DNA from: Ignavibacteriota bacterium
GTDB lineage: Bacteria > Bacteroidota > Ignavibacteria > Palsa-1295
Reading direction: 5' to 3'
Assembly: GCA_963794025.1 (NCBI GenBank)
Contig: CAWCCK010000018.1
Location: forward strand, 2,706 to 66,705
Length of the DNA stretch: 64,000 nt
Under the pieces are notes generated by a model that made no database searches, was not told the origin of the DNA, and saw nothing but the letters and a program-made list of their open reading frames with translations. The position numbers were made by a program, and so were the translations under genes. This document shows, one piece after another, positions 1 to 64,000 of the stretch (positions are counted from its first letter, which is position 1; every line of letters begins with the position of its first letter).

Positions 1-83
1 AAAAAGATCCTGCGCAAGTCAGCGAGAAATTCGCGCTTGTTCGTTCCCACTGCGAACAGGCGGTGATAGAATTGCGTGAAAAA

Positions 84-133
84 CTGTAACGCAAATTGTA
101 GCGCAAAACTGTAGCGCAAACTTTAGTTTGCGA
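84..133. repeat. Three direct partial copies of TGTA(A/G)CGCAAA ending in the near-palindrome TGTAGCGCAAACTTTAGTTTGCGA, 45 nt upstream of the first CDS. The same 24-mer recurs at 41354-41414.
   Basis: Read directly: ctgtaacgcaaattgtagcgcaaaactgtagcgcaaactttagtttgcga, with GCAAAC-N5-GTTTGC inverted symmetry. Confidence 0.6.
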
Positions 134-177
134 CCTTCTATACCCTTTTAAATTTTTAGTATTACTTTTCCTCATTC

Positions 178-1584
178 ATGTTCACACTCCAATTCCTCGG
201 CGCGGCGGGACAGGTAACCGGCTCGAAATATTTTCTACGAACGGCTACGCATCGCGGCCTCATGGTCGATTGCGGCCTGTTCCAGGGCGGTCACGAGCTT
301 AGTCAGATGAACTGGAATCCGCTGCCGATTCAACTTTCGGATGTTGCGAATATCGTGCTTACGCATGCGCATCTCGATCACACCGGCTATTTGCCGCGTG
401 TGGTGAAGTCCGGTTTTTCGGGGCAGGTGTGGTGTACACCGGCTACGCTGGATGTGACGCAATATATCCTGCGCGATAGCGCGCATATTCAGGAAGAAGA
501 TGCGCTGATGGCGAACCGCCATCATTATTCTCGGCATAAACCCGCGCTCGCGCTTTATACTCCCGATGATGCGGAGAAAGCGCTCGGACTTTTTCATGTG
601 CAGGATCGTCACCAAAAGAAAGTTCTCCCGGACGAGATTAGTTTCGAGTATTCAAATGCCGGACATATCCTCGGCTCAAACTCTGTCTTGATGGAAAAGC
701 GATTCGATGACCGCGATCCGATCACGATCCTTTTTTCCGGCGATCTTGGGCGCGAAAAACCTATTTATCTCAATCCACGCGAAGCGCCCCCAGCGGCAGA
801 TTTCGTCGTCTGTGAATCGACGTATGGCGATAAAGAACACCATAACATCGACCCAACCGAAGAACTTTATGGCATTGTAAAGGATGTATTAGCATCGAAA
901 TCGGTGCTGTTAATTCCCGCATTTGCGGTCGATCGTGCGCAGGAATTAATTTATTGCCTGAACAATCTGATGCGTGCGGGCAGAATTCCGGCGATTCCAA
1001 CGTTTGTCGATAGCCCGATGGCTACGTCCGTAACCGCGCTTTACGAAAAATACACCGAAGAGCATACTATTTCGCAAGAGGAACTGAAATCGCCGGACAA
1101 AAATCCGCTTTCGTTCCCTTCGCTGAAATTTACGCAAACCGTCGATGAGTCCAAGGGGTTGAACGTTCTGAAAGGCCCGGCTATCATCATCAGTGCAAGC
1201 GGCATGGCCACGGGTGGGCGTATTATGCACCATCTTGCAAACCGGCTTAACAGGCCCGACACCACCGTTCTCTTTACCGGCTATCAAGCCGAGGCTACGC
1301 TGGGTCGGGAACTGATGGAAGGCGCTAAAACAGCGATGATCTTCGGACAGAAAATTCCTGTTGCCGCGAAAATTCTCACGCTCACGAATTTCAGCGCTCA
1401 CTCCGATCAGCGCGAGATCATGGATTGGCTGAAGCAGCTTCCAAAGCCGCCAAAGCGCATTTTTCTCACGCACGGCGAAGATGGGCCGCGAACCGTTCTG
1501 AAAGGCGTCATCGAAAAAGAGCTGGGATGGAATGTGGTATTGCCGAAGCTGAACGACACCGTGGATCTGACAACCATAGCCTGA
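178..1584 (+). CDS. MBL-fold beta-CASP ribonuclease (RNase J / CPSF-like RNA-metabolising metallo-beta-lactamase)
   Basis: 468-aa ORF with the HxHxDH metallo-beta-lactamase motif (THAHLDHTG) and a beta-CASP-like C-terminal half. Confidence 0.75.
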   Translation: MFTLQFLGAAGQVTGSKYFLRTATHRGLMVDCGLFQGGHELSQMNWNPLPIQLSDVANIVLTHAHLDHTGYLPRVVKSGFSGQVWCTPATLDVTQYILRDSAHIQEEDALMANRHHYSRHKPALALYTPDDAEKALGLFHVQDRHQKKVLPDEISFEYSNAGHILGSNSVLMEKRFDDRDPITILFSGDLGREKPIYLNPREAPPAADFVVCESTYGDKEHHNIDPTEELYGIVKDVLASKSVLLIPAFAVDRAQELIYCLNNLMRAGRIPAIPTFVDSPMATSVTALYEKYTEEHTISQEELKSPDKNPLSFPSLKFTQTVDESKGLNVLKGPAIIISASGMATGGRIMHHLANRLNRPDTTVLFTGYQAEATLGRELMEGAKTAMIFGQKIPVAAKILTLTNFSAHSDQREIMDWLKQLPKPPKRIFLTHGEDGPRTVLKGVIEKELGWNVVLPKLNDTVDLTTIA

Positions 1585-1632
1585 TGCGTTCCCAGAGGAA
1601 GGCCATCTTTAGGGATCGAATTGCATGGAACT

Positions 1633-1663
1633 TGACAAAGGCCAAAAAATTCCGTATCTTTGC
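1633..1663 (+). promoter_or_regulatory. Bacteroidetes-type promoter candidate (-33 TTG ... -7 TAtcTTTG) upstream of ftsB
   Basis: ttgacaaaggccaaaaaattccgTATCTTTG lies 20 nt upstream of the ATG at 1683. TAnnTTTG is the Bacteroidetes sigmaA -7 consensus. Confidence 0.35.
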
Positions 1664-1682
1664 AAAATAGTTCTGTATTACT

Positions 1683-1997
1683 ATGGCACGAACACCTATT
1701 AAAAAACGCCTGAAACGCATCGTGCGCTCGCCGCGCTTGCTGCTCATCACGGGAATCTTAGCGGTTCTCACGTTCAGCTTGCTCTTTGCGAACAAGGGCT
1801 TGTGGCGCCATCTCGAAATTCGCCATGAGATCACACAGCGCCGCGCGGAACTTGCAAAACTTCAGGCGGATGAGGCGAGCGTATCCCGTGCCGTATCACT
1901 GCTTCAACTCGGAGACGCCTCGACCATCGAACGCATTGCACGGGAACGCTATGGGATGAAACGACCGGGTGAAACGATCTACACAATTATGAATTGA
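1683..1997 (+). CDS. ftsB: Septum formation initiator family protein (FtsB/DivIC-like)
   Basis: 104 aa with a single N-terminal TM helix, a coiled-coil stretch (ELAKLQADEAS) and a C-terminal RIARERYGMKRPGE motif typical of FtsB/DivIC. Confidence 0.6.
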   Translation: MARTPIKKRLKRIVRSPRLLLITGILAVLTFSLLFANKGLWRHLEIRHEITQRRAELAKLQADEASVSRAVSLLQLGDASTIERIARERYGMKRPGETIYTIMN

Positions 1998-2074
1998 GAA
2001 TTAATAATTAAGCATCTGGGTATTATTGTGCGTTCCTAATTATTAACTCTTAATTCTTACTTATTAATTGAGCT
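1997..2074. repeat. Intergenic hairpin built of AATTAA/AATTAT-type short units (gaattaataattaag ... ctaattattaactcttaattc)
   Basis: Inverted arms visible in the sequence. It belongs to the AATTAnGAA-type hairpin family seen throughout the window. Confidence 0.5.
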
Positions 2075-3061
2075 TTGCTCTTAGGCGTTGATATTGGCGG
2101 CACAACGGTCAAGCTTGGCGTCATCGATGCCGCGAGTGGAAGCATTATTGCCGAGTCTGCTTTTCCCACGCCACAAACAGGTTCACGCAATGTGGCAAAA
2201 GCGATCGCTGAACGGGTATATGAAAAGCGATCGGCATATCCAGAGATCGCGCGAATGGGTGTTGGGGTTCCGGGTGCTATGAATCGGGATCGTTCCCTCG
2301 TCCGCTACCCTCCAAATCTTTTGGGATGGAAAGAAGAGCCGCTCCAAACATATCTCAAGGAATTTTTGCCGGATTTTGAACGCATTGAAGTAGATAACGA
2401 TGCCAACGTAGCCGCATTAGCGGAAGCGCATCATGGCGCGGGTCGCGGACTTTCGCATTTTCTTCTCATCACGCTCGGAACCGGAATCGGCGGCGCAATT
2501 TACGCAACAGAACCACCCCCCGCATCGTCGGCGATGCGCCCTCGCCTTGAAAAGTCGGGGGGATTATTGTATCGCGGCGCATCCGGCGGCGCTGGTGAAT
2601 TTGGGCACATCTCTATCGATCTCAATGGCCCGGTATGCAATTGCGGTTCCCATGGGTGTATCGAAGCATATCTCGGTCAGCACTATCTTTCGGAACGAAC
2701 TCGAAAAAAATTGATGGAAAATCCATCCATTCAATCAGTTCTACGGATGGAAGTGGATGAGCTTACCCCGAAAATCATAGCCGACGCTATGAATGACGGC
2801 GATGCGTTTGCGCGAAGTGTGTTTGAGGAAGCCGGAATGCTGCTTGGCGTTGCGCTGGCGAATGTGGCGAATTTACTTGACATGCACGTATTTATTCTCG
2901 GCGGCGGCGTGGCGGAAGCTGGGGAAGTTTTGTTCGATGCCGCGCTTGCTTCGCTTCGTTCGCGGGCGCTGGCAAATTTGCGTCCCGTTGTGGAAATTCG
3001 CAAAGCGCATCTCGGCAATCGGGCGGGAATGATTGGCGCAGCGATGCTCGTGGCAGAATAG
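2075..3061 (+). CDS. ROK family sugar kinase (glucokinase). Carries an in-frame ~18-aa insertion from a GC-rich palindromic element.
   Basis: LGVDIGGT N-terminal ATP motif, the CNCGSHGCIEAY zinc motif and GAGEFGHI. The insertion ATEPPPASSAMRPRLEKSGG splits the conserved LGTGIGG...LYRGASGGAGE block. Confidence 0.8.
   Translation: MLLGVDIGGTTVKLGVIDAASGSIIAESAFPTPQTGSRNVAKAIAERVYEKRSAYPEIARMGVGVPGAMNRDRSLVRYPPNLLGWKEEPLQTYLKEFLPDFERIEVDNDANVAALAEAHHGAGRGLSHFLLITLGTGIGGAIYATEPPPASSAMRPRLEKSGGLLYRGASGGAGEFGHISIDLNGPVCNCGSHGCIEAYLGQHYLSERTRKKLMENPSIQSVLRMEVDELTPKIIADAMNDGDAFARSVFEEAGMLLGVALANVANLLDMHVFILGGGVAEAGEVLFDAALASLRSRALANLRPVVEIRKAHLGNRAGMIGAAMLVAE
2511..2565 (+). mobile_element. In-frame GC-rich palindromic element, a degenerate copy inside the ROK kinase gene
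   Basis: gAACCACCCCCCgcatcgtcggcgatgcgCCCTCGCCTTgaaaagTCGGGGGGatt shares the AACCACCCCCC head, CGCCTT..GGGGG hairpin core and GGGGG tail with the copies at 14152, 28270 and 28689. Confidence 0.5.
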
Positions 3062-3072
3062 GTCACAAATTA

Positions 3073-4491
3073 ATGCCTACGGAACTTCCCATTTGCATTT
3101 CCGTCAATGGTTCATACATTTATTACATGAGGATTCTCTCGTCAATGCTCTTGTTCGTACTTGCGCGGGGAACTGTCCTCGCGCAAGAGGTGCAAGTTCC
3201 GTTCGACTCGTCAGGAACGATTCAAGTGATCAATCAGGATTTCGAAAAAAAATTAGATCTGTTTCCGGCGCATCCTCATTTTCTTGAAGCTCGTCTGTTT
3301 CGGGAACCGGATAGTGGGTATGTACTCGAAGTTACGTCGTTTGAGAACAGCCAGCTTGTAAAAGACCGACTTCCGATCAATGCGAGCACGCTGAAATTGC
3401 TGCGAGAGAAAGTCGATGCGCTGCTCGGCTCGCAAACGGCAGTTGTGACACCGTATCAAAGTTCCAGATCAAAATTTGTTCTTGGCGAGACGCTTCTATC
3501 GACCTTTCTATATGGGCCGGCGATCATCACTGCGATCAATTCGGAGAATGTCGGATTGGATCTCGGCCTCGAATTGATCATCGGTGGCTCGGGGTATTTT
3601 CTTTCTTCTGCACTGACCCGAAATGGGTCGATGACGGACGCTGAAGGTTCCCTTTCACTTGGAGGAGCATTTTTAGGAGCCGTGCATGGTGGATTAATTG
3701 ACGTGCTGTTTGCAAAGGGGGGTAATCCCGGCCTTGCGATCGGGCCTATAATAGCCGCCGCCAGCCTTGCCGAAACAGGAATAGGTTATGCGATCGCATC
3801 GCACGATACGATGACCCAGGGAACTGCCGATATGATCCGTTATGGTGGCTTGTTTGGAATGGTGGATGGCTTTGGAATGGCGTTCGCGGTAAATAATCAT
3901 GCTCCGCATGAACTGTGGTCTGGACTGAGTTTAGCAGGATCGGCTGTTGGCTTCGCTGCCGGGGCTATGATGGCAAACAGCCAATTCTACAACCGGGGTA
4001 GTGGGTTGGTTGTTGCAACCATCGGAACGTATAGCGCTTACATTCCAGCCATTATTTATGCTTCTATGATCGATTATAATTTCGCGCATTCGCCGCCCTC
4101 CGGCCTCCCGCTCGTTGGAATTGCCGGCAATATCGGAGGTGTATTGCTCGCTAATTCTTTCGTGCAAAAGCGGGATTTCTCGACTTCGGATGGAACCACC
4201 GTTATTCTCGGTACAACGGCAGGATGTCTTATCGGAAGCGGCTTGGGAGCTATCTTGATTTCGCAAAAAGCACTGAGCAATTCGCTATGGGCATTTTCGA
4301 TTCCCTCCATTGTTGGCACCGTTGCGGGCTTTGGTATAAGCCTTGCAAGCCTCGGCAATGGCACTGACAAAACATCTACCGGTTGGAAATTCGATGCCAA
4401 TCCCGCCGCGCTTATGGGCGCATTGATGCCGAAGCATGAGAATAACGCGCCGGTTTCTGTGCCCATTTTTTCAGCAAGCTGCAAGTTCTAA
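3073..4491 (+). CDS. Hypothetical glycine-rich integral membrane protein (signal peptide and multiple G/A-rich helices)
   Basis: 472-aa ORF with N-terminal hydrophobic signal and repeated GxxxG-rich hydrophobic segments. No recognisable catalytic motif. Confidence 0.4.
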   Translation: MPTELPICISVNGSYIYYMRILSSMLLFVLARGTVLAQEVQVPFDSSGTIQVINQDFEKKLDLFPAHPHFLEARLFREPDSGYVLEVTSFENSQLVKDRLPINASTLKLLREKVDALLGSQTAVVTPYQSSRSKFVLGETLLSTFLYGPAIITAINSENVGLDLGLELIIGGSGYFLSSALTRNGSMTDAEGSLSLGGAFLGAVHGGLIDVLFAKGGNPGLAIGPIIAAASLAETGIGYAIASHDTMTQGTADMIRYGGLFGMVDGFGMAFAVNNHAPHELWSGLSLAGSAVGFAAGAMMANSQFYNRGSGLVVATIGTYSAYIPAIIYASMIDYNFAHSPPSGLPLVGIAGNIGGVLLANSFVQKRDFSTSDGTTVILGTTAGCLIGSGLGAILISQKALSNSLWAFSIPSIVGTVAGFGISLASLGNGTDKTSTGWKFDANPAALMGALMPKHENNAPVSVPIFSASCKF

Positions 4492-4515
4492 CGCTCATGT
4501 GTCGTATCTTTGTAG
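4480..4515 (+). promoter_or_regulatory. Bacteroidetes-type -7 element (TATCTTTG) 15 nt upstream of the pyrF start
   Basis: gtcgTATCTTTGtagaaaattaattctATG. Confidence 0.3.
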
Positions 4516-4527
4516 AAAATTAATTCT

Positions 4528-5310
4528 ATGACCTTCCTCGAAAAAATAAAAGCGGCTCAGACAAAAAGCCATTCCATGCTGTGCGTCGGATTAGATACCG
4601 ACTGGAAAACCATTCCCGAAATTCTGAAGAACGAGCCGAATCCTGTGGCAGCGTTCAATCGCGCTATCATCGACGCAACGAGCGATCTCGCGTGTTGCTA
4701 TAAATTGCAGATGGCCTATTATGAAGCGTACGGAACGAAAGGTATCGAAGCAGTGGAGCAAACGCTCGCGCATATTCCGGCGCACATTCTCACCATTGGT
4801 GATGTAAAGCGCGGTGACATCGGCGCGACAAGCGAGAAATACGCTTACACCTATCAGGAATTGTTCCCATTCGATGCGATCACCATTAACCCGCTGATGG
4901 GATTCGATGGCATCGAACCATTCATGCGACGTGAGGATAGAGGCGTGTTCTTTCTCGGATTAACCTCGAATCCCGGCGCGCGCGATTTCGAATATCTCGA
5001 ACTCACGAATGGGAAAAAGCTGTATGAAGAAATTACGGATAAAGTCCGCGAATGGAACGCTCCGAAAAAGAATGCAGGACTCGTCGTTGGCGCAACAAAG
5101 CCAACGGAACTTAAAGCACTCCGCCAGCGCGCTCCGGAACTTCCGTTTCTCATTCCCGGCGTAGGCACGCAGGGCGGAACAATGGAAGAAGTACTCGAAG
5201 CGAATGGCGATGGTCTCGCGCTTATCAATGTAAGCCGTGGCATTGCCGGAGCATCGAAAGGATCGGACTTTGCAGAAGCGGCTCGAAAAGCAGCCCAGCA
5301 GTATCTCTAA
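4528..5310 (+). CDS. pyrF: Orotidine 5'-phosphate decarboxylase
   Basis: 260 aa with N-terminal CVGLDTD and a lysine-containing GDVKRGDIG motif and C-terminal IPGVGTQGG. These are the OMP decarboxylase signature blocks. Confidence 0.8.
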   Translation: MTFLEKIKAAQTKSHSMLCVGLDTDWKTIPEILKNEPNPVAAFNRAIIDATSDLACCYKLQMAYYEAYGTKGIEAVEQTLAHIPAHILTIGDVKRGDIGATSEKYAYTYQELFPFDAITINPLMGFDGIEPFMRREDRGVFFLGLTSNPGARDFEYLELTNGKKLYEEITDKVREWNAPKKNAGLVVGATKPTELKALRQRAPELPFLIPGVGTQGGTMEEVLEANGDGLALINVSRGIAGASKGSDFAEAARKAAQQYL

Positions 5311-5315
5311 TTCTG

Positions 5316-5408
5316 GATTCCCGCTTTCGCGGGAATGACATAAAATGATCTTAGTGCGCGAAGCGCCACGATAAAAACGTACTTGTCATTCCCGCGAAAG
5401 CGGGAATC
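5316..5408. mobile_element. REP/MITE-like palindromic element with ~25-nt inverted termini (gattcccgctttcgcgggaatgaca ... tgtcattcccgcgaaagcgggaatc)
   Basis: Perfect terminal inverted repeat read directly. A second copy with the same termini and the same gcgcgaagcgc core lies at 49240-49324. Confidence 0.65.
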
Positions 5409-5457
5409 TATTCCCCAAATCCTGCACAATCCGCTAAAAATCCCATAAATCAGAGTC

Positions 5458-6825
5458 ATGATTTCCGAATCCTTCCTGCGCGAAATATGGAAAGCTCACG
5501 CAAGCTTTCTCGTTTCTCCGATCTTACTTTCGGATGGTTCGCCCGTTGATATTATTGATTGTGGCACAGATAACACCCATCGTGGAGGCCCGGATTTTCT
5601 CAGCGCACGCATTGTAATGGATGGCGTTCAAATTAGTGGCGATGTTGAACTACATATCACGCCCGAAGGCTGGCACGTACATGAGCACGATGGCGATGCA
5701 CGTTATTCGAATGTCATACTTCACGTTGTGCTCGAAGATTCGGACGAGAAAGTTGGTCCGCCGGTACCGCAAGTGGTGCTGCGTGATAATCTTGCCTTTG
5801 GCCGAAGCGATTTGTGGGAACAGTTATTCCGCAAAATGTACGACCGTTCTCCGGAACTTCCATGCTTTCCGCAGAATATCCTTGTTCCCATGCGCTTCAA
5901 GCGTAAAGTGCTCGATCAATTCGGGCATGCTCGTCTTGAAGAATTAATTGATCGCGTTACCATTTCCGAGCGCGAAATTCCATCGGAATCAGACATGCTT
6001 GAGCGAGTCTATCAGCTTACGATGGATGCGTTAGGCTATTCGCAAAATCGGGTTCCATTCCGAGAACTTTCTGCGCTCTTGCCCCTATCGCGTCTGCGAT
6101 TTGCGCGTGAAGCTTTTAGTGAGAACAGGAGTATCTCATTGGAAGCCGTCTTTTTCGGCGTCGCCGGACTTTTGCCGAAACCATCCCTCGAATTCGACAA
6201 CGAGACGAACGAATATCTCCTCGAACTGAACGCGCGATGGAATGCCATTCAGCAATCCCTCCGATTTCCGGAAGTGCTTGCCGAGCACGATTGGGCGTTC
6301 TTTCGGATTCGTCCGGCGAATAGTCCGCACCGGCGCATTGCGCTTGCGGCTGTATTGGCGGAGAAGTATTTCAGTCGGTCAGAATGGGATTTTCGGCACA
6401 ATTTCTTCGATAAAGGCCCAATCGTAAATTTAGGCGATAGCCCTTATTGGGAAACGCACACCTCATTTGCGTCGAAATTACCCGCTCCACAATCGCTTTT
6501 GGGCGAGGAGCGTGGTTCGGCAATATGGCTGAATGTCGTTATTCCTGCACGAATAGCAAGGCTGCGAACAGAGCCGGAAAATCCTTCACTACGGCGGAGC
6601 GAGCGCGAATTGATCGAAGAATGGGGAAGCGCGCGGACACAATCGAGCGCAAAATACCTTTCTGTGATCGAACAGGAACTTCTGGAAGGCGAAAACGTTA
6701 AATCCGTCCGCTCCGAACAGGGTGCGCTTTTACTTCAGAGAAACTTCTGTCAGAAGCTACGCTGTTCTGAGTGTCCCATCGGTCATCGCCTGATAGAAAA
6801 GGGATGGCGGGTGGGGAAAGTATGA
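5458..6825 (+). CDS. DUF2851 family protein
   Basis: 455 aa. The N-terminal FL..W....F........G..V.I...G..N...GPDF..A.I...G....G.VE.H...S.W..H.H..D..Y.NVILHVV pattern matches the DUF2851 family common in Bacteroidota. Confidence 0.5.
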   Translation: MISESFLREIWKAHASFLVSPILLSDGSPVDIIDCGTDNTHRGGPDFLSARIVMDGVQISGDVELHITPEGWHVHEHDGDARYSNVILHVVLEDSDEKVGPPVPQVVLRDNLAFGRSDLWEQLFRKMYDRSPELPCFPQNILVPMRFKRKVLDQFGHARLEELIDRVTISEREIPSESDMLERVYQLTMDALGYSQNRVPFRELSALLPLSRLRFAREAFSENRSISLEAVFFGVAGLLPKPSLEFDNETNEYLLELNARWNAIQQSLRFPEVLAEHDWAFFRIRPANSPHRRIALAAVLAEKYFSRSEWDFRHNFFDKGPIVNLGDSPYWETHTSFASKLPAPQSLLGEERGSAIWLNVVIPARIARLRTEPENPSLRRSERELIEEWGSARTQSSAKYLSVIEQELLEGENVKSVRSEQGALLLQRNFCQKLRCSECPIGHRLIEKGWRVGKV

Positions 6826-6866
6826 AGTATGAAATGGGAAAACGAGCCTATTTCATACTTCATACT
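6819..6866. repeat. Hairpin (agtatgaagtatgaaat ... atttcatacttcatact) overlapping the DUF2851 stop codon; possible terminator
   Basis: 17-nt inverted arms with tandem (g)tatgaa units. Followed by the tRNA-Gly gene. Confidence 0.5.
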
Positions 6867-6874
6867 TGGCAAAT

Positions 6875-6948
6875 GCGGGAGTAACTCAGTTGGTAGAGTG
6901 CGACCTTGCCAAGGTCGATGTCGCGGGTTCAAGTCCCGTCTCCCGCTC
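6875..6948 (+). tRNA. tRNA-Gly (anticodon GCC)
   Basis: 74-nt cloverleaf: acceptor gcgggag/ctcccgc, anticodon stem cgacc/ggtcg with loop ttGCCaa, T-loop ttcaagt. No encoded CCA. Confidence 0.85.
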
Positions 6949-6954
6949 TACGGG

Positions 6955-6990
6955 GAAATTATGAATGATGAATTATGAATGATGAGTTGA
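6955..6990 (+). repeat. Single-arm copy of the AATTATGAATGATGA tandem unit (x2), identical to the hairpin arms at 8833 and 8905. It supplies the start codons of the following ORF.
   Basis: ggaaattatgaatgatgaattatgaatgatgag. Confidence 0.5.
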
Positions 6991-7157
6991 AATTTAAGTA
7001 TAGCAGCGATATTGATGCACTTTGGATAGACATTCAAGAGGGCATAGTCAATGACACGATCGAAATCGCGCAAGATTTATTCGTCGATTTTGATGAGAAT
7101 AGGAATATTTTAGCGATTGAAATGCTGGATGCTTCAAGAATTGTAAATGATGTTTGA
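6975..7157 (+). CDS. DUF2283 domain protein (small protein usually partnered with a DUF4258 toxin); orphan copy
   Basis: 60 aa: KYSSDIDALWIDI..G.......I..D..VDFDENRNILAIEMLDAS matches the DUF2283 pattern (Y..e.DalYI.l........e.....i.D.d..g.ivGIEildAs). Confidence 0.6.
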   Translation: MNDELKFKYSSDIDALWIDIQEGIVNDTIEIAQDLFVDFDENRNILAIEMLDASRIVNDV

Positions 7158-7190
7158 CTATTAGAGGTCTTTTGCGGAAGCACATAAAGT

Positions 7191-8396
7191 AATGCCCACT
7201 CCTCAAGATTTAGCCGCCGAATTATCTCAAGAGCGATTTCGCACTGACATCGCTGCTTGAATTCGCGCGCACGCTTACGCCCGATCTTGGGCCGAGCGGG
7301 ATTATCCGCAGCGTGCTCCGGACGGTCATGGGCAAATCGCTTATCAAGGAAGCCATTGCGTATCTCGGCACCGTGGATGGCGAGCGATATGAATTAGTTG
7401 CTCGCGCCGGATTTGACCATCTCAAGCTTTCGGAATCGGTCGATCGCAGAAAACCTTGACGAACTAATCGCAAAAATATCGGAGCCATTTACCGCCGTTC
7501 CGCTTATGACTGCCGATGGCACGGGCTATCTCGGATTGCTCGCGCTTGGCCCATCCATCAACCCGAAATTAAGCGGCGATTCCGAAGCAACGTATCTCGC
7601 ATCGCTTGCTGCGCTTACATCCATTGCACTGACGAATGCGTGGTTATTTGAGCGAGAAAAAGAACGAGAGCGATTAGAATCCGAATTACGACTTGCGAGA
7701 GATATTCAAGAATCACTGCTTCCGCAACAGTTGCCGAAGATTGCCGGAGTCGAGTTCGCTGCGATGTCGCGGCCTTCCGAATGGGTCGGCGGCGATTATT
7801 ACGATGTTATTCAATTAGATGAAAATCGCGTGCTTCTTGCTATTGCCGATGTTGTTGGCAAGGGCGTAACGGCTGCGCTTACGATGTCCAATTTGCAGGC
7901 TGCGCTCCGTGCATTAGTAACCATGCTTCGGGCGGGACATTTAACACTGCTCGATGTCGTAAAAGAATTGAACCGCCTGATGTGCGAAAGCACCGCACCG
8001 GAGCGATTCATTACCGCCGCGTTCGTTGTGCTCGATATTCATCGCCATACGATGGAAACGGTTGTTTGCGGCCATCCAAATCCGATCATAATATCACCCG
8101 AACGCCAACCCGTTATTGCAGAAAGCACCGGCATCCCGCTTGGGATCATCCCAACATTTCCGTATGAATCTCGAAATTACCATTTATCGCGAGGCACCCT
8201 GATCGTACTTTACACCGATGGCTTATCCGAAGCATTCTACGGAGATGCTCTTCTTGGAGAACATGGCACGATTCAACTGGCATTAAAAGCGTTGCAACAG
8301 CAAGGGAGCCTTCAGCAGATATTAGAAGAAATGGGGCGTTCCGAGCAAATATCCATCGAAGATGATATCACGGTCTTAGCGGTTCGCATGAAGTGA
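7191..8396 (+). pseudogene. GAF-PP2C (SpoIIE/RsbU-type) serine phosphatase with two frameshifts in the N-terminal GAF region
   Basis: Frame 0 (7191-7259) encodes MPTPQDLAAELSQERFRTDIAA and then hits a stop. Frame +1 (7258-7460) continues with EFARTLTPDLGPSGIIRSVLRTVMGKSLIKEAIAYLGTVDGERYELVARAGFDHLKLSES. The third frame (ORF 7398-8396) carries the rest of the GAF domain and a complete PP2C domain (GGDYYDV...DVVGKG...LYTDGL). Joining the frames reads naturally (..TDIAA-LEFARTL..). Confidence 0.5.
7398..8396 (+). CDS. PP2C-family serine phosphatase domain (longest intact ORF of the disrupted gene above)
   Basis: SpoIIE/PP2C motifs: GGDYYD, ADVVGKG, YTDGLSEA. Confidence 0.7.
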   Translation: MLAPDLTISSFRNRSIAENLDELIAKISEPFTAVPLMTADGTGYLGLLALGPSINPKLSGDSEATYLASLAALTSIALTNAWLFEREKERERLESELRLARDIQESLLPQQLPKIAGVEFAAMSRPSEWVGGDYYDVIQLDENRVLLAIADVVGKGVTAALTMSNLQAALRALVTMLRAGHLTLLDVVKELNRLMCESTAPERFITAAFVVLDIHRHTMETVVCGHPNPIIISPERQPVIAESTGIPLGIIPTFPYESRNYHLSRGTLIVLYTDGLSEAFYGDALLGEHGTIQLALKALQQQGSLQQILEEMGRSEQISIEDDITVLAVRMK

Positions 8397-8544
8397 TAGA
8401 ATTGAAGCATTACCAAATTCATTGAAAGCGAACTTGTAACGGAAGCCGCCTGTTACCTCGCTCCGCGTCAGGCAGAACCACGATTACACGGATTGGATGG
8501 ATTTTCTGGATTATGCAATAATCCTTAAAATTCTCAAAGTCAAT

Positions 8545-8578
8545 AGCGTAATCAGCTCAGATCAGCGTAATCCAGGTT
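8545..8578 (+). repeat. GCGTAATCCAGGT box, copy 1 (agcgtaatcagctcagatcagcgtaatccaggtt), abutting the 5' end of tRNA-Arg
   Basis: Tandem half-site plus full 13-mer. The same composite recurs at 10393, 37408 and 44436, all on the + strand. Confidence 0.6.
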
Positions 8579-8652
8579 GCGCCCGTAGCTCAGGTGGATA
8601 GAGCAACAGCCTTCTAAGCTGTGGGTCGCTGGTTCGAGTCCAGCCGGGCGCA
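8579..8652 (+). tRNA. tRNA-Arg (anticodon TCT)
   Basis: Acceptor gcgcccg/cgggcgc, D-arm gctcaggtggatagagc, anticodon stem acagc/gctgt with loop ctTCTaa, T-loop ttcgagt. Confidence 0.85.
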
Positions 8653-8654
8653 CG

Positions 8655-8745
8655 ATTTTTGCAATTATGAATTATGAATTATGAATTATGAAAGGGGAAT
8701 AGCGTCCTTTTTCATAATTCATAATTCATAATTCATAATTGCCCA
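8655..8745. repeat. Hairpin whose arms are tandem AATTATG heptamers (x3 / x4) around a 25-nt loop, between tRNA-Arg and tRNA-His
   Basis: gcaattatgaattatgaattatgaaagg ... cctttttcataattcataattcataattcataattgc. Confidence 0.65.
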
Positions 8746-8749
8746 TCAT

Positions 8750-8824
8750 GGTGGGCGTAGCTCAGTTGGTTAGAGCGCCAGGTTGTGGCCCTGGAGGTCG
8801 TGGGTTCGAAGCCCATCGCTCACC
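8750..8824 (+). tRNA. tRNA-His (anticodon GTG) with encoded G-1
   Basis: G(-1) then acceptor gtgggcg/cgctcac with discriminator C. Anticodon stem ccagg/cctgg with loop ttGTGgc, T-loop ttcgaag. Followed by CCA. Confidence 0.8.
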
Positions 8825-8825
8825 C

Positions 8826-8935
8826 CATTTTTGGACAATTATGAATGATGAATTATGAATGATGAAGGTTGTTCGCCACTTTCTCATTGCCTGTTTTCTT
8901 AATTCATAATTCATCATTCATAATTTCATCCCATG
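8826..8935. repeat. Hairpin with AATTATGAATGATGAATTATGAATGATGA arms (inverted) between tRNA-His and gltX
   Basis: Left arm caattatgaatgatgaattatgaatgatgaagg. Right arm cttaattcataattcatcattcataatttcatcc. Confidence 0.6.
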
Positions 8936-10372
8936 GTTCGCGTAAGATTCGCTCCTTCTCCTACCGGTTTCGTACACGTCGGCTCGCTGAGAGGGGCGTT
9001 GTACTGCTATCTCTTTGCCCGGCATCACGGTGGGGTTAACATTCTTCGCATCGAAGATACCGACCGCACCCGATACGTCGAAGGGTCGGTTGAAAATCTG
9101 TTTTCCACGATGGCGTGGGCCGGTATCACATTCGATGAAGGCCCAATGGAAGGTGGAGCGTTCGGCCCGTATGTTCAATCCGAGCGGAAAGAACTTTATT
9201 CGAAGTATGCTGCTGAATTAGTTACCGGCGGTCATGCGTATCCATGCTTTTGTTCTGCGGAACGATTAGATATGGTTCGTAAAGCCCAACAAGCCGCTGG
9301 AATTCCACCGATGTACGACCGGCACTGCCGCAATCTTACAAAAGAGGAAACGGATGCTCGCATTGCTGCCGGTGAGCCGCATGTCATTCGGTTGCGGGTT
9401 CCCATTGGCGAGACAGTTCGATTCCACGATCTGATTCGCGGTGATATTGCGTTCGAAAGCGGTACCATTGACGATCAAGTGCTGATCAAGTCCGATGGTT
9501 TTCCACTCTATCATCTTGCGAACGTTGTGGACGATCATCTGATGCAGATCACGCACGTTATTCGTGGCGAGGAATGGTTATCGTCAACGCCAAAACATGT
9601 TTTGCTCTATGCAGCGTTCGGATGGGAACCACCGAAATTCGCGCATCTTCCATTATTACTGAATGCCGACCGCTCGAAGCTCTCGAAGCGTCAGGGCGAT
9701 GTGGCTGTAGAAGATTATCGCGATAAAGGTTACTTGCCGGATGCGCTCATCAATTTCGTTGCCCTGCTTGGATGGAACCCGAGCGCAACAGAAGAGATAT
9801 TTTCGATGGACGAGCTGATTCGTGGATTCGATCTGGAGCGCGTCAATAAAGGCGGCGCGGTCTTTGGTCGTGAAAAGCTCGATTGGATGAACTCGGAATA
9901 TATTCGAAAGAAATCTCCGGAGGAATTGCTTTCGCTCGTTCGCCCGCTTGCGGAGAATAGAAAATATGTGGTGAGCGATGAATATCTGCTTTTTGTCATT
10001 CGCGTAATGCAGGAGCGCGTCCGCACACTGCCGGATTTTGTCGATTTCGCAAGCTACTTTTTCGTTCCTCCCGATTTTAAGGACATCGACGAGAAATACA
10101 AACAGAAACACTGGAACCCGGAAGCGAAAGCGCGACTCACTGAAATCCTTCCACGTTTCGAAGCGGCGGAAAAATGGGATCACGATACGCTCGAAGCCAT
10201 CGTCCGCACGTTTGCGGAAGAGCAAAGCATCAGCGCAGGCAAGCTGATCCATCCCATTCGCCTTGCGGTAACAGGCCGAGGCAACGGGCCGGGGTTGTTT
10301 GAATTGCTCGCTGTAATAGGCAAGCCAGAATCGCTTAGGCGAATTCGAACTGCTTTGAATTTGCTTGATTGA
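8933..10372 (+). CDS. gltX: Glutamate--tRNA ligase
   Basis: 479 aa with the class I HIGH-region signature RFAPSPTGFVHVGSLRGAL, a KLSKR-type KMSKS motif (KLSKRQGD) and the GluRS-specific tRNA-binding C-terminus. Confidence 0.85.
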   Translation: MVRVRFAPSPTGFVHVGSLRGALYCYLFARHHGGVNILRIEDTDRTRYVEGSVENLFSTMAWAGITFDEGPMEGGAFGPYVQSERKELYSKYAAELVTGGHAYPCFCSAERLDMVRKAQQAAGIPPMYDRHCRNLTKEETDARIAAGEPHVIRLRVPIGETVRFHDLIRGDIAFESGTIDDQVLIKSDGFPLYHLANVVDDHLMQITHVIRGEEWLSSTPKHVLLYAAFGWEPPKFAHLPLLLNADRSKLSKRQGDVAVEDYRDKGYLPDALINFVALLGWNPSATEEIFSMDELIRGFDLERVNKGGAVFGREKLDWMNSEYIRKKSPEELLSLVRPLAENRKYVVSDEYLLFVIRVMQERVRTLPDFVDFASYFFVPPDFKDIDEKYKQKHWNPEAKARLTEILPRFEAAEKWDHDTLEAIVRTFAEEQSISAGKLIHPIRLAVTGRGNGPGLFELLAVIGKPESLRRIRTALNLLD

Positions 10373-10392
10373 ACGCGATCCTAAAAATCAAT

Positions 10393-10427
10393 CCTCGTAA
10401 TCCATCCAAATCCGCGTAATCCAGGTC
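10393..10427 (+). repeat. GCGTAATCCAGGT box, copy 2 (cctcgtaatccatccaaatccgcgtaatccaggtc), between convergent gltX and the OmpA-like gene
   Basis: Read directly. It ends at the stop codon of the minus-strand gene. Confidence 0.6.
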
Positions 10428-12378
10428 ACTTCTTATCTTCCGCATTCTCGATAATAATAAATTCGATACGGCGGTTGGTCTCGCGGCCCTCATCGGTCGA
10501 GTTCGTTGTGATCGGGCGCGTCTGGCCATAACCGCGCGTTTCGAGGCGAGTGGAACTAATCGTGTGCTGCGTAAGCCAATCTCGAACAGCATTTGCGCGA
10601 TTGATCGAAAGCTTCTCATTCGCAGTCGAATCACCCTGGTTATCCGTATGACCCTGAACCGAGATTTTAATTCCCGGATATTTCTGCATCAATCCCAGTA
10701 ACTGATTAAGCGGCGCAAACGAGACCGGCAAAATATCCCACTTGCCTGTTTCGAATTCAATGCGCGGCAGATCGATACGCTGCCCGACTTGATAGGGAAC
10801 TTCTGGGCAGCCGTGATTCGATTTCGGCCCCGGTTCCAGCGGACACGCGTCCTCGCCATCGGGAACTCCATCGCCATCCGTATCGGGGTTGAGCGGGTTC
10901 GTATGATATTTAAATATTTCATCGTAATCCGAAAGCCCATCACCATCGGTATCTTTCAGAAGCGGATTTGTATGATAGACAAAGATCTCATCGTAATCCG
11001 AAATGCCATCGCCATCGGTATCTTTTTTCAGCGGATCGGTGTGGTATTTAAAGATCTCATCATAATCGGAAATGCCATCGCCGTCGGTATCGCGCGAAAG
11101 CGGATCGGTGTGATATTTCAGCACTTCATCGCCATCCGTAAGACCATCGCCATCGGTATCGGCAAGCCGAGGATTCGTATGATATTTATGGACTTCATCG
11201 CCGTCCGATAGCCCATCGCCATCCGTATCAGGGTTGAGCGGATCGGTGCCATAAATGCGCACCTCATCGCCATCAGAAAGCCCATCACCATCCGTATCCG
11301 GATTGTTCGGATCGGTGTGATAGATCATGATCTCTTCGATGTCCGTCAGCCCGTCGCCATCGGAATCGGCAAGTTGATCGAGCACAGCGTCGCCATATTC
11401 GTAAAACCCATCCGTCTTGCCAAACCCCAGCGCATACCGCATCGAAAGATACGCCTCCGGCCTGTGCGGCCCGCGTGAGGAACGTGGGAACGCATGTTCC
11501 AGCCGGAGCAGACCCGTCTCAATATCCAGGTGCTTCAAATTTCTGAGAACTATTCCAAAGTTCACATCGTCGCCGGCGACATCGAGCTGCGCGATCAGAT
11601 TGCGAACCCGGTACCGAACGAGCGCCAGTGGATTAAATCCCGGAATACCCTTATCGGTATAGACATTATACGTGTTAAAAAAATTGAGATAGCGAGAAAT
11701 AGGTCCCGAACCGGAATATTTTCCGTTCCCAAATCCGGCTCCGATGCTCACGCCATTGCGCGTCGAGTAACGCACTTCGCCGCCGGAACCCGGAAGCTCC
11801 GGCCCCATGATCACATCTTCCGCCATATCCTCAGCCGATGCTTCCCGAAGCAGCTTGCCATAATCGCTCGAATCCGGTGGATGACCAAGCCAGTACGTCA
11901 CCAAGAACGAGAGCGAATTCCGATCTGGGTAAATACTTTTATCGCTTTGACCATCGCCCAGATATTCGTTCGCATCTTTCTTTGCAAAAAGATTCTCACC
12001 GCGAATGCTGAGTCCTATCTTCGACGAATCCCCACCAATGACAAACCGGTCGATCTGGAACTGTGGGTTCCAATCGATGAACGGAAGCATATCCGATGGG
12101 AACACATACGAGATCAGCCCAAAGCGGAACTGCCCGTACTCCATCGAAACATACTGATTGAAATTGATCTGCTTATCGGTGACGCCACCTGTCGAGTGCG
12201 TAAAATCATCCCATTGCGAATTCGGCGGCGTCGAAGCACCCCATCCGATGATGACTCGAAAATCGCTGAAGCGCTCGAACGGCGAACGAAGATCCTCAAA
12301 TTGCGCGTGTGCAGAAGCACCGACGCTCAGAACGGCGGCGGTAATAGCAAATCTGGCAAAAATCAGTTTTACGCGCAC
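10426..12378 (-). CDS. OmpA-family outer membrane protein with thrombospondin type-3 (DTDGDGxxDxDE) repeats and a C-terminal OmpA/MotB peptidoglycan-binding domain
   Basis: N-terminal signal peptide, ~9 TSP3 calcium-binding repeats ([12 protein letters not shown]...) and a C-terminal OmpA-like block ([23 protein letters not shown]). Confidence 0.75.
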
Positions 12379-12511
12379 TACGATGAAAACAATGGCACCG
12401 GCACACGTCCGGCAAACTATGGGGGCGTATCCGTAAGAACTTTTCTGCCAAAAAAGTTTCGCTGTATCACGGGAAGCGAGATTCGCCTCAAACCGTTATT
12501 CTTTCAGACAA

Positions 12512-14638
12512 TTATGGTCGAATATATTTTCGCTGAAGTTGGCGTAGTTCTTCACGGGCAGCCTCTGGGTGTTTGAGCAGTTGTCCTGCTATATGAACGA
12601 TGTTGGGAACCGTAAACCCAAACGCCTCCAAGATCTTTTCTCCCGGCGAGGACACACCGAAATGATCGACCGAAAGCGATGCGCCTTGCGGCCCCACCCA
12701 TTTTCCCCATCCGAACGAAGTGGAAAGCTCGATGGAAAGCCTACACGTAACATCCGGCGGTAAAACGAGATCCTTGTAATGTTGCGTCTGCGCTTCAAAG
12801 AATGTACAGCAGGGCATCGAGACCACGCGTGTCATCATCCCTTTTTGCTCCAGTTCGATCTGTGCGGCAAGCGCCAGCGATATTTCCGAGCCGGTGGCAA
12901 TGAGAATGATTTCCGGCGCGCTCATCGCGTCCGATATAATGTATGCGCCTTTTGCAAGTTCCCGCGCAGGCGTGTATTTCTCCTGATCGATAACGGGAAG
13001 TTTTTGCCGCGTTAGCACGATCCCGATCGGGCCGCTCATCTTCATCGCGCATCGCCAGGCTTCCACCGTTTCATTCGCATCGGCAGGACGAATGATCGTA
13101 AAATTCGGCATCGCGCGCAGCGACGCAAGGTGCTCGATCGGCTGGTGCGTGGGACCATCCTCGCCAAGCGCAACGCTATCGTGCGTCCAGACAAAGATGG
13201 AGGGAATGTTCATCAGCGCAGAAAGCCGAACGGAAGGCCGCATGTAATCACTGAAGCAAAAGAAGGTTGAACCCGAAGGCCAGATACCACCATGCGCTGC
13301 CATACCATTGACGATCGCTCCCATTGCGTGCTCACGGATACCGAAATTGATGGTGCGTCCGTGATAGGAACCATGTTTAAGCTGGCTCGGCTCGAAATCA
13401 TCCGACGCTTCTAATTTTGTAAATGTCGATTCGTTAAGGTCGGCGGAACCGCTCATCAGCGTTGGGATTTTTTCTGCGATGCTGTTCATGACCTTGCCAC
13501 CGGTCGTGCGTGTAGCAACCGGGCCATCGGAAGGTTTATACACAGGGAGATTGGCATCCCAGCCATCTGGCAAGGAGTGATTTATTGCATGAAATAACGC
13601 TGCTCCATCGTTAGGATTCTCTTTTTGATATGCGGTAAATTGTTTATCCCACTCTGCACGTAATGTTGCTCCACGCTCGCCGGCTTCGTGAAAAACAGTT
13701 AGCACATCATTGGGAACATAAAAGTCGGGTTCCAACGGCCAGCCGAGATGCTGTTTCGTAAGGACCACTTCGTCTTTCCCCAACGGGTTCCCATGCGCTT
13801 TGCTGGAATCTTGTTTGTTAGGACTCCCATACCCGATATGCGTATGACACACAATGAGCGAGGGTTTATCGATCACCGATTTGGCTACGCGGATCGCGTG
13901 ATCGACAGCATCGAGATCGTTGGGGTCAGCCACATCCAGCACATGCCAGTGATACGCCTCGAAGCGTTTGCTAACATCTTCGGTAAAGGTGATGGCGGTG
14001 GAACCATCTATCGAAATTCCGTTGTCGTCGTAAAACGCAATAAGCTTCCCAAGTTCCAGATGTCCGGCAAGGGAAGCGGCTTCGCTCGTGATACCTTCTT
14101 CCATACACCCATCGCCAAGAATGACGTAGGTGTGATGATCGATAATTTCAGAGCTCCCCCTCCTTTCGAAGGAGGGGGCTGGGGGGTGGTTAAACGTGCT
14201 TGCAAGGAACTGTTCCGCGATCGCCATACCAACGGCGTTCCCAAATCCTTGTCCGAGCGGGCCGGTCGTTACTTCAATTCCTGGTGTGTGCCCACGCTCC
14301 GGATGTCCCGGCGTTTTCGAACCGAACTGACGAAATTGTTTGAGATCGTCGAGCGTCAGATCGTAACCCGTGAGATGCAAGAGCGCATAATGCAGCATCG
14401 AAGCGTGGCCGTTCGAAAGCATGAAGCGGTCGCGGTTGAACCAATGTGTATCCTTTGGATCGAAGCGGAGGTGCCGCGTCCAGAGCACATAGCCGACGGG
14501 CGCAAGGCCCATCGGAGCGCCGGGATGGCCGCTATTAGCCTTCTGAACCGCATCGACGGCTAAAAAGCGAATTGTATTTACGCAAAGTTGATCGAGATCG
14601 TCGGAGGTGATAGAAGAGTGTGAGTGTTCGTGAACCAT
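12512..14638 (-). CDS. tkt: Transketolase; carries an in-frame insertion (NHPPAPSFERRGSS) from the GC-rich palindromic element
   Basis: 708 aa with the ThDP-binding GHPGAPMG, GDGCMEEG and C-terminal transketolase domains. The insertion sits just upstream of the conserved DHHTYVILGDGC block. Confidence 0.85.
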   Translation of the reverse strand: MVHEHSHSSITSDDLDQLCVNTIRFLAVDAVQKANSGHPGAPMGLAPVGYVLWTRHLRFDPKDTHWFNRDRFMLSNGHASMLHYALLHLTGYDLTLDDLKQFRQFGSKTPGHPERGHTPGIEVTTGPLGQGFGNAVGMAIAEQFLASTFNHPPAPSFERRGSSEIIDHHTYVILGDGCMEEGITSEAASLAGHLELGKLIAFYDDNGISIDGSTAITFTEDVSKRFEAYHWHVLDVADPNDLDAVDHAIRVAKSVIDKPSLIVCHTHIGYGSPNKQDSSKAHGNPLGKDEVVLTKQHLGWPLEPDFYVPNDVLTVFHEAGERGATLRAEWDKQFTAYQKENPNDGAALFHAINHSLPDGWDANLPVYKPSDGPVATRTTGGKVMNSIAEKIPTLMSGSADLNESTFTKLEASDDFEPSQLKHGSYHGRTINFGIREHAMGAIVNGMAAHGGIWPSGSTFFCFSDYMRPSVRLSALMNIPSIFVWTHDSVALGEDGPTHQPIEHLASLRAMPNFTIIRPADANETVEAWRCAMKMSGPIGIVLTRQKLPVIDQEKYTPARELAKGAYIISDAMSAPEIILIATGSEISLALAAQIELEQKGMMTRVVSMPCCTFFEAQTQHYKDLVLPPDVTCRLSIELSTSFGWGKWVGPQGASLSVDHFGVSSPGEKILEAFGFTVPNIVHIAGQLLKHPEAAREELRQLQRKYIRP
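14152..14191 (-). mobile_element. In-frame GC-rich palindromic element inside tkt
   Basis: Coding strand reads aaccaccccccagCCCCCTCCtttcgaaaGGAGGGGGagc, a perfect 8-bp stem hairpin with an AACCACCCCCC flank. Confidence 0.6.
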
Positions 14639-14707
14639 GCTACAAAAATACGACGGAAGTTATGATCGATCGCAGTTATTGAAAACAACAGATATGCCAA
14701 AAAGAAT

Positions 14708-16333
14708 TTAAACGCGCGCTAACGCTTCCTCAATGGTTGGCGCAAGATTTTCTTCACCCAGCTCTTTCAGAAATCCACTACCATTGAGCGCGATATAGGG
14801 CTGGGAATGAATTTCCGAGATTATAAAGCGGCCCTTGCCATGGCGGACGCGCTTTCGAATATCGCTGAGCACTTTCATTCCTGTTGCGTCGATGGCAGGG
14901 ACGTTCCGCATGCGCACAATGAGTACCCGTGGAAAATCGCCGACGGAAGCAATGGTTCGCGTAAACGTCTCCGCTGCCCCGAAGAAGAACGGCCCGTTGA
15001 TCTCGTAGATCTGCACACCTTCAGGAATAACAAGCTTGCTCATTTCGGCCGGCATATCGGTGTCCTCCATTTCGCGTGTAATAACACTCACATTTGTGAC
15101 GAGTGCCATTTGGCGCATGAAGAGGAATGCTGCGAGTACCATTCCCACTTCGATCGCAACCGTAAGATCGACCACAACAGTAAGAATAAATGTTGTTAGC
15201 AATACAACAACATCGCTCTTCGGTGCTTTCATGAGCGAGCGAAATGTGCGCCATTCACTCATGTTATATGCTACGATTATAAGGATCGCCGCCAACGCTG
15301 CAAGAGGTATCATCGACGCCAAATGTCCGAACGCAAGCAAAATAAGGAGCAATGTTAGCGCGTGGATGATACCTGCAATTGGCGTACGACCGCCGCTTTT
15401 GATGTTCGTTGCTGTTCGCGCGATGGCTCCCGTCGCGGGAATTCCACCGAATAGCGGTGTCACAATATTAGCAATTCCTTGTGCAACAAGTTCCATATTC
15501 GAGCGATGCTTACCACCGATCATTCCATCCGAGACCACCGCCGATAGCAAGGATTCTACCGCGCCAAGCACCGCAACGGTAAAGATCGAGGGCATGAGCA
15601 TCCGTATCATCGGAAGGCTGATGTGTGGGAACTGCGGTGCAGGAATTGCGCCGGAGATCACCCCGAATCTGCTGCCGATCGTTTCGACGGGTATATTAAA
15701 GAAGTACACGATCGAAGTCATCAAAACCAGCGCAACAAACGGAGATGGAATCTTTTGCGACACGCGCGGCCAATAGATTAGTATCAGGAGCGAGGCCACT
15801 GCAATCCCAATAGACCACGGATTGACATTCATGATATTCTCGCCAAAAGCTGACCACTTCGAAAAGAATTCCGCCGGGACGGCACCCATTTTTAAGCCAA
15901 GAAAGTCCTTAATCTCCGAAGAAAAAATAATAACGGCGATCCCACTCGTAAATCCCGTAATGACCGGAGCAGGAATGAATTTGATAACCGCGCCGAGCTT
16001 TGCAATGCCCATCAGCACAAGTAAAACTCCCGCAAGCATCGTTGTTACGATAAGCCCATCGACACCAAATTTCTCAACAACGCCATAAATGACGACAACG
16101 AATGCCCCTGTCGGCCCTCCGATCTGCACGCGGCTGCCGCCAAGCGCCGAGATGAGAAATCCTGCAATGATCGCGGTGATAATTCCACGCTCCGGAGAGA
16201 CTCCGCTTGCAATCGCGAAGGCGATCGCCAGTGGCAACGCCACCACGCCGACGATAAGCCCAGCCGTGACATCCTTGAAGAATGCTTGACGGTTGTAGCC
16301 CTTAAGAGTGGTGAACAGCTTTGGTACGAACAT
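14708..16333 (-). CDS. SulP family inorganic anion (sulfate/bicarbonate) transporter with C-terminal STAS domain
   Basis: 541 aa with the SulP N-terminal motif (KGYNRQAFFKDVTAGLIVGVVALPLAIAFAIASGV), ~11 TM helices and a STAS-like C-terminus. Confidence 0.75.
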   Translation of the reverse strand: MFVPKLFTTLKGYNRQAFFKDVTAGLIVGVVALPLAIAFAIASGVSPERGIITAIIAGFLISALGGSRVQIGGPTGAFVVVIYGVVEKFGVDGLIVTTMLAGVLLVLMGIAKLGAVIKFIPAPVITGFTSGIAVIIFSSEIKDFLGLKMGAVPAEFFSKWSAFGENIMNVNPWSIGIAVASLLILIYWPRVSQKIPSPFVALVLMTSIVYFFNIPVETIGSRFGVISGAIPAPQFPHISLPMIRMLMPSIFTVAVLGAVESLLSAVVSDGMIGGKHRSNMELVAQGIANIVTPLFGGIPATGAIARTATNIKSGGRTPIAGIIHALTLLLILLAFGHLASMIPLAALAAILIIVAYNMSEWRTFRSLMKAPKSDVVVLLTTFILTVVVDLTVAIEVGMVLAAFLFMRQMALVTNVSVITREMEDTDMPAEMSKLVIPEGVQIYEINGPFFFGAAETFTRTIASVGDFPRVLIVRMRNVPAIDATGMKVLSDIRKRVRHGKGRFIISEIHSQPYIALNGSGFLKELGEENLAPTIEEALARV

Positions 16334-16405
16334 GAGGACGGTCGCTCGCGAAAGTGTGAGAATTATCGGGAACGAGTAGCATCAAAAGATAATTCATTTA
16401 CAATC

Positions 16406-17272
16406 ATGGACATTAACAACTTCCTCGTCAAGCCCGACAGCAATTTTTTGTTAGCGAACATCGATCCGGCGAGCACTCCCGGCATTCGATCGAAAAAGAG
16501 CGCTCAAGAAAAACTCGAGAGCGATATCGAATCGCTCTCGAAGTTGCAGTCGATGCTATACGCCCAGGATAATTATTCGCTGCTCGTCATTTTTCAAGCA
16601 ATGGATACGGCTGGGAAGGATAGTGCGATCAAGCATGTGCTGACAGGAGTAAATCCACAAGGTGTGGAAGTGCATAATTTCCGCGTACCAAGCGCCGAGG
16701 AGTTGGAGCACGATTTTATGTGGCGAGCAATGAACGTCCTCCCCGGACGAGGTCGCATCGGAATATTCAATCGCTCCTGTTATGAAGAAGTGCTGACCGT
16801 TCGCGTGCATCCTAAACTTCTTGCCAATGAAAAGCTCCCAAAATCTGTGCGAAACAAAGACATCTGGAACGAACGCTATGAAGACATCAATGCCATCGAG
16901 AAGTATCTTACGCACAATGGCATTCGCATCGTAAAGTTCCATCTCGCCATTTCAAAAGAGGAACAGCGCAAGCGCCTTCTGGCGCGGATCGACGAACAAG
17001 ATAAAAATTACAAGATCAGCACCGCTGACATTCACGAGCGCACCTTCTGGAACGATTACATGGCAGCGTATGAAGAGATGCTGCGCCATACCAGCACGAT
17101 ATATGCGCCGTGGTACGTTATCCCATCGGATCACAAATGGTACACGCGGATTGCTGTTGCCGATATTCTGGTGAAAACGCTGCAATCGCTTCAACTTGAA
17201 TTCCCAAAAACCACGAAAGAAAAACTGCGCGAAATAGAACGAGCAAAGCGATTGCTTAACTCGGATTTATAA
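16406..17272 (+). CDS. ppk2: Polyphosphate kinase 2 family (polyphosphate:nucleotide phosphotransferase)
   Basis: PPK2 Walker A (MDTAGKDS) and lid motifs. The start is chosen at the internal ATG (MDINNFL) because the track ORF from 16286 would overlap the divergent SulP gene. Confidence 0.75.
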   Translation: MDINNFLVKPDSNFLLANIDPASTPGIRSKKSAQEKLESDIESLSKLQSMLYAQDNYSLLVIFQAMDTAGKDSAIKHVLTGVNPQGVEVHNFRVPSAEELEHDFMWRAMNVLPGRGRIGIFNRSCYEEVLTVRVHPKLLANEKLPKSVRNKDIWNERYEDINAIEKYLTHNGIRIVKFHLAISKEEQRKRLLARIDEQDKNYKISTADIHERTFWNDYMAAYEEMLRHTSTIYAPWYVIPSDHKWYTRIAVADILVKTLQSLQLEFPKTTKEKLREIERAKRLLNSDL

Positions 17273-18184
17273 ATCAGAGTTGCGTTTTAACCCTGCAAGC
17301 TTTGTCCGCTTCACCGGCGATTTCCGGAATCGTCTCGAAAATTCTTCCTGACCCATTTGTTGGATGTCCGTTGGAGTGAAATGCAGATTCTCCTCACGCG
17401 GCGCGAATTCCGCAACATGGGAAGGTTCCGAAAACCGGTTCCAGGGGCACACATCCTGACAAATATCGCAGCCGTAAAGCCAGCCTTCCATCTTTGAGGC
17501 AAATTCAGTGGGAATCTTATGCTGCGGCTTTAGCTCGATGGTGAGATAGGAGATGCAACGCGTCGCGTCTATTTCATACGGTTTGAGCGCATCGGTGGGG
17601 CAGGCATCGAGGCAGCGCGTGCAAGTGCCACACATATCATCGACCGGCGCGTCGGGTTCAAGCTTGATGGTGAGAATGATCTCCGCGAGAAACACCCACG
17701 AACCGAGTTCCCGCGTGATCACATTCGTATGCTTTCCCTGCCAGCCAATACCGGCGCGCTCGGCAATGGTTTTTTCGAGAAGCGGGCCGGTGTCGGTATA
17801 ATAACGTCCCTCGGTTTCGGGCGCGAGCAGTTTTATTTCTGCAAGTAATTTTCGTAGCATCGGTGGAATGACCTCGTGATAATCCGTTCCCCACGCATAA
17901 CGAGAAATTTTCAAATGACCATCCTCCTCATCCTGAAAATCCCGGTAATAATTAAGTGCAAGCGAGAGAATGCTTTTTGCTCCAGGAAGGATATTCCGTA
18001 CATCGCGGCGCTTGTTGTGGTCGTGTTCCATCCATTGCATCACGCCGTGCGCGCCGTTTGCAACCCACGCCTCAAATCTATCCGCTGCTTCGTTGAATGG
18101 ATCGGCGGTCGTAACGCCAGCTTTCGAAAAGCCGATCTCGATCGCTTTTGCTTTAATACGTTGTGTTAATTCGCCGCGTGTCAT
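17267..18184 (-). CDS. queG: tRNA epoxyqueuosine(34) reductase
   Basis: 305 aa with two 4Fe-4S cysteine clusters (CGTCTRCLDACP and CDICQDVCPWN) and QueG-type N-terminal and HEAT-like C-terminal regions. Confidence 0.75.
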   Translation of the reverse strand: MTRGELTQRIKAKAIEIGFSKAGVTTADPFNEAADRFEAWVANGAHGVMQWMEHDHNKRRDVRNILPGAKSILSLALNYYRDFQDEEDGHLKISRYAWGTDYHEVIPPMLRKLLAEIKLLAPETEGRYYTDTGPLLEKTIAERAGIGWQGKHTNVITRELGSWVFLAEIILTIKLEPDAPVDDMCGTCTRCLDACPTDALKPYEIDATRCISYLTIELKPQHKIPTEFASKMEGWLYGCDICQDVCPWNRFSEPSHVAEFAPREENLHFTPTDIQQMGQEEFSRRFRKSPVKRTKLAGLKRNSDL

Positions 18185-18193
18185 CGCAGGTTC

Positions 18194-19450
18194 TTAGTGG
18201 ATGACGGCGATCTTCTGTATTGTCCGCTGATCTCCACTTTCCGCAACAACAAAATAGATTCCCGATGGTAGCGAAGAGAGATCAATCTCAAGATTGCCCG
18301 AGCTATGCTCTGAAAAAACTTCCGCACCAAGCAGATTCAGAATCCGAATAGCAAAAGCGCCTTGCTCGTACTCTATCATAAGCCTATCGCCACTTTGAGC
18401 AATTTGGAACGCGGGCGGCGCGGGAACTTCACTCGCAACGCCGCTTGTCACCTGGAATTCGAGATCGTCGCAGGAAAGCGTATCAACCTGAGCATTGGCG
18501 GCGATCGTGTCGCGGGTTCCCGCGCTAAATACGACGGTTCCTCGCACCGGCAGCGGATGGAGCCTCCCGCCCGCTTTAATATAGTACGTATTCCAGTTCT
18601 CTTCCGAGGTGGTAAGAACGCCGCCGCCGCTATCGACAAAAATTGTTTGTGCATACAGCGTGGGTGGCACAGTATCGATCCCGCCGGATTTCACCCACAC
18701 AAAACTATCGGTGATGCTCGCTACCCCGGTCACGACAGTCGCATACCAGGGGAGCGTAGCATCGCAATCCAGTACGCGAAAATTGAAGAGGATCGTACTT
18801 TCGCAGCCCGCTGCATCCATAGTGGTAAGTAATCCGTCCTTGAGACCCATCGTGGGATAGCTGACCTGCACATTCGTGCCACTTTCCGAGGCCATGCTCG
18901 CATCTTCATTAAAGTTCCAAAAAAACGAATCCGCCGTTGGGAACGCAGAAGCGGTGAACGTTGCGAGCTGTCCGACCATCACCGCAGGGCCGGTAGTGGA
19001 ATCTAATATCCCGATAGGAAGTCGGTTCGTGCCGATAACAAGATAGGCCGATGGAATGGGGTAATTCGATACGCCAATATCCTGCCCATTGTTTGCGGAG
19101 GAATCGAAGGGAGCGATAGAGATCACGCGAACGCGGTAGCTTGGCCCGGAAGCAGCAAGTGGAACCTCGAAAGTTCCCACACTCGCGGAATTAGTTTCCG
19201 TAACAGATGGCGTTTGGAACGAACCGTTAATATCCGAAAGCTCTGCGATGAAAACATTCCCAGTATCGAAGGAGCCGGTTGCAGTGTAGCTTACGGCAAG
19301 CGAGTCACCGATGCAATAGGCGAGCTTGGTAATGGGTGCAAGCGTGATCGTTTGAGCGCGGGCGGCAATGGCGTTCACGCATAAGAGGAGTAGTGTCATT
19401 CGTAGCTTCATCGGCGTTCCTTCAGATAAAGAAGAAACACAAACCGACAA
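18194..19450 (-). CDS. T9SS C-terminal sorting-domain protein (secreted cargo), paralogue A
   Basis: Signal peptide and a C-terminal Por/T9SS CTD (SLPSGIYFVVAESGDQRTIQKIAVIH). The N-terminus is homologous to the next gene (QTITL...AYCIGDSLAVSYTATGSF). Confidence 0.7.
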   Translation of the reverse strand: MSVCVSSLSEGTPMKLRMTLLLLCVNAIAARAQTITLAPITKLAYCIGDSLAVSYTATGSFDTGNVFIAELSDINGSFQTPSVTETNSASVGTFEVPLAASGPSYRVRVISIAPFDSSANNGQDIGVSNYPIPSAYLVIGTNRLPIGILDSTTGPAVMVGQLATFTASAFPTADSFFWNFNEDASMASESGTNVQVSYPTMGLKDGLLTTMDAAGCESTILFNFRVLDCDATLPWYATVVTGVASITDSFVWVKSGGIDTVPPTLYAQTIFVDSGGGVLTTSEENWNTYYIKAGGRLHPLPVRGTVVFSAGTRDTIAANAQVDTLSCDDLEFQVTSGVASEVPAPPAFQIAQSGDRLMIEYEQGAFAIRILNLLGAEVFSEHSSGNLEIDLSSLPSGIYFVVAESGDQRTIQKIAVIH

Positions 19451-19463
19451 AGAAAGTTACAGC

Positions 19464-20726
19464 CTAATGCACCACCACGATCTTCTGAACCTGCCGCTGA
19501 CTTCCTGCTTCAACTACTGCGAAATAAACTCCCGCCGGAAGCGAAGAAAGATCGAGATCGAGCGAACCGTTGCCACTCTGCGAAAGCACTTCCGCGCCGA
19601 GGATATTTGAGATGCGAATTTCAACCGGCAATCCTTCATTATTTGCGAAGAGATGATCGCCCGATTGGAGGATGGTTATATTTGATGGGGGGGGATTTTC
19701 GACAACGCTTGGTTGGACTTGGGAATAATCGAAAGTTAAATTATCGCAAAAGAACGTGTCGATGTAATTGGAGCTACCAGATGACGGACCAATGACACTG
19801 CTGTACCCATTTTCTATGACGACAGGATCGTACCCATCAGATTGCGCTCGGAAGGATGAGCCAGGTTTCAGATAATATATAGCGCCAAACCCTCCTTCTT
19901 GCCCGGCGACAACCTCCCCACCCGATTCAACGAAAATGCGCTCATTCCCGAAATAGCCATTGATACCAGGGTCATATTTACCTCCGGGCTTTACCCAGAC
20001 ATCATCGGAGGATGTTCCTCCCGACCAGGATGTCGCATTTACGATAAGAGCACCTTGAGAGATTACAGGATTACAACTTACTATATCGAACTGGAACGAT
20101 ATACCAGCCTTGCAACCGTTGGAGTTCGTGACAATAAGAGATGCCGTTTTATATCCATCCGTTGAATATTCAATAGTGGGTGAGGAATCGGTACTTGTTG
20201 AAGGGATCGCAGTCGAATCAAATTTCCATTGCCATGATGATCCGGTAGCTTCTGAGCTTCCATCAGAGAACTTAAAAAGGTTACCAGTCAGGCCGATAAC
20301 ATCTATATCACCGCCGATATTGGGCAATTCTCCGAGCAGCGTATCATTATAAGAAACCCATGCTTGTGGGGAAGGAAGGCCAACCACTTCGATATTTGAA
20401 CCATTGGAATCGGAAAGAAGATAAGGATCAGTAGATGCCACGCGAACGTGGAAGTTTAGACCGATGGCCCCTAAGGAAACAGAAATCGATCCATTTAATG
20501 CTGAACTGGAACCGACATTTGTGAACCCAACGAATGAACCGTTCGCAGCAGATAATTCGACAACGAATCGATTATCCGCCGCGAACGACCCGTTCGTCTG
20601 ATACGGTACTTCAAGCGTACTACCCACGCAATATGAGAGCGGTGAAATCTGCCCAAGCGTAATCGTCTGCGCTTGAGTTAAAGTGGATAATGTCAAAGCA
20701 AAAAGCTGAACAAGAATTTTTCTCAT
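19464..20726 (-). CDS. T9SS C-terminal sorting-domain protein, paralogue B
   Basis: CTD SSLPAGVYFAVVEAGSQRQVQKIVVVH. The N-terminus QTITLGQISPLSYCVGSTLEVPYQTNGSF parallels paralogue A. Confidence 0.7.
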   Translation of the reverse strand: MRKILVQLFALTLSTLTQAQTITLGQISPLSYCVGSTLEVPYQTNGSFAADNRFVVELSAANGSFVGFTNVGSSSALNGSISVSLGAIGLNFHVRVASTDPYLLSDSNGSNIEVVGLPSPQAWVSYNDTLLGELPNIGGDIDVIGLTGNLFKFSDGSSEATGSSWQWKFDSTAIPSTSTDSSPTIEYSTDGYKTASLIVTNSNGCKAGISFQFDIVSCNPVISQGALIVNATSWSGGTSSDDVWVKPGGKYDPGINGYFGNERIFVESGGEVVAGQEGGFGAIYYLKPGSSFRAQSDGYDPVVIENGYSSVIGPSSGSSNYIDTFFCDNLTFDYSQVQPSVVENPPPSNITILQSGDHLFANNEGLPVEIRISNILGAEVLSQSGNGSLDLDLSSLPAGVYFAVVEAGSQRQVQKIVVVH

Positions 20727-20767
20727 AATAATAATTATTTTCGAAAGGTGATTTTGTCACACCCCCG

Positions 20768-21960
20768 TTAACGCACGACCGCTATTTTCTGAACCAGCCT
20801 CTGATTTCCCGCTTGCACTACCGCGAAATAAACGCCTGCTGGAAGCGGAGAAAGATCAATCTCCAGTACCCCGGAACCTTGCTCAGAAAGCATTTCTGCG
20901 CCGAGCAGATTTGAGATGCGAATTTCTATTGGGAACCCTTCATCATTTGCGAAGAGATGATCGCCGGATTGTAGAGTGGTTACATTCGATGGGGGAGGAT
21001 TTTCAGCAACGCTGGCTTGGACTTGGGAATAATCGAATGTCAAATTATCGCAAAAAAACGTGTCGATTGAACCAGATGGCTGACCTATAACATTGATTGT
21101 TGCGTTCGCCATGACTACCGCATTGACAGATTATCATCTTCTTGCGCCTTGAAGGATGATCCCTCCTTCAGATAATAAATATTATAGATGCCCAAGCCCC
21201 CCGCAACAACTTCACCGCCCGATTCTACAAATATCTGTTGATTCTGATTGGCGACACCAGACTCGATCATGTATGTTCCGCCAGCCTTTAACCCAAACAT
21301 CCCAAGAATCAACTGCATCAGAGGCGCCAGTGACAACATAAGAATTTCGAGGTATTACCGGATTGCAACTAAGAACATCGTAGTTAAAAGAAACCGAATT
21401 ACTGCATCCTGCTGAATTAGTAACGGTAAGCGATCCATCCTTTATAGCCTTCAGTCGCATATTCGATTCCTGGTGCAGAATCAGATGCTTAAGGAAGGAA
21501 AAGCGGTCGAATCGAATTTCCATAGCCATGTCGATCCAGCAGGTTCCGAGCGTTGGTCGTTAAATTTGAACACGTCACCCGTCATTCCAAGGATAGGGAG
21601 ATCAAATCCGTGATAAATTGCGTAGTTGATCCATATCGTCAGGATGAGTCGGATTGTGTCAGAGACACGTAGGGTTGAGGTGACGGGGGGCAACACGTTA
21701 ATATTGGAACCATTATCATCGGAAACAACGTAAGGGTCGGAAGATCAACTCGAACACGAAATCCTTGACCAAGTGGTTCCCAAATAAGATAATCGATCCG
21801 GAATTGAAGATGAGAGCCAGCATCGGTGAAATCCTGAAATGACCAGTATCGCATCGGACAACTGAACGATAAAAGTGTTATCTGCTGCGAACGTACCGTT
21901 CGCCTGATAGGGTACGTCATCGTATCGCCTACGCAAAAGAGAGTTTAGAAATCGGTCCAA
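20768..21960 (-). pseudogene. Third tandem T9SS-cargo paralogue, fragmented into at least six frame-shifted pieces
   Basis: Fragments 20768-21112, 21115-21339, 21212-21529, 21481-21696 and 21745-21960 each align to successive segments of paralogue B. Examples are ..DTFFCDNLTFDYSQVQ.., ..FVESGGEVVAG.., ..LSCNPVI.., ..FKF.D..SE..GS.W.WKFDSTA.. and ..YQ.NG.FAADN.F.V.LS... Confidence 0.7.
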
Positions 21961-22162
21961 GCGTAATTGTCTGCGCTTCGAGAGAAGTGGAAGTGATTAA
22001 GAATGCTGAGAATAATTGCGATTTTTTTCATAAAAATGTCCGATAATGGTTGGAATGTACATACCTCTCCATATAGACAAGAACGCACAAGGTCGCTCGG
22101 GTTACAAAAAAATCTTAAAAAATATTTCGTGGGTGGTCAAAATAGCTCAGAATCGCCATTTT

Positions 22163-22531
22163 TTATTTAACTTTCTCCCGCACCCACACCTCGCCATCCG
22201 CCAGCTTTACGTCATAGACGGGAATGCTTCCGCTTGCACCCATAAGGTTGTCCGTGATAAGATGGCCGGTCGGAATATCGAATAGCCAGCCATGTAGCGG
22301 GCACGCGATGGTGCGGGCCGCACAATCGAGCGTTCCCGCCGCGAGAATCGGCGAGATCTCGTGCGGGCAGATATTCGAGGTAGCATAGATCACATCGTCA
22401 ATATTAAAAATAGCGATCTCCCGATCTTCTATAACAATAACCTTCCCACGCTCGCAATTTTTGGGAAGTTCTTGGGTGGTGCAAGCGAAGGTGAATTCCA
22501 TGGGCGCGCTTAGCTCGCCCCGCAATTCCAT
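22163..22531 (-). CDS. Rieske [2Fe-2S] domain protein (NirD / small Rieske ferredoxin-like)
   Basis: CPH...G...C..H motif: NICPHEISPIL...IACPLHGWLFD. Confidence 0.65.
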   Translation of the reverse strand: MELRGELSAPMEFTFACTTQELPKNCERGKVIVIEDREIAIFNIDDVIYATSNICPHEISPILAAGTLDCAARTIACPLHGWLFDIPTGHLITDNLMGASGSIPVYDVKLADGEVWVREKVK

Positions 22532-22576
22532 TCGCGCGGCTTCGAGGGCTTCGTCGTCGATTTCGTCCGTGTGTAT

Positions 22577-23788
22577 TTACCTATCCACTTCCCCCAGCAC
22601 AATATCGATCGAGCCGAGGATGACGATAAGATCGGCAATGAGATAGCCGCGCGAAATAAGCGGCAGCAAACTGAGATTCGAAAATGCCGGCGAGCGGACT
22701 TTCACGCGCCACGGTTTTACATCGCCTTTCGATACGATATAATATCCGAGTTCCCCGCGCGGCGTTTCGGTGCGAGAGAATATTTCGCCTTCCGGTGGTT
22801 TAAGCCGCTTGGGAATTGCGGATTGGACATCCGTTGCATCGTTTGATGGATATTGCTCTAAAATCTGCTCGATGATGTTCAGAGATTGTTCCCACTCCAC
22901 CATACGCACCCAATTTCGGTTGAAGGAATCGCCAAGCGTAGCGAGTTTGTCGGAGCCAACAGCAATTTCAAAATCGAAGCGGTCGTAGATGGAATAGGGA
23001 TCGTTTTTGCGGATGTCCCATTTCACGCCGCAGGCACGCAGCATCGGTCCGGACGCGCCGCCGCTTATTGCAACTTCGGCATCGAGTACGCCAATCCCCG
23101 CCGTGCGCTGACGAAAAATATGATTGAAGGTAAGCAGATCGTTGATTTCTTTATGCGTTGCACGGGAAGTTTTCAGGAACTCGCGGCACATGGGGAGCAC
23201 ATCGGCGTGGAGATCGTGCGAAAGTCCGCCGACCCACATATAGTTATAAAGAAAACGCGCGCCACACGTTTTCTCGAACATTTCGAGGATCGTTTCGCGG
23301 TCGCGGAAACAGTACAGGAAAGGCGTGAACGCACCAGAGTCCATCCCGAACGTACCGATGGCGATCAGGTGCGATGCAATGCGCTGAAGTTCAGCAAACA
23401 GCACGCGAATGTATTCTACTTTTTCGGGAACCTCTATATTCATCATGCGCTCGACGGCGGTTACATACCCGTGTTCGCCGGACATCGCGGCGATGTAATC
23501 CATCCGATCGACGTAGGGAATGATCTGCGGGTAGGTCAACTGCTCCGCGTGTTTTTCGAAACAGCGATGCAGGTAGCCGATATGCGGAATGACATCCACA
23601 ACAAGTTCCCCGTCCAGCACCACTTCCAACCGCAGCACGCCGTGCGTGGAAGGATGCTGCGGCCCCATATTCAGCACCATTTCTTCGGTATGAAGCCTGC
23701 CCCGCTCGACAAAAGCCGGGTCATGCACCGGCGCGCTGGCATGAAGCGCGCTATGTGTGATAGTGTGGCGTTCGAGAATTTCTGGCAT
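22577..23788 (-). CDS. nuoD: NADH-quinone oxidoreductase subunit D
   Basis: 403 aa. NMGPQHPSTHGVLRL is the NuoD/49-kDa subunit signature. Confidence 0.85.
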   Translation of the reverse strand: MPEILERHTITHSALHASAPVHDPAFVERGRLHTEEMVLNMGPQHPSTHGVLRLEVVLDGELVVDVIPHIGYLHRCFEKHAEQLTYPQIIPYVDRMDYIAAMSGEHGYVTAVERMMNIEVPEKVEYIRVLFAELQRIASHLIAIGTFGMDSGAFTPFLYCFRDRETILEMFEKTCGARFLYNYMWVGGLSHDLHADVLPMCREFLKTSRATHKEINDLLTFNHIFRQRTAGIGVLDAEVAISGGASGPMLRACGVKWDIRKNDPYSIYDRFDFEIAVGSDKLATLGDSFNRNWVRMVEWEQSLNIIEQILEQYPSNDATDVQSAIPKRLKPPEGEIFSRTETPRGELGYYIVSKGDVKPWRVKVRSPAFSNLSLLPLISRGYLIADLIVILGSIDIVLGEVDR

Positions 23789-23789
23789 A

Positions 23790-24293
23790 CTAATATGGCA
23801 CCTTCATTCCATGATAAAAATCGGGTTCCTTAAAATCTTTTCGAAGTGGGTGTCCCGGATAATCGTCGTCCAATAAAATGCGACGATGGTCGGGGTGTCC
23901 ATCGAAATGAATGCCCATCATATCCCACGCTTCGCGTTCCTGCCAGTTGGCGTGAAGCCATATATCGGTTACAGAGGGAACATGCGCATTCTCTGATGGA
24001 ATGGTTACTTTCAGAGCAAGCTGGTGCGCGTGTCGCGTCGATTCAAGATGATAGACCACCGAAAGGGAACCATCGCCGTTATCGAGCGAAGAAATAAGGA
24101 GTAGGCTGTCAAAATCCAGTTCCCGTTTATCGCGCAGAAAAAATGCGAGATCGCGAATGGTGGAGGGTTCCGCAATTTCGAGAAACGATCCCATCCGGCG
24201 TTGGTAAGCATTTTCGGAATTCGATTCATGCCACGCACCGAATGTTTCTCCGAAGGTAGCTCGAAGAGCGTCAATAATGTTTAATTGCTCCAT
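23790..24293 (-). CDS. nuoC: NADH-quinone oxidoreductase subunit C
   Basis: 167 aa in 30-kDa subunit family context, directly upstream of nuoD. Conserved HPDHRRIL and DYPG.PLRKDF motifs. Confidence 0.7.
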   Translation of the reverse strand: MEQLNIIDALRATFGETFGAWHESNSENAYQRRMGSFLEIAEPSTIRDLAFFLRDKRELDFDSLLLISSLDNGDGSLSVVYHLESTRHAHQLALKVTIPSENAHVPSVTDIWLHANWQEREAWDMMGIHFDGHPDHRRILLDDDYPGHPLRKDFKEPDFYHGMKVPY

Positions 24294-24302
24294 CAGTTAG
24301 CT

Positions 24303-24388
24303 GTCATTGCGAGGAGCGAGGAACGAGCGACGAAGCAATCTCATGCTTGAGATTGCTTCGTCGTCCCTCCGGGACTCCTCGCAATGAC
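24303..24388. repeat. Nested double hairpin in the nuoB-nuoC intergenic spacer
   Basis: Outer arms gtcattgcgaggag/ctcctcgcaatgac. Inner arms cgacgaagcaatctca/tgagattgcttcgtcg. Confidence 0.6.
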
Positions 24389-24390
24389 GG

Positions 24391-24909
24391 TTAAATTTCT
24401 TCATTCCGTTTCGCCTGCATTCTCACGATTTCCTGCAATTTCATCAGTCCTTCCAGCAGCGCTTCGGGGCGTGGCGGGCAGCCGGGAATATAGACATCGA
24501 CGGGAATGATTCTATCCACGCCTTTCAGCACATGGTAACCATATTCCCAATACGGTCCGCCGCAGTTCGAGCAATTGCCCATCGAGATCACGTATTTCGG
24601 ATCGGCCATTTGCTCATAGAGCATTTTAATGCGCGTGGCCATTTTTAGCGTCACGGTTCCCGAAATAATGATCACATCCGATTGCCTCGGACTCGGGCGC
24701 GGAATAACGCCAAAGCGCATCATATCGTAATGCGACGCAGCGGTGGACATCATCTCTATCGCGCAGCAGGCAAGGCCGAAGCTCATCTGCCACAAGCTGG
24801 AAAGCCGCGACCAATCGAAGAGCGTATCGAGGCTCGTCACAATAACATTCCCATCGCCCGTCTTATCGGTTGGAAGGACGGGGAGTTCGAGTTTATCTAA
24901 ATAGCCCAT
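24391..24909 (-). CDS. nuoB: NADH-quinone oxidoreductase subunit B
   Basis: 172 aa with Fe-S ligand motifs ([26 protein letters not shown]). Confidence 0.85.
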
Positions 24910-25035
24910 GGAATAATTACGAATTTCAAATTACGAATTACGAGTCTCAAAACTTCAGGGCGAATCTGCCGCGATCTTGTTTGGCGCAGATTCGTAATTC
25001 GCAATTTGAAATCCGTAATTTTTCATAATGACGAC
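24905..25035. repeat. AATTACGAA-type tandem-unit inverted repeats with an inner palindrome (ggcgaatctgccgcg...cgcagattcg) between nuoA and nuoB
   Basis: aattacgaatttcaaattacgaattacgag ... ttcgtaattcgcaatttgaaatccgtaattt. Confidence 0.55.
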
Positions 25036-25422
25036 ATCCTTCAGCCGCGCAATGTATGGCTTGGGACGCGCCCAATCCAGATCGCCTTTGGCCCATACAT
25101 AAATGTAGCCCACGAGGAGAATTCCCAGGAACGTAAACATTTCCGCAATGGCAAACCAACCCATTGCTTTATAAATGATCGCCCATGGAAACAAAAATAA
25201 GATCTCGACATCGAACAAAATAAAGATCAGCGCAACCACGTAATACCGAATGTTGAACTTCACCCATGCGCCGCCGATCGTATCTTCCCCGCATTCATAA
25301 GAAGAAAGCTTGAACTGATTCGGATTTTTCGGACGCAGAATTTTGCTCGTAAGGAGTCCGCCCGCAACAAAAATAATTGCGAGTATCCCGAATGCAAATA
25401 CGTGGCTGAATTCTCCTAACAC
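24955..25422 (-). CDS. nuoA: NADH-quinone oxidoreductase subunit A
   Basis: Three TM helices. YECGED...F..RYY..A..F..FDVE..FLFPWA is the NuoA signature. Confidence 0.7.
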   Translation of the reverse strand: MLGEFSHVFAFGILAIIFVAGGLLTSKILRPKNPNQFKLSSYECGEDTIGGAWVKFNIRYYVVALIFILFDVEILFLFPWAIIYKAMGWFAIAEMFTFLGILLVGYIYVWAKGDLDWARPKPYIARLKDVVIMKNYGFQIANYESAPNKIAADSP

Positions 25423-25553
25423 GACTGAGATTTATTGGGTGTTAACGTATTCTTATGAGACTCATTCAAAACGTTCGTCGCATGGAGATAATGCCGAGTA
25501 AGAAAGGCCGCAAAAAACTCGCAGCCTTTTCTTAAGAAAGTTCTCGCAAGCGA

Positions 25554-26210
25554 TCACTCGTTTTCGACGTACATCTTCTCCACTTCGGCGGCTCTTCCGG
25601 GATTCGTTCCACCGGGCTTGCCGGTGACATCGGGAAGATTCACGATCTTATCGACAACATCCATCCCATCGGTCACTTGGCCAAAGACGGTATATTGCTT
25701 ATCGAGAAACCCCGCATCGGCAACGCAGATGAAAAATTGGCAGGAAGCGGAATTAGGGTCATTCGTTCGCGCCATTGAAAGAATTCCACGCTCATGGTGG
25801 ACGGAATTAAATTCTGCGTTGAGGCGAACGGAGCCGTTATTACCTTGTCCATCATTCGAATAATCGTTATCTTTCGTATTCGGATCGCCGCCCTGGATCA
25901 TAAATCCCGGAATAACGCGATGGAAATAGGTGCCATTGTAAAAATGGCTGTCGGCTAATTTAATAATGTTCGCAACATGGTTCGGCGCTACTTTCTCAAA
26001 AAGCTGGAGCTTGATCGTCCCCTGCTTCGTCACAATAACGAGCCGGCGTTTCGGATGCGCGGTGAGTTGATCGAGTTTGGTTCCGGTCATGGGTGGTTTG
26101 TAACTCGGGCCTGTGCCCAAAATGGTTGCGGAGGTGATAATAGCTAACGTGGCAGCACACGCTGCGAACGAAGCCGCGAATAGAATAGATCTTTTAAGTT
26201 GTTTTTTCAT
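25554..26210 (-). CDS. Cyclophilin-type peptidyl-prolyl cis-trans isomerase (secreted)
   Basis: Signal peptide plus FHRVIPGFMIQGGDP and the downstream cyclophilin motifs. Confidence 0.8.
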   Translation of the reverse strand: MKKQLKRSILFAASFAACAATLAIITSATILGTGPSYKPPMTGTKLDQLTAHPKRRLVIVTKQGTIKLQLFEKVAPNHVANIIKLADSHFYNGTYFHRVIPGFMIQGGDPNTKDNDYSNDGQGNNGSVRLNAEFNSVHHERGILSMARTNDPNSASCQFFICVADAGFLDKQYTVFGQVTDGMDVVDKIVNLPDVTGKPGGTNPGRAAEVEKMYVENE

Positions 26211-26296
26211 GCAAATAGGTAAAACGAGAAAACGAAATTGTTAGAAAATACTATATGTAAAAAAACGACAATCCGTTCCCCGATTTTACTTCTACG

Positions 26297-27115
26297 TCAT
26301 TCTATCGTAATTTTCCCACTCGGACTATTATACGATCCCGGCACCACGCTGCCATCGGGCGCGAGGAGCTGTAATTTTACCGTATGCTCACCTTTTGCGA
26401 GACCGGTAATGTAATACGGCTGCCATTTCACAATGTCCGGCGCATGATCGATTATGCAGGCGGTGGTATCGATCCACACTTTCACTTTATACTTATCCGG
26501 CGCAAGCGTGGCATTCGATACGAAAAAATCGAGCAGCACGTTAGAATTTTCTCCGGCGGCATACGTGCCTTTCGGTCGGGAATAGGTTAGCAGCGGGCCG
26601 TTCAGATTATTCATCTGAGCGGAGTCCACTTTGGCAGTTCCCACATAAAACGTTCTCGTCGCAAAGGCATGTGGCGATTTCATACTCTCATGCCACGAAA
26701 ACGATGGGAACGCGCGAATCGTATGCATCCCCGGAGCGAGCACGCCAATATTGAACGGCTCGCCATTCTTGTAATCCGCCATGTAGGGCTTCGCATCGAC
26801 GATAACGTGAACATGCTGGCCCTGCTTCGAATACGCAATGCCCAGCGTGCTATCGCCATCGGTATGCGTGCCAAGATCGGTTCCCGAAACCTGCATCACG
26901 ATCTTCACGGAATCGGCGGCATTCTTCAGCGTCTCGCCTTCTTTCGGCGAAACGATGGCGAGCGAAGCATCCGGATACGCCCGATGCGGCGCCGGAACGA
27001 TGGCAACGTGGCTTGCCGTGGTATCCACGCTGGATTGTTCCTCATGCTTACCGCACGAAATGAGAACTGCTGAAAGAAGCGCTACACTAAAAATGACGGA
27101 AAATGTTTTATGCAT
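26297..27115 (-). CDS. Hypothetical lipoprotein
   Basis: Signal peptide with lipobox (LLSAVLISCGK). No catalytic motif recognised. Confidence 0.4.
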   Translation of the reverse strand: MHKTFSVIFSVALLSAVLISCGKHEEQSSVDTTASHVAIVPAPHRAYPDASLAIVSPKEGETLKNAADSVKIVMQVSGTDLGTHTDGDSTLGIAYSKQGQHVHVIVDAKPYMADYKNGEPFNIGVLAPGMHTIRAFPSFSWHESMKSPHAFATRTFYVGTAKVDSAQMNNLNGPLLTYSRPKGTYAAGENSNVLLDFFVSNATLAPDKYKVKVWIDTTACIIDHAPDIVKWQPYYITGLAKGEHTVKLQLLAPDGSVVPGSYNSPSGKITIE

Positions 27116-27449
27116 ATTGATCTCCTTAAAATAAGTGATACAAAAATACGAAATATCTCATAGGCAGGTGTGAATATCAAAGAATGACATGAGTAAGACA
27201 TTCTGGCAGGCTTCACACAGAAATAGGTGCCGTTTTTCTTTCTTGCGAGTTCCCGATGTACCTTCGTTTCCAAGCTGTTTTCGCCATTTGTTCCAAAAAA
27301 CGCCCGTAATTTACTTTTCACAAAGAACTCGTTCATAAAGAAAGCTAATCTTTGTTATTCTTATAGAAACAGGTGCCTATCAATGCACTTCCAATATAAC
27401 ACATCCAAAACCCAAAAGCAAGCAAATCCGAAATTATTTTTGAAAATGT

Positions 27450-27538
27450 CCGTAGGGACGTGCTGCGCACGTCCGTTTGGCGGAAAACGAAATTCTTCAG
27501 CTTCGAACAAGCGGGACGTGCGCAGCACGTCCCTACGG
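27450..27538. mobile_element. Palindromic element with 25-nt perfect terminal inverted repeats CCGTAGGGACGTGCTGCGCACGTCC / GGACGTGCGCAGCACGTCCCTACGG in the 5' leader region of the RM gene
   Basis: Exact reverse-complement arms separated by 39 nt. It shares the CCGTAGGG..CCCTACGG termini with the elements at 61259-61446 and 62941-63001. Confidence 0.65.
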
Positions 27539-27559
27539 TTCTACACGTTGCGTACTACC

Positions 27560-27589
27560 TCTCTGCGAAAATGTCGTATTTTTGTCCCA
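27560..27589 (+). promoter_or_regulatory. Candidate -7 element TATTTTTG 5 nt upstream of the RM start codon (possible leaderless transcript)
   Basis: gtcgTATTTTTGtcccaATG. Confidence 0.25.
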
Positions 27590-30500
27590 ATGGCTAACAA
27601 GTTCGTCCAATCCTACCTTCGGGAGATCGAGCAGATTCACGCGCGCGGCAACGCGACCGAGCATAGCTATCGCGGCGCGTTGCAACGGCTGACCGATGCG
27701 CTGAACCCAAAAGTTCGGGCCGTCAATGAGCCAAAACGCGTAAATGTTGGCGCGCCCGATTATATCATTATGGAGGGCGAAACCCCGCTCGGATATATCG
27801 AAGCAAAGGATATTGGCGTTGATTTGGATGGCAAGGATACGCAGAAACAGCTTGCACGCTATGTCGATGGATTGGGGAATGTCATCCTTACCGATTATCT
27901 GGAATTCAGATGGTATGTCAACGATTCAAAAAACTACCGCCATGCCGTAACACTTGCAAAACCAAGCGGTAAAAAACTTATTTCGGAAGATAACGACGAG
28001 AAATTCATCGCGCTCTTTGCACAATTCTTAGGTTCCCCGGCAAGTACCGTCAAGTCCGCGAAAGAGCTTGCACTCCGGATGGCGAAGCTCGCCGATATTA
28101 TTCGCGACATCATTCTGAACGCGATTAACGAGGGTGAAAGCGTGCAGTTGAACGACACCATGAAATCGTTCCGCGAAGTGCTGCTGCACGACATGACCGA
28201 CCATCAGTTCGCCGATATGTACGCGCAAACTATTTCTTATGGCATGTTCGCCGCGCGCGTCAATCACCAACCGCCATCGAACCCCCGCCTTTCCAAGGCG
28301 GGGGCAGGGGGTGGTTTTAATCGCATGACCGCCGGATACGATCTCCCCAAGACGAATCCGTTCCTGCGCCAGCTTTTCAATACCATCGGAGGGCCAGAGC
28401 TGGATGAGCGTGTAACATGGGCTGTTGATGAACTCGCCAATCTGCTGCGACACACCGCGATGGAGGACATCCTACGCGATTTCGGAACCCGAACCCGACA
28501 GGAAGACCCCGTTGTACACTTTTATGAAACATTCCTTGCCGCCTACGATCCCAAACTTCGCGAGTCACGCGGTGTCTATTACACGCCGGAACCCGTCGTG
28601 AGTTATATCGTCCGTTCGGTCGATCATATTCTCAAAACCGATTTCGGATTGGAAAAGGGTTTGGCAGATTCGTCGAAGATTAAAACCCAACCACCCCCCA
28701 ACCCCCGCCTTAGAAAGGCGGGGGAGCCGATTCCCCCGCCTTTTCAAGGCGGGGGCCAGGGGGTGGTTGCCCCCCAGGATCTACACAAAGTCCTCATCCT
28801 CGATCCCGCTTGCGGGACGGGAACCTTCCTGCACGGCGTCATCGACCAAATTCACGATAACTTCAAAGGCAACGAAGGCGCGTGGTCCAGCTACGTCTCC
28901 GAGCATCTCCTGCCGCGCATTTTCGGATTTGAATTGCTCATGGCCCCGTATGCCGTCGCGCATCTCAAGCTTGGGCTGCAGCTAAAGGAATACGGGTACG
29001 ATTTCAAAAGCGACGAACGCCTCCGCGTCTATCTCACCAATACGCTCGAAGAAGCATTCACCGCCGACGAGCGCCTGCCCTTCTCCAATTACCTCGCTAA
29101 AGAAGCCAACGCCGCCAACGAAGTAAAGCGCGATCTCCCAATTATGGTCGTGCTCGGGAACCCGCCGTATTCGGGACACTCAGCAAATGCAAGCTGGAAA
29201 GAAGTTATCAATCCCAAAACCGGCAAAGCAAAAAAAGAAGCGACTTGGATTGGGGAGTTGATCCAGGATTATTATTATGTCGATGGCGCGCCACTCGGAG
29301 AAAAGAATCCCAAATGGCTGCAAGACGATTATGTGAAATTTATCCGCTTCGCTCAATGGCGTATCGAGCAGACCGGCTATGGCGTTCTCGCGTTCATATC
29401 GAATCACGGCTATCTCGATAATCCGACATTCCGCGGAATGCGCCAAAGCCTGATGAAAACCTTCGACGATATTTATGTTCTTGATCTTCATGGGAATAGC
29501 AAGCGAAAAGAGCGATCACCTGATGGCAGCAAAGATGAGAATGTATTCGATATTCAACAAGGAGTGGCAATTGGAATTTTTGTAAAGAAGAAAATTGAAA
29601 AGAAAAAAGATGCCGTTGTGAAGCATGGGCAACTTCATGGAATAAGGGAATCAAAATACAACACGCTTTGGAATAAACAAATTGAGAATTCAAAATGGAA
29701 GAAGCTACAACCTGATTCTCCTTTTTACCTTTTTATTCCACAAGATAAAGGAATTTGGGAAGAATTCGAAAAGGCACAGTCTGTAATAAGTTTCATGAGT
29801 GTTAATGGATGGGGCGTTGCCACAAGAAAGGATTATATTCTTGTTGACTTCAATAAAGTCGATTTGAAAAACAAGTTCGACAAAATTTTGTCTGGTGGAA
29901 TTGATGAAGCCTATGAATTAGGAATCCGAGACAATCCTCATTGGTCATTTAGGAATGTTAAAATCAAGTTGGGCAAATCTGTTGGCGATAGGATTTTAAA
30001 TTACACTTTTAGACCATTCGACAATCGCTTTGTTTTCTATGAGCCTTTAATGATTGAGCGAGGCGATCATAGGTGGCCAATTGCAAGACATTTGGTTCAA
30101 AAAGAGAAGAATTATAGCTTGTTAGTAAGCCGAACTGGGTCTGCGGCCGGATCACCAGTTTGGGATGTATTATTTGTTGCGAATAATTTAAGTGACCTAA
30201 ATTTATTTAGACGAGGAGGCGCATTCATCTTTCCTCTCTATCTCTACCCTGACGCCACCAAAAAAGACCTCTTCTCCGAAGCATCCACACCCGATCCGAC
30301 GCGCCGGGAACCGAATCTTTCGCCCGCCTTCATCGCGGAGTTTTCGGAACGCCTCCACCTAACATTCATTCCGGATGGTAAAGGGAACCTAAAAAAGACG
30401 TTCGGCCCCGAAGATGTTTTTCATTATATGTATGCTGTTTTTCACAGCCCCGCGTACCGCGCGCGTTATGCAGAATTTTTGAAGATCGATTTTCCGCGTT

Positions 30501-30898
30501 TGCCGTTAACGAGTAATCTTGCATTATTCCGCCAACTCTGCAAACTTGGCGAGCAGCTTGTGCAATTGCATTTGATGGAGAAATTCGGCAAGCCGCTCAG
30601 CGGCTTTCGCGGGAAAGGCAGCGATATGGTGGAGTATGTGAAGTATTCCGAGGAAACAGGCCACGTACAGATCAACGAAGATCAATACTTCGAAGGCGTT
30701 CCGGATGCGGTATGGAATTTCCATATCGGCGGCTATCAGGTCGCGCAAAAATGGCTGAAAGACCGCAAGAACCGCACGCTCCAATTCGATGACATCGAGC
30801 ATTATCATCATATCATCTCCGCGCTTTCAGAAACCATGCGATTGATGAAGGAAATAGACGAGGTGATCAGCGAGGCCGGCGGTTTTCCATTAAAATAA
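27590..30898 (+). CDS. Fused type IIG restriction-modification enzyme: N-terminal HsdR_N-like PD-(D/E)xK nuclease, gamma-class N6-adenine methyltransferase and C-terminal target-recognition region. Carries two in-frame palindromic-element insertions.
   Basis: N-terminal PD..EAK (GAPDYIIMEG...GYIEAKDIG...QLARYV). MTase motif I LDPACGTGTFL and motif IV VLGNPPYSG. The start is set at MANKFVQ (27590) because the upstream part of the track ORF is low-complexity and contains a hairpin. The insertions are PSNPRLSKAGAGGGFN and QPPPNPRLRKAGEPIPPPFQGGGQGVV. Confidence 0.6.
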   Translation: MANKFVQSYLREIEQIHARGNATEHSYRGALQRLTDALNPKVRAVNEPKRVNVGAPDYIIMEGETPLGYIEAKDIGVDLDGKDTQKQLARYVDGLGNVILTDYLEFRWYVNDSKNYRHAVTLAKPSGKKLISEDNDEKFIALFAQFLGSPASTVKSAKELALRMAKLADIIRDIILNAINEGESVQLNDTMKSFREVLLHDMTDHQFADMYAQTISYGMFAARVNHQPPSNPRLSKAGAGGGFNRMTAGYDLPKTNPFLRQLFNTIGGPELDERVTWAVDELANLLRHTAMEDILRDFGTRTRQEDPVVHFYETFLAAYDPKLRESRGVYYTPEPVVSYIVRSVDHILKTDFGLEKGLADSSKIKTQPPPNPRLRKAGEPIPPPFQGGGQGVVAPQDLHKVLILDPACGTGTFLHGVIDQIHDNFKGNEGAWSSYVSEHLLPRIFGFELLMAPYAVAHLKLGLQLKEYGYDFKSDERLRVYLTNTLEEAFTADERLPFSNYLAKEANAANEVKRDLPIMVVLGNPPYSGHSANASWKEVINPKTGKAKKEATWIGELIQDYYYVDGAPLGEKNPKWLQDDYVKFIRFAQWRIEQTGYGVLAFISNHGYLDNPTFRGMRQSLMKTFDDIYVLDLHGNSKRKERSPDGSKDENVFDIQQGVAIGIFVKKKIEKKKDAVVKHGQLHGIRESKYNTLWNKQIENSKWKKLQPDSPFYLFIPQDKGIWEEFEKAQSVISFMSVNGWGVATRKDYILVDFNKVDLKNKFDKILSGGIDEAYELGIRDNPHWSFRNVKIKLGKSVGDRILNYTFRPFDNRFVFYEPLMIERGDHRWPIARHLVQKEKNYSLLVSRTGSAAGSPVWDVLFVANNLSDLNLFRRGGAFIFPLYLYPDATKKDLFSEASTPDPTRREPNLSPAFIAEFSERLHLTFIPDGKGNLKKTFGPEDVFHYMYAVFHSPAYRARYAEFLKIDFPRLPLTSNLALFRQLCKLGEQLVQLHLMEKFGKPLSGFRGKGSDMVEYVKYSEETGHVQINEDQYFEGVPDAVWNFHIGGYQVAQKWLKDRKNRTLQFDDIEHYHHIISALSETMRLMKEIDEVISEAGGFPLK
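28270..28318 (+). mobile_element. In-frame GC-rich palindromic element, copy 1 in the RM gene
   Basis: gaaCCCCCGCCtttccaaGGCGGGGGcaGGGGGTGGTTtt. The stem is a perfect 8 bp. Confidence 0.65.
28689..28767 (+). mobile_element. In-frame GC-rich palindromic element, tandem double copy with AACCACC/GGTGGTT outer inverted termini
   Basis: AACCACCCCCCaaCCCCCGCCttagaaaGGCGGGGGagccgattCCCCCGCCttttcaaGGCGGGGGccaGGGGGTGGTT. Confidence 0.7.
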
Positions 30899-30938
30899 AT
30901 AGCGAATCCCTCCGCCACATTCCCCGTATAGCGTTGCA

Positions 30939-32276
30939 ATGACGCTTCAGCCCATTGCCATCAAGCGGTCAATCTTTGGCTTGCTATCGGGGACATTCCG
31001 GTCGCTCCGGCATCGTAACTACCGGCTGTTTTTTATCGGCCAGACGATCTCGCTGATCGGGACGTGGCTGCAAAACACCGCGCTTGCGTGGCTTGTGTGG
31101 TCGCTTACGAAGGACTCGATGATCCTCGGCATCATGAGCTTTCTCGGTTCGATCCCGGTGCTGTTTCTTTCTATTTTTGCGGGAACGTTTGCGGATGAAA
31201 ATCCGAAACGGCGCATTCTCGTTATCACGCAAGCGGCTGCCGGAGTGCAAGCCATTCTTCTCGCCATCGCAATCTGGACGCACTCTGCGACGGTCATCGT
31301 GATCGGCGCGGCAAATTTATTATTGGGAATCGTTACCGCGTTCGATCTGCCGACGCGCCAAGCCTTCGTCGTAGAAATGGCGAGCAAAGAGGATGTGACG
31401 AACGCCGTTGCGCTGAACTCTGCCGTTTTCAATTCTGCGCGTTTAATCGGCCCGGCGTTCGCGGGATATATTATCTACGCACTTTCGATGCAGATGTGTT
31501 TTTTCTTGAATGGGGTCTCATATATCGCCGTCATTATCGGTTTGCTGATGATGCGTTTCGACCGTCCGCAGGTTCCCATTCATTCGCGCGAAGGCTCGCG
31601 CATCGAAGCAATGAAGGAGGGAATTACGTATCTCTATTCTGTCCCGCAGCTTCGTTCCCTCATGTTCCTCGTGCTCGGTATGACGCTGTTTGGCTGGAGC
31701 TACACGGTTAATCTTCCGGTCGTTGCTGGGAATCTATTGCGCGGCGGCGCATCGACCTATAGCGCGCTGCTCTCGGCGAACGGCGCGGGCGCGCTGCTTG
31801 CGGCGCTTTCGCAAGCTGCGCTGGCTGGTCGGCTCGATGCGCGTAAAATGCTGTTCGTCGGTTTGGGAGTTTTTATCGTGGCGTTATTTCTGCTTTCGTT
31901 CGCGCATACGCTTGCGGTTGCCGTGGCGCTGCTCATCTTTATCGGATGGGGCCTCATCACGTTTTTCATTACCGCCAACACCACGCTCCAACGCCGCGCG
32001 CCGGACGAACTTCGCGGGCGCGTGATGAGCATTTACTCGTTCGCGTTCGCGGGATTGTTCCCGTTCGGGAGCTTATTTGCGGGATGGATCGCCTCGCAAT
32101 TCGGCGTAGCAGACGCCTTCCGGCTGAATGCTGCAATGTTGTTATGCTTTGCAGTTCCCGCGTTTCTCTTCATACGAAAGCTGCCGCGCCTCTCTGCTAC
32201 GCGCGCGGTAGCCGTTCAGGAAGTGCTCGAGGGCGAAGAAGAAGTGTTCGAGGCGGAACAGATTTCGCGCGGATAG
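30939..32276 (+). CDS. MFS transporter (EntS/YbdA-like efflux family)
   Basis: 445 aa with 12 predicted TM helices and MFS N-terminal motifs. Confidence 0.65.
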   Translation: MTLQPIAIKRSIFGLLSGTFRSLRHRNYRLFFIGQTISLIGTWLQNTALAWLVWSLTKDSMILGIMSFLGSIPVLFLSIFAGTFADENPKRRILVITQAAAGVQAILLAIAIWTHSATVIVIGAANLLLGIVTAFDLPTRQAFVVEMASKEDVTNAVALNSAVFNSARLIGPAFAGYIIYALSMQMCFFLNGVSYIAVIIGLLMMRFDRPQVPIHSREGSRIEAMKEGITYLYSVPQLRSLMFLVLGMTLFGWSYTVNLPVVAGNLLRGGASTYSALLSANGAGALLAALSQAALAGRLDARKMLFVGLGVFIVALFLLSFAHTLAVAVALLIFIGWGLITFFITANTTLQRRAPDELRGRVMSIYSFAFAGLFPFGSLFAGWIASQFGVADAFRLNAAMLLCFAVPAFLFIRKLPRLSATRAVAVQEVLEGEEEVFEAEQISRG

Positions 32277-32313
32277 GCTTTACAAGAAATATGCTATCGC
32301 CAGTCCATCCGGC

Positions 32314-32730
32314 ATGATCGCTTTCCTGTTCTTAGTTGGGAAGGAATTCAGCTTACCCGAAGGTGTGAGCACGGCTATTATTGGCCTTTTTTTTGGATTG
32401 ATCGGCGGCCTTTTTTATTATCAGCACTATTACAAGCCCTATTTTTGGGGCTTCTCGCTGGTTGGCGGGTTGCTGTTGACGGTCATGTCGCACTCGTTCT
32501 TTCAACGGTGGAACACAACGGACGATGCAAAAGCAATTTGGTTAACCATTGCCACGTTTGGAATTCCGTTCATCCTGACGCTCGCGCTTAATCATGGCCT
32601 GTATTATATCAAGAAGAGCAAACGCAAAAAACGGACGAAACTCCGCGAGCCGAATCGTTTTTTCGATACGACCATTCATCCCGGCGATACAGGACGTTCG
32701 ACAGAAGCAGGGAAGGATCTTACAGGATGA
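32314..32730 (+). CDS. Hypothetical membrane protein
   Basis: 138 aa with four hydrophobic helices and a basic C-terminal tail. Confidence 0.35.
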   Translation: MIAFLFLVGKEFSLPEGVSTAIIGLFFGLIGGLFYYQHYYKPYFWGFSLVGGLLLTVMSHSFFQRWNTTDDAKAIWLTIATFGIPFILTLALNHGLYYIKKSKRKKRTKLREPNRFFDTTIHPGDTGRSTEAGKDLTG

Positions 32731-32999
32731 AATACTTCATTCCTATTTTCATTGCCGTGCTGTGCGTTGGCTGCTCGGTGGCACCTCCGGTGCAGCAGGA
32801 GTATATGATCGTTGCGCCGCACGCGATCGTTTTTTCCACCTCTACACCGGACACGATGACGGTTTCTATCACACATTCCTGTACCTGCCCGTTCTCGTGG
32901 AACGCAACGGTTTCTCCGGCAGCTCCTGGCTTCGTTTCCCGGCCTCGCCGATGGGCGATAAATCGGACATTCCTATTTCTGATCGATCCGCGCTCTTAA
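32727..32999 (+). CDS. Hypothetical small lipoprotein
   Basis: Signal peptide plus Cys lipobox (AVLCVGCS). Start overlaps the preceding ORF (ATGA). Confidence 0.35.
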   Translation: MKYFIPIFIAVLCVGCSVAPPVQQEYMIVAPHAIVFSTSTPDTMTVSITHSCTCPFSWNATVSPAAPGFVSRPRRWAINRTFLFLIDPRS

Positions 33000-33729
33000 C
33001 AGCAGATACCAACCGGGCAACGATTGTGATCGTCTCGAATAGTTACGGCGAGGATTCGATCATCGTTACGGCGATAAAATAAATCCCTTAGTAAGCATTC
33101 CCACACGCGATGCTCGGCTTCCTGCATGAGCGTAGTTCTTCTGCGCGTTTTTCCGAGGTGATTCTGGCGGACACGGCCGAATGTAATCGGTTCTCCAATC
33201 CGGATCTCTGCCGAATATCCCCAGTTCGGGAGCCATTTCTGACGTGGTAGAATTTGATACGAGCCGATAAGCGCAATAGGTACAACAGGTACGCTGGCTT
33301 CCCGCGCTAAATGAAATGCGCCACGTTTGAACGGTTGCATGGTTCCCGAATGGCGTTCTTGTTCCTTCCGGAAAAAAAAGCACGGATGCGCCACGCTCGT
33401 ATGCGTTCGATAGCCTTCCCGATCGTGCGCTGCGCCTTTGCGGGATTGGTGCGATCGAGCACGAGAAATGGCCTGACAAGCAGCGCCCATCCCCAGATCG
33501 GAATGCGTGTTAGGGAACTTCTGAGCGTCAAACGGAGATTATCCGGGACATATCCAAGCAAAATCGGGATGTCCATGTAGCTCGAATGATTTGCGGCATA
33601 CACATAGTTTTGGTCGCGCTGAATATGCTCTGCGCCTTTAATAGTTACACGTATTCCGAAAAAAAAGAGACTGCATTTGCTCCAGATCTTTGCTACCCAA
33701 AGATAGCGTTTTTCCGCTCCGATCCACAA
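32996..33729 (-). pseudogene. plsC: 1-acyl-sn-glycerol-3-phosphate acyltransferase (PlsC family) split over three reading frames
   Basis: Frame a (33307-33729) carries the HxxxxD block (AANHSSYMD). Frame b (33066-33479) carries FFPEGTRTPFG. Frame c (32996-33490) carries PFKRGAFHLA...VPVVPIALIG. The two +1 shifts are ~70 nt apart and flank a T8 run. Confidence 0.55.
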
Positions 33730-34442
33730 GCGCGGCCACCACGGAGACGATAGAAAAAATAATGGTCGTGATTAGAAATAACACCACGCCCAAGAATCGA
33801 GAGTACGATCATTGGAGCATTTCCAATCCCTTCAAGTTCATCGACTTCAGCAATGCGGCGAACTTCATTGATATTATCCGCTCCATCTTCGGTGATCGAA
33901 ATGACATACCGGTTTCCGGGAAAAAGCGTGATCTCTCCATGCGGCTCTTTTTTCTCCATCGATTGCACTGCGCGGTAACCGGCGATGGTGGTCGTTTCCG
34001 TGCGTTCATCGTTGTTATCGTCAAGATAAATTCCCTTAAATTTCTGCCACGGATCGTAAAGGTAAGGAACGTACGCAAAATCATCGATCTGAATCTTTAG
34101 TTTTTTCGTGCCATTCACAAAATTCAACGCGACGCGCGAGCGATTAAAGTTCTCGCGGATCTGAATTTCTTTAAGCGTATCACCCTGCGGCATCCAGCCG
34201 GGCAGCGTGGGAAGGAATAGAGCCAGCCGATCTGGCTCGATGGCTTTTGCCATCGGCGGGAGATTGGAGGTATCGGCTTTCGCTTTTGCAGTATCCTGCG
34301 CGGGCTTCGGCAGCGTGTCAGCCGATGGATGCAGCGAATCCAGCGAAGGTGGAAGCTGCTCGTTGTGGCGGCATCCATCCCATGAAACACAGGAGATTCC
34401 TGCGATCAATAAAAAAAATCCGAAAAACCAAATGCGGTTCAT
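33693..34442 (-). CDS. Hypothetical lipoprotein
   Basis: Signal peptide with lipobox (LLIAGISC). 249 aa, no recognisable domain. Confidence 0.4.
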   Translation of the reverse strand: MNRIWFFGFFLLIAGISCVSWDGCRHNEQLPPSLDSLHPSADTLPKPAQDTAKAKADTSNLPPMAKAIEPDRLALFLPTLPGWMPQGDTLKEIQIRENFNRSRVALNFVNGTKKLKIQIDDFAYVPYLYDPWQKFKGIYLDDNNDERTETTTIAGYRAVQSMEKKEPHGEITLFPGNRYVISITEDGADNINEVRRIAEVDELEGIGNAPMIVLSILGRGVISNHDHYFFYRLRGGRACGSERKNAIFG

Positions 34443-35170
34443 AACCCTGCAAGCTTATTGAAAAAATGCGCCCCGATCCAAAAAAGGAGCATACCGAGAA
34501 ACACCAAGATCGGGCCGCTGCGTCCCCGAAGAAAGGATAAATCGTGATCGCTTCGCCGATTAATTTCTGGAATGAGATCGGCGGCGCCAACATAGACGGC
34601 GCTTCCGGCGCTGAACGCAAAAATAAATCCTATCAGCCGCGCATCGATCGTGACGAACACTTGCACGAAAAGCGCGCCGGCGAGTGTCGCGGCAGGAAGC
34701 AGGAAGTTTGCCATTCGCGCTGCACGGTGGGTGCTGCGCCCGGCCCGCATGACGCTCGCGACGGTCAACCCTTCTGGAACTTTATGAAGCAGCACCGCAA
34801 TGAACACGAGAATTCCTATGCTGGATTTTGCCTCCGTTGCCGCACAGATAGACATGCCATCGAAGAATGCGTGAACCGCCAACCCGCCGATCGCGCCAAA
34901 AACAGAGTGCGATGCCAGCGCGGCCTCATGGTGGATTTCCTCGCCAAAGTGCATGTGGCCTGCGAGAATATGCTCGAAAAAATGCAGCGCACTAAAGCCG
35001 ATCAGCATGGCGAGCAACGCAAGATCGTTCCCGTTCGTGAGCGCAAGGCTTTCGGGAATGAGTTCCAGGAACGCAAGCGCTAATAAAAATCCCGCGCCAA
35101 TGGCAAGCAGCGCGCCTTCAACGGCTTTCGGCCATTCTTTTTTGCGCTGCACGAGCAAACCCCCGCTCAT
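34439..35170 (-). CDS. ZIP family metal (Zn/Fe) transporter (ZupT-like)
   Basis: 243 aa, 8 TM. His-rich motifs HFFEHILAGHMH and HKVPEGLTV match the ZIP signature. Confidence 0.7.
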   Translation of the reverse strand: MSGGLLVQRKKEWPKAVEGALLAIGAGFLLALAFLELIPESLALTNGNDLALLAMLIGFSALHFFEHILAGHMHFGEEIHHEAALASHSVFGAIGGLAVHAFFDGMSICAATEAKSSIGILVFIAVLLHKVPEGLTVASVMRAGRSTHRAARMANFLLPAATLAGALFVQVFVTIDARLIGFIFAFSAGSAVYVGAADLIPEINRRSDHDLSFLRGRSGPILVFLGMLLFWIGAHFFNKLAGL

Positions 35171-35389
35171 TTGAGCAAGCGCAGCTATGAGTGAAAGAGA
35201 AATTCCGAGTATCAGAATTCCCCCAAAAGCAATTGATCCCCGAACAGATAAAAGGTCCAGCTTTTTCTACTCTGCTTTTTCCCGTTCAGGTGAAGGATTT
35301 GCGAAATATGTTTTTGTCCCGAAGGAGTATCTTTCGTTTTAAACACGGTATAGAAATCGCGGCGCGTATCAGGGAAATCATGAAAGAGT

Positions 35390-35689
35390 TTATTTATTCT
35401 CGTGAGGATTCCCGAAACATAAGCACGCTCGGAGGAGTCGCTTGGCGTTCACAGCGCGTAACCATTGCTTGGATGTATCTTTCCACGCAATGAGCGGCGC
35501 GGCGCTATCAATGTTATTCGTTTCGGCGAATCGCTTCAGATCCATGATATGCTGGAATACGACATCCGAAAGCGAATCGCGCGTTACCTGCGATAGCATG
35601 ACAATATCCGTGCGCGGCTTGTTGCCAAGCCCGCCCTGCGCGAACGCGAGGGAGGGGAAAAGAAGGAGTGCAAAAAGAATTTTCTTCAT
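35390..35689 (-). CDS. Hypothetical small secreted protein
   Basis: Signal peptide only. Confidence 0.3.
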   Translation of the reverse strand: MKKILFALLLFPSLAFAQGGLGNKPRTDIVMLSQVTRDSLSDVVFQHIMDLKRFAETNNIDSAAPLIAWKDTSKQWLRAVNAKRLLRACLCFGNPHENK

Positions 35690-35767
35690 AAGTAAATGTG
35701 GAAACGTGTAGCACGAATAGTATGCTCCCGGAGAATTTTGCTGTGTAGCACCCGGAGTGTTCGCAGA

Positions 35768-37285
35768 ATGTTACACGAATACAAACTTACGGTTATTATG
35801 CACACCCATTTTCAAAACTACATCGCCGGCGTATGGCGCGATTCCTCCGATCGTAAAACATTCGAAAATCGCAATCCCGCGAATTGGAACGAAATACTCG
35901 GCACATTTCCGCTTTCGACAAGCGAAGATGTCGATCGAGCGGCGAACGCTGCGCTGGAAGCATTCCGTGTCTGGCGTCTTGTGCCCGCGCCGGAGCGCGG
36001 CGATATTATGCGCCGCGCCGGAGAAATTATGCTTCGCCGAAAAAATGAGATTGCCGAAATTATGACGCGCGAAATGGGCAAATCGCTCACCGAAACGAAA
36101 GGCGATGTGCAGGAAGGCATCGACACCGCGTTCTATTCTGCAAGCGAGGGCCGGCGGCTGTTCGGCATCAACACGCCGAGTGAGTTACGCAACAAATTGA
36201 ATCTTTCGTTCCGAGTTCCCATCGGCGTGTGCGGCCTTATCACGCCATGGAACTTCCCGATGGCGATCCCAACATGGAATCTTTTTCCCGGACTTGTTGC
36301 CGGAAATACGTTCGTCTTCAAACCCGCAGAAGATACGCCGTGGACTGCGAATGTGCTCGTTGAAATTCTCATCGAAGCAGGATTGCCAAGCGGCTGCGTA
36401 AATCTTGTGCATGGTTCCGGCGAAGTTGTTGGCGCTGGGATTACGGAACATCCGCTCATTCGTGCGGTGAGTTTTACAGGTTCGAACGCAACGGGAGCTA
36501 AAGTTGCGCAAAGCTGTGGCATACTAACGAAGCACGTTTGCCTTGAAATGGGAGGTAAGAACGCGCAGATCGTGATGGACGACGCCAATCTCGATCTTGC
36601 CGTCGAAGGCGTGCTTTGGGGTGCGTTCGGCACGACGGGCCAGCGATGCACGGCAACCTCGCGCCTTATTCTTCACGAAAAAATTCATGATGAAATGATC
36701 GAACGGCTCGTGAAGCAAGCATCCAAATTGCGATTAGGAAATGGATTGGATGCTGCAACGGATGTTGGCCCCATCATCAACGAAAAGCAGAGAAAAAATA
36801 TCGAGCGATATATAAAGATTGGAAAAGAAGAAGGGGCAACCTGCATTCTTGGCGGAGAAATTGCGAAAGAAGAGAAGTTGAAAAACGGATGGTTCTTTCA
36901 GCCAACAATTTTTACGAACGTAACGCCAAAAATGCGGATTGCGAAAGAAGAAATTTTTGGCCCGGTGCTTTCGGTGTTGAAATGTTCATCGCTGGAAGAG
37001 GCCATTGAAATAAATAACTCGGTGATCTATGGGCTTTCCTCCAGTATTTACACGCAGGATATTAACCGCGCCATGCAAGCCGCGCGCGACATCGAAGCTG
37101 GTATTACCTATATCAATGCCGCCACAATAGGTGCGGAAGCGCACATGCCGTTTGGTGGAGTAAAGGCAACCGGCAACGGTCACCGCGAAGGCGGATGGGC
37201 GGTCTTCGATTTTTATACGGAGTGGAAATCGGTGTATATCGACTATAGTGGCAAGCTTCAACGTGCGCAAATAGACAATGCTTGA
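35768..37285 (+). CDS. Aldehyde dehydrogenase family protein (ALDH; semialdehyde dehydrogenase-like)
   Basis: Catalytic Glu (LEMGGKN) and Cys (GQRCTATS) motifs and the NAD-binding GSGEVVG block. Confidence 0.8.
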   Translation: MLHEYKLTVIMHTHFQNYIAGVWRDSSDRKTFENRNPANWNEILGTFPLSTSEDVDRAANAALEAFRVWRLVPAPERGDIMRRAGEIMLRRKNEIAEIMTREMGKSLTETKGDVQEGIDTAFYSASEGRRLFGINTPSELRNKLNLSFRVPIGVCGLITPWNFPMAIPTWNLFPGLVAGNTFVFKPAEDTPWTANVLVEILIEAGLPSGCVNLVHGSGEVVGAGITEHPLIRAVSFTGSNATGAKVAQSCGILTKHVCLEMGGKNAQIVMDDANLDLAVEGVLWGAFGTTGQRCTATSRLILHEKIHDEMIERLVKQASKLRLGNGLDAATDVGPIINEKQRKNIERYIKIGKEEGATCILGGEIAKEEKLKNGWFFQPTIFTNVTPKMRIAKEEIFGPVLSVLKCSSLEEAIEINNSVIYGLSSSIYTQDINRAMQAARDIEAGITYINAATIGAEAHMPFGGVKATGNGHREGGWAVFDFYTEWKSVYIDYSGKLQRAQIDNA

Positions 37286-37407
37286 ACCGCGCATGATCGC
37301 TCATCCGGATTACGCTGATGATGCAGATTTTCAGGATGAACTGTCAATCCAAAGAAAGTTGTTGAGGGTCAAATAGTGAGATGTTTTTTAAACAAATCCT
37401 CAAAATC

Positions 37408-37446
37408 GTCCGCGTAATCCATTTTAATCCGCGTAATCCAGGTTCC
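37408..37446 (+). repeat. GCGTAATCCAGGT box, copy 3 (cgtccgcgtaatccattttaatccgcgtaatccaggttcc), 4 nt upstream of the acyl-CoA dehydrogenase start
   Basis: Read directly. Confidence 0.6.
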
Positions 37447-37449
37447 CTT

Positions 37450-38607
37450 ATGAATTTCCAATACACCGAAGACCACATCGCCATTCGCGACGCCGCGCGA
37501 GAGTTTGCTGAGAATGAAATCGCGCCTTCCGCCGTCGAGCGCGATAAAACGGGCGAGTTCCCAACGGAGATCGTCCAAAAATTGGGCGAGCTTGGGTTCT
37601 TAGGAATGATGGTCGCGCCGGAATGGGGCGGCGCAGGACTCGACACCGTCAGCTACGTGCTTGCCATCGAAGAAATCGCGAAAGTCGATGCGAGCGTGGC
37701 TGTCATCATGTCGGTGAATAATTCCCTTGTCTGCTGGGTGATCCAAACCTTCGGCACGGATGAACAAAAGGAACGGTTCCTGCACCCGCTTGCAACCGGC
37801 CAAAAGCTCGGCGCGTATTGCCTCAGCGAACCCGGCGTTGGCTCCGATGCTACGAAGCAAGCCACGACGGCCACGCTGCAAACCGATGGAAGCTACCTCA
37901 TCAACGGCGCGAAAAATTGGATCACCAATGGCACGACGGCAGATCACTATGTCATTTTCGCGCAGACCGACGCTACAAAAGGACATCGCGGCATCACCTG
38001 TTTCGTGATCGATAAAGGAATGCCCGGTTTCGAAACGGGACTGAAAGAAGATAAGCTCGGCATTCGGTCGAGCGATACATGTTCGCTCGGTTTTACGGAG
38101 CTAAAAGTTACGACCGATCGGATTATCGGCGATGTCGGGCAGGGATTTAAGATCGCAATGGAGACGCTGAATGGCGGTCGCATCGGGATTGCTGCACAGG
38201 CGCTCGGCATAGCGAGCGGCGCAATGGATAAAGCCATTCGTTATTCGTTCGAACGCCATGCGTTCGGCAAGCCGATCAATCAATTACAAGCAATTCAATT
38301 CAAGCTGGCCGATATGCAGGTGAAGGTCGAGGCTGCGCGAATGCTCATTCTTCGTGCTGCCCGAAAAAAAGATGTAGGAGAAAGTTTTATCAAAGAAGCT
38401 GCGATGGCGAAGCTCTATGCCTCCACGATCGCGAACGAAGTAGCGACGCAAGCCATTCAGGTGCATGGCGGCTACGGTTATGTGCGCGAGTATTTAGTCG
38501 AGCGCAGTTTGCGCGACGCGAAGATCACCGAGATCTACGAAGGCACGAGCGAAATTCAGCATATTGTGATCGCCAGGCAGCTTTTGAAAGAATACCAAAA
38601 TAATTAA
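37450..38607 (+). CDS. Acyl-CoA dehydrogenase (short/medium-chain type)
   Basis: ACAD N-terminal, middle and C-terminal domains. The catalytic Glu lies in the YEGTSEIQ motif. Confidence 0.8.
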
Positions 38608-38700
38608 GAATTAGAAATTAAGAATTAAGAATGAAGGGAGCAACGAAAAAAGCTGTCACGCTATCTTTATTCTTCATTCTTAATTCTTCCTTCTTAACTA
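38598..38700. repeat. AATTAAGAA-type tandem-unit inverted repeat overlapping the 5' end of the next ORF
   Basis: aattaagaattagaaattaagaattaagaatgaagg ... ctttattcttcattcttaattcttccttcttaac. Confidence 0.55.
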
Positions 38701-39185
38701 ATAAATGTGAAGCGCAGACCGGAGGGAAATACGATTTCTACCGATACCTTCAGCAATACGCTGTCGAGATCGATCCGATTGGAGATATTCTTGGCCGGGT
38801 GAGCGGGCAATTCGAAGAACGGCTCGATCCCAATTTCTCTCGGGTGTATGACATTGTTTATCAACGAGCGGTAGAGGATAAACACACGACCGGTTGGTAT
38901 CCGGAATCAGCGATCACCGTTGGCGCGATGGAACGCATTTTTCTTACCGATAATGCAGCGATTCTCGGTCAATATATTGGCATCGGAGTGGGGGCTGGTG
39001 TCATTCACAAGTCCATTGCCGTGCGCGTGACTGCTGAGATCGGATATAAGATCGCGTTCGGCGGAGGAACCGGGCATTTCTTCATCGAACCGAAAATTCT
39101 TATGGATTCCTACATCATCACAAACGCGGTCGGACAGCGTATTTTACCCTACGTTGCACTGCCGTTTGGGTACTCCTGGTGGTAG
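38631..39185 (+). CDS. Small outer-membrane beta-barrel protein (C-terminal ..FGYSWW)
   Basis: Signal peptide, alternating amphipathic strands and an aromatic C-terminus typical of OMP barrels. Confidence 0.45.
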   Translation: MKGATKKAVTLSLFFILNSSFLTNKCEAQTGGKYDFYRYLQQYAVEIDPIGDILGRVSGQFEERLDPNFSRVYDIVYQRAVEDKHTTGWYPESAITVGAMERIFLTDNAAILGQYIGIGVGAGVIHKSIAVRVTAEIGYKIAFGGGTGHFFIEPKILMDSYIITNAVGQRILPYVALPFGYSWW

Positions 39186-39297
39186 AACTTCGTCCCTCCT
39201 GCCAATTTTTTCCGTATATTTGAAGGACTATGTTCGCGTGAGTATAGAACGAACGTAGTGTTTTTCGACAAATACTTAAAGAAAGACCATTAAAATT

Positions 39298-39837
39298 ATG
39301 AAATTCGGATTTGCAAAATGTCTCGCGCTTCTTGCGCTGTTCGCCATAACGCTTTCAGCGGGTAAAATGTACGCTCAGGCTCGGCCCAGCCCGGCAACAT
39401 CGGTCATTTCGGTCGATATTGTGCCACTCATTTATACGTTTCCGCTGACGTTTCAATATGAGTTCAAGGCTGACCCGGTCACAAGCTGGGTGCTCCGTTT
39501 GCATTACTGGCCCGGCCTCACGGCGGACTACTCCGGCTTTGGGTTCGGCGCTGCCTATCGGATCTATATTGCCGACAGCCGCGCGCTAACCGGACTTGCC
39601 GTTGCGCCCGCTGCGGACGTTTTCTTTTTTCGGCAACCGCAGCAAACCGGCGGCACCGGAAGCCGGTCGGCCATCGGGTTAGATCTCGGCGGCGATCTTA
39701 GCTACAAATGGATCTTCGATGAGTTCGCGGTCGAGCCGATCTTCGGGCTTCGTTTTGGAATTGGCGGGTCGAATGCGCCGGGCACCTTTACGACGATCGC
39801 GCCGCTTATCGGAGTCAACTTAGGGTATGCGTGGTAA
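39298..39837 (+). CDS. Small outer-membrane beta-barrel protein (C-terminal ..NLGYAW)
   Basis: Signal peptide (AQA) and an aromatic terminal residue. Confidence 0.45.
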   Translation: MKFGFAKCLALLALFAITLSAGKMYAQARPSPATSVISVDIVPLIYTFPLTFQYEFKADPVTSWVLRLHYWPGLTADYSGFGFGAAYRIYIADSRALTGLAVAPAADVFFFRQPQQTGGTGSRSAIGLDLGGDLSYKWIFDEFAVEPIFGLRFGIGGSNAPGTFTTIAPLIGVNLGYAW

Positions 39838-39903
39838 TGTTTTACATCGAGACACACGCATGAACCGCCAAGCATACTCGGAACCTAATTATTCCAAAAC
39901 TGA

Positions 39904-40611
39904 ATGATGCGCTTCGCTATTGCGGCGATCCTACTTGTGGCCGCCGGCGAAGCATTCGCGCAGGCGGGCACGGGCGTGCAACCCAATAGAGTTCCCACGC
40001 TCGTAGATTCCGTAACGTTCATGCCGTACCTGACCGCAAGTTTGAACCTCTTCTCCGGTCAGGCATTTCTGGCGAATGCAAGCGGCCCCGGATTCGGAGG
40101 CGGCATCACGTTCGATCTTACAAAAGAAGGACAGAAAGTCGGGTTCATGTTCGATTTCGCCTTTCAGGAGATGTATGGCGTCGCGCAAAATGGAAGCGTC
40201 CTTAGCCCGCTCGTCACCTTAGATACCAGCATCAGTCCTTCTGCCAATGCGTATCATTACTGGCAATATCTTCTGTTCGAACCGTTTCTTAAGTTCCAAA
40301 CGAGCAGCAAGCGCATGGGATATTTTATGATCGGGGCAAGTCTTGGGTTCGCGGTGGAATCCGAGACCGTTAGTATCGCTCCCGGTTATCCAAACGAATA
40401 TCAGATCTGGAACGATACGCCGTTCGGCAATAGATTCCGGCTCGATATTCGTGCCGGGGTCGGCGTGGAACTTGCAAAGATCGGTACGCACTCGCTCATG
40501 CTCGAAGCGCGTGCCGGTTACCCGGTAACGAGCGAGATCTCCAACTATGGCAGCTCATCCGGGAGTTTGAGGATCATCACCATTCAAGGAAATTTGGGCT
40601 TGAGATTATAA
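39904..40611 (+). CDS. Outer-membrane beta-barrel protein
   Basis: Signal peptide, alternating beta-strand pattern, ends ..GNLGLRL. Confidence 0.4.
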   Translation: MMRFAIAAILLVAAGEAFAQAGTGVQPNRVPTLVDSVTFMPYLTASLNLFSGQAFLANASGPGFGGGITFDLTKEGQKVGFMFDFAFQEMYGVAQNGSVLSPLVTLDTSISPSANAYHYWQYLLFEPFLKFQTSSKRMGYFMIGASLGFAVESETVSIAPGYPNEYQIWNDTPFGNRFRLDIRAGVGVELAKIGTHSLMLEARAGYPVTSEISNYGSSSGSLRIITIQGNLGLRL

Positions 40612-40629
40612 TTTTATACATTCAACATT

Positions 40630-41331
40630 ATGAAAAAAGGAACACTCATCGTCGGCGGCATCGTCGTACTCCTGCTCATTATTTTTATGTGGTGGCGCAC
40701 CACGTATAACAGCTTCGTCACAATGGATGAGGGCGTCAAAGCGCAGCTCGGGCAGCTAAACAACGTCTATCAACAGCGCGCCGATCTCATCCCGAATCTC
40801 GTGGCAACAGTGCAAGGTTCGGCGGTGAACGAGCGCCAAACGCTGACGGACGTTATCGATGCGCGCAGTAAAGCCACGGGCATTAATCTCACTCCGGAAG
40901 CGCTGAAAGATCCGACTGCCTTGCAAAACTTTCAGAAAGTGCAAGGCGATCTTTCGAGCGCGCTTTCCCGGCTCATGGTCGTTGTGGAAAAATATCCGGA
41001 CCTTAAAAGTCAGGCTAATTTCACTGTGCTCATGTCCCAGCTTGAGGGACAAGAAAACCGCATTCGCTTGGAACGAAATCGGTATAACGATCAGGTGAAG
41101 GATTTTAACGCGCGTATTCGTTCCTTCCCAGCAAGCTCGATCGCGAGCATGTCGGGCTTCACTGCATATCCCTATTTCGAAGCCGCCGCCGGCGCGGAAA
41201 ACGCGCCGAAAGTGAATTTCGGCGCACCTGATGGCGCACCAAGTTCGGGAACCGGAACTGCGCCGGAGAACACGCCGCCAAGTCCGGCATCGGAGCCACA
41301 TGGTCCGGCAAGGCCCGCGCCAACGAAATGA
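40630..41331 (+). CDS. lemA: LemA family protein
   Basis: N-terminal TM helix plus the LemA motif (YNSFV..DE.V.A...QL.NVYQ.RADLIPNLV). Confidence 0.8.
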   Translation: MKKGTLIVGGIVVLLLIIFMWWRTTYNSFVTMDEGVKAQLGQLNNVYQQRADLIPNLVATVQGSAVNERQTLTDVIDARSKATGINLTPEALKDPTALQNFQKVQGDLSSALSRLMVVVEKYPDLKSQANFTVLMSQLEGQENRIRLERNRYNDQVKDFNARIRSFPASSIASMSGFTAYPYFEAAAGAENAPKVNFGAPDGAPSSGTGTAPENTPPSPASEPHGPARPAPTK

Positions 41332-41353
41332 AAAAGCCAAATTCAACGAAAAA

Positions 41354-41414
41354 TGTAGCGCAAACTTTAGTTTGCGATTCTGGGATGGGGTCGCAAACTA
41401 AAGTTTGCGCTACA
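41354..41414. repeat. Two inverted copies of TGTAGCGCAAACTTTAGTTTGCGA forming a 24-bp-arm hairpin between lemA and the TPM gene
   Basis: tgtagcgcaaactttagtttgcga-ttctgggatggggt-cgcaaactaaagtttgcgctaca. The same 24-mer occurs at 110-133. Confidence 0.65.
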
Positions 41415-42252
41415 TTTTGCAATACATTTATTGCGCTCTTGATTTTCTTGAGTGCGAGCATTTCCTTCGCTCAATCCTCCGGTTCCCCCGCAATCCCCAT
41501 GCTCCATGCCGGGTACGTGCTCGATGAAACGAACACGCTGAACCCCAACGAGCTTTCCGCGCTCGATGCAAAACTTCGGCATTACGAAGATTCCACTTCG
41601 ACGCAAATTTGCATTGTGCTGATTCCAACGCTGAACGGCAATCCGGTGGAGGATTTCGCTGTCACCGTGCTTGATAGCAATCATATTGGGCAAAAAAACA
41701 AGAATAATGGTGCGCTTATTTTGCTTGCGCTCACGGATCATCAGGGATGGATCTCCACCGGCTATGGACTCGAACCCACGCTCACCGATGCTGCATCGAG
41801 CATGATCTATCAGCAAATCTTAGTTCCCGCACTGCGCAAAGGCGATGTCTATGGCGGACTCGATCAGGCAACGACGGCGATGTTCCAGGTCATCGGCGGG
41901 GAATTTAAGAACGAGAACCCGCAAAGCCCCATTCGCGGCAGGCGCGGCGCGCCATCGCCGGCGGGTGCGCTTCCTTATCGTATTAGGATTTTTCATTTTT
42001 CTCTTTATCATGCGTGCGTTGGCGGGGACGGGTTCCCGGCGCACGGTTGTCGGCGCGGGCGGAGCAGGTTCCGGATGCATGGGAGGGATCTTGCAGGGAT
42101 TGTTCTGGTCCTCGATCTTTAACTCCGGCCGTGGCGGATGGGGTGGTGGTTTCGGCAGCGGCGGAGGATTTGGCGGAGGCGGCTTCGGCGGCGGTGGTTT
42201 CTCCGGCGGCGGCGGCATGGGCGGCGGAGGTGGTGCGGGCGGTGGGTGGTGA
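41385..42252 (+). pseudogene. TPM-domain protein (YgcG-like; LemA partner) with a frameshift between the TPM domain and the C-terminal TM/glycine-rich tail
   Basis: Frame 1 (to 42122) holds the signal peptide and TPM domain (ICIVLIPTLNG...ALILLALTDHQGWISTGYGLE). Frame 2 (41845-42252) holds the TM FLIVLGFFIFLFIM and the GGGFGGGG tail. The junction is near 41940-41980. Confidence 0.55.
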
Positions 42253-42273
42253 GTTAATGCGGTTTTTTTAACA

Positions 42274-42994
42274 ATGATGAAAAAACGGCAAATTTACGCG
42301 ATACATTGTGCTGTCATTTTGATGGTATTAATCTCATGCTCCACTGCTAAATCCCAATGGTACGCTGGTGCGAGCGCACGGATGCTAACCGACGCGAAAT
42401 CTTTTGGGGGATCGTTTGAGATCGGGAAGGAATATTCTTTTGGGTGGTTGTTTATTCAAGGCGCGTATATTAATCGACTGCTTAATTATGATCAAACGTT
42501 TTTTGGATTCATTGGCTCTTCTCAGGTTCCGTTTGGGTATGGGATTGGGCCAGGCGACGTTTCATTCCCTAAAAGTACAGTCGTAGGGGGAGTGACTTAT
42601 GCCCAAGGTACCTACGAAGCGAAAACCTACAGCGCCTATATACCTAGAGGGGCCACAATACGTAATTTCTACATCTTATTGTTACATATTGTCCCATTCG
42701 ATTATGCTCGGACCAACTATTGGCTTTGCAGTCCAGAATCAATCCCCGGTTGCTGCTACCAATGATATTGAGGGTACTCCGTCCGCTCCTCTATATGGGC
42801 CGTTGATCTCCGCAGGTTCCATTCCAGAAAACTATCCTCCCGAATCATACACATCTGCTGGGAAGATAATAATTGTTGGGAACTTCGGTGGCTGCGTCAA
42901 AATTTCTTTGTCTGGAAGAGATCGACCAGCTTTGCTAATTCTCGATTATGCAACCCAGACGGGAGCAGGAGCCGGGTTGGCTTTTCCACTCTGA
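42274..42994 (+). CDS. Hypothetical secreted protein, apparently split across two frames (42274-42765 and 42599-42994)
   Basis: Signal peptide in the first frame. Both frames are protein-like and overlap by ~165 nt. Confidence 0.3.
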
Positions 42995-43816
42995 GGTTAG
43001 GGCGTAGTTTAATTTATAGATCCCTGTTGCGGAACCATAGTTTTTCCGTTTTTTGTACTGAGGAGATATTTATGCAATAAGGAAATTGAGATAATCGAAT
43101 TCGGCTTCCAATTCGAGTTGACCTAATTCGCTCTCAAAATAAGGGCGACCGTCACATTGAACCGTCGCTAATTGAGAGTGCATTATGCTTACGCTTGATG
43201 CAAGCTTTGAATAGGCAGGTTTTCGTTTCCAAATTAATGCTACCTCATCATCAATTTGGGCAGAAACATCTTTCGGTTCCCATTTTCGCTTAGGCGGAGT
43301 GATGGTAAGCGGTTTAATATCGTATAAGGGTAAAACAGAATCGTCTGAAATTATTTAAATAATGGTAATGAGGAAAAAGAGCTAAGTTGTCTGGGTAATC
43401 TCTCCTTGCAAGGCCATCGGAGCAATTAATGTTATCCCAATAACGAGTTGATGGGAACAGAATCCCAGCGTAGTTTTCCTCCTTAATCGCTTCAGTAAGG
43501 AGCTGGCAAGCAAGTATTCTTCAACGAAAGTCCCCGAGCGTAAGGGGGCTTTGCGGAAGGTACACATTTGCGAGATAATAAAACGATGAAATAAAGCAGG
43601 AAAATGGTTTATGTTCGGGTGATAACTCAAATCATTACAGTCCAGAATCCCAATTTTATTTTTGGCAAAACTTACAAAAGTATGGTTTATGGGTAAAAAC
43701 TTATGAACCGTATTCGATAGGTCGTAAATTGGCGGAACCTTTGAGGTGCTGATAAATATAGTGGAGATAACCGAAATGCCGCGAAAGCTATATCATTGTC
43801 TCCGCTCTTTTCCCAT

Positions 43817-44236
43817 CTAGCCGGCAATTAGTGAGCGGCTAAGATAGAGGATAGGAATTCCAGAGATACCAAACCTTTGGTTACCAACAAGATAACGTTT
43901 GTTGAATGGTATATGGTAGAAGAACTCTGCATTTATAGGTTCGGTATTGCTATCAAGAGATCTTCCACGAAACATTAAACCTAAATCGTCAAGTTTAAGG
44001 CCTTGAATCGGTGGATGGCTTTGTATAATGCCGTGCGCTTTTTCGAGTGCTAAAGATGGCTTACCATCTACATAACTTCTGTATATAAATAATAGGAGAC
44101 CGAAAATTGATCTTGCTTCACCACTGCTCCTTGCCGACTCAAGGAAGCAATCGATCCATGGTGCTATGTCACCCCTAATTTCAATTGGAAGACAATTACA
44201 CAAACTGGCACTTCCAAGGTTATCAAATTCAGACAA
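43817..44236 (-). CDS. Hypothetical protein in a low-GC degraded region. The C-terminal GNQRFGISGIPILYLSRSLIAG resembles the N-terminal motif of RES-domain toxins.
   Basis: Resemblance to the RES start motif (GGRWN.PG.PVLYlAes) but truncated. The surrounding 43000-44400 lacks intact ORFs. Confidence 0.25.
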   Translation of the reverse strand: MSEFDNLGSASLCNCLPIEIRGDIAPWIDCFLESARSSGEARSIFGLLLFIYRSYVDGKPSLALEKAHGIIQSHPPIQGLKLDDLGLMFRGRSLDSNTEPINAEFFYHIPFNKRYLVGNQRFGISGIPILYLSRSLIAG

Positions 44237-44403
44237 AAAACGATCTTGATAGTCTTAAGCGTGTCTTCGAATCGCTCTTTTCGGGACGATTGTTTTAGAT
44301 CATTCTGGAAGGAATCATTAAGAAAGCAGTTTAAGCAAGCCATTGTTGTTCTTACAAACAACGATGAGCATATGAATTGTGCCAATAATGAAACAAAACC
44401 AAA

Positions 44404-44427
44404 AGGGACACGCCTCTCAGCGTGTCC
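44404..44427 (-). terminator. Rho-independent terminator for the kamA-like gene
   Basis: Perfect hairpin gggacacgc-ctctca-gcgtgtccc. On the minus-strand transcript it is followed by uuuugguuuuguuu. Confidence 0.7.
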
Positions 44428-44435
44428 CTTCAAAT

Positions 44436-44476
44436 AAATCAGCGGAATCAGAAAGTAATCAGCGTAATCCAGGTTC
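44436..44476 (+). repeat. GCGTAATCCAGGT box, copy 4 (aatcagcggaatcagaaagtaatcagcgtaatccaggttc), overlapping the last codons and stop of the minus-strand kamA-like gene
   Basis: Read directly. Confidence 0.6.
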
Positions 44477-45598
44477 TGGATTCTGATTGAACACCTTCTT
44501 CTTCCTCGGCGCGCGAACGGGGCGTTTGCGAGCGGGAGCTTTTGTGGGCTTCGTCTCTTCGACGACATCGGGATAGGTATAGATGTCGTACTTGTAATTG
44601 CGGAGCACCCAGTTCTTTTCGTCGTGGCTGACAACGTAATTCGGCAGCATGGGAATTTTCCCGCCGCCGCCGGGCGCGTCGATCACGTAATAGGGGATTG
44701 CAAGCCCCGAAGTCCAGCCGCGAAGCTTTTCCATAATATCCAAACCAACCTTGACCGGCGTTCGGAAATGGTTTGCGCCCTTCGTAAGATCGGCCTGATA
44801 AATATAATATGGACGAACGCGCATGGCGAGCAGCTTTTGCATTAGCTCTTTGACGATCATCGGGTCGTCATTCACGCCTTTCATCAGCACCATTTGGTTA
44901 CCAACGGGGCATCCGGCGTTGGCGAGCATCTCCGTAGCTTGCTTTGCTTCCGGCGTGCATTCCCACGGATGGTTAAAGTGCGTGTTGACGTAAATCGGAT
45001 GATACTTCTTGATCATCTCGCACAAATTCGGCGTTACGCGTTGTGGAAGTACGCACGGAATTTTCGTTCCAAGCCGAATAATTTCGACATGCGGGATTTC
45101 GCGTAAGCCCTTGAGAATTTTTTCGAGCATGAAATCCGTCAGCGTGAGCGGATCGCCGCCGGAGAGAATCACATCGCGGACTTCCGGATGCGCGGCGATG
45201 TAATCCAGGCCATCCTGAATGTACTTCATCGAAATTTTTGAAGAATCGCCGACCTTGCGTTTGCGCGTACAGAAACGGCAATACATCGAGCACTGGCTCG
45301 TTACGAGAAACAGTACGCGGTCGGGATAGCGGTGCGTGATGCTCGGCACCGGCGACATAGCGTCCTCGTTCAGAGGATCGTCGGGCGCGTCGATGTCATC
45401 GAGTTCTTTTTCGTCCGGCACACATTGGAGCCAGATCGGATCGCCCTTATGACGGATGAGCGATAAATAGTACGGGTTTACGCGGGTTTGAAAGAAGTCG
45501 TTCAGTTGTTCCGCAACTTCCGGCTTGATACCGAATTGAGAAATGATCTCTTCTTTGGATTCAACGGATTTGCGAAGTAGCTCTTGCCAGTATTCCAT
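44459..45598 (-). CDS. kamA: Lysine 2,3-aminomutase (KamA-family radical SAM enzyme)
   Basis: 379 aa with the CSMYCRFCTRKR radical-SAM cluster and KamA-family flanking regions (PLP-binding). Confidence 0.75.
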   Translation of the reverse strand: MEYWQELLRKSVESKEEIISQFGIKPEVAEQLNDFFQTRVNPYYLSLIRHKGDPIWLQCVPDEKELDDIDAPDDPLNEDAMSPVPSITHRYPDRVLFLVTSQCSMYCRFCTRKRKVGDSSKISMKYIQDGLDYIAAHPEVRDVILSGGDPLTLTDFMLEKILKGLREIPHVEIIRLGTKIPCVLPQRVTPNLCEMIKKYHPIYVNTHFNHPWECTPEAKQATEMLANAGCPVGNQMVLMKGVNDDPMIVKELMQKLLAMRVRPYYIYQADLTKGANHFRTPVKVGLDIMEKLRGWTSGLAIPYYVIDAPGGGGKIPMLPNYVVSHDEKNWVLRNYKYDIYTYPDVVEETKPTKAPARKRPVRAPRKKKVFNQNPEPGLR

Positions 45599-45832
45599 AA
45601 TAAGTGATTTAATCGAACCATTGCTTCCGGCCTCCCGGAAGACACGGCCCGCGCACGATCGTTCATATTATCATGATCGCTCATGCTTTGTTAGTGTCAA
45701 TGCTTTACATCACGCTGCACAATTCGCAGCTCTGATGCGCCGACGATTTTCTCAACGACTCGGATGATCGCTCATCCTAAATGCAATATACTACATTCGA
45801 ATCGAAAAAGCAAATCGGCGGCTTAAAAATCC

Positions 45833-45893
45833 GGTGGTGTGGCACATGCTTTAGCTTGCGTCAGGTGACACAAGCTAAAGCATGTGCCACACC
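45833..45893 (-). terminator. Long hairpin terminator immediately after the GNAT gene
   Basis: ggtggtgtggcacatgctttagcttg-cgtcaggtgaca-caagctaaagcatgtgccacaccac. On the minus transcript it is followed by ccggauuuuuaag. Confidence 0.65.
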
Positions 45894-45895
45894 AC

Positions 45896-46363
45896 TTACA
45901 CTCTTTTGCCGAAAATGACGAGGTCGTCGCCCGGCTTGTAATAATCTTTGATCTGTGCAAGCACTTCGTAGTGCTGCTTGATGTAGAACGCTCGCGTGCG
46001 TTCGTAACTTAGCTGGCTGCTGGTTTCGGCGATGAGGAGATAGCCGTGGCGCTCGCTTACAAAGCGAACGGCGTATGCGTCTAACTCCTGCGCGATGCCG
46101 TGCCCCTGATATTCCGGATCGACAGCGATCCAATACATATCATAAGTTCCAATGGTTGCTGGCGTTGGGCCGAGCAGTAGAAAGCCTGCTACGTTATTCG
46201 ATACTTCGGCGATGTAAGCAAAATAATCTTTTTGCTCTGGTTGTCCCGTACAAATGTCAATGAGCTCTTCGGCGATCGTCACTTCCGCTTCGGAAAAATT
46301 CTTCGTCGCGCGGATGAGTCGGAGAATGTGATCGCGGTCTTCTTTTTTTATTTCACGTATCAT
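45896..46363 (-). CDS. GNAT family N-acetyltransferase
   Basis: 155 aa with an acetyl-CoA binding motif (Q.HGIAQEL). Confidence 0.7.
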   Translation of the reverse strand: MIREIKKEDRDHILRLIRATKNFSEAEVTIAEELIDICTGQPEQKDYFAYIAEVSNNVAGFLLLGPTPATIGTYDMYWIAVDPEYQGHGIAQELDAYAVRFVSERHGYLLIAETSSQLSYERTRAFYIKQHYEVLAQIKDYYKPGDDLVIFGKRV

Positions 46364-46464
46364 GCAAAAAAATGTTCCGCATGGTGTGTTTAACGACGTG
46401 TTCGTTTCGATGGTTCAATTTTCAACGCTTCATTCAAAATTATTAATGCAAGCTCTCACGAATT

Positions 46465-47520
46465 TTATTGTGAGCGTTCTGCTGCGCGATTGAGAATTTC
46501 GTTGATCGTCGCAGCATACGTTCTTCCGCTCGTTCGGGCGGCGCGCATGAAGCCGGCGTCTTCGCTAATATCCGGATTCGGATTTGCTTCGAGCACGAAA
46601 AGGTTACCATTCGCATCCAGCCGCATATCCACGCGCCCGTAATCACGCAAGCCTATGGCGTTAGCGGCTCGAAGTGCGATGGATCGCGCTTCAATCGCAA
46701 TGTGCTCCGGTAACTTTGCCGGACATTCCGGCATCGTTGTCTGATAGATCGGCGATTCTTCCACCCACTTCGCTTCATAGCTCACGATGTGTGGCATTCC
46801 CTCCGGCATTTTGTCGAAGGTGATCTCCGAGATCGGAAGCGTGATGAACGTACTATCAGACGCCGCTAAGACGGCAACGTTTAATTCTCTGCCATCGATA
46901 AATTCTTCCGCAAGCGCGGGTTGCTCGAATTCTTTCTGAATAAATTTTACTCGTTTTGCGAGGGACGTTGCATCTTGCACGATGGCATTGGAATCTATTC
47001 CAATACTTGCATCTTCATGCACAGGTTTTACGATGAGCGGAAAGCGTAGATGAGGATCGAGCGATTCCATTTTCTCGTGCTCGAAAAGTTGATGTCTCGG
47101 CGTAGGAATGCCGTTGGCGAGAAAGACAGCTTTTGCCAGCGCCTTTTCGAGCGCAAGCCCCAGTGCAAGCGGCGGTGAGCCGGTATAAGGAATGCGAAAT
47201 AACTCATAGAGCGCAGCTACGTTCATCTCAAGCTTCGATTGACCGAGAATAGCTTCGCAGCAATTAAAAATTACTTCAGGGCGCTCGGTCGATAGAAAGG
47301 AGCACAACCTCTGGGTATCGTCATCGGCGCTAAAGATAGTTACCTGATGTCCGTGCTCTTTCAGCGCGCTTGCGATGGAGCGCATTTGTTCGAGCACGCC
47401 AAATTCGGACGCGTCGATAAATTCGCTGGAAGGCGGATGGTAATTTGGATCCGACCGGCGCAGCCAGTGATCCTCGGAAGCCGTGTTGCGCGGCTCGTTA
47501 TAAATAACAGAGACTTTCAA
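46465..47520 (-). CDS. D-alanine--D-alanine ligase-family ATP-grasp enzyme (paralogue 2)
   Basis: Ddl-like blocks: IPYTGS, FPLIVKP, EEFIDGRE, EANPNPD. Confidence 0.65.
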   Translation of the reverse strand: MKVSVIYNEPRNTASEDHWLRRSDPNYHPPSSEFIDASEFGVLEQMRSIASALKEHGHQVTIFSADDDTQRLCSFLSTERPEVIFNCCEAILGQSKLEMNVAALYELFRIPYTGSPPLALGLALEKALAKAVFLANGIPTPRHQLFEHEKMESLDPHLRFPLIVKPVHEDASIGIDSNAIVQDATSLAKRVKFIQKEFEQPALAEEFIDGRELNVAVLAASDSTFITLPISEITFDKMPEGMPHIVSYEAKWVEESPIYQTTMPECPAKLPEHIAIEARSIALRAANAIGLRDYGRVDMRLDANGNLFVLEANPNPDISEDAGFMRAARTSGRTYAATINEILNRAAERSQ

Positions 47521-47555
47521 GTCAATTACGAATTACGAATTTCAAATTACGAATT
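47521..47555. repeat. AATTACGAA-type tandem-unit repeat between the ATP-grasp gene and the four-helix-bundle gene
   Basis: caattacgaattacgaatttcaaattacgaattggg. Confidence 0.5.
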
Positions 47556-47921
47556 GGGATCCGAGTCATTCTTCAGCTGGCCTCTCATCGTTTTCTGAAT
47601 GGAGCCTAAAATTTTCAGTAATTCCTCGCAGTCCGTGAGCATCGATTCTGCCATTTTTTTAGAGAGATAGTCGGAGTCACGCAGAAGTCGAAGCCAATAA
47701 TGTGTTTCTCTCGCTTCACGATATGAGATATTAAGTTTTGCAAGAAAATCTTTCTTCGAACTCGCTCCGACAAACTCTTCAGCATTTGCACCTATCGAAG
47801 TTCCGGAACGAAGAATTTGGTCTTTTAAGACGAAAGCCTTTTTCTCTTGCAAATATTCACTCAACCCTATGATTCGGAGAGCAAAAGCATAGCTCTTATC
47901 TAATATGATATTTTGTTTCAT
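47547..47921 (-). CDS. Four-helix-bundle protein (TIGR02436-like, the family often found inside 23S rRNA intervening sequences)
   Basis: 124 aa. N-terminal YAFALRIIGLS...GTSIGANAEEF and C-terminal ETHYWLRLL match the family. Confidence 0.6.
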   Translation of the reverse strand: MKQNIILDKSYAFALRIIGLSEYLQEKKAFVLKDQILRSGTSIGANAEEFVGASSKKDFLAKLNISYREARETHYWLRLLRDSDYLSKKMAESMLTDCEELLKILGSIQKTMRGQLKNDSDPNS

Positions 47922-47968
47922 TGATAATGGGACAAAGAGAAAGCATCTATTATATAAAATTCGTAATT

Positions 47969-49054
47969 CTATTTCTTCACTTGTTTGCGTTCGAATTGGA
48001 ATGGGATACTATACCGGTCACAGCCGGATTTCAGGACAGATAGGAGCATGCCTTCGTAGGTAAGTCCGGCAGCGCGGGCGGCTTTGGGGAAGCAGGAATT
48101 TTCTTCCGGTTTGGGAAGAATTCCCGGCAACGGATTCACTTCTATGACATTTACTCGCCCGCGCGCGTCTAAACGCACATCGATGCGTGCCCAGTCGCGG
48201 CAATCGAGAACTTCGAACGTTCTGAGCACTACTGCTTCGATCTCTTCTTTGAGCTTGCTCGAAATATCTGCGGGACACGTAAAAATATGAAGCGGTCGCT
48301 CGGCGACATCATACACCCATTTCGCTTCGAAGGAATAAATGTTGTTTGCTTCCGGCGGAAGCTCGCCTAAATTAATTTCGACGACAGGCAGTACGCGCGC
48401 GTGCTCTCCATTTCCAAGTACGGCAACGGTAAACTCGCGTCCCGGCAGAAATTCTTCGATAAGCGCAGGCTGATGATATTCCTGTGAGATGCGTTCGATC
48501 TCCCGATTCATCGCGTCCAAGCTCGTAACGAACGACGAATTACGAATGCCTTTCGAAGAACCTTCGGAGATCGGCTTCACAATAAACGGAAAATCCGAGC
48601 CGGGCAGCATCGAACGGATGGAGCCGATAGGACGATCGGAAGTTATAAACCTTGCAACAGGAATTCCGTGATAGGATAAAATCTCTTTTGTGCGAGCTTT
48701 ATCGAGCATGATAGCAAGCGCGAGCGGCCCGGAGCCGGTATAAGGAATTTGCAGCATTTCAAGCAGCGCGGGAAATTGCGCTTCGCGCGCCGCTCCGGCA
48801 AAACCTTCGGCAAGATTGAATACGATGTCCAGATCATGCACCAGCAGCCGGTCGATCGCGCGGTCGGGCACGGCCTCGATCACTTCTACCGTAACCTCTG
48901 GATGCGAAGCAAGCCCTGCGCGAACGGCCTCGATGGTTTCCGGCGCATCCCACTCGGCGTAGAGATCGTCAAGCGGGATGTGCGGATGGCGGGAACGCTC
49001 TCGTTCATCGAGAGCGCCTCGTGGTTTGATATTCGCTAAAAGTCCTACGCGCAT
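47969..49054 (-). CDS. D-alanine--D-alanine ligase-family ATP-grasp enzyme (paralogue 1)
   Basis: IPYTGSGPLALAIMLDK, FPFIVKPISEGSSKGI, EEFLPGREFTVAVLG, EVNPLPG. Confidence 0.65.
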   Translation of the reverse strand: MRVGLLANIKPRGALDERERSRHPHIPLDDLYAEWDAPETIEAVRAGLASHPEVTVEVIEAVPDRAIDRLLVHDLDIVFNLAEGFAGAAREAQFPALLEMLQIPYTGSGPLALAIMLDKARTKEILSYHGIPVARFITSDRPIGSIRSMLPGSDFPFIVKPISEGSSKGIRNSSFVTSLDAMNREIERISQEYHQPALIEEFLPGREFTVAVLGNGEHARVLPVVEINLGELPPEANNIYSFEAKWVYDVAERPLHIFTCPADISSKLKEEIEAVVLRTFEVLDCRDWARIDVRLDARGRVNVIEVNPLPGILPKPEENSCFPKAARAAGLTYEGMLLSVLKSGCDRYSIPFQFERKQVKK

Positions 49055-49239
49055 GATATTAAATGTATTGATGACCGGGGTGAATTTTTTAGTATTAAGA
49101 AATACTCAGTATAAAAATAAGAATTGGAAATGGAAAGTCAAGTGTTCAGAGTATTTTGTGGAAAAAAAATGCATCTGTTCACAACTTAAGGAAATTCTGA
49201 TTAAGTCATGAATCCCCGGCGCATGACCGATCATGCGCT

Positions 49240-49324
49240 ATTCGCGGGAATGACAAGGATTAGAATCATTGCGCGAAGCGCAAAAAAGGATACGTTCCTG
49301 TCATTCCCGCGAATGCGGGAATCC
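49240..49324. mobile_element. Second copy of the 'cgcgggaatgaca ... tgtcattcccgcgaa(t)gcgggaatc' REP/MITE element
   Basis: attcgcgggaatgacaaggattagaatcattgcgcgaagcgcaaaaaaggatacgttcctgtcattcccgcgaatgcgggaatcc. Confidence 0.65.
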
Positions 49325-49405
49325 AGTTTTCAGATGTTCCTTAGCATTACTATAAACTATTGTGTTCATTAAATGCTTAATTAATCCTCCGTAATTTTTG
49401 AAGAC

Positions 49406-51562
49406 ATGAACAACTCTCTTTTTTCACGCGCGAAATTATCGCTCCTGCTTTGCATGATTGTGTGCGGTATGTGCGCGATACCATTCGCGCTTCACGCGCA
49501 AGTACATTTCAGCGCCGACGAGCGCCGCATCATCACGATCGCCGATGAGCGCCGCGATGCCGATAGCTTGCTGCCATATCTAAAATCCCCAACGATAAAA
49601 GTTGCGTGGCGCGCTGCGATCGGGATCGGGAACATTGGCGATACTTCCATTCGGCCTGCGCTGCTAACCTATTTTCTTTCGGAGCAGCGCGATTCCGTCG
49701 CCGATGCCGAAGCGTTTGCGCTCGGTCTGCTCGGACGTGATAAAACTACCTGTCAGGCGCTGACAGATGCCACAATGCAGCACCCCACGGCAGAGCGATT
49801 GAAAGCTATTGCGCGAACAGCAACGAAAGCCGATAGCGCATCCGCTGCTATAATTGTAGGCCAGCTTACCGATCAGAAAAAGATCGATGCGCTTACGGAA
49901 GCCGATGCGTACGTGGAATTTGCCATTCATCATGAAGTTAGTTCTCGGATGATGAACGATCTCGATGCGCTGACCGGAGATAATAATCCTAACGTCCGGT
50001 GGCGTGCGGTTTATTCGTTCGCGCGCGCAGACGATTCTCTCGATCTCGCCGGGCGATTTCCAAAACTGAAAGACCTATTACTCGATCAAGGTTCGCCGTA
50101 TGTGCGCATGTTTTCTGCGCTCGCGCTTGGGAAACTTCATGATCCGCGCGCTGATACGGCACTCTATCGCGCATTTCGCGGCGAGGACGATTGGCGCGTT
50201 CGCGTGAATATCCTTCGAGGTTTCGGGCAATTCAAATCATTTGATTCTCTCATTCTCACTACGCTTCAGCTTGCCTGCGAAACCGGGCTGCGCGATAGCG
50301 CGCTCGCTATTCTTGTTGGGCTTGCGGCTGGCGATGACATCGAGAATTTTGTTGCTTCCGGCTGGCTCACGAATGCCGATTCTTCGGCGCTCAGAGATTG
50401 GCTCGATGCATTTAATGGCGTCGATGGCCGCCGCGATGAAATCGATCCCACCGTGTGTGCTCGGCTGACGGGGCCGGCAGTACGATTAGGGACGCCGACG
50501 TTTCACGATGCCGTTAGAAATTACGCGCTCTTCCGCGACCCGACCACCCGGAACTATGCCGTGCTGGCCGCGAGTACGATACCGGATACCGGTTTCTTCA
50601 TCTCTATTGTAGAGACCATGTCCAGGTTTGAACCGGTAGAACAAGTGATGCGTATTGAAGTGCTCGATAGCTTATGGGCGATCGCCAAGCGTAACCCGAG
50701 TTACCGAAAAGCACTCGAATCGGATAACATGGCGAGGTTGTACCGGGGATTGCTCATCCATATTTGTAACGCCGTGTATGACCCCGCCGTCGATGCCGTT
50801 GCGCTGGAGAGTTTGCGGGACACAAGCGTTATCGAGGATTCCGTGTATCGCGCCGAAGCGATAGAACAGATGGCAAAATACATTCCCACGTTCTGCACCC
50901 AGCGTTTTCGCGATGCGTTGCTCGCTGCCGTTCAAGATGCCTCATGGCTTTCCGATACCTCACATGAGTTAATTCCCATGCTCCGCATTGCGTACGATTC
51001 CGCGAACCGCTGGAACGATAACGAACTGAAGGATTCGATCGCTGCGCTGATGAAAAACATAGAAGGAACGAAGGTAGCGCTTCCCAAATCGATCCCGCGC
51101 GTAAGCATCATCGATTGGACTGCCATAGAAAAGTTACCCACGAGAGCGATCATTAATTTTACGAGCGGCTCCATCTTGCTTCGGCTTCTTACCGACGAGG
51201 CTCCGCTCACGACGCTCAATATGGTTACGCTTGCTCGCGAACAATGGTTTGCCGGTAACATGATCCATCGCGTGGTTCCCAATTTCGTGATCCAATCCGG
51301 AGACCCAAGCAGCACCGGATGGGAAGGCCCCGGCTACACCATTCGCAGTGAGCTAACCCCCCGCGAATACGACCGCGAAGGAATGATGGGTATGGCGCGC
51401 GATGGCAAGGACACCGAGAGTTCCCAGTGGTTCATTAACGAATGTCCGACCCCGCATTTGGATGCGCGCTACACCATCTGGGCCGAAGTGACAAGTGGCA
51501 TGGATGAAGTGTGCAAACGAAAGGTCGGCGATAAGGTCGATTCTTTTAATGCGTTTCAATAA
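49406..51562 (+). CDS. Secreted HEAT-repeat protein fused to a C-terminal cyclophilin-type PPIase domain
   Basis: Signal peptide, HEAT-like repeats (NPNVRWRAVYSF, SPYVRMFSALALGKL, DWRVRVNILRGFG) and a C-terminal cyclophilin block (HRVVPNFVIQSGDP...WEGPGY). Confidence 0.65.
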   Translation: MNNSLFSRAKLSLLLCMIVCGMCAIPFALHAQVHFSADERRIITIADERRDADSLLPYLKSPTIKVAWRAAIGIGNIGDTSIRPALLTYFLSEQRDSVADAEAFALGLLGRDKTTCQALTDATMQHPTAERLKAIARTATKADSASAAIIVGQLTDQKKIDALTEADAYVEFAIHHEVSSRMMNDLDALTGDNNPNVRWRAVYSFARADDSLDLAGRFPKLKDLLLDQGSPYVRMFSALALGKLHDPRADTALYRAFRGEDDWRVRVNILRGFGQFKSFDSLILTTLQLACETGLRDSALAILVGLAAGDDIENFVASGWLTNADSSALRDWLDAFNGVDGRRDEIDPTVCARLTGPAVRLGTPTFHDAVRNYALFRDPTTRNYAVLAASTIPDTGFFISIVETMSRFEPVEQVMRIEVLDSLWAIAKRNPSYRKALESDNMARLYRGLLIHICNAVYDPAVDAVALESLRDTSVIEDSVYRAEAIEQMAKYIPTFCTQRFRDALLAAVQDASWLSDTSHELIPMLRIAYDSANRWNDNELKDSIAALMKNIEGTKVALPKSIPRVSIIDWTAIEKLPTRAIINFTSGSILLRLLTDEAPLTTLNMVTLAREQWFAGNMIHRVVPNFVIQSGDPSSTGWEGPGYTIRSELTPREYDREGMMGMARDGKDTESSQWFINECPTPHLDARYTIWAEVTSGMDEVCKRKVGDKVDSFNAFQ

Positions 51563-52593
51563 TGGCAGCAAGCGCACTTGAAACGATACGATCGAAAGCT
51601 CGGCGATCCAATGCGCTGCGCGGGAACCCGGCGCGTATTGCGCTCGGTGATTCCTCCGACGTACGGATGCTCCACGCCGCGCGCATCGCAACGGATGAAG
51701 AAATTGCGAAGATTGTTTTCATCGGAGATGCCAATCTTATTGAAGAAGGCTCAAAACGCGCAAACATTTCTTTGGATGGGATCGAAATAGTTTCACAGAC
51801 AAACTTCCCAAGTTTTGACGAACTTGCGGCTTCGTACTTCAATCGGCGCAGAGAAAAATTACATTCTGTCGAGGATGCAGCTTCAGAACTTCGTTCGAAT
51901 GATCTGCTCTTCGGTGCGGCGCTCGTTGCATCAGGATTTGCCGATGGAATGGTAGCCGGTTCGCTTTCTACTACCGGTGATGTAATTCGCGCTGCGCTGA
52001 AAGGCATTGGACTTGAAGCGAATGTTTCGCTCCTTTCGAGTATGTTCCTGCTCCATTTTAGTAAGATTCCCGGAATGCGCGAACACGCATTTACGCTTGC
52101 GTTTGCCGATGCTGCCGTGGTTCCCGATCCCACAGCAGAGCAGCTTGCCGATATTGCACTATCCACAGCACACACCTACCGAACGATAACCGGAAACGAG
52201 CCGCGTGTTGCCATGCTTTCGTTTTCGACGCACGGCAGCGCGCATTCCCATTCCACTCAAAAAATGATCGAAGCTACTGCGCTTGCACGCGCAAAGAATC
52301 CCGATCTTGTGATCGATGGCGAATTGCAATTCGACGCGGCATTTGTTCCCGACGTTGCGGAACGTAAAGCAAAAGATAGTGCAGTCGCAGGCCGCGCGAA
52401 TGTTCTTATTTTTCCCAACCTCGATGCCGGTAATATCGGCTACAAAATTGCCGAGCGGCTTGGAATGGGCGAAGCCATCGGCCCGGTGCTGCAAGGACTT
52501 CGCAAGCCGATGAACGATCTCTCGCGCGGCGCGAGCATCAGCGATATTGTGAACATGATCGCAATTACGGTGTTGCAAGGAGGACAACAATGA
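51562..52593 (+). CDS. pta: Phosphate acetyl/butyryltransferase (short Pta/Ptb family)
   Basis: 343 aa with the phosphate acyltransferase fold motifs (GD..L...A...GI.L, SMFLL, AGN..YK). Confidence 0.7.
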   Translation: MAASALETIRSKARRSNALRGNPARIALGDSSDVRMLHAARIATDEEIAKIVFIGDANLIEEGSKRANISLDGIEIVSQTNFPSFDELAASYFNRRREKLHSVEDAASELRSNDLLFGAALVASGFADGMVAGSLSTTGDVIRAALKGIGLEANVSLLSSMFLLHFSKIPGMREHAFTLAFADAAVVPDPTAEQLADIALSTAHTYRTITGNEPRVAMLSFSTHGSAHSHSTQKMIEATALARAKNPDLVIDGELQFDAAFVPDVAERKAKDSAVAGRANVLIFPNLDAGNIGYKIAERLGMGEAIGPVLQGLRKPMNDLSRGASISDIVNMIAITVLQGGQQ

Positions 52594-53366
52594 ATATTCT
52601 CGTAACGAACGACGATGGCATCGACTCACGCGGCATCTACGATCTCGTGCGTGCCTTACGCGAGATCGGGAATGTTATCGTGATGGCGCCGCTTGGAGAA
52701 CAATCGGCAGTGGGGCACGCGCTGACGGTTAGCTTGCCACTCCGCGTAACGGAGTTCCATAAGAATGGGGAATTTTTCGGGTTTGCTGTCAGTGGTACTC
52801 CCGCCGATTGCGTGAAGCTCGCACTGCGTACTTTTTTTGCAGAACGCGGACTTCCGAAACCCGATATTGTTGTGAGCGGGATCAATCACGGGCGGAATAC
52901 AGCGGTGAATATCATCTACTCCGGCACAGTGAGCGCGGCGACGGAGGCGACGGTGCTCGATGTTCCTGCCATCGCTGTTTCGCTCACGAGTTATCGTCTC
53001 GATGCAGATTTCGTTCCCGCGGCGGAGTTTATGAAGCGATTTACGCCCGAAGTTGCACGCATGGGATTGCCGCGCGGAACGCTGCTGAACGTAAACGTTC
53101 CCGCGCTACCCATTTCTGAAATTCGTGGTATTGCTTATACCAAACAGGGCGCATCGTATTGGGAAGATGAATTCGAAAAGCGCGTCGATCCACAAGAGCG
53201 ACCCTATTATTGGCTGAAAGGCAGATATATTTTAGAAGATACGAATGAGGACATTGACGACATCGCAATTCGGGACAGCAAAATCAGCATCACGCCGATC
53301 CATTACGATCTGACGAATTACGATTTTCTCGAAACGCTTCGTTCATCCTGGCCAAATACATTTTAA
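52590..53366 (+). CDS. surE: 5'/3'-nucleotidase SurE
   Basis: MNILVTNDDGIDSRGI N-terminus and GINHGRN. Confidence 0.85.
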   Translation: MNILVTNDDGIDSRGIYDLVRALREIGNVIVMAPLGEQSAVGHALTVSLPLRVTEFHKNGEFFGFAVSGTPADCVKLALRTFFAERGLPKPDIVVSGINHGRNTAVNIIYSGTVSAATEATVLDVPAIAVSLTSYRLDADFVPAAEFMKRFTPEVARMGLPRGTLLNVNVPALPISEIRGIAYTKQGASYWEDEFEKRVDPQERPYYWLKGRYILEDTNEDIDDIAIRDSKISITPIHYDLTNYDFLETLRSSWPNTF

Positions 53367-53367
53367 C

Positions 53368-54225
53368 GTGTTTGTAATTCGAGAAACATTTCGTTATTTA
53401 CGTCACGCGTGGGCCGCGTGGCTCATGCAGGCGCTGACGCTCGGCGTGGCGCTTGGCGTGAGCGCGCTCTTTGTGTTGCTCGCAGCAAAAGCGCACGATG
53501 CCATGTCGTCGCTTCGCGCCAATCTTGCGATCGAAGCATTTTTCGATCCCGATGTTTCCTCGCTCGATGCTTCCGCTCTGTTGAATGAAAATATAAAATC
53601 AATTCCCGGAATAGCGCGCACTATTTTTATTTCGAAGGAACAAGCCTTACAAGATTACGCGAAAATGTCCGGCGAAAACCCGGAGCAAGTGCTTGGCGTG
53701 AATCCGCTGCCGGCCAGCGTAAAAATTTATCTTGCCGATCCGACGGCATACGCTGCCACGCACATAGAAACGCTTGTTCGTCGAGTTCCCAATATCCAGG
53801 ATGTGAAAAGCAATGCTCCGCTTATTGGCATGATGGAATCGCGCTCGCTTGCGCTTGATCGCATCGCGGAATTGCTTTGCTCGCTGCTCATCGTATCGGC
53901 ATTTTTCCACGCGCTTACAGCTGCGCGGCATGGCTACGAAACCCGTCGAGAAACGATGCAAACGCTGTCTCGCATGGGGGCGACCCGCTTTACGATACTC
54001 GCGCCAATGCTATGTTATAGTTCGCTGGCTGGTCTATTCGGCGGCGCGATCGCAATGGGAATTCTTCTGCTCATTCACACGCAAGTGCTGGCGGCAATGA
54101 GCTATGTCTTTACACTCACGCTAACATCGCAGGAATCTATTATTGCGTGTGGCGTGCTAATGCTATCCGGGTTTGTGATAAGCGCGTTTGCATCTGTAAT
54201 GGCTTCTATTCGCGTGCGGTCTTAA
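53368..54225 (+). CDS. FtsX-like permease family protein (cell-division FtsX-type topology)
   Basis: N-terminal TM, a ~100-aa periplasmic loop with NPLPAS and three C-terminal TM helices. No adjacent ftsE. Confidence 0.5.
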   Translation: MFVIRETFRYLRHAWAAWLMQALTLGVALGVSALFVLLAAKAHDAMSSLRANLAIEAFFDPDVSSLDASALLNENIKSIPGIARTIFISKEQALQDYAKMSGENPEQVLGVNPLPASVKIYLADPTAYAATHIETLVRRVPNIQDVKSNAPLIGMMESRSLALDRIAELLCSLLIVSAFFHALTAARHGYETRRETMQTLSRMGATRFTILAPMLCYSSLAGLFGGAIAMGILLLIHTQVLAAMSYVFTLTLTSQESIIACGVLMLSGFVISAFASVMASIRVRS

Positions 54226-54227
54226 CG

Positions 54228-54815
54228 CTACTCTATTTTCGTTACCGGATGAATTTCCCGGTAATTTTTAGCATGTCCATCCTGCCCGTGATTAAAATCC
54301 TGAAACAGAACGCCGGTGATGGTCGCAGGCACATTCACATTTTTGAAATCAGTTTTGGGTGAGCCTAAATTATTCGTTACCCACTGCGCTGCCGCATCGA
54401 ACTGCGAAGCATACGCAGATGCCGCTACTTCCGCGCATTCCGTGCTGGGAATTTCTGCGATCATCGAGTCTCCGGAATTATCTACAATGATAAGATGAAT
54501 ATCCATATCGGATTCGCGCACGAACGCAGTGATCGTGCATTGAACGGTTACGACTTGTTCTTCGAAGGCCATGCGCGTAGTATCCTCGCTGACGGTAATT
54601 TCTGGGAATGAATTCTGCTCGGCAATGGTGGTTGTTACCGGAGTCCAATTAATGAAGGAAGTATCGGGATCGGTCAGAATTTTCACATGCCATCGTTCGA
54701 TGCCGCATTCCGTCTCCGAAGATGTGCTCGACGTAGTGCTCGATTTCGAGCAGCCGGCCATCATTACCGCAACGAGCAGGCATAATCCAAAACCCAAGGG
54801 ACGTTTCTTTTGCAT
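54228..54815 (-). CDS. Hypothetical lipoprotein
   Basis: Signal peptide with lipobox (MMAGCSKSS). Confidence 0.4.
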   Translation of the reverse strand: MQKKRPLGFGLCLLVAVMMAGCSKSSTTSSTSSETECGIERWHVKILTDPDTSFINWTPVTTTIAEQNSFPEITVSEDTTRMAFEEQVVTVQCTITAFVRESDMDIHLIIVDNSGDSMIAEIPSTECAEVAASAYASQFDAAAQWVTNNLGSPKTDFKNVNVPATITGVLFQDFNHGQDGHAKNYREIHPVTKIE

Positions 54816-54936
54816 ATAGTTAGTACAAAGATATGGAATTTTTAGCTCTCATCCACAATTTCTAAGAATCGCATTCATGTTTGTAAAAATTTCCGGTTAT
54901 TCTTTTCACCGATTGTGTGTTGAGGTGCCGCACCAC

Positions 54937-56802
54937 ATGAAGCTTACGCTGATCCTCGTCCTGAACGCCGGCCTGATCGGGCTGTTCATCTATCTCGGAA
55001 AGAAAAAGAACCTGCTCTCCTTTATGGATGGCGGGAAATGGTGGCTGACCTGGCTTGCCATCGCCATCATCACGCTGATGGACGAGCTGACGAGCGTGTT
55101 TTACGTCGCGGCGGAATCCTATTTGCTGGTTGGCATAGCGGCATTTGTATTCATTATAGCGACCTCGATCTTCATCCGGTTTCTATCGAGCCGAATGGTG
55201 GAGATCGCGCATATTCTCGAACATCATGGCATCCGGGGTGGGGGAGTATATAGCTTTAGCTATCTCGTGCTGGGTCCGACGATGTCCTTTGCGGCGGTTG
55301 CTTCGATCCTTGTCGATTATATTTTAACGGCTGCGATCTCGACGGTTTCTGCCGTCTATAATGGAAGCTCGTTTTTCTCTGTCCCACAATATGTAATCTA
55401 TTTCCTATTTTTTGCATCGATATGGGCCGTTGCATTTTTAAATATTGTTGGTATTCGTGAAAATGCGCGGTTCACGTATTTCATTTTCATCGCAGCGGCG
55501 ATGATCTTGCTGACGCTCATCGTTTCAGCGGCGGTCGATCCGAGTCCCGGCCAATGGGCACGCGCAACAGATGGATTTCATCTTACATGGACGGGCCTCA
55601 TCGGCCACGGATTCGTTGGCGGCATTAACTTTTTTATTTTTGGATTTGCGGGCGTTATTCTTGCATATTCCGGGATCGAAAGCGTCTTGCAAACGGCGGG
55701 GCTTTCTAAAAGTTGGAAGGATATTCGCAAGGCATATCTCTTTCTCGCTGTGACGGTTGGCATTGTCACCCCGCTTATTACGGCACTTGTGCTTACGCGA
55801 ACGGATATTGATTTCCACGCGCACGAGGACGATCTCATTACCTATTTTGCTCAAGTGGTAAATGGTCGATATTTCGCGTATGCCGTTGGCGCGCTTGCGA
55901 GCTTTACGCTTATCATGGCAGTGAATACGGCGTTCGTTGCATCGAGTGAACTATTGGAGCGTGTGGCGCACCGCTATGGGTTCCACTGGCTGATCAAAAC
56001 GAACAAAGCAGACTCGCTCTATCGCATTCACATCATTAATGCGACGCTCTTCAGTGTGATTATTGCGATCACAGCGGGAAGCCAGGAACTTCTGGCGCAC
56101 ATGTATGCCGTCGGCCTCGTGGCAAGCTTCACGATCAACATGGGCGCGCTGGTGTATTACCGGTATTCGGAGGGCAGCGAAGAAATTCCGGATTATCATA
56201 CTTCGCGCACGGGAACGTTTGTCATCTTCCTGCTCTTGCTTGCGTGTTTTAGTTTTATTGCATATCACAAATGGCAGGGGTTTTTGTTGTGGGCGATCAC
56301 GGTCACGATCTTTCAGATCATCGGATTTCGCGTGGCGAAACGGCGCGCGCCGGAAATCGAGCAGTTCCGTAAAACCGATAGTCCGATGGACATCATCTTC
56401 CGCATTGCAGAGTCCGATTCCACGAAGCCATTCCATTTTTATTTTCGCAGACCGCAGGATAATTCACAGCTTCTGGAAGATGCGAACGTTGCGTACGTCA
56501 CGTTCTTCTCACCTCGTTCCGGTTCGCCGCCGAAGCTCGGCAAGAACCATTATCTACTTACGCTCTTTCGGGAATCGTTGGCGAATCGCTTAGTATCGCT
56601 TATACAAATGCTGCAATACGATTTTGCCGATCGCGATATTGTGTTTCATCTCGGCTGGCCGACTTCGAGCTGGCTCGACCGATTTTCTACCGGCGTGATG
56701 GTCTTTTCGCTCATGCGCTTGCCACGACGGTTCCCGCACTACAGTTTCCTCATGGAATATGAAGGTTCCGAAGACCGAGCCATCGAACAAGCCCATGCGT
56801 GA
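54937..56802 (+). CDS. APC-superfamily-like permease with a C-terminal cytoplasmic domain
   Basis: ~12 TM helices followed by a ~200-aa soluble tail. The start is chosen at MKLTLILV. Confidence 0.4.
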   Translation: MKLTLILVLNAGLIGLFIYLGKKKNLLSFMDGGKWWLTWLAIAIITLMDELTSVFYVAAESYLLVGIAAFVFIIATSIFIRFLSSRMVEIAHILEHHGIRGGGVYSFSYLVLGPTMSFAAVASILVDYILTAAISTVSAVYNGSSFFSVPQYVIYFLFFASIWAVAFLNIVGIRENARFTYFIFIAAAMILLTLIVSAAVDPSPGQWARATDGFHLTWTGLIGHGFVGGINFFIFGFAGVILAYSGIESVLQTAGLSKSWKDIRKAYLFLAVTVGIVTPLITALVLTRTDIDFHAHEDDLITYFAQVVNGRYFAYAVGALASFTLIMAVNTAFVASSELLERVAHRYGFHWLIKTNKADSLYRIHIINATLFSVIIAITAGSQELLAHMYAVGLVASFTINMGALVYYRYSEGSEEIPDYHTSRTGTFVIFLLLLACFSFIAYHKWQGFLLWAITVTIFQIIGFRVAKRRAPEIEQFRKTDSPMDIIFRIAESDSTKPFHFYFRRPQDNSQLLEDANVAYVTFFSPRSGSPPKLGKNHYLLTLFRESLANRLVSLIQMLQYDFADRDIVFHLGWPTSSWLDRFSTGVMVFSLMRLPRRFPHYSFLMEYEGSEDRAIEQAHA

Positions 56803-57490
56803 TGTTGCAGCGATATTGGTTGCCGGAGGGTCGTCCGTTCGCTTCGGAACTCGGAAGCAATTCGAGCTTTTGGGTGATGTGCCGATATATCAATATGTGG
56901 CGAGAACTTTTTCGTGCGTTGAATCCATCCATACAATAGTTCTCGTTGGTCCACCGTCCGATATAGCAGAAATGGAAGCCGGTTTGCAAAGCATGAATTT
57001 GCCGATGCAATGGAAAGTTGTCGCTGGCGGCGAAACGCGACAGGAATCGGTGGCGAATGGACTGCGCGCAATATCCGGGAATGAAATCAACATTGCGATC
57101 GTGCATGATGCAGCCCGCGCATTAGTGGAGGACGCGCTTATTCGTTCCGTGATCGAAGCGATCCGAGAGCATGGGGCGGCGGTGGCCTGTATCCCCGTTG
57201 TTGATACGATAAAGCGTGCAGTAGAAAACGAAATTATAGAAACGATCCCGCGCGAAAACCTGTGGAGCGCGCAAACCCCGCAAGGCGCGAGGGTAGAACT
57301 CCTCCGCGCCGCGCACGACAACGCCCGCAAAGCCAATGTTCAGGCCACCGATGAATCGCAGCTTTTGGAACGCACCGGCATTCACCCACGTATAGTAAAA
57401 GGCAGCGAGCTGAATTTCAAGATCACCTATCCGAGCGATCTGGAACGAGCGCGACTGACCATTCAAAAGCATGGGTTTCTTAGAGAATGA
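56795..57490 (+). CDS. ispD: 2-C-methyl-D-erythritol 4-phosphate cytidylyltransferase
   Basis: AILVAGGSSVRFG...KQF motif and IspD fold. The start is set at MRDVAAIL. Confidence 0.8.
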   Translation: MRDVAAILVAGGSSVRFGTRKQFELLGDVPIYQYVARTFSCVESIHTIVLVGPPSDIAEMEAGLQSMNLPMQWKVVAGGETRQESVANGLRAISGNEINIAIVHDAARALVEDALIRSVIEAIREHGAAVACIPVVDTIKRAVENEIIETIPRENLWSAQTPQGARVELLRAAHDNARKANVQATDESQLLERTGIHPRIVKGSELNFKITYPSDLERARLTIQKHGFLRE

Positions 57491-57606
57491 ACATTCTACA
57501 TCTTTCACAACGTTTTCCATTACGTTTGTGTTAAACGACACCTGCACCAAAGCAAAATTGCGAAAATAGGCTGTTTTTGCCAAAAACGGAGGAATTTCAG
57601 TAAGGA

Positions 57607-58272
57607 ATGATCAATTTAACGTTCGTCATTATCGCGAGCTATCTTATCGGCTCGATACCATTCGGTATTATTATTTCGAAAAAATTTCGCGGATTCGACA
57701 TCCGCACGAAAGGATCGGGGAACATCGGTTCCACGAACGCTTTTCGAACGCTGGGCTGGAAACTCGGCCTGACCGTTCAGTTGCTCGATCTCGCGAAGGG
57801 CTTCGGCGTCGTTCTGCTTGCCACGTTCCTTTATAATGGACTTCCATTCCATAATGCAACGCCATTTCAGGATGTCACCGTTTTCCGATTGATCGCAGGT
57901 TGCTCGGCGGTGCTTGGGCATGTATTTACGATCTTCGCAGGATTTCGTGGCGGCAAAGGTATCAGCACTGCTGCCGGTATGATGATCGGCATTGCGCCGG
58001 TAGAGGTTGCCGTTGCGGTAGGGATTTTTCTTTTGGTGGTACTCTTCAGCGGTTACATTTCGCTGGGATCGATCATCGCGGCCATCACGCTTCCCACGAC
58101 GATGTTCCTTCGAGAGAATGCGTTCGGCGTTCAGATCATCGGCTATAATACGCTGATCGTTTTTGTGATCGGTCTTTCTGCGTTCCTGATCTATACACAT
58201 CGTTCGAATATCGGTCGGTTGCTTGCGAACCGTGAACATCGGTTCGATAAGCTCAGGATATTTCGAAGCTAA
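57607..58272 (+). CDS. plsY: Glycerol-3-phosphate acyltransferase PlsY
   Basis: GSIPFG...GSGNIGSTNAFR...GGKG signature. Confidence 0.85.
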   Translation: MINLTFVIIASYLIGSIPFGIIISKKFRGFDIRTKGSGNIGSTNAFRTLGWKLGLTVQLLDLAKGFGVVLLATFLYNGLPFHNATPFQDVTVFRLIAGCSAVLGHVFTIFAGFRGGKGISTAAGMMIGIAPVEVAVAVGIFLLVVLFSGYISLGSIIAAITLPTTMFLRENAFGVQIIGYNTLIVFVIGLSAFLIYTHRSNIGRLLANREHRFDKLRIFRS

Positions 58273-58314
58273 ATTTTCCCATCTCATTTCGATGAGATTT
58301 AATGGTGCAGCGCA

Positions 58315-59313
58315 ATGAAGACCGCAGTAATTGGCGCGGGCGGTTGGGGCACAACGCTTGCCCGTGTGCTTCATGAGCGAGGGCATGATGTTACCTTGTG
58401 GGCACGCCGTGAGGCCTTCGCAGAACAAATCCGAAATGCACGAGAGAACGCGGTGTATCTTCCAGGGATCGAAATCTCGCCGCTCATCAAGATCACGCAC
58501 GATGCTTCTGCGCTCGAAGGGAACGATCTGTACGTCTTTGCGCTGCCAAGCCAGGCTACGCGGGAAGTAATTAGCGAACTTGCTCCTCACATCTCCCACG
58601 GCAACGCGGTTTACGTCAGCGCCTCGAAAGGTATCGAACGAAAAACGCTGTTGCGCGTAACGGAAGTAATTTCCGAATCGCTTTCGGTGGAACCATCCCG
58701 AACGGTTGCGCTGTCCGGACCGAGCCATGCGGAAGAAGTTGCTCGTCAGGTTCCCACCGCCATCGTTGCCGCAAGTGTGGAACACGATGTAGCCCGTGAA
58801 GTGCAGTCTGCTTTTTTCCTTCCCTATTTCCGAGTCTATTCCAGTTCCGATGTCGTGGGTGTGGAACTCGCTGCTGCGTTGAAGAATGTGATCGCGATCT
58901 GCGCCGGTATTACCGATGGCGCCGGTTTCGGCGATAACACCAAAGCGGCCCTCATGACGCGCGGCCTTGCCGAAATGCGCCGATTGGGCATCGCGCTCGG
59001 CGCCGAAGAGCATACCTTTAGCGGTCTTGCGGGACTTGGCGATCTTGTCGTGACGTGTTCCAGCAAACATTCCCGCAACCGTTTCGTCGGCGAACAAATT
59101 GGGCGCGGCAAAAAGCTTTCCGAAATTCTGCATGGCATGAAATCCATCGCCGAAGGCGTTGCAACGGCGGAATCCGCGAAGAATCTTGCCGAGCTTCATA
59201 AAATTGAAATGCCGATCGTGCAGGAAACCTACAAAATTCTTTTCGAACATAAAAATCCCCGCGAGGCCACGAACGATCTCATGAGCCGCGATATGAAGGC
59301 GGAGCGCTGGTAA
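58315..59313 (+). CDS. gpsA: NAD(P)H-dependent glycerol-3-phosphate dehydrogenase
   Basis: N-terminal GAGGWGT Rossmann motif and the GpsA catalytic region (NVIAICAGI.DG...N...A). Confidence 0.85.
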   Translation: MKTAVIGAGGWGTTLARVLHERGHDVTLWARREAFAEQIRNARENAVYLPGIEISPLIKITHDASALEGNDLYVFALPSQATREVISELAPHISHGNAVYVSASKGIERKTLLRVTEVISESLSVEPSRTVALSGPSHAEEVARQVPTAIVAASVEHDVAREVQSAFFLPYFRVYSSSDVVGVELAAALKNVIAICAGITDGAGFGDNTKAALMTRGLAEMRRLGIALGAEEHTFSGLAGLGDLVVTCSSKHSRNRFVGEQIGRGKKLSEILHGMKSIAEGVATAESAKNLAELHKIEMPIVQETYKILFEHKNPREATNDLMSRDMKAERW

Positions 59314-59410
59314 ACCACGATTTTAGGGATTTAGAGGATTAAAAGGAGTGCGAAATAATAGTGGTGAACGAATCGAGCTTCTGTTGCTTTTAGTATCCTG
59401 AGGTACCATT

Positions 59411-59965
59411 ATGTTATTAACCACCGAAAAGCGATATACGAAAGAGGATTTCGAGCGGTTGCCCGAAGGTGCGCCGTATCAATTGATTGCAGGAGAATTA
59501 GTTATGAGTCCGAGTCCCACATTTTTTCACCAAGAGATCGTTGCTAATATTCTGGAAAAGCTCCGGCCTTTTGTTCGAAAGAACGGTCTCGGCCAGCTTG
59601 CGCTTTCTCCATTAGATGTTCATCTTACAGAGGAGGATATTTATCAGCCAGACCTTATCTTCATTCGGAAGGAAAATCTGACGCGTATCGAACCGCATGA
59701 TCGCATTCACTTCGTTCCAGATCTGGCGATCGAAGTGCTTTCGCCATCGACGGCCTATTACGATTATTCGCATAAGAAAAAAGTATATGCTGAACGCGGG
59801 GTCAAGGAATATTGGATCGTCGATCCGCAGGATAAAACAATCGAGATCATGGTAAACGATAACGGAATGTTCCGAACAGAAGCATTGCTTGGAGAATCCG
59901 GCACAGTTGAATCCACCATGTTTCCCGGGTTCAGGATGAATGCCGAAGAAGTTTTCGCGCTCTGA
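59411..59965 (+). CDS. Uma2-family (DUF820) putative endonuclease
   Basis: PDL...IEVLSPST...EYWIVDP are PD-(D/E)xK motifs characteristic of Uma2. Confidence 0.7.
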   Translation: MLLTTEKRYTKEDFERLPEGAPYQLIAGELVMSPSPTFFHQEIVANILEKLRPFVRKNGLGQLALSPLDVHLTEEDIYQPDLIFIRKENLTRIEPHDRIHFVPDLAIEVLSPSTAYYDYSHKKKVYAERGVKEYWIVDPQDKTIEIMVNDNGMFRTEALLGESGTVESTMFPGFRMNAEEVFAL

Positions 59966-59978
59966 TAATTTTTTATAC

Positions 59979-60962
59979 ATGCTTCGAATAGGAATTGCCG
60001 GAATCGGTCATTTAGGAAAAATTCACGCTAAGCTTTGGAAAGAAGTCGAAGGCGTTGCCGTCACGGGAATTTATGATGCAAATTCCGACGCCGCGAACGC
60101 CATTTCGAACGACTTAGGCATCGAAAGCTTCGAGAACTATTCTGCATTCTTGCAACAGGTCGATGGGCTTTCCATCGTAACGTCCACGCCTTCGCATTAT
60201 GAAATCGCAAAGCAAGCTATCGTTGCAGGTAAGCATGTCCTGATCGAAAAACCGATCACTACCACCACCGAGCAAGCCGAAGAACTGATAGCGCTCGCAA
60301 AAAAGCATAACGTAAAAATTCAAGTCGGGCATATCGAGCGATTCAATCCCGCGCTGCTGGCTGCGGAACCATATCTCGACGATCCCCGCTTTTTCGAATC
60401 GCACCGCATGGCGCAGTTCCAGCCGCGCGGCAGCGATGTCGCCGTCGTGCTCGACCTCATGATTCATGACATTGATGTCATTCTCTCGCTCGTGAAATCG
60501 CCGGTGAAATCGATAGATGCTTCGGGAGTTGCCGTCGTATCTGAGGAACTCGACATTGCTAACGCCCGCATCAAATTCGAGAATGGCGCCGTTGCCAACG
60601 TCACCGCCAGCCGCATTTCCCAAACGCCGATGCGCAAGCTCCGTATTTTTGCCAAGGAAGCGTATCTTTCGCTCGATTTCGGAACCAAATCCGCCGATAT
60701 TTTCCGTCTTATCTCCGGCGATGAAAAAGCTCATCACGGAGGTCTTACCATGAAACTTGGCCAGATCGAAAAAGGGAATATCCCGCGCACGATCGTTTAT
60801 GAAAAGCCCGACGTCCGCGATCTGAACCCGCTCAAATTCGAACTTGAAATGTTCCGCGATGCCATTCTGAAGGATACCACCCCCCTCGTCTCCGGAGAAG
60901 ATGGACTGAACGCCCTCCGCGTAGCCGAGATGATCCTGAAAGCCATCGAAGAGGGGATGTAA
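59979..60962 (+). CDS. Gfo/Idh/MocA family oxidoreductase
   Basis: N-terminal Rossmann GIAGIGHLGKIH and an EKP motif (HVLIEKP). Confidence 0.75.
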   Translation: MLRIGIAGIGHLGKIHAKLWKEVEGVAVTGIYDANSDAANAISNDLGIESFENYSAFLQQVDGLSIVTSTPSHYEIAKQAIVAGKHVLIEKPITTTTEQAEELIALAKKHNVKIQVGHIERFNPALLAAEPYLDDPRFFESHRMAQFQPRGSDVAVVLDLMIHDIDVILSLVKSPVKSIDASGVAVVSEELDIANARIKFENGAVANVTASRISQTPMRKLRIFAKEAYLSLDFGTKSADIFRLISGDEKAHHGGLTMKLGQIEKGNIPRTIVYEKPDVRDLNPLKFELEMFRDAILKDTTPLVSGEDGLNALRVAEMILKAIEEGM

Positions 60963-61258
60963 GGTCGGTTCATCCTCGAAATTCGCTCACTTTCGCCAGT
61001 TGTCTTTTAGCAATAGGTGCCAATTACGCGCGCACGCATTTGTTTTTCATTAACTCATGCAGTTATCCATCAGTTTTTCATTAATTTCACGATGAAAACT
61101 ATGTTCCCGATTTTCAAAGAACCACCGAGCATCTACTCTTAATTCATACTTCTTAACGCTTCATTGATATAGGTGCCCATCAAAGTAGTACCAATATAAG
61201 CAATTAAAAGGGCCATGTCAAGGGGTTGCGAAAGATTTATGGAAAATATTTTTCAGTG

Positions 61259-61446
61259 CCGTAGGCACGGCATCTTTGTAGCCCAGGGCGTCAGCCCTGG
61301 GTTTGCGATTTTATTAGAGCCAGGAGTCCCGGAGGGACGGTATATTATTTGGGACGGGGAATATGCCGTCCCGATGGGACTCCGGAGGTGTTGCGCTCAT
61401 CTACCCCGCGCTTACGCACGGGGCTACAAAGATGCCGTCCCTACGG
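61259..61446. mobile_element. ~190-nt highly structured palindromic element with 26-bp terminal inverted repeats (CCGTAGGCACGGCATCTTTGTAGCCC / GGGCTACAAAGATGCCGTCCCTACGG) and nested inner hairpins
   Basis: The outer arms have one mismatch. Inner hairpins are cagggc-gtca-gccctg, ggagtccc...gggactcc and gggacgg-ggaatatg-ccgtccc. The termini match the family at 27450 and 62941. Confidence 0.65.
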
Positions 61447-61474
61447 GACTAAAAATTCCCGGTTCGGCCGCCCC

Positions 61475-62797
61475 TCATTCCTTCACAAATTTCGCCCGCC
61501 TCTTCCCATCGCTTACGAAATACACGCCGGATGGAAGCGAGGAAATATCAATCGTGTTGCCGGTTTGCTTTACTTCATAACTGCGGCCAAGCGGATCGAG
61601 AATAGAAATTTTTTCTTCACTCGATGTAATTTGAATTTTGACAGTTGTGGGATTAGGGAAAATGGAGAAATTCTGCTGCGAAATATCTGGAGCATTAACG
61701 CTCGAAGGAACCGGCTCTAAATAGGCAACCAAGTTCGATCCAAGAGAGTCGTCGTCAGGCGCGATAATCGCTATGACACGCCCTGATTGCGTAACTGCAA
61801 CCGACTGAATCCAATAATAAGACTCACCATCGTCAAGTGGCACCGTGTCTGCTTGCCACGTTTCGCCGTGGTTTGCGCTCATCAATACTCGACCAGCAGA
61901 ATCAACCCCAGCTATAACAATAGGATTTTGATCGAACGGCGTGATTACCTGCGGATTCATATAAATAGATGGCAGTGGAAGTTCCGACCAATCATTCCCC
62001 AAGTCCGAGGAAACCCATAACATGACGGAAGAATCAGTGTGTGTGGAATCCCACTGAGTGCCAACGATTTCCAATGAGTCGCCATTGCCAAAAACTAAAA
62101 ATGAGGGCGAGGCAATGGAACTATTAATAGAATCGCTCAACTGCATAAGCGATGTATCGATCGTTCTCCAATCATCGAATGAGGTATAGATCGAATTCGG
62201 AGGTCCAAAGGCTCGGAATGTGCCGCTGCCATAAGAATGGCAGGTTCCCGTAACATCGTTATGCATAATTTCTTGATCCCAATGCTTTCCAGTGTCCAAC
62301 GTAGTGAGAAAGAAACCGAATCCTTCGCTGACCATGCCTTCGCCAGCACTCGAAAAATCAACATTGTAAAATGCATAACCGGAATTAAGGCTGGTATCTT
62401 GCGTAAATGTTCTCCAGCCATCGAAGGTGCGGATAATCGCTCCGCCACTCATATCGACCGCGATCGCATCGAGCGAATCTATTTGCTGAACCTTATCAAA
62501 GTAAAGATGGGTCTTCCCCTGATTGTTATAACTCCACTGTGGCACGGAGTCCACCGAAATCCACGTTTGCCCTCCATCAGAGCTATGTAAGAGAATACAC
62601 GAATCGTATGAATTTTTGCTATAAGTGACACCTACAGCCGTACAATTCTCACCGTGACAGGACACATTCGAAAATCCGAAAAAAGATGTATCAATTCTGT
62701 CAGGGATGACGATGTGCCAGCGAAATTGTGCATTCGCGCCCGAAACGAATGTGAGGCATGAGAACAGCGCGATAAGGCCGATCTTCGATTTAAGCAT
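61475..62797 (-). CDS. BNR/Asp-box repeat (sialidase / Ycf48-like beta-propeller) protein with T9SS C-terminal sorting domain
   Basis: Signal peptide, three S-x-D-x-G-x-T/H-W Asp-boxes (SDGGQTW, TLDTGKHW, SANHGETW) and the T9SS CTD (ISSLPSGVYFV). Confidence 0.65.
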   Translation of the reverse strand: MLKSKIGLIALFSCLTFVSGANAQFRWHIVIPDRIDTSFFGFSNVSCHGENCTAVGVTYSKNSYDSCILLHSSDGGQTWISVDSVPQWSYNNQGKTHLYFDKVQQIDSLDAIAVDMSGGAIIRTFDGWRTFTQDTSLNSGYAFYNVDFSSAGEGMVSEGFGFFLTTLDTGKHWDQEIMHNDVTGTCHSYGSGTFRAFGPPNSIYTSFDDWRTIDTSLMQLSDSINSSIASPSFLVFGNGDSLEIVGTQWDSTHTDSSVMLWVSSDLGNDWSELPLPSIYMNPQVITPFDQNPIVIAGVDSAGRVLMSANHGETWQADTVPLDDGESYYWIQSVAVTQSGRVIAIIAPDDDSLGSNLVAYLEPVPSSVNAPDISQQNFSIFPNPTTVKIQITSSEEKISILDPLGRSYEVKQTGNTIDISSLPSGVYFVSDGKRRAKFVKE

Positions 62798-62940
62798 GGA
62801 TTTGCAGGTTATTAAAGTAAAAGATAGAGGGGATAAATAAGGTACTTAAACCCTCCATTGTTTAAAACGCACTGGGTCGCTCGGGTTACAAAAAAATCTT
62901 TAACAAAATGCGTGTCAAAGAGACAACTGCGCTAATTTGA

Positions 62941-63001
62941 TCGTAGGGGCTAATGGCATTAGCCCATTTTGTCCAAAGGGCTAATGCCATTAGCCCCTAC
63001 G
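62941..63001. mobile_element. Perfect 25-bp-arm palindrome TCGTAGGGGCTAATGGCATTAGCCC-N11-GGGCTAATGCCATTAGCCCCTACGA
   Basis: Read directly. It shares the CGTAGGG/CCCTACG termini with the family above. Confidence 0.65.
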
Positions 63002-63090
63002 ATTCGATTATCTCTACAATTCCATCCCCGCCAACTTCTTCAACTGATGAATCTCTTGCAGTGTTAGCGGGCGGGATTCGCCGCGGGGCA

Positions 63091-63351
63091 TTATGTATAG
63101 ACCAACACTTTCCCAATCGTCTTCAGCTTCTCGCGACTTCGTTCCAATTCCCGCTCGATGTTTTCCAATTTCCGGACGGTCGCGCGGTCAAAATATCGCT
63201 CGCCGCATTGAGTGCATACCAGCGCATCGACGGCGACATAAATAATGTCGTCAGCGACGTGAATTTCCTCGCGTACACTGCGCGGCACAATTTCCTCGCC
63301 GCGGCAGATCACGCACTTCATTTGTTTCGCCTCTTCTTGTACGCTATCCAT
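63091..63351 (-). CDS. YgiT-type zinc-finger protein (MqsA-like putative antitoxin)
   Basis: Two CxxC pairs (CVICRG...CTQCGE) in the TIGR03831-like arrangement. Overlaps the upstream DUF4258 gene by 34 nt. Confidence 0.6.
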   Translation of the reverse strand: MDSVQEEAKQMKCVICRGEEIVPRSVREEIHVADDIIYVAVDALVCTQCGERYFDRATVRKLENIERELERSREKLKTIGKVLVYT

Positions 63352-63647
63352 AAAACTGGGTTCGGATGGTAAACAGTTACGACCGTCGTTCGATCGAAGT
63401 TAGTATTATAACCAAATACTGCATGAATTGGTCTCCCGGCTGAATTTGTTCCAAAAACCAAGCACGCGGGCCAGGGAAACGCATCGGGATACTCCTCGAT
63501 AATCTCTCCATTAATCAGAGCTTCCAAAACATCATCGTCGTAAATGCGTCCGAATTCGTCATTTTTCATTTCGTCCAGAGCGTGATCGCTATACCGAACG
63601 CGGCCTTTTTCGAAGCAAAGACGGAGATGAGAAATATCGAATTGCAT
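63318..63647 (-). CDS. DUF4258 domain protein (putative toxin of a DUF4258/zinc-finger TA pair)
   Basis: 109 aa. The H.L.....RV.......A..EM..D......I...L..GEIIE.YPD pattern is typical of DUF4258. Confidence 0.55.
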   Translation of the reverse strand: MQFDISHLRLCFEKGRVRYSDHALDEMKNDEFGRIYDDDVLEALINGEIIEEYPDAFPWPACLVFGTNSAGRPIHAVFGYNTNFDRTTVVTVYHPNPVLWIAYKKRRNK

Positions 63648-63668
63648 TTTAGAATATGCTAAGATTGC

Positions 63669-64000
63669 TCAACTTTCCATCCCCGCCTCTTTCTTCAACC
63701 GATGGATCTCTTGTGGCGTAAGCGGGCGGGATTCGCCGCGCGACATGCCGCGGTGCGTGAGTCCGGCAAAGGTTACGCGGTCGAGTTTTTCTACTTCGTA
63801 TCCTAAGGTTTCGAAGATACGGCGCACCTCGCGGTTCTTTCCTTCCTTAATTTTCAGCTCGATCTCCATGGGCGTTTCCATGATGGAAAGTTCCGCCGGG
63901 CCGGTTACGTCGCCTTCGCCGATGTCAAGTCCACCGGCAGCGATTTTCTTTGCGTCTGAAATCTCTAATTTTTTATCGAGCGTAATGTGATATTCCCGCT
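63669..64000 (-). CDS. Pseudouridine synthase (RsuA/RluB family) C-terminal portion; gene continues beyond the window
   Basis: C-terminal KEGKNREVRRIFE..G..V..L.R motif. Confidence 0.55.
   Translation of the reverse strand, partial: REYHITLDKKLEISDAKKIAAGGLDIGEGDVTGPAELSIMETPMEIELKIKEGKNREVRRIFETLGYEVEKLDRVTFAGLTHRGMSRGESRPLTPQEIHRLKKEAGMES

Follow-up and report, generated by a model that had tools for sequence, protein, structure and literature searches.

The hairpins with heptameric arms that punctuate the intergenic regions of a 64,000-nt stretch of Kapaibacterium DNA (Chlorobi/Ignavibacteria group; hereafter the window) are probably the ORF-less stems of a selfish, intervening-sequence-like cassette, which would reside in transcribed spacers as a likely substrate of RNase III and evolve by slippage and conversion, and are not canonical terminators. 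Inverted arrays of 7-nt units flank a gene of the 23S rRNA IVP family (PF05635/TIGR02436) in many phyla, and the hairpins therefore look like gene-less copies of such a cassette instead of terminators peculiar to one genome. The arms are associated with this gene and travel with it, one orthologous site exists in three different states, and both the units and their copy number turn over.

Tandem heptamers and hairpins of the window

Scans of the window with TRF and custom searches detected 7-nt units, repeated head-to-tail and dispersed over intergenic DNA, at eight sites in 64 kb. An earlier note on this sequence had described all eight as hairpins with heptamer arms. Six of them are indeed strong hairpins with tandem-heptamer arms, whose RNA folding energies range from −18 to −51 kcal/mol with z-scores of −2.7 to −12.9 against dinucleotide shuffles, whereas 6957–6985 and 47524–47555 are lone arms without a partner in the vicinity. 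Altogether, the window contains one full-length, partly decayed cassette (47524–47968), six ORF-less hairpins and one solo arm (Table 1).

Table 1. Heptamer-arm elements of the window and the gene of its cassette (dG, RNA folding energy in kcal/mol; z, relative to dinucleotide shuffles)
Feature	Position	Strand	Details
Degenerate heptamer hairpin	1984–2070 (arms 1984–2011 and 2043–2070)	no strand	dG −18, z −2.7
AAGTATG ×2.3 hairpin	6818–6867 (arms 6818–6838 and 6847–6867)	no strand	dG −30, z −9.5
Solo 5′-type arm, AATTATGAATGATG ×2	6957–6985	+	starts 8 nt past tRNA-Gly
Near-perfect 38-bp hairpin, AATTATG ×4.3 per arm	8661–8742	no strand	dG −51.1, z −12.9
AATTATGAATGATG ×2 hairpin	8837–8925 (arms 8837–8866 and 8896–8925)	no strand	dG −32.9, z −6.1
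AATTACG-type hairpin	24911–25024 (arms 24911–24947 and 24988–25024)	no strand	dG −49.1, z −7.6
Imperfect AATTAAG-type hairpin	38599–38704	no strand	dG −28.7, z −5.4
3′ arm of IVP cassette, AATTCGTAATTTGAAATTCGTAATTCGTAATT on the minus strand	47524–47555	−	AATTACG-type
23S_rRNA_IVP family gene (S23p, Avd-like), 124-aa four-helix-bundle protein	47547–47921	−	PF05635 E 2.1e-27
Decayed 5′ arm of IVP cassette, AATTACGAATTT on the minus strand	47957–47968	−	directly after the upstream gene's stop TAG (47969–47971)

Chance or low complexity as a source of these structures is ruled out by the excess of GAANNANGAANNANGAA (12 occurrences against 0.09 expected), by the shuffle z-scores and by an enrichment restricted to period 7: tandem-array hairpins in 407 kb of Kapaibacteria sequence numbered 14 for that period and none for any other period between 4 and 14, and no period-7 hairpin was found in 920 kb of outgroup loci. 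Weaker period-7 stretches of the window, at 61135–61155 and 49084–49138, were inspected and are not hairpins. A known RNA family was discarded after none of the hairpins matched Rfam, whose only matches in the window were three tRNAs and Acido-Lenti-1, with no rRNA. A CRISPR array was likewise rejected, in agreement with the earlier note, as the 7-nt units are contiguous and form inverted arrays without spacers.

The hairpin at 1984–2070, with arms made of degenerate units (AATTATG/AATTGAG/AATTAAT), occupies the gap between the genes for DivIC (1683–1997) and a ROK kinase (2075–3061), and the DivIC stop TGA (1995–1997) lies inside its 5′ arm. Stop codons are also found within an arm of the hairpin flanked by a DUF2851 gene and tRNA-Gly (DUF2851 stop at 6823–6825), and within an arm of the one at 38599–38704 (acyl-CoA dehydrogenase stop at 38605–38607), whose arm and loop moreover hold the first codons of an ORF at 38631–39185. 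The AATTACG-type hairpin separates the minus-strand genes nuoA and nuoB, with the nuoA reading frame crossing one arm, and shares the 25-mer AATTACGAATTTCAAATTACGAATT with the arm at 47524–47555. The near-perfect hairpin, with arms 95% complementary, sits between tRNA-Arg (8579–8653) and tRNA-His (8751–8827), and the following one between tRNA-His and the start of gltX (8933). A concentration of the repeats around tRNA genes is true of the window, where five of the eight sites fall in 6818–8925, but not of the family as a whole: a tRNA was present within 1.5 kb in just 1 of 60 related loci, and tRNA-linked insertion was discarded as a general rule.

The solo arm next to tRNA-Gly has its best complement at 8902–8925, and a search for a partner to a distance of 2.5 kb returned as only complements the 3′ arms at 8711–8740 and 8896–8925. 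Its 29-mer, AATTATGAATGATGAATTATGAATGATGA, is exactly identical at 6957–6985 and 8837–8865, so that the same sequence stands by tRNA-Gly and tRNA-His, and it provides the ATG of a DUF2283 ORF (6975–7157; Pfam E 1.6e-11), as the earlier note had correctly recognised. The note had also deduced replication slippage from arms of three and four units at 8655–8745. This example was mistaken, since both arms (8663–8692 and 8711–8740) have 4.3 units and pair perfectly, but unit numbers do change elsewhere: the AAGTATG hairpin upstream of tRNA-Gly has 2.3 units in the window and 4.3 at the orthologous site of a relative (L003), and one related cassette carries 18 units on one arm and 4 on the other.

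Gene-bearing cassettes and their orthologous spacers

The minus-strand gene at 47547–47921 encodes a product that also matches TIGR02436 (E 1.5e-30) and PDB 2RLD (E 2.7e-28), and, used as a single query, has at least 7946 homologues at E ≤ 1e-10. Its stop codon TAA falls inside the first unit of the 3′ arm, which stops 4 nt short of a ddl-like gene (46465–47520). The association with this PF05635 gene was absent from the earlier note.

The synteny of tRNA-Arg, tRNA-His and gltX is kept in about 20 Kapaibacteria loci, whose spacers are either empty (11–16 nt), filled with a heptamer hairpin, or filled with two heptamer arms around a PF05635/TIGR02436 gene. The Arg-His spacer is empty, at that same length, in L006, L008, L014, L017 and L052; it is a hairpin in the window, L001–L003, L011 and L012, and it contains arms and IVP gene in L010 and L009, the gene of the latter being frameshifted. 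As for the His-gltX spacer, many loci have hairpins, L019 has arms and an IVP gene, more distant relatives have a canonical terminator, and L013 has a canonical terminator nested in the loop of a heptamer hairpin. The comparison of related genomes that the earlier note had called for gave variation among orthologous spacers in the presence of the element and, from species to species, in its unit sequence and copy number, and not the conserved regulatory sites of constant copy number that would speak against a repeat family. In the Kapaibacteria set, 7-mer arrays flank each of the four PF05635 genes, and an Elusimicrobia copy (L070) has inverted 8-mers at its sides. Moreover, identical complex 29-mers with different loops occur at non-orthologous sites (L001 at 7291; L003 at 8076 and 9740; window 6957 = 8837), as expected of copies that underwent independent internal deletions.

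Beyond the Kapaibacteria, a search with the IVP of the window as single query provided 78 metagenomic loci with IVPs 56–85% identical to it. Complementarity between upstream and downstream flanks was higher than in all 30 shuffles for 72 of the 78 loci, the best array period was 7 in 74 of them, and a stricter detector found arrays on both sides in 49 of 71 loci, against 0.04 expected per flank. Arms of the AATTNNG type are found in host flanks with GC from 0.30 to 0.63, with the GC of the IVP gene below that of the flank, and the identical arm type is present in named Flectobacillus, Caldithrix and Marinimicrobia records. Together with the identical arms of the relatives, these hosts show that the family is not specific to one genome, contrary to what the earlier note had supposed. 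Among plasmid-borne homologues (n = 14, nearly all cyanobacterial), inverted short-unit arrays were found on both sides in ten, direct arrays in two, an array on one side in one and none in one; the four-helix-bundle genes on plasmids of Nostoc, Calothrix and Anabaena are flanked by inverted heptamers. The dominant unit is the same in both arms for 29 of 62 cassettes (shuffle mean 13.2, maximum 23), and IVPs whose cassettes have an arm unit in common resemble one another slightly more. Genes of the IVP type were also found between cas6/cas4, cas10/cmr3, hsdS/hsdM and PKS/NRPS genes, and the location of some between cas genes may explain that the four-helix-bundle family is listed as CRISPR-associated (PMC10910872).

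Origin of the hairpins

According to the model that we favour, a full-length cassette would comprise a tandem array of ~7-nt units, a PF05635/TIGR02436 four-helix-bundle gene (23S rRNA IVP, S23p, Avd homologue) and a complementary array. Such elements would occupy putatively transcribed spacers, either after tRNAs or between cistrons, and would extend from the stop codon on the upstream side up to the start codon that follows. Once transcribed, the two arms would anneal into a long duplex rich in A-U pairs, of 21–38 bp as in the stems of the window, which, if the S23p-bearing intervening sequences of 23S rRNA are taken as a guide, may be cut by RNase III; the cleavage would part the insert from the host RNAs, and hence the insert would be tolerated. 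The arms would change through replication slippage, which alters the number of units, and through copying or conversion among the copies of one genome, whereas we infer that interior deletion from cassettes gave rise to the bare hairpins. Several observations weigh against this origin. Any mechanism of mobility is putative: neither a transposase nor a target-site duplication nor a mechanism of insertion was observed, and filled and empty sites differ without a clear duplication. In addition, no hairpin loop was shown to retain remnants of an IVP gene, ORF-less hairpins are commoner than gene-bearing cassettes (14 versus 4 in the 407 kb), two homologues have direct arrays and another none, the units of the Kapaibacteria are very diverse (TAAGTGC, GTAGTCA, TTAGGTG, GAGTAGC) and only in some cases observed beside an IVP gene, and the terminator in the loop of L013 is not what a typical cassette, whose stop codon overlaps the 3′ arm, predicts.

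The same abundance of gene-less hairpins is what one would expect if the repeats were made by the host, as heptanucleotide SSRs born from polymerase slippage (the long-SSR idea of Mrazek) and retained as RNA structures for stabilising 3′ ends, separating cistrons or marking processing sites, with IVP genes as secondary colonisers that prefer hairpin loops. This origin, which we judge rather unlikely, would also agree with the differences in copy number between orthologous sites, with the many units that are unrelated in all but their 7-nt period, and with heptamers reportedly being the commonest class of long SSRs in most genomes, for which polymerase slippage is offered as explanation (PMC4679880; PMC4692102). 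Against it, AATTNNG arms accompany window-type IVPs in hosts of 30–63% GC and in several phyla, which is hard to reconcile with arms already in place in every host. Units moreover differ between IVP subfamilies (AAGGATG in L010, TGGGGTA in L019, an 8-mer in L070, G-rich in Nostocales), and copying accounts better than independent slippage for the recurrence of identical complex 29-mers at non-orthologous sites.

Compatible with the cassette origin, though improbable, is that the arrays are candidate sites for a protein reading 7 nt, such as a pentameric IVP or a single-strand binder of the cold-shock type, that would control the translation or the stability of neighbouring genes. The arms do adjoin or overlap start and stop codons of their neighbours, their unit sequence co-varies weakly with the IVP lineage, CspB reportedly binds one heptamer per protein (PMC4679880) and heptamer repeats of Nostoc reportedly affect expression (bioRxiv 10.1101/2022.06.06.494920). 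Nevertheless, units differ inside a single arm, and the best-conserved property is the complementarity between arms, which points to pairing over a sequence-specific site. As to the intrinsic terminators or insulators of this genome that the earlier note had proposed, we find them very improbable. The hairpins lie just past stop codons and tRNA 3′ ends, and the canonical terminators of distant relatives occupy the same tRNA-His/gltX spacer; but the stems of the hairpins are A-U-rich and not GC-rich, a T-run is absent after all of them, and a terminator scan of positions 1–20000 recovered none. Furthermore, the nuoA/nuoB hairpin is inside an operon, several others directly precede the next start codon in same-strand gene pairs, and in L013 a canonical terminator exists within the heptamer hairpin itself.

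Relation to known repeats and significance

The cassette model finds its closest parallel in the S23p intervening sequences of 23S rRNA from Coxiella burnetii and Leptospira (PMC4990558), where a small ORF of the PF05635 family lies within stem-forming terminal inverted repeats. The Coxiella element is a selfish 428-nt sequence with an S23p ORF, a GC content below that of the host and terminal inverted repeats whose 28-bp stem is cleaved by RNase III (PMC4990558). Location in a highly transcribed stable-RNA operon, sporadic distribution, low GC relative to the host and a status regarded as selfish are shared traits (PMC4990558). On the other hand, the elements of the window are found in tRNA/mRNA spacers and between protein genes instead of a helix of 23S rRNA; the arms of their family are tandem ~7-nt units, most copies have no ORF, and excision by RNase III is a prediction by analogy. 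Stem-forming inverted repeats are present in the window stems and enclose the IVP gene in L009, L010, L019 and those 72 metagenomic loci, and a PF05635 ORF exists in the cassette at 47524–47968 and in those of the relatives, but not in the six ORF-less hairpins.

Tandem heptanucleotide repeats of cyanobacteria have been known since about 1990, and the STRR consensus units of heterocystous species are CCCCAGT and others. With a Kapaibacterium as host and AATTNNG or AAnnATG as units, the repeats described here are not STRRs in the strict sense. They resemble cyanobacterial STRR heptamers and the TAACTGA direct repeats of Beggiatoaceae, Cyanobacteria and Bacteroidetes in being intergenic short tandem heptamers, often beside start codons, with a patchy phylogenetic distribution that suggests horizontal spread, whereas those are described mainly as direct arrays, with only one inverted set in the Beggiatoaceae genome examined, and have no described cargo gene (PMC4679880). 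The intergenic tandem heptamers of Xanthomonas (GGGAATC) and Nostoc (GGGGAYT) also differ in length among related strains while keeping their position, and 70–75 sites per Xanthomonas genome are convergent pairs capable of forming stem-loops; they are G-rich, have been studied as G-quadruplexes and differ in unit sequences and host phyla, and Rehm et al. 2015 did not connect them with genes of the S23p or four-helix-bundle kind (PMC4692102).

REP/REPIN sequences and MITEs are likewise dispersed intergenic palindromes that far outnumber a gene-bearing form and are present or absent at orthologous sites. Unlike REP/REPINs, the arms begin with AATT or AAGT and lack a GTAG or CGTC tag, and unlike either class they are internally tandem-repetitive, with a four-helix-bundle protein of no known catalytic role as cargo. 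With their inverted arms and a less frequent form that carries a gene, the elements recall MITEs, but filled and empty spacers reveal no duplication and no known transposase is found as cargo. The cargo protein is homologous to Avd of the diversity-generating retroelements, with weak matches to bAvd (PF22296) and NF033474, although no reverse transcriptase, template or variable repeat is nearby and the scores with Avd models are far below cut-offs.

To our knowledge, there is no accepted origin or function for the tandem heptanucleotide repeats of cyanobacteria, Xanthomonas and other bacteria, nor a known role for the S23p/four-helix-bundle family outside diversity-generating retroelements. 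A search of the literature gave nothing joining these genes to heptamer or STRR repeats, and a literal text search found no match for AATTACGAATTACG or five related strings. As a tentative extension, possible though doubtful, PF05635/TIGR02436 genes with inverted ~7-nt arrays could constitute a very widespread and unrecognised class of mobile cassettes, whose spread and decay would be the source of the heptanucleotide hairpins (STRR, long SSRs) of Nostocales, possibly Xanthomonas, and phyla of the Bacteroidota/Chlorobi group, with the Avd-like protein serving to maintain or move the element, for instance as a binder of the arrays or of the excised RNA. At a practical level, inverted heptamer arrays can mislead repeat and CRISPR finders and break assemblies. 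The puzzles of the heptanucleotide repeats and of the S23p family may have a single answer, and the physical link between arrays and gene predicts RNase III cuts in the stems, binding of the protein to the arrays, co-divergence of arms and gene, and hairpins that are decay products of the cassettes.

Heptamer hairpins and their gene context

The earlier note had recognised heptamer hairpins at no fewer than eight sites in this window and thought that they looked like a genome-specific family of terminators or insulators. Reading of the sites, Tandem Repeats Finder and an inverted-repeat scan upheld six of the eight listed as hairpins with tandem 7-mer arms, whereas the other two are single arms. 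RNA folding energies of the six range from -18 to -51.1 kcal/mol; relative to dinucleotide shuffles the z-scores are -2.7 to -12.9. There are 12 occurrences of the degenerate pattern GAANNANGAANNANGAA, for 0.09 expected, and no Rfam family matches any window hairpin. The identity of the 29-mers at 6957-6985 and 8837-8865 was correctly described, and this 29-mer does supply the DUF2283 start codon. The unequal arms (x3 versus x4) reported for one hairpin, however, turned out to be equal, with 4.3 units in each of 8663-8692 and 8711-8740.

Main features of the window and of related loci (window coordinates unless a comparison locus, L, is named)
Feature	Location	Strand	Remarks
Heptamer hairpin	1984-2070		tandem 7-mer arms
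Heptamer hairpin	6818-6867		tandem 7-mer arms
Heptamer hairpin	8661-8742		tandem 7-mer arms
Heptamer hairpin	8837-8925		tandem 7-mer arms
Heptamer hairpin	24911-25024		tandem 7-mer arms
Heptamer hairpin	38599-38704		tandem 7-mer arms
Single heptamer arm	6957-6985
Single heptamer arm	47524-47555		AATTACG; 3' arm of IVP cassette
PF05635/TIGR02436 gene	47547-47921	minus	124 aa; stop TAA within the arm's first unit
Decayed 5' arm	47957-47968		AATTACGAATTT; next to upstream gene's stop codon, after it
Arg-His spacer hairpin	window and L001		AATTATG x4
Arg-His spacer hairpin	L002		AATGATG x3
Arg-His spacer hairpin	L003		AAAGATG type
Arg-His spacer hairpin	L011 and L012		other units
IVP cassette	L010, Arg-His spacer		AAGGATG arms
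IVP cassette	L009 (92-525), Arg-His spacer		AAGTATG-type arms; IVP gene frameshifted
IVP cassette	L019, His-gltX spacer		TGGGGTA x7 vs ATACCCC x5
Acido-Lenti-1 match	61255-61301	minus	50.1 bits
Acido-Lenti-1 match	61404-61450	plus	37.3 bits

The window hairpins occupy the whole intergenic gap, from the upstream stop codon to the downstream start codon. The stop codons of the DivIC (1995-1997), DUF2851 (6823-6825) and acyl-CoA dehydrogenase (38605-38607) genes lie inside arms, and the ROK kinase gene, gltX, nuoB and a ddl-like gene start 1-8 nt past an arm. One hairpin is found within an operon, in the nuoA/nuoB gap, where the nuoA reading frame passes through the arm into the loop. None of the window hairpins has a G+C-rich stem or a trailing T-run, and a terminator scan of 1-20000 picked up none there; these results, with the site inside the nuo operon, argue for co-transcribed spacer structures and against canonical terminators.

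Some further observations concern the same sites. The NuoA frame (24955-25071) extends ~38 codons beyond its Pfam domain, with the tail ...IMKNYGFQIANYESAPNKIAADSP; its former stop codon was apparently displaced by the insert. An ORF without Pfam match (38631-39185) begins in the 5' arm of the last hairpin, and its signal-peptide-like N-terminus (MKGATKKAVTLSLFFILNSSFL...) is encoded by loop and 3' arm (38631-38720). The solo arm 3' of tRNA-Gly is an exact copy of the 5' arm ~1.7 kb downstream and is complementary to the 3' arm of the downstream hairpin (8896-8925); likewise, in the Kapaibacteria locus L003, the solo arm at 8076-8104 copies a 5' arm at this distance exactly and is complementary to the 3' arm at 9779-9807 at 29 of 29 positions. 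Long-range pairing is possible as an alternative, and would enclose one or both tRNAs (in L003 tRNA-Arg only) along with the DUF2283 and SpoIIE-type phosphatase genes.

Intergenic hairpin families are unusually numerous in this genome. A palindrome with 47-nt arms (24297-24394), containing a period-7 stretch of GCGAGGA x2.7, lies immediately 3' of nuoB (minus strand), so that two consecutive intercistronic gaps of the nuo operon bear long hairpins. A second dispersed palindrome family, GATTCCCGC...GCGGGAATGACA, occurs at 5316-5408, whose arms are perfect 25-mers and each a small hairpin in itself, with a related copy at 49244-49325, within intergenic 49054-49406. Five more long near-perfect palindromes of unrelated sequence were located at 27450-27538, 28688-28769, 41339-41429, 45834-45895 and 62933-63010, the third of which has TGTAGCGC in common with a 12-nt tandem repeat at 81-126. 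At 61250-61455, two matches to the Acido-Lenti-1 RNA motif, outside its eponymous phyla, lie 100 nt from each other as the two arms of an inverted repeat of 53 nt. Moreover, a tandem repeat of 69/138 nt (5.4 and 3.1 copies, ~72% matches) spans 10868-11298 inside a long minus-strand ORF (10426-12378).

Turnover across orthologous spacers

GltX (8933-10372) reaches its best identity, 85%, with proteins of Kapaibacteria MAGs, and the order tRNA-Arg, tRNA-His, gltX is conserved in ~20 Kapaibacteria loci. The Arg-His spacer is empty (11-16 nt) in five species, and in others it holds hairpins of differing units. Those of the His-gltX spacer are built of very different units (AATTAAG, TAAGTGC, GTAGTCA, TTAGGTG, GAGTAGC), and more distant relatives have there an ordinary G+C-rich terminator; in locus L013 (9889-10000) the loop of a heptamer hairpin of TTAGGTG type contains a canonical G+C-rich T-run terminator. 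Copy number varies too, as for AAGTATG 5' of tRNA-Gly (x2.3 in the window versus x4.3 in L003). Since relatives differ in the presence of a hairpin, in its unit and in its copy number, the sites are not conserved, copy-number-invariant elements. In 407 kb of Kapaibacteria sequence we counted 44 arrays and 14 array-hairpins of period 7 and no array-hairpin of any other period from 4 to 14, and no period-7 hairpin appeared in 920 kb of outgroup loci. Spacer comparison and period scan together indicate that a ~7-nt period and arm pairing are conserved rather than sequence.

IVP genes between complementary arrays

In three relatives the arms are separated by a "loop" of 375-520 nt that codes for a protein of the PF05635 (23S_rRNA_IVP) family. 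The gene of one of them (L009) is split into two overlapping frames and looks like a pseudogene with a frameshift, which may mark a step between cassette and bare hairpin. The window itself contains such a cassette, the protein of which has 2RLD, a Bacteroides thetaiotaomicron protein, as its nearest solved structure. An Elusimicrobia copy adjoining gltX (L070) is also flanked by inverted 8-mers.

A metagenome scan with the window IVP as query gave 80 loci (56-85% identity). Complementarity between upstream and downstream flanks exceeded all 30 shuffles in 72 of the 78 loci with sufficient flank; the arms were tandem AATTACG, AATTAGG, AATTAAG or AATTATG, with 7 as the best period in 74. A stricter detector, for arrays no farther than 200 nt from the gene, found them upstream in 52/71, downstream in 58/71 and on both sides in 49/71, against a background of 0.176 arrays per kb (0.04 for each flank). 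The median distance from the end of the 5' array to the gene is 17.5 nt, and the 3' array begins a median of 3 nt ahead of the match end, so that the stop codon usually lies inside it. Host flanks vary in GC from 0.30 to 0.63, yet the arms remain AATT-rich and the IVP gene is lower in GC than its flanks, which indicates that the arms travel with the gene. The dominant unit is common to both arms in 29 of 62 cassettes, where 13.2 would be expected and 2000 shuffles gave 23 at most, and IVP identity is slightly higher where units are equal (68.2% versus 66.0%; 0/2000 permutations reach the difference). The two arms of one cassette hold x18 and x4 units. A tRNA lies no more than 1.5 kb away in only 1 of 60 related loci. 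The outer flanks of the metagenomic loci contain ORF-less AATTNNG arrays and hairpins as well. Among named records, AATTNNG-type arms were found in Flectobacillus (hsdS / IVP / hsdM), Caldithrix (PKS / IVP / NRPS) and Marinimicrobia (hicB / IVP).

With the L019 protein as tblastn query, 20 plasmid records were hit, mainly from Nostoc, Calothrix and Anabaena. Inverted short-unit arrays flank both sides in 10 of the 14 loci inspected (GGGTGTA/TACACCC, GGTGACA/TGTCACC, GTAGGGA/TCCCTAC, AGGGAAC/GTTCCCT, AAAAGGG/CCCTTTT, among others). In two, the gene for the four-helix-bundle protein has direct heptamer arrays on both sides (L165, Gemmatirosa; L173, Pseudanabaena, with AAAAGCT x15 upstream and AAAAGCC x9 downstream), one has a one-sided array and one has none. 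The plasmid genes, too, lie between operon genes: cas6/cas4, cas10/cmr3 and ribonucleotide reductase subunits. In loci L162, L166, L173, L175 and L177 the neighbours are cas6/cas4, cas10/cmr3, hsdS/hsdM or PKS/NRPS genes; such locations may explain why '23S rRNA IVP' was named among CRISPR-associated families (PMC10910872).

Nature of the elements

Among known elements, S23p-bearing intervening sequences in 23S rRNA are the nearest in architecture. That of Coxiella, a selfish element of 428 nt with lower GC than its host, has a terminal inverted-repeat stem of 28 bp that RNase III cuts in vitro (PMC4990558); it resides in 23S rRNA, whereas the window hairpins are located in tRNA and mRNA spacers. 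Derivation of the hairpins from the cassettes, or membership in the same family, is suggested by one orthologous site in three states, the possible frameshifted intermediate, the arm families in common, and identical complex 29-mers, with loops unrelated, at non-orthologous sites (L001 7291, L003 8076 and 9740). That the host makes the heptamer hairpins and IVP genes colonise them is the main rival reading and, on present evidence, the less likely one.

A reason for the ~7-nt unit may be sought in two directions: with a length indivisible by three, a contained stop codon does reach all three frames within three units, and polymerase slippage has been offered as an explanation for heptamer excess (PMC4679880). 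Periods of 6 and 8 were found as well, so 7 is the mode and no rule. Heptamer repeats, with convergent pairs in Xanthomonas (PMC4692102), and S23p intervening sequences were each known separately; we found no literature joining them in a collection of papers that is incomplete, and an earlier description may exist. Altogether, we propose that the window hairpins are ORF-less members of the S23p-intervening-sequence kind of element, whose stems RNase III would process and which, like the cassettes, would spread by means that we can only infer.

Follow-up and report, generated by a model that had tools for sequence, protein, structure and literature searches.

The window analysed here, a 64-kb stretch of DNA from a Kapabacteria/Ignavibacteriota-like bacterium, contains three protein-coding genes that carry in-frame copies of a short GC-rich palindromic repeat. 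The genes and the repeat copies within them are as follows (strand in parentheses):

2075..3061 (+), gene for a ROK-family sugar kinase (Pfam PF00480)
2511..2562 (+), ROK copy, a degenerate two-hairpin variant, sense to the gene and encoding EPPPASSAMRPRLEKSGG
2511-2521, C-box of the ROK copy, AACCACCCCCC
2521-2538, inner hairpin of the ROK copy, GCATCGTCGGCGATGC
2539-2562, main hairpin of the ROK copy, decayed
12512..14638 (-), gene for transketolase (Tkt; Pfam matches and PDB homologues)
14154..14193 (-), Tkt unit, C-box and hairpin CCCCCTCCTT-CGA-AAGGAGGGGG (profile E 2e-11)
27590..30898 (+), gene for a type ISP/IIG-like restriction-modification (RM) enzyme (Pfam Type_ISP_C, N6_Mtase)
28281..28318 (-), RM1, solo unit, hairpin CCCCCGCCTT-TCC-AAGGCGGGGG followed by GGGGGTGGTT (profile E 2e-10)
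28688..28726 (+), RM2a, left unit of a doublet, sense to the RM gene (profile E 3e-9)
28731..28769 (-), RM2b, right unit of the doublet, antisense to the RM gene (profile E 9e-11)

The insert breaks the Pfam PF00480 match to the ROK kinase into two stretches. The Tkt unit is sense to its gene and is translated as NHPPAPSFERRGSS, and the RM1 unit is antisense to the RM gene and is translated as NPRLSKAGAGGGF. The RM enzyme likely starts at the ATG at 27590, judging from homologues that align from MANKF..., and the extra stretch of the longer reading frame, from a GTG at 27227, is probably artefactual.

The repeat unit is about 38 bp long and consists of one C-rich box (AACCACCCCC), a 2-3 nt spacer and one 10-bp GC hairpin; its consensus, from a profile of 107 copies in other genomes, is ACCAACCACCCCCTAACCCCCTCCTTGACAAGGAGGGGG. 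Four of the units in the window are clear and a fifth is degenerate. The initial annotation had reported four sites in the three genes, all of which are present at their coordinates with the peptides given for them, but it had taken the full palindrome as the unit. The pair of outer termini that it ascribed to the element is complete in the 28688-28769 pair and is found in no other copy. It had also read the RM site at 28689-28767 as a tandem copy, which is in fact an inverted, tail-to-tail doublet (RM2a plus RM2b, about 82 bp) that folds as an 88-nt hairpin (-41.8 kcal/mol, z -8.9), and it had given all copies the same orientation relative to the host gene, whereas the Tkt, RM2a and ROK copies are sense and RM1 and RM2b antisense. 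Orientations are thus mixed in the window, and several reading phases occur. The window additionally contains GTAG-tagged REP doublets.

A search of the window with the model built on the 107 copies from other genomes recovers the four clear units, which belong to the same family. The pattern CCCCGCCTT-N2-6-AAGGCGGGG occurs three times in the window and not once in 100 shuffles, and GGGGGTGGTT has exactly five exact matches there, each within one of the three host genes. One stem position is T-A in 131 copies, G-C in 8 and non-complementary in 11, and a neighbouring pair of positions is TT/AA in 107, TC/GA in 21 and TA/TA in 6; judged from these compensatory changes the hairpin is under constraint, and the window sequences are genuine and non-random. 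The ROK copy matches the profile weakly (E 1.4) but is a real member of a two-hairpin subfamily: two copies of the element in the Tkt gene of a relative have the same inner hairpin (GCATCGnCGnCGATGC). No Rfam family for the element was found in the window at the gathering threshold or in eight related loci by E-value scan (these scans gave only chance matches to microRNA-like hairpins), and the literature searched, with element sequence strings and with DUF559, Vsr/REPIN/RAYT and EDxHD as terms, holds no description of the repeat. It seems to be a REP-like mobile element not described before.

Comparison with homologues shows what each copy adds. The Tkt insert adds nine amino acids relative to both PDB entry 8cip and an 89%-identical orthologue, in which the site is vacant (38 nt of the window gene stand in place of 11 nt); in other relatives the site is filled or decayed, and further relatives carry the module at the Tkt N-terminus. 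RM1 adds ten amino acids that are missing from every homologue examined, including a 78%-identical orthologue, and at the second RM site an orthologue (P0121) has a head-to-head doublet in the same loop. The ROK insert adds 17 amino acids and is present in none of 14 aligned homologues. In AlphaFold models the inserts fall in low-confidence loops: Tkt residues 155-162 are modelled as coil with pLDDT below 50, and ROK residues 152-161 also have pLDDT below 50. On these alignments the extra peptides, which the initial annotation had expected to lie in surface loops and to be missing from close homologues, are confirmed as inserts in all three genes. The Tkt and RM1 junctions show no target-site duplication, a comparison limited by orthologues that are only 78–89% identical, and at these two sites the module substitutes for 11–18 nt and is no simple insertion. 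A MITE (a deletion derivative of a DDE-type IS) was considered and rejected, given the lack of duplication at these junctions and of any IS transposase recurring near units. The occupancy of the Tkt site shared by 78–87%-identical relatives could reflect one ancient insertion, not ongoing mobility.

An exact-pattern scan of reference genomes, which detects well-conserved copies only, gave at least 120 loci, most of them from metagenome-assembled genomes (MAGs), with matches from more than ten phyla. The module is also present in isolate genomes (Pedobacter superstes, Pontibacter and Erythrobacter). Across these loci 22 of 144 units (15%) lie in long ORFs, compared with 59% of random probes, a roughly 4-fold depletion that leaves 85% of units outside long ORFs; the window copies, which are all gene-internal, are atypical of the family. 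Doublets are both head-to-head and tail-to-tail, and there are solo copies too. The gene-internal copies are 13 sense and 13 antisense, use at least two phases per orientation, and encode unrelated peptides (NHPPAPS..RRGS and ..FQGGGQGVV, for example); their hosts in other phyla, read from the translations, include PGI, a RarA-like ATPase, a hydantoinase and an agmatine deiminase. The earlier argument against a conserved peptide function is borne out by these mixed orientations and phases with their unrelated peptides and by the mostly non-coding location of the same DNA in many phyla. Its core interpretation, a dispersed palindromic element tolerated in frame in the manner of the Rickettsia elements, is likewise supported by the depletion in ORFs and by the differences among orthologues in presence, absence and arrangement, and from this distribution we infer that the element is mobile. 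A phage vehicle was rejected: just 11 viral contigs match the pattern and none of them has a DUF559 gene.

Units abut a gene for a small, Vsr-like, EDxHD-type DUF559 protein (PF04480) in 8 of the 120 loci listed. The C-boxes of the flanking inverted units point toward this gene on both sides, and its ORF often runs on into the downstream unit. In the reverse test the window family was found at 27 of 80 DUF559 loci; units reach a density of 1.11/kb up to 300 nt from a DUF559 gene and of 0.027/kb farther out, a 41-fold difference, and at 55 of 71 DUF559 loci the flanking inverted repeats exceed the 99th percentile of shuffles. The nuclease clades co-vary with module sequence. On the complete chromosome of a relative, which encodes a Tkt 79% identical to that of the window, a DUF559 gene is ringed by five units of the window's CGCC subtype. 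Proteins of related loci match Pfam DUF559 with E-values of 1e-26 to 1e-31, the best PDB match is 3hrl (E 3e-18), and E56, D58 and H62 are invariant in the alignment. The 64-kb window itself lacks a DUF559 gene, and no description of a DUF559-repeat link was found in the literature searched. Other partner genes were sought and rejected, since the remaining recurrent families scanned near units (nine representatives inspected) are housekeeping; Pfam, run on eight of the nine, gave an ABC ATPase, a T9SS-tail protein, GFO/IDH/MocA, an epimerase, a response regulator/kinase, a nucleotidyltransferase, GT2 and a pilin-like protein.

We consider it probable that the inserts are copies, single or paired, of a REP-like selfish module that is dispersed intergenically and flanks DUF559 genes, and that the gene-internal copies are rare survivors. 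The module is spread chiefly between genes across bacteria, often as inverted doublets, and also makes up the inverted flanks of small free-standing DUF559 endonuclease genes. Coding DNA would occasionally receive a copy, and those that survive there would be the ones that keep the frame, bring no stop codon and fall in a tolerant surface loop, to be translated as extra loop residues rich in Pro and Gly. Copies inside genes may persist longer in this lineage than those between genes, since their imprecise deletion would cost the cell a working gene. As for the source of movement, we infer that the DUF559 nuclease mobilises the repeats; it may nick or cut at the module and in this way drive its copying, through homing-like or repair-templated spread or through movement that depends on a single-stranded DNA hairpin. 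Strand transfer is beyond a nuclease alone, which counts against this explanation, as do the lack of a DUF559 gene in the window, the missing target-site duplications at the Tkt and RM1 sites and the atypical position of all window copies inside genes.

The nuclease gene could instead be a parasite that targets the repeats, which some other mechanism moves or amplifies; a free-standing homing endonuclease gene would then have inserted in the middle of head-to-head doublets, with the repeats as target and not cargo. Gene-less head-to-head doublets with short spacers do resemble uninterrupted targets (Terriglobia loci, L120), the C-boxes face the DUF559 gene from both sides, EDxHD/Vsr-like proteins are known homing endonucleases (PMC3384342), and the co-variation of nuclease clade and repeat is expected equally from target specificity. 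A pure target model, however, leaves the solo copies and tail-to-tail pairs unexplained, the DUF559 ORF commonly reads into the downstream unit, and no other candidate transposase is recurrent near units in the 120 loci listed; we regard this arrangement as unlikely.

Classical REP/REPIN sequences mobilised by a RAYT (an HUH Y1 transposase) would also be short GC palindromes with a conserved flanking tag, mostly extragenic and often in inverted doublets, and GTAG-tagged REP doublets do lie elsewhere in the window, but the tag here is AACCACCCCC, neither GTAG nor CGTC, the gene flanked by units is DUF559 and not a Y1 transposase, and the gene families scanned include no other small gene that recurs beside units; this origin is very improbable. 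Slightly harder still to credit, and largely refuted, is in-place evolution in the three genes of Pro/Gly-rich linkers or regulatory mRNA hairpins selected by the host: the inserts are frame-keeping and located in loops, the hairpins are stable and the Tkt insert is kept in several relatives, yet the same DNA is mostly non-coding in unrelated phyla, it is read in both orientations and several phases to give unrelated peptides, and the inserts are missing from the closest orthologues. Runs of C and G are error-prone and most related loci derive from MAGs; even so, chance low-complexity sequence or an assembly artefact can practically be dismissed, given the lack of matches in shuffles, an identical Tkt gene in an independent assembly, the occurrence in isolate genomes, the in-frame position of the inserts and the compensatory stem changes.

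If the reading as a REP-like selfish module is correct, a behaviour so far largely seen as a curiosity of Rickettsia, namely in-frame palindromic selfish DNA, is found here in free-living bacteria of many phyla and with a far smaller unit. More tentatively, DUF559/Vsr-like nucleases and clade-matched 'C-box plus hairpin' repeats might together form a pan-bacterial selfish system, probably including YcjD of E. coli with the BoxC repeats, long an orphan family, and able to write short loops rich in Pro and Gly into essential proteins across phyla; this would be a second partnership of a REP-like repeat with an enzyme beside REP-RAYT, built on a PD-(D/E)XK and not an HUH enzyme. Through the link DUF559, a very widespread domain with no assigned function, acquires one that can be tested, and a superfamily of REP-like repeats acquires a candidate for its partner enzyme; BoxC of E. 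coli, a probable member, is easy to work on experimentally. The units matter for annotation as well, since protein families acquire spurious indels, start codons and low-complexity loops from them, and they bear on the origin of the short peptide loops added to conserved enzymes.

Vsr-like EDxHD proteins are a known family of homing endonucleases, for example I-Bth0305I (PMC3239194, PMC3384342). The partner protein, as seen in related loci and not in the window, shares their fold and clan with the catalytic E, D and H invariant, and the clan has free-standing selfish genes among its members. Those known so far, however, are intron- or intein-borne or have one gene as their homing target, and none is reported with dispersed palindromic repeats or gene-less derivatives. 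The REP/REPIN sequences and their RAYT transposases (PMC3116915, PMC3337134, PMC3733652) are mostly vertically inherited according to the REPIN papers, whereas the same module sequence is common to many phyla here. The two are alike in having a 20–40 bp GC palindrome with a one-sided conserved tag, in occurring as singlets and inverted doublets that are mostly extragenic, and in a partner gene that has the repeats on either side and variants matched to theirs. They differ in the tag, a C-rich box resembling the 5' arm of the hairpin in place of GTAG or CGTC, and in the partner, a PD-(D/E)XK/Vsr-like DUF559 nuclease in place of an HUH Y1 transposase.

The Rickettsia palindromic elements (RPEs) were reportedly described by Ogata et al. 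in 2000, and to our knowledge they have no partner enzyme. They are palindromic selfish repeats that lie in frame within unrelated, even essential, genes and are tolerated as loops (PMC10969869). The present element resembles them in its in-frame insertion into unrelated protein-coding genes (ROK, Tkt and RM here, and long ORFs of other phyla). It is set apart by size and host, since RPEs are about 100–150 bp and confined to Rickettsia while this unit is about 38 bp and occurs in many phyla, and its sequence does not appear to be Rickettsia-like either; an RPE family encodes one conserved peptide in one frame, in contrast to the two orientations, several phases and unrelated peptides seen here, and the present element, unlike RPEs, is mostly intergenic and is linked to a nuclease gene.

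Beside the DUF559 gene ycjD of E. coli there is a module made of a GC hairpin and a G-rich box; across 5426 genomes it is dispersed, the median genome having it at 18 places. From its copy number and length we take it to be probably BoxC. BoxC repeats are GC-rich imperfect palindromes of enterobacterial sequence. E. coli BoxC is 56 bp long and has 22–32 copies (PMC2267715); no proposal of a BoxC-YcjD link was found in the literature searched. The ycjD module has the architecture and the DUF559 adjacency of the window family, but its sequence is different (CCCTCACCC / CCCTCTCCCC), and BoxC and the window family are at most members of the same superfamily.

All four sites that the initial annotation reported in three genes read as it stated, and the observation is real, with corrections. 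The host genes are as follows:

2075-3061, + strand: ROK-family kinase
12512-14638, - strand: transketolase (Tkt)
from about 27590 (ATG, the probable real start), + strand: type ISP/IIG-like restriction-modification (RM) enzyme

The mechanical open reading frame of the RM enzyme begins at a GTG at 27227; the roughly 120 residues that it gains over 27227-27589 look implausible, and the alignment with homologues starts only at the Met at 27590. The C5/G5-rich stretches of the sites stand out because the window is only 50% G+C. The hairpin pattern CCCCGCCTT-N2-6-AAGGCGGGG occurs 3 times in the window and 0 times in 100 shuffles, and GGGGGTGGTT has exactly 5 exact occurrences there, all within the ROK, Tkt and RM genes.

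Comparison with copies from elsewhere gives a repeat unit of about 38 bp, in which a spacer of 2-3 nt separates a C-box (AACCACCCCC) from a 10-bp hairpin, CCCCC[T/G]CCTT - loop - AAGG[A/C]GGGGG; the full palindrome proposed initially is not the unit. A profile built from 107 foreign copies detects four units in the window:

14154-14193, - strand: Tkt unit, sense to its host gene
28281-28318, - strand: RM1, the solo unit at RM site 1, antisense to its host gene
28688-28726, + strand: RM2a, the left unit at RM site 2, sense to its host gene
28731-28769, - strand: RM2b, the right unit at RM site 2, antisense to its host gene

Since only two of the four units (Tkt and RM2a) are sense, RM1 and RM2b being antisense, the uniform orientation claimed earlier is wrong, and the supposed tandem double copy at RM site 2 is an inverted, tail-to-tail doublet of RM2a and RM2b. 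This doublet folds into one 88-nt hairpin (-41.8 kcal/mol, z -8.9), compared with -11 to -13 kcal/mol for a single unit. The fit of the ROK copy to the 107-copy profile is poor. Its C-box is exact, however, its main hairpin is decayed, and its inner hairpin, GCATCGTCGGCGATGC, recurs at locus L123, where two element copies in the Tkt gene of a relative have it between C-box and main hairpin. This marks the ROK copy as a decayed representative of a two-hairpin subfamily. Within one element copy (L123 9981-10045), the inner hairpin's 3' arm (CGATGC) contains the ATG annotated as the start of that Tkt gene; the start codon is either provided by the element or wrongly annotated.

That the inserts are extra peptide relative to homologues is borne out at three sites. 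In Tkt the window has FN-HPPAPSFERRGSSE-IIDHH where an 89%-identical orthologue has FN-KEKHD-VIDHH (38 nt in place of 11 nt, so 27 nt longer in the window), and the insert is a 9-residue gap against PDB 8cip. At this site further Kapabacteria-like orthologues have inserts that are similar or have visibly decayed, and in several the same motif (HHPPTPSLKSRGS) is found at the N-terminus instead. RM site 1 is 48 nt long in the window and 18 nt in a 78%-identical orthologue, and its insert was found in none of the RM homologues examined, this orthologue included. RM site 2 is a variable loop that holds the tail-to-tail doublet in the window and a head-to-head doublet with a 39-nt spacer in the orthologue. 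The 17-residue ROK insert is missing from all 14 homologues aligned. In AlphaFold models the Tkt and ROK inserts fall in loops: that of Tkt (residues 155-162) is predicted coil between helix 130-149 and strand 170-175, and that of ROK (residues 152-161) lies between two strands, both with pLDDT below 50.

Other palindromes are present in the window. A classical GTAG-tagged REP doublet, GTAG-GGACGTGC-TGC-GCACGTCC and then an inverted copy ending in CTAC, occupies 27452-27536, just upstream of the probable RM start; it is intergenic, so this genome has a REP family of another kind as well. Two inverted matches to the Rfam Acido-Lenti-1 RNA, about 100 nt apart (61255-61301, - strand, 50.1 bits; 61404-61450, + strand, 37.3 bits), are by eye GTAG-tagged palindromes, so this "sRNA" motif may in fact be a repeat of REP type. 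Three further palindromes are ATTCCCGC-N4-GCGGGAAT (5317-5336, 5388-5407 and 49303-49322), CGCAAACTTTAGTTTGCG (115-132, 41359-41376 and 41392-41409) and GGGCTAATGGCATTAGCCC, in two adjacent copies with complementary loops (62947-62965 and 62978-62996).

Exact matches to AACCACCCCC-N2-3-CCCCCNCCTT occur at at least 120 loci in a scan that took one genome from each species. The matches listed include Ignavibacteriota/Kapaibacterium, Zixibacteria, Acidobacteriota, Bacteroidota (including Pedobacter and Pontibacter isolates), Geobacterales, Desulfobulbaceae, Gamma- and Alphaproteobacteria, Armatimonadota, Nitrospirota, Planctomycetota, Chloroflexota and several CPR lineages; no Rfam family matches the element. 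Inverted doublets, head-to-head or tail-to-tail, are common. Counts at one stem position are 131 T-A, 8 G-C and 11 non-complementary, and a neighbouring stem pair has 107 TT/AA, 21 TC/GA and 6 TA/TA; these compensatory changes indicate that the hairpin itself is under constraint. A conserved composite repeat of about 220 bp encloses the unit in three MAGs, one from Armatimonadota and two unclassified ("uncultured bacterium"), at loci L026, L028, L031, L042, L046, L048, L055, L087, L090 and L116; a second hairpin and a two-hairpin G-box follow about 75 nt downstream of the unit, which makes this a larger REPIN-like element of the same modules.

Among the at least 120 matches listed, 22 of 144 units lie in long open frames, versus 59% of random 38-nt probes from the same loci, which amounts to a roughly four-fold depletion of the family from coding DNA. 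Of the copies inside genes among these matches, 13 are sense and 13 antisense. Their host genes are unrelated; to judge from the translations, they include those for glucose-6-phosphate isomerase, a hydantoinase, a RarA-like ATPase from a CPR genome, a NACHT/TPR protein and an agmatine deiminase, the last with two tandem units. The encoded peptides vary with reading phase. The two equally used orientations, the unrelated genes and the phase-dependent peptides exclude a conserved peptide function, as the initial annotation had argued, and its likening of the inserts to Rickettsia palindromic elements is supported. The gene-internal copies fit selection as a filter on random insertions. All 4 window units are gene-internal, which is unusual for the family; on one reading, intergenic copies were lost by deletion, while gene-internal ones would be removable only by precise in-frame deletion.

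When the ORFs of the at least 120 loci listed were clustered all against all, one small gene family stood out: in 8 loci, representing six or more phyla, it directly abuts units. This is DUF559 (PF04480, E 1e-26 to 1e-31), whose ORF frequently runs into the downstream unit and whose best solved relative is 3hrl, a Neisseria endonuclease-like protein. The other recurrent families scanned near units were ubiquitous housekeeping types. In the reverse test, 80 metagenome loci were fetched with a domain-only DUF559 alignment, and 27 of them have window-family units. Unit density is 1.11 per kb at 300 nt or less from the DUF559 gene versus 0.027 per kb beyond (41-fold), and the C-box usually faces the gene on both sides (upstream, 10 on - versus 3 on +; downstream, 13 on + versus 4 on -). 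Of the 71 loci having both flanks, 55 have a flanking inverted repeat that exceeds the 99th percentile of shuffles. DUF559 loci without the window family have other modules of the same architecture, and DUF559 sequence clusters co-vary with the module (e.g., aatccccct/CCCCCTTT, gaccccacccc/CCCCTCCCC and a two-hairpin form); in every module family inspected the box is approximately a direct repeat of the hairpin 5' arm. The 64-kb window has no DUF559 gene. Chromosome OY969726.1, apparently from the same relative as a homologue sharing 79% identity with the window's Tkt, has one amid five units of the CGCC subtype, the one seen in the window's RM gene. Downstream of the DUF559 gene of metagenome contig JTFN01006669.1 (L160), the upstream module and the gene's first codons are repeated, an arrangement that suggests tandem duplication of the whole nuclease-plus-module unit.

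Membership in a repeat family, hairpin constraint, orthologue polymorphism, depletion from ORFs, and the association and co-variation with the nuclease gene all support the reading of the element as a REP-like selfish repeat with a cognate DUF559 nuclease, which is the best-supported one. The leading alternative takes the repeats as the target of the nuclease gene, which would home into head-to-head doublets. The Pfam domain DUF559 is grouped with Vsr and the EDxHD homing endonuclease I-Bth0305I (PMC3424549, PMC3384342, PMC3239194). If the element is a REP-like repeat with its own nuclease, mobilisation may proceed by repair-templated or conversion-like copying following a nick or break. At Tkt and RM1 the module stands in place of 11-18 nt, without insertion plus target duplication, which fits such copying better than cut-and-paste transposition, although the orthologues are too distant to be sure.

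As far as we have found, this widespread family has not been described, and its candidate partner enzyme is the DUF559 nuclease; literature searches likewise turned up no description of a link between DUF559 and dispersed repeats. The proposed system resembles REP-RAYT in pairing a repeat with a cognate protein and differs in enzyme class, a DUF559 nuclease here. In E. coli K-12 the DUF559 gene ycjD has its 3' end within C-box/hairpin-like sequence (L217, NC_000913.3 1351100-1352300), and about 150 nt beyond its end lies GTCCCCTCGCCCCTCTGGGGAGAGGGTTAGGGTGAGGGG, a hairpin plus G-box; ycjD's own 3' end is also partially duplicated after the gene. Across 5426 E. coli genomes, the median number of places per genome with this hairpin and G-box module is 18. 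It probably represents the BoxC repeat family, an identification based in part on BoxC having reportedly been first described beside envM/fabI, the neighbour of ycjD. Its copy number and length also agree with those of BoxC, an orphan family (PMC2267715).

Follow-up and report, generated by a model that had tools for sequence, protein, structure and literature searches.

Palindromes in an Ignavibacteriota contig as probable head-to-head dimers of GTAG-tagged REPs

Three palindromic elements (E1, E2 and E3) in the window, by which is meant the whole 64-kb stretch of Ignavibacteriota DNA analysed here, are very probably head-to-head dimers of GTAG-tagged repetitive extragenic palindromes (REPs), REPIN-like in form and drawn from three different REP classes. 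They are built not from terminal inverted repeats (TIRs) but from a working unit of 22–25 nt, in which an unpaired GTAG is immediately followed by a 7–9-bp stem with a 3–4-nt loop. The elements are fresh examples of a repeat type that is already known, and linked to a domesticated RAYT transposase, and not a classical MITE family, and in annotation should be labelled as REP doublets rather than as MITEs, RM-leader structures or, in the case of E2, sRNA genes. REP/RAYT systems are now placed in Kapaibacteria/Ignavibacteriota.

Anatomy of the window elements

The three palindromes reported in the first-pass annotation are present and fold far better than shuffled sequence, reaching −39 (E1), −64.3 (E2) and −32 kcal/mol (E3) as single-stranded DNA, with z-scores against shuffles of −9.9, −10.0 and −12.5 respectively. 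They are composed as follows.

27450–27538: E1, whole doublet, with perfect 25-nt arms (CCGTAGGGACGTGCTGCGCACGTCC) and 39 nt between them
27450–27474, plus strand: E1 left REP unit, class A, CC-GTAG-GGACGTGC-tgc-GCACGTCC
27475–27513, no strand: E1 spacer of 39 nt, of the ‘short’ spacer family common to loci L017 and L035
27514–27538, minus strand: E1 right REP unit, class A, inverted, so that the GTAG tags face outward (head-to-head dimer)
61250–61302 and 61403–61455: E2 arms, 53 nt each, with 85% complementarity
61255–61301, minus strand: E2 left unit, class D, a small hairpin (GTGCC-GTA-GGCAC), a linker and GTAG-CCCAGGGC-gtca-GCCCTGGG; Acido-Lenti-1 match
61323–61383, no strand: E2 inner nested palindrome, GGAGTCCCGGAGGGACGG...CCGTCCCGATGGGACTCC
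61404–61450, plus strand: E2 right unit, class D, inverted partner of the left unit; Acido-Lenti-1 match
62940–63003: E3, whole doublet, with perfect 26-nt arms and a centre of 12 nt
62941–62965, plus strand: E3 left REP unit, class B, TC-GTAG-GGGCTAAT-ggc-ATTAGCCC
62978–63002, minus strand: E3 right REP unit, class B, inverted, giving a head-to-head dimer with a 12-nt spacer

Folded on its own, an E1 arm forms an 8-bp hairpin (−9.3 kcal/mol) and leaves the GTAG unpaired. The 25–26-bp terminal inverted repeats described earlier were a misreading of two inverted copies of this GTAG plus hairpin unit, with GTAG outside. The nested structure noticed in the 188-nt element (E2) does exist, as the inner palindrome, which contains a partial third Acido-Lenti-1-like module (61326–61348, 18.5 bits, model positions 23–45).

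The 8–9-mer said to begin and end all three elements holds only in part: E1 has CCGTAGGGAC at either end and E2 has it on the right only, its left end reading CCGTAGGCAC, and E3 has TCGTAGGGGC. Five of the six termini have just one motif in common, the 7-mer CGTAGGG, which has nine matches in the window against 3.1 expected, a number reached by one shuffle in 100. The real common feature is shorter and more specific: GTAG sits immediately at a hairpin foot. What looked like a common terminus is the GTAG tag that REPs of this superfamily carry in general. E2 makes an exception, in that its outer CCGTAGG forms the loop of the small accessory hairpin, where the Rfam consensus shows no conserved GTAG. 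When the window was scanned for perfect hairpins (stem of at least 7 bp, loop of 3–6 nt), GTAG stood at seven of the 92 feet of the 46 hairpins found, compared with ~0.36 expected.

Two sites of the same kind, which belong to a fourth class (class C), were overlooked in the first-pass annotation; the dimer lies between a LemA gene and a TPM-domain gene.

111–132, plus strand: class C single REP unit, GTAGCGCAAACTTTAGTTTGCG
41355–41413, no strand: class C head-to-head dimer, GTAG-CGCAAAC-ttta-GTTTGCG, a 15-nt spacer and the inverted copy

Stems of 7–9 bp and loops of 3–4 nt are found in every REP class of the window, and GTAG is outside in all four doublets. The window holds one doublet each of classes A, B and D and three class C units; these copy numbers for the source genome are those of the 64-kb window alone, the genome itself being absent from the fetched loci, among which the best match to the window has 75–80% nucleotide identity.

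The elements had been proposed to be a MITE-like family moved by one transposase. They do represent repeated, apparently non-autonomous families tied to a transposase, but they fall into three REP classes with unrelated stems and not into one family. The classical form of the proposal, in which they would be deletion derivatives of a single DDE-type IS mobilised in trans via common TIRs, is barely plausible: the long perfect inverted repeats, similar outermost bases and differing interiors recommend it, yet just seven bases are held in common, the remaining arm sequence being unrelated, the interiors and arm stems of E1, E2 and E3 are neither related nor conserved, and the flanks of all three lack a target-site duplication or direct repeats. 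The other CGTAGGG sites of the window (21668, 23512, 39147 and 42582) are isolated, lack an associated hairpin and bracket no IS-sized segment, and no full-length IS with these ends is present within the 64-kb window.

Copy number, pairing and spacers

The search for further copies found many, in related and unrelated genomes, which favours mobility. The E1 arm pattern occurs in at least 99 stretches in GTDB genomes, and 750 kb of fetched loci contain at least 154 class A units, with one MAG carrying at least 48 units across 26 tiles; the hosts are mainly Kapaibacteria/Ignavibacteriota MAGs, and also Clostridia, Moraxella and a Leptospiraceae MAG. At least 144 of 151 class A units share the bases of the hairpin, the GTAG itself being required by the search pattern, and no conservation was found outside the unit in the fetched loci. 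Class B, to which E3 belongs, is present in 37 metagenome stretches, several of which are GTAG-outside dimers, and class C recurs in several Kapaibacteria loci.

Pairing is exclusively GTAG-outside: the 154 class A units form 38 pairs of this orientation and none with GTAG inside, the spacers of the dimers being 18–64 nt long. Singleton units are common (64/154) and each arm is itself a hairpin, which further counts against derivation from a TIR-bounded IS. Alongside the singletons and the range of spacers there are two conserved spacer families, of 39 nt and ~62 nt, suggesting that some doublets have been copied as entire units; L017 is 89–90% identical to E1 across the entire doublet. With spacer lengths this different (18–64 nt), a single REPIN cannot have given rise to every doublet.

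Independent host palindromes, acting in regulation or termination and alike by chance or through one shared DNA-binding regulator, are an improbable explanation for a unit that recurs in hundreds of copies in unrelated contexts and phyla. E2 does lie between convergent genes and E3 downstream of a toxin–antitoxin pair, where hairpins can stabilise or terminate transcripts, and secondary roles of this sort are known for REPs of other bacteria from the text of the 2013 survey (PMC3733652). Two plus-strand sites are terminator-like, the left arm of E3 and a site inside E2 (61326–61338), but this is no excess over the 2.3 expected from shuffles, and the adjoining genes (61475–62797 and 63091–63351) are on the minus strand, opposite to the sites. 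A T-run after the hairpins was not found on the strand of the flanking genes, and E1 has no terminator-like site that could serve as an intrinsic terminator. A secondary host role is compatible with the REP explanation and no substitute for it; at the host level, the dimers may contribute to insulation, termination or mRNA stabilisation.

Occupancy of the orthologous site in relatives

E1 lies upstream of a lipoprotein gene, and at the orthologous site occupancy differs among relatives, which likewise favours mobility and speaks against independent regulatory palindromes. The window has the intact short-spacer dimer, L140 a half dimer with a long spacer, and L138 a single degenerate hairpin that is double-tagged (a collapsed hairpin), while L141 and L143 have neither REP nor cassette (described below). 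From their distribution across genomes, the units appear to be mobile.

This site also bears on the suggestion that E1 acts as a structure in the leader of the RM gene. Such a role is unlikely, because a Bacteroidota-type −7 box (TATTTTTG, 27577–27584) lies downstream of E1, between it and the RM start codon, and because the RM gene is absent at the locus in all four relatives examined, two of which keep REP remnants at the E1 site despite the absence of the gene.

Linkage to RAYT transposase genes

Physical linkage to RAYT genes is seen for the class A REP and for a close variant of class B. Class A REPs flank a RAYT gene in Kapaibacterium SMAG_U14065 (L021, ORF 6468–7166; REPs at 6529–6551 on the minus strand and 7181–7203 on the plus strand) and another in a Clostridia MAG (L015, 5507–6013), with the same layout of hairpin-CTAC, gene and GTAG-hairpin in both. 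The two proteins match Pfam Y1_Tnp at 30.8 and 25.2 bits, above the gathering score of 23, and their best NCBIfam match is ‘REP-associated tyrosine transposase’ (NF047646; E 6e-17 and 1e-17), with scores of 62–64 bits that are under the equivalog cut-off of 80; the MPNH[VL]H and [YE]YI..NP motifs are present in the RAYT alignment. The class B variant, which has a GGGCAAAT stem, begins ~26 nt upstream of 180-aa RAYT genes on metagenome contigs (L114 and similar). REP-flanked RAYT genes (REPtrons) were thus found in relatives only (L021, L015, L114 and similar), and neither tblastn nor a three-sequence HMM run against the six-frame translation detected a RAYT gene in the 64-kb window. The class A REP is common to RAYTs from different phyla that are just 31% identical; what matters here is that one REP sequence is shared by at least four phyla with RAYTs so divergent (~31%).

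In these relatives the enzyme that goes with the repeats is an HUH/Y1 RAYT, a type that works on hairpins, and not a DDE transposase acting on TIRs, and that the gene linked to the repeats in relatives is of the Y1/HUH type again argues against a classical MITE family. The fetched loci contain one intact RAYT gene (SMAG_U14065 tiles) and one remnant (palsa_1295 tiles); the RAYT that moves the particular copies in the window would be encoded elsewhere in the source genome. By analogy with characterised REP/RAYT systems, the hairpin would form on single-stranded DNA, where the RAYT, an HUH/Y1 enzyme of the IS200 superfamily, would recognise it together with the GTAG tag and cut and rejoin the strand. 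Units or doublets would be copied in this way into new intergenic sites with no target duplication, and could later be eroded by deletions and replacements at the palindrome centre.

E2 and the Acido-Lenti-1 family

Both arms of E2 reach the gathering score (37) of the Rfam family Acido-Lenti-1, with 50.1 bits for the left and 37.3 bits for the right, and the discoverers of the family regarded it as probably an RNA, with covariation (PMC2864571). E2, and perhaps the other elements, might on this basis encode trans-acting sRNAs of the Acido-Lenti-1 type, the palindromes being RNA structures, which is quite improbable. The two E2 hits are inverted with respect to each other, one on either strand, as expected of a GTAG-outside REP dimer and not of a gene; some Acido-Lenti-1 seeds have CUAC, the complement of GTAG, straight after the first hairpin, and the family is high-copy in a few genomes (89 members), both of which are REP traits. 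Acido-Lenti-1 is matched neither by E1 nor, in a gathering scan of the whole window, by E3, and neither a promoter nor a terminator was found associated with the units. The covariation itself does not discriminate, as that in a DNA hairpin recognised by a protein is indistinguishable from RNA covariation.

A promoter-like cassette next to the REPs

A multi-copy, conserved, promoter-like cassette of ~250–400 nt is found beside E1 and E2.

27213–27445, minus strand: cassette copy 1, its 5′ edge 4 nt from the left end of E1
60988–61245, minus strand: cassette copy 2, truncated, with TTGACA-17-TATATT at 61221–61193 and its 5′ edge ~10 nt from the E2 left unit

A REP dimer thus lies no more than ~10 nt from the cassette 5′ edge in both copies of the window, which is an unbiased sample, and the same is true of at least 13 of 16 strong copies in related genomes. 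Unexpectedly, the REPs at the junction belong to at least four sequence classes, always with the CTAC end proximal, and a typical junction reads CTAC-GGTTnnCGGAT-TTTCAAAAATAATTTCGG. It is tentatively proposed that REP units are non-randomly placed in this lineage, being either targeted to or retained at the cassette 5′ edge. If so, RAYT-type insertion might have a sequence- or structure-defined target, for example DNA that a very active promoter keeps single-stranded or extruded on its upstream side; alternatively, REP and cassette might function or move as one composite, for instance a portable promoter with insulation. Should the fixed junction reflect targeting, it would offer one of the few ways to study the choice of site and the mechanism of REP insertion by RAYTs, both still poorly understood.

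Comparison with known systems

Correia-type MITEs of Neisseria are bounded by true TIRs, conserve their interior and show a TA duplication. The window elements resemble these and classical MITEs in being small, repeated, intergenic, palindromic and, here, near promoters, but none of the three defining features is seen in them. Elements of the IS200/IS605 type move by an HUH/Y1 enzyme, which recognises subterminal hairpins in single-stranded DNA, and their insertion duplicates no target site. Compared with them and their gene-less derivatives, the REP units are far shorter and lack distinct left and right ends, and the RAYT gene is not itself multi-copy in the fetched loci.

As in the REPIN–RAYT system (Bertels & Rainey 2011, PMC3116915; Bertels et al. 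2017, PMC5581495), two inverted REPs make up one long hairpin, and the gene that goes with them encodes a Y1 transposase, is present in low copy number and is flanked by high-frequency oligomers. In contrast to that system, spacers are widely variable here (18–64 nt) and singletons are common.

The GTAG-tagged REP superfamily was described by Di Nocera, De Gregorio & Rocco (2013) with 24 families, including Stenotrophomonas SMAGs, Pseudomonas REPs and E. coli REPs (PMC3733652). The text of that survey gives as its features the GTAG tag, 6–13-bp stems, dominant GTAG-outside (HH) dimers and spacers of 20–100 bp, with several families per genome, some common to distant taxa, and RAYT ‘REPtrons’ flanked by the same repeats. 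The window elements agree in the unpaired GTAG, the stem, the short loop, the HH dimers and the presence of several classes, and their relatives in the flanking of RAYT genes, whereas the 12-nt spacer of E3 is below the usual range. The likeness is one of anatomy; the stems found here are GGACGTGC, GGGCTAAT, CGCAAAC and CCCAGGGC. A term search of the survey's text found no mention of Kapaibacteria/Ignavibacteriota (PMC3733652).

Weinberg et al. (2010, PMC2864571) reported Acido-Lenti-1 (Rfam RF01687) in Acidobacteria and Lentisphaerae and took it for a probable sRNA. Its gathering score is passed by both E2 arms and also by three units from Kapaibacteria loci, and all of these have its layout of two hairpins with CUA(C) following the first. 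Its present occurrence lies outside those phyla and takes the form of an inverted DNA doublet, whose opposite strand reads as a GTAG-tagged REP. This inverted pairing and the CUAC tag argue for a DNA repeat, and the result suggests that Acido-Lenti-1 may itself be a GTAG-tagged REP read from the opposite strand.

Three palindromes composed of GTAG-tagged hairpins

The palindromes E1, E2 and E3 reported by the first-pass annotation are genuine and lie where it placed them. Their single-strand folds (E1 −39, E2 −64.3 and E3 −32 kcal/mol) have z-scores of about −10 to −12.5 against shuffled sequences. The terminus claimed to be common to all three holds in part: CCGTAGGGAC is found at both E1 ends and at the right end of E2, whereas the left end of E2 reads CCGTAGGCAC and E3 carries TCGTAGGGGC. 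The window contains 9 occurrences of the shared 7-mer CGTAGGG, where 3.1 are expected; 1 shuffle in 100 reaches that number.

Palindromes, their repeat units and their gene context
27450-27538: E1 (class A), perfect 25-nt arms with 39 nt between; unit GTAG-GGACGTGC-tgc-GCACGTCC; between the conserved cassette described below and the Type ISP/MmeI-like methyltransferase-specificity (RM) gene
61250-61302 and 61403-61455: E2 (class D), arms of 53 nt each with 85% complementarity and a nested palindrome (61323-61383) between them; unit GTAG-CCCAGGGC-gtca-GCCCTGGG; between a Gfo/Idh/MocA gene and the 3' end of the BNR/Por_Secre_tail gene
62940-63003: E3 (class B), perfect 26-nt arms with a 12-nt centre; unit GTAG-GGGCTAAT-ggc-ATTAGCCC; between the 5' end of the BNR/Por_Secre_tail gene and a DUF4258/MqsA-like toxin-antitoxin pair
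111-132, and as a doublet at 41355-41413: fourth type (class C), unit GTAG-CGCAAAC-ttta-GTTTGCG

A scan for short perfect hairpins revealed that each arm of E1-E3 is a hairpin preceded by GTAG. At hairpin feet in the window, GTAG far outnumbers every other tetranucleotide (7 among 46 hairpins, against ~0.36 expected). Arms folded in isolation form the hairpin and leave GTAG unpaired. Each palindrome thus consists of two inverted units with their tags facing outward, and the explanation that we consider best, and likely to be correct, is that E1-E3 are doublets of GTAG-tagged repetitive extragenic palindromes (REPs), which would be substrates of a REP-associated tyrosine transposase (RAYT) encoded elsewhere in the genome.

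Copy number, pairing and host range

The class A pattern CGTAGGGACGTGCNNNGCACGTCC was found in at least 99 stretches of species-representative genomes; among the matches listed, Kapaibacteria/Ignavibacteriota MAGs hold many each, the other hosts being rumen Clostridia MAGs, Anaerosolibacter, four Moraxella species and a Leptospiraceae MAG. The identical core GTAGGGACGTGC-NNN-GCACGTCC is shared by Kapaibacteria, Clostridia, Moraxella, Anaerosolibacter and the Leptospiraceae MAG (loci L009, L024, L049, L073 and others). Class B is represented in 37 metagenome stretches, several of them GTAG-outside dimers, and class C also occurs in several Kapaibacteria loci.

In 750 kb of loci fetched from other genomes and metagenomes, 154 class A units were counted with a pattern that requires GTAG and tolerates up to 2 stem mismatches. 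They comprise 38 GTAG-outside pairs with spacers of 18-64 nt, 8 tandem pairs and 64 singletons, and not one GTAG-inside pair. Two spacer families, of 39 nt (the E1 type) and ~62 nt, recur across genomes, and positions beyond the unit show no conservation. E1-E3 do not qualify as classical MITEs: their flanks show no target duplication, their interiors are not conserved, and the window contains no IS that shares their ends.

Association with RAYT genes

In two loci from different phyla (L021, Kapaibacterium SMAG_U14065, and L015, a Clostridia MAG), class A REPs enclose an ORF whose product has the HUH motif and the C-terminal tyrosine motif. Both proteins match Pfam Y1_Tnp above its gathering score, and their top NCBIfam match is 'REP-associated tyrosine transposase', with a score below the equivalog cut-off. 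The geometry is the same in both, namely hairpin-CTAC, gene, GTAG-hairpin, and the two proteins are only 31% identical despite the same REP core. In palsa_1295 a truncated RAYT remnant adjoins class A REPs, and on eight metagenome contigs a close class B variant (GGGCAAAT stem) begins ~26 nt upstream of 180-aa RAYT genes. No RAYT is encoded in the 64-kb window.

A REP unit of its own class also lies within the coding sequence of the 180-aa RAYT in L114 (4997-5536), and likewise in L113, L115, L119, L120, L122, L123 and L130; its translation, ...VKGKCNLPLQ..., forms part of the linker that follows the HUH motif.

E2 and the Rfam family Acido-Lenti-1

Acido-Lenti-1 (RF01687) is matched above its gathering threshold by both arms of E2, with 50.1 bits for one and 37.3 bits for the other, which lies on the opposite strand. 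In this model the outer CCGTAGG of E2 belongs to a short 3' hairpin (GUGCC-UAC-GGCAC), making up its loop and stem. Since the consensus has UUC in that loop, the outer GTAG of E2 does not count as a conserved tag. Right after the first hairpin of the model stands a conserved CUA(C), the complement of the REP tag; it reads CUAC in some seeds, two of them from Lentisphaera and one from Koribacter, and CUAA, CUGU or CUGA in others. Because of this tag complement, and because its 89 members are clustered in a few genomes, Acido-Lenti-1 looks like a GTAG-tagged REP seen from the opposite strand. The Rfam matches of E1 all fell below threshold and were to families of generic long hairpins (microRNA precursors), without meaning in this context.

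Turnover of the E1 site among relatives

The E1 site was compared in four relatives through orthologues of the adjoining lipoprotein gene (26297-27115). In L141 and L143 (79-81% protein identity) this gene is directly divergent from an MFS_3 gene, and the site has neither REP nor cassette nor RM gene. In the window the MFS_3 gene lies on the far side of the RM gene, and the adjacency in L141 and L143 argues that the RM gene (27590-30898) is an insertion beside the REP site. The window carries an intact short-spacer dimer, L140 (87%) half a dimer of the long-spacer family, and L138 (86%, ~2690-2716) one degenerate hairpin with a tag on either side, ATAG-GGACATAC-TGC-GCACGTCC-CTAC, apparently a dimer that collapsed when its palindrome centre was deleted. 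L121 and L135 contain double-tagged hairpins that are intact.

The far-side neighbour is the RM gene, a Por_Secre_tail gene or a GerE regulator, depending on the case; together with the differing REP states, this marks the REP site as a synteny breakpoint that is turned over among close relatives. Such turnover, with the copy numbers, argues against independent regulatory palindromes, the reading that the first-pass annotation would have favoured had there been no further copies genome-wide and no polymorphism between strains.

The only near-identical public contig (L001, Logan ERR11630394; 97.7% to window 24996-27249) stops within the cassette, shortly before E1, as expected for an assembly break at a repeat. 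When the RM, T9SS, oxidoreductase and antitoxin proteins were looked up as exact sequences, no other contigs came back. For E2, L054 is the closest relative across the oxidoreductase gene, but was rejected as an orthologous site since its downstream neighbour differs.

A conserved cassette at the REP edge

Directly beside E1, and again beside E2, is the 5' edge of a cassette that is conserved and appears to be non-coding.

Cassette copies
27213-27445, minus strand: copy 1
60988-61245, minus strand: copy 2
L030 291-570, L069 3680-3924 and L035 6746-7031: examples of further copies

Recognisable parts of the cassette are an A/T-rich stretch, a palindrome of the sequence ATAGGCACCTAT, heptamer repeats in a variable run and a conserved 3' block ending in GGCACCTATTTCT; copy 2 contains a promoter-like, sigma-70-like TTGACA-17-TATATT. 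Some 30 copies were found in Kapaibacteria loci, upstream of unrelated genes. Of 16 strong copies, at least 13 have a REP end (...CTAC) no more than 30 nt from the cassette edge. The counts from these loci are biased, since the loci were chosen for their class A REPs; the two window copies were not chosen in that way. The REPs at this edge belong to at least four classes, and include all three further Acido-Lenti-1 matches in Kapaibacteria loci. The association may result from targeted insertion or from selection for an insulating hairpin, or the two may form a composite mobile unit.

The L069 copy lies ~780 nt upstream of a 16S rRNA gene (4707-6199), and the cassette motif GTTCTTTGTGAAAAG may be similar to the boxA of rRNA leaders; L069 lacks a spacer with a second GTTCTTTGTGAAAAG copy after the 16S gene, and no 23S gene follows within the locus. 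Three other readings of the cassette were dropped: a structured RNA (RNAalifold of the 3' half was weak, at −7 kcal/mol with 1 compensatory pair), a small protein (indels between copies break the reading frames) and a riboswitch or leader (the downstream genes, encoding a lipoprotein, ABC ATPases, rplS, dxr, an oxidoreductase and a patatin-like protein, are unrelated). An Rfam search of the cassette gave no match, and homology of its promoter to the region upstream of the L021 RAYT was not significant (−0.5 bits, E 0.06 in 401 nt).

E1 had been placed in the leader of the RM gene. A Bacteroidota-type −7 box, TATTTTTG, lies 13 nt ahead of the RM start codon, and precedes 6 other genes of 50 against ~1.5 expected; given its position, E1 is probably upstream of the RM promoter rather than within the leader. 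No terminator-like site agrees in strand with the genes adjoining E1, E2 and E3.

Other repeats in the window

Heptamers of the variable cassette middle (AATTATG, AATTAAG, AATTACG, AAGTATG) recur in long A/T-rich hairpins of the window, several of which lie at gene or tRNA 3' ends. Palindromes of the CCCCCGCCTTnnnAAGGCGGGGG(cagggggtggtt) type lie in frame inside coding sequences and look like intragenic inserts of the Rickettsia RPE kind; the RM protein has its second insert (aa 367-394) between the N6_Mtase match and the MmeI_Mtase match. The CCCCCGCCTTnnnAAGGCGGGGG-type repeat also occurs in palsa_1295 loci, with four in tandem in L072.

Further repeats
8660-8742 (after tRNA-Arg), 8832-8928 (after tRNA-His), 1985-2062, 6818-6867, 24911-25024 and 38599-38704: A/T-rich tandem-heptamer hairpins
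28282-28316 and 28688-28769 (RM gene), 14156-14190 and 2539-2567 (long ORFs): in-frame CCCCCGCCTTnnnAAGGCGGGGG-type palindromes
24297-24394: large palindrome GTCATTGCGAGGAGCGA...GCAATCTCA, 47-nt arms, 79%
45834-45895: large palindrome GTGGTGTGGCACATGCTTTAGCTTG..., 30-nt arms, 97%
5316-5408 (doublet) and 49300-49325: TGTC-ATTCCCGC-GAAW-GCGGGAAT

The last of these fits the published CGTC-1 REP family (Neisseria dRS3 type), with CCA directly after the unit in 2 of 3 cases, so that both REP superfamilies coexist in the window.

Comparison with known REP systems

The first-pass annotation is confirmed in part as an observation and supported in part as an interpretation. The kind of element is already known, and the fixed REP-cassette junction is the unexpected part. 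GTAG-tagged REPs as characterised in PMC3733652 have a GTAG tag, 6-13-bp stems, favoured GTAG-outside dimers and 20-100-bp spacers, with several families per genome, some common to distant taxa, intragenic copies and REP-flanked RAYT genes. The features found here match that set of properties exactly, and likewise match those described for REPIN-RAYT systems in PMC5581495, which places E1-E3 among these elements.
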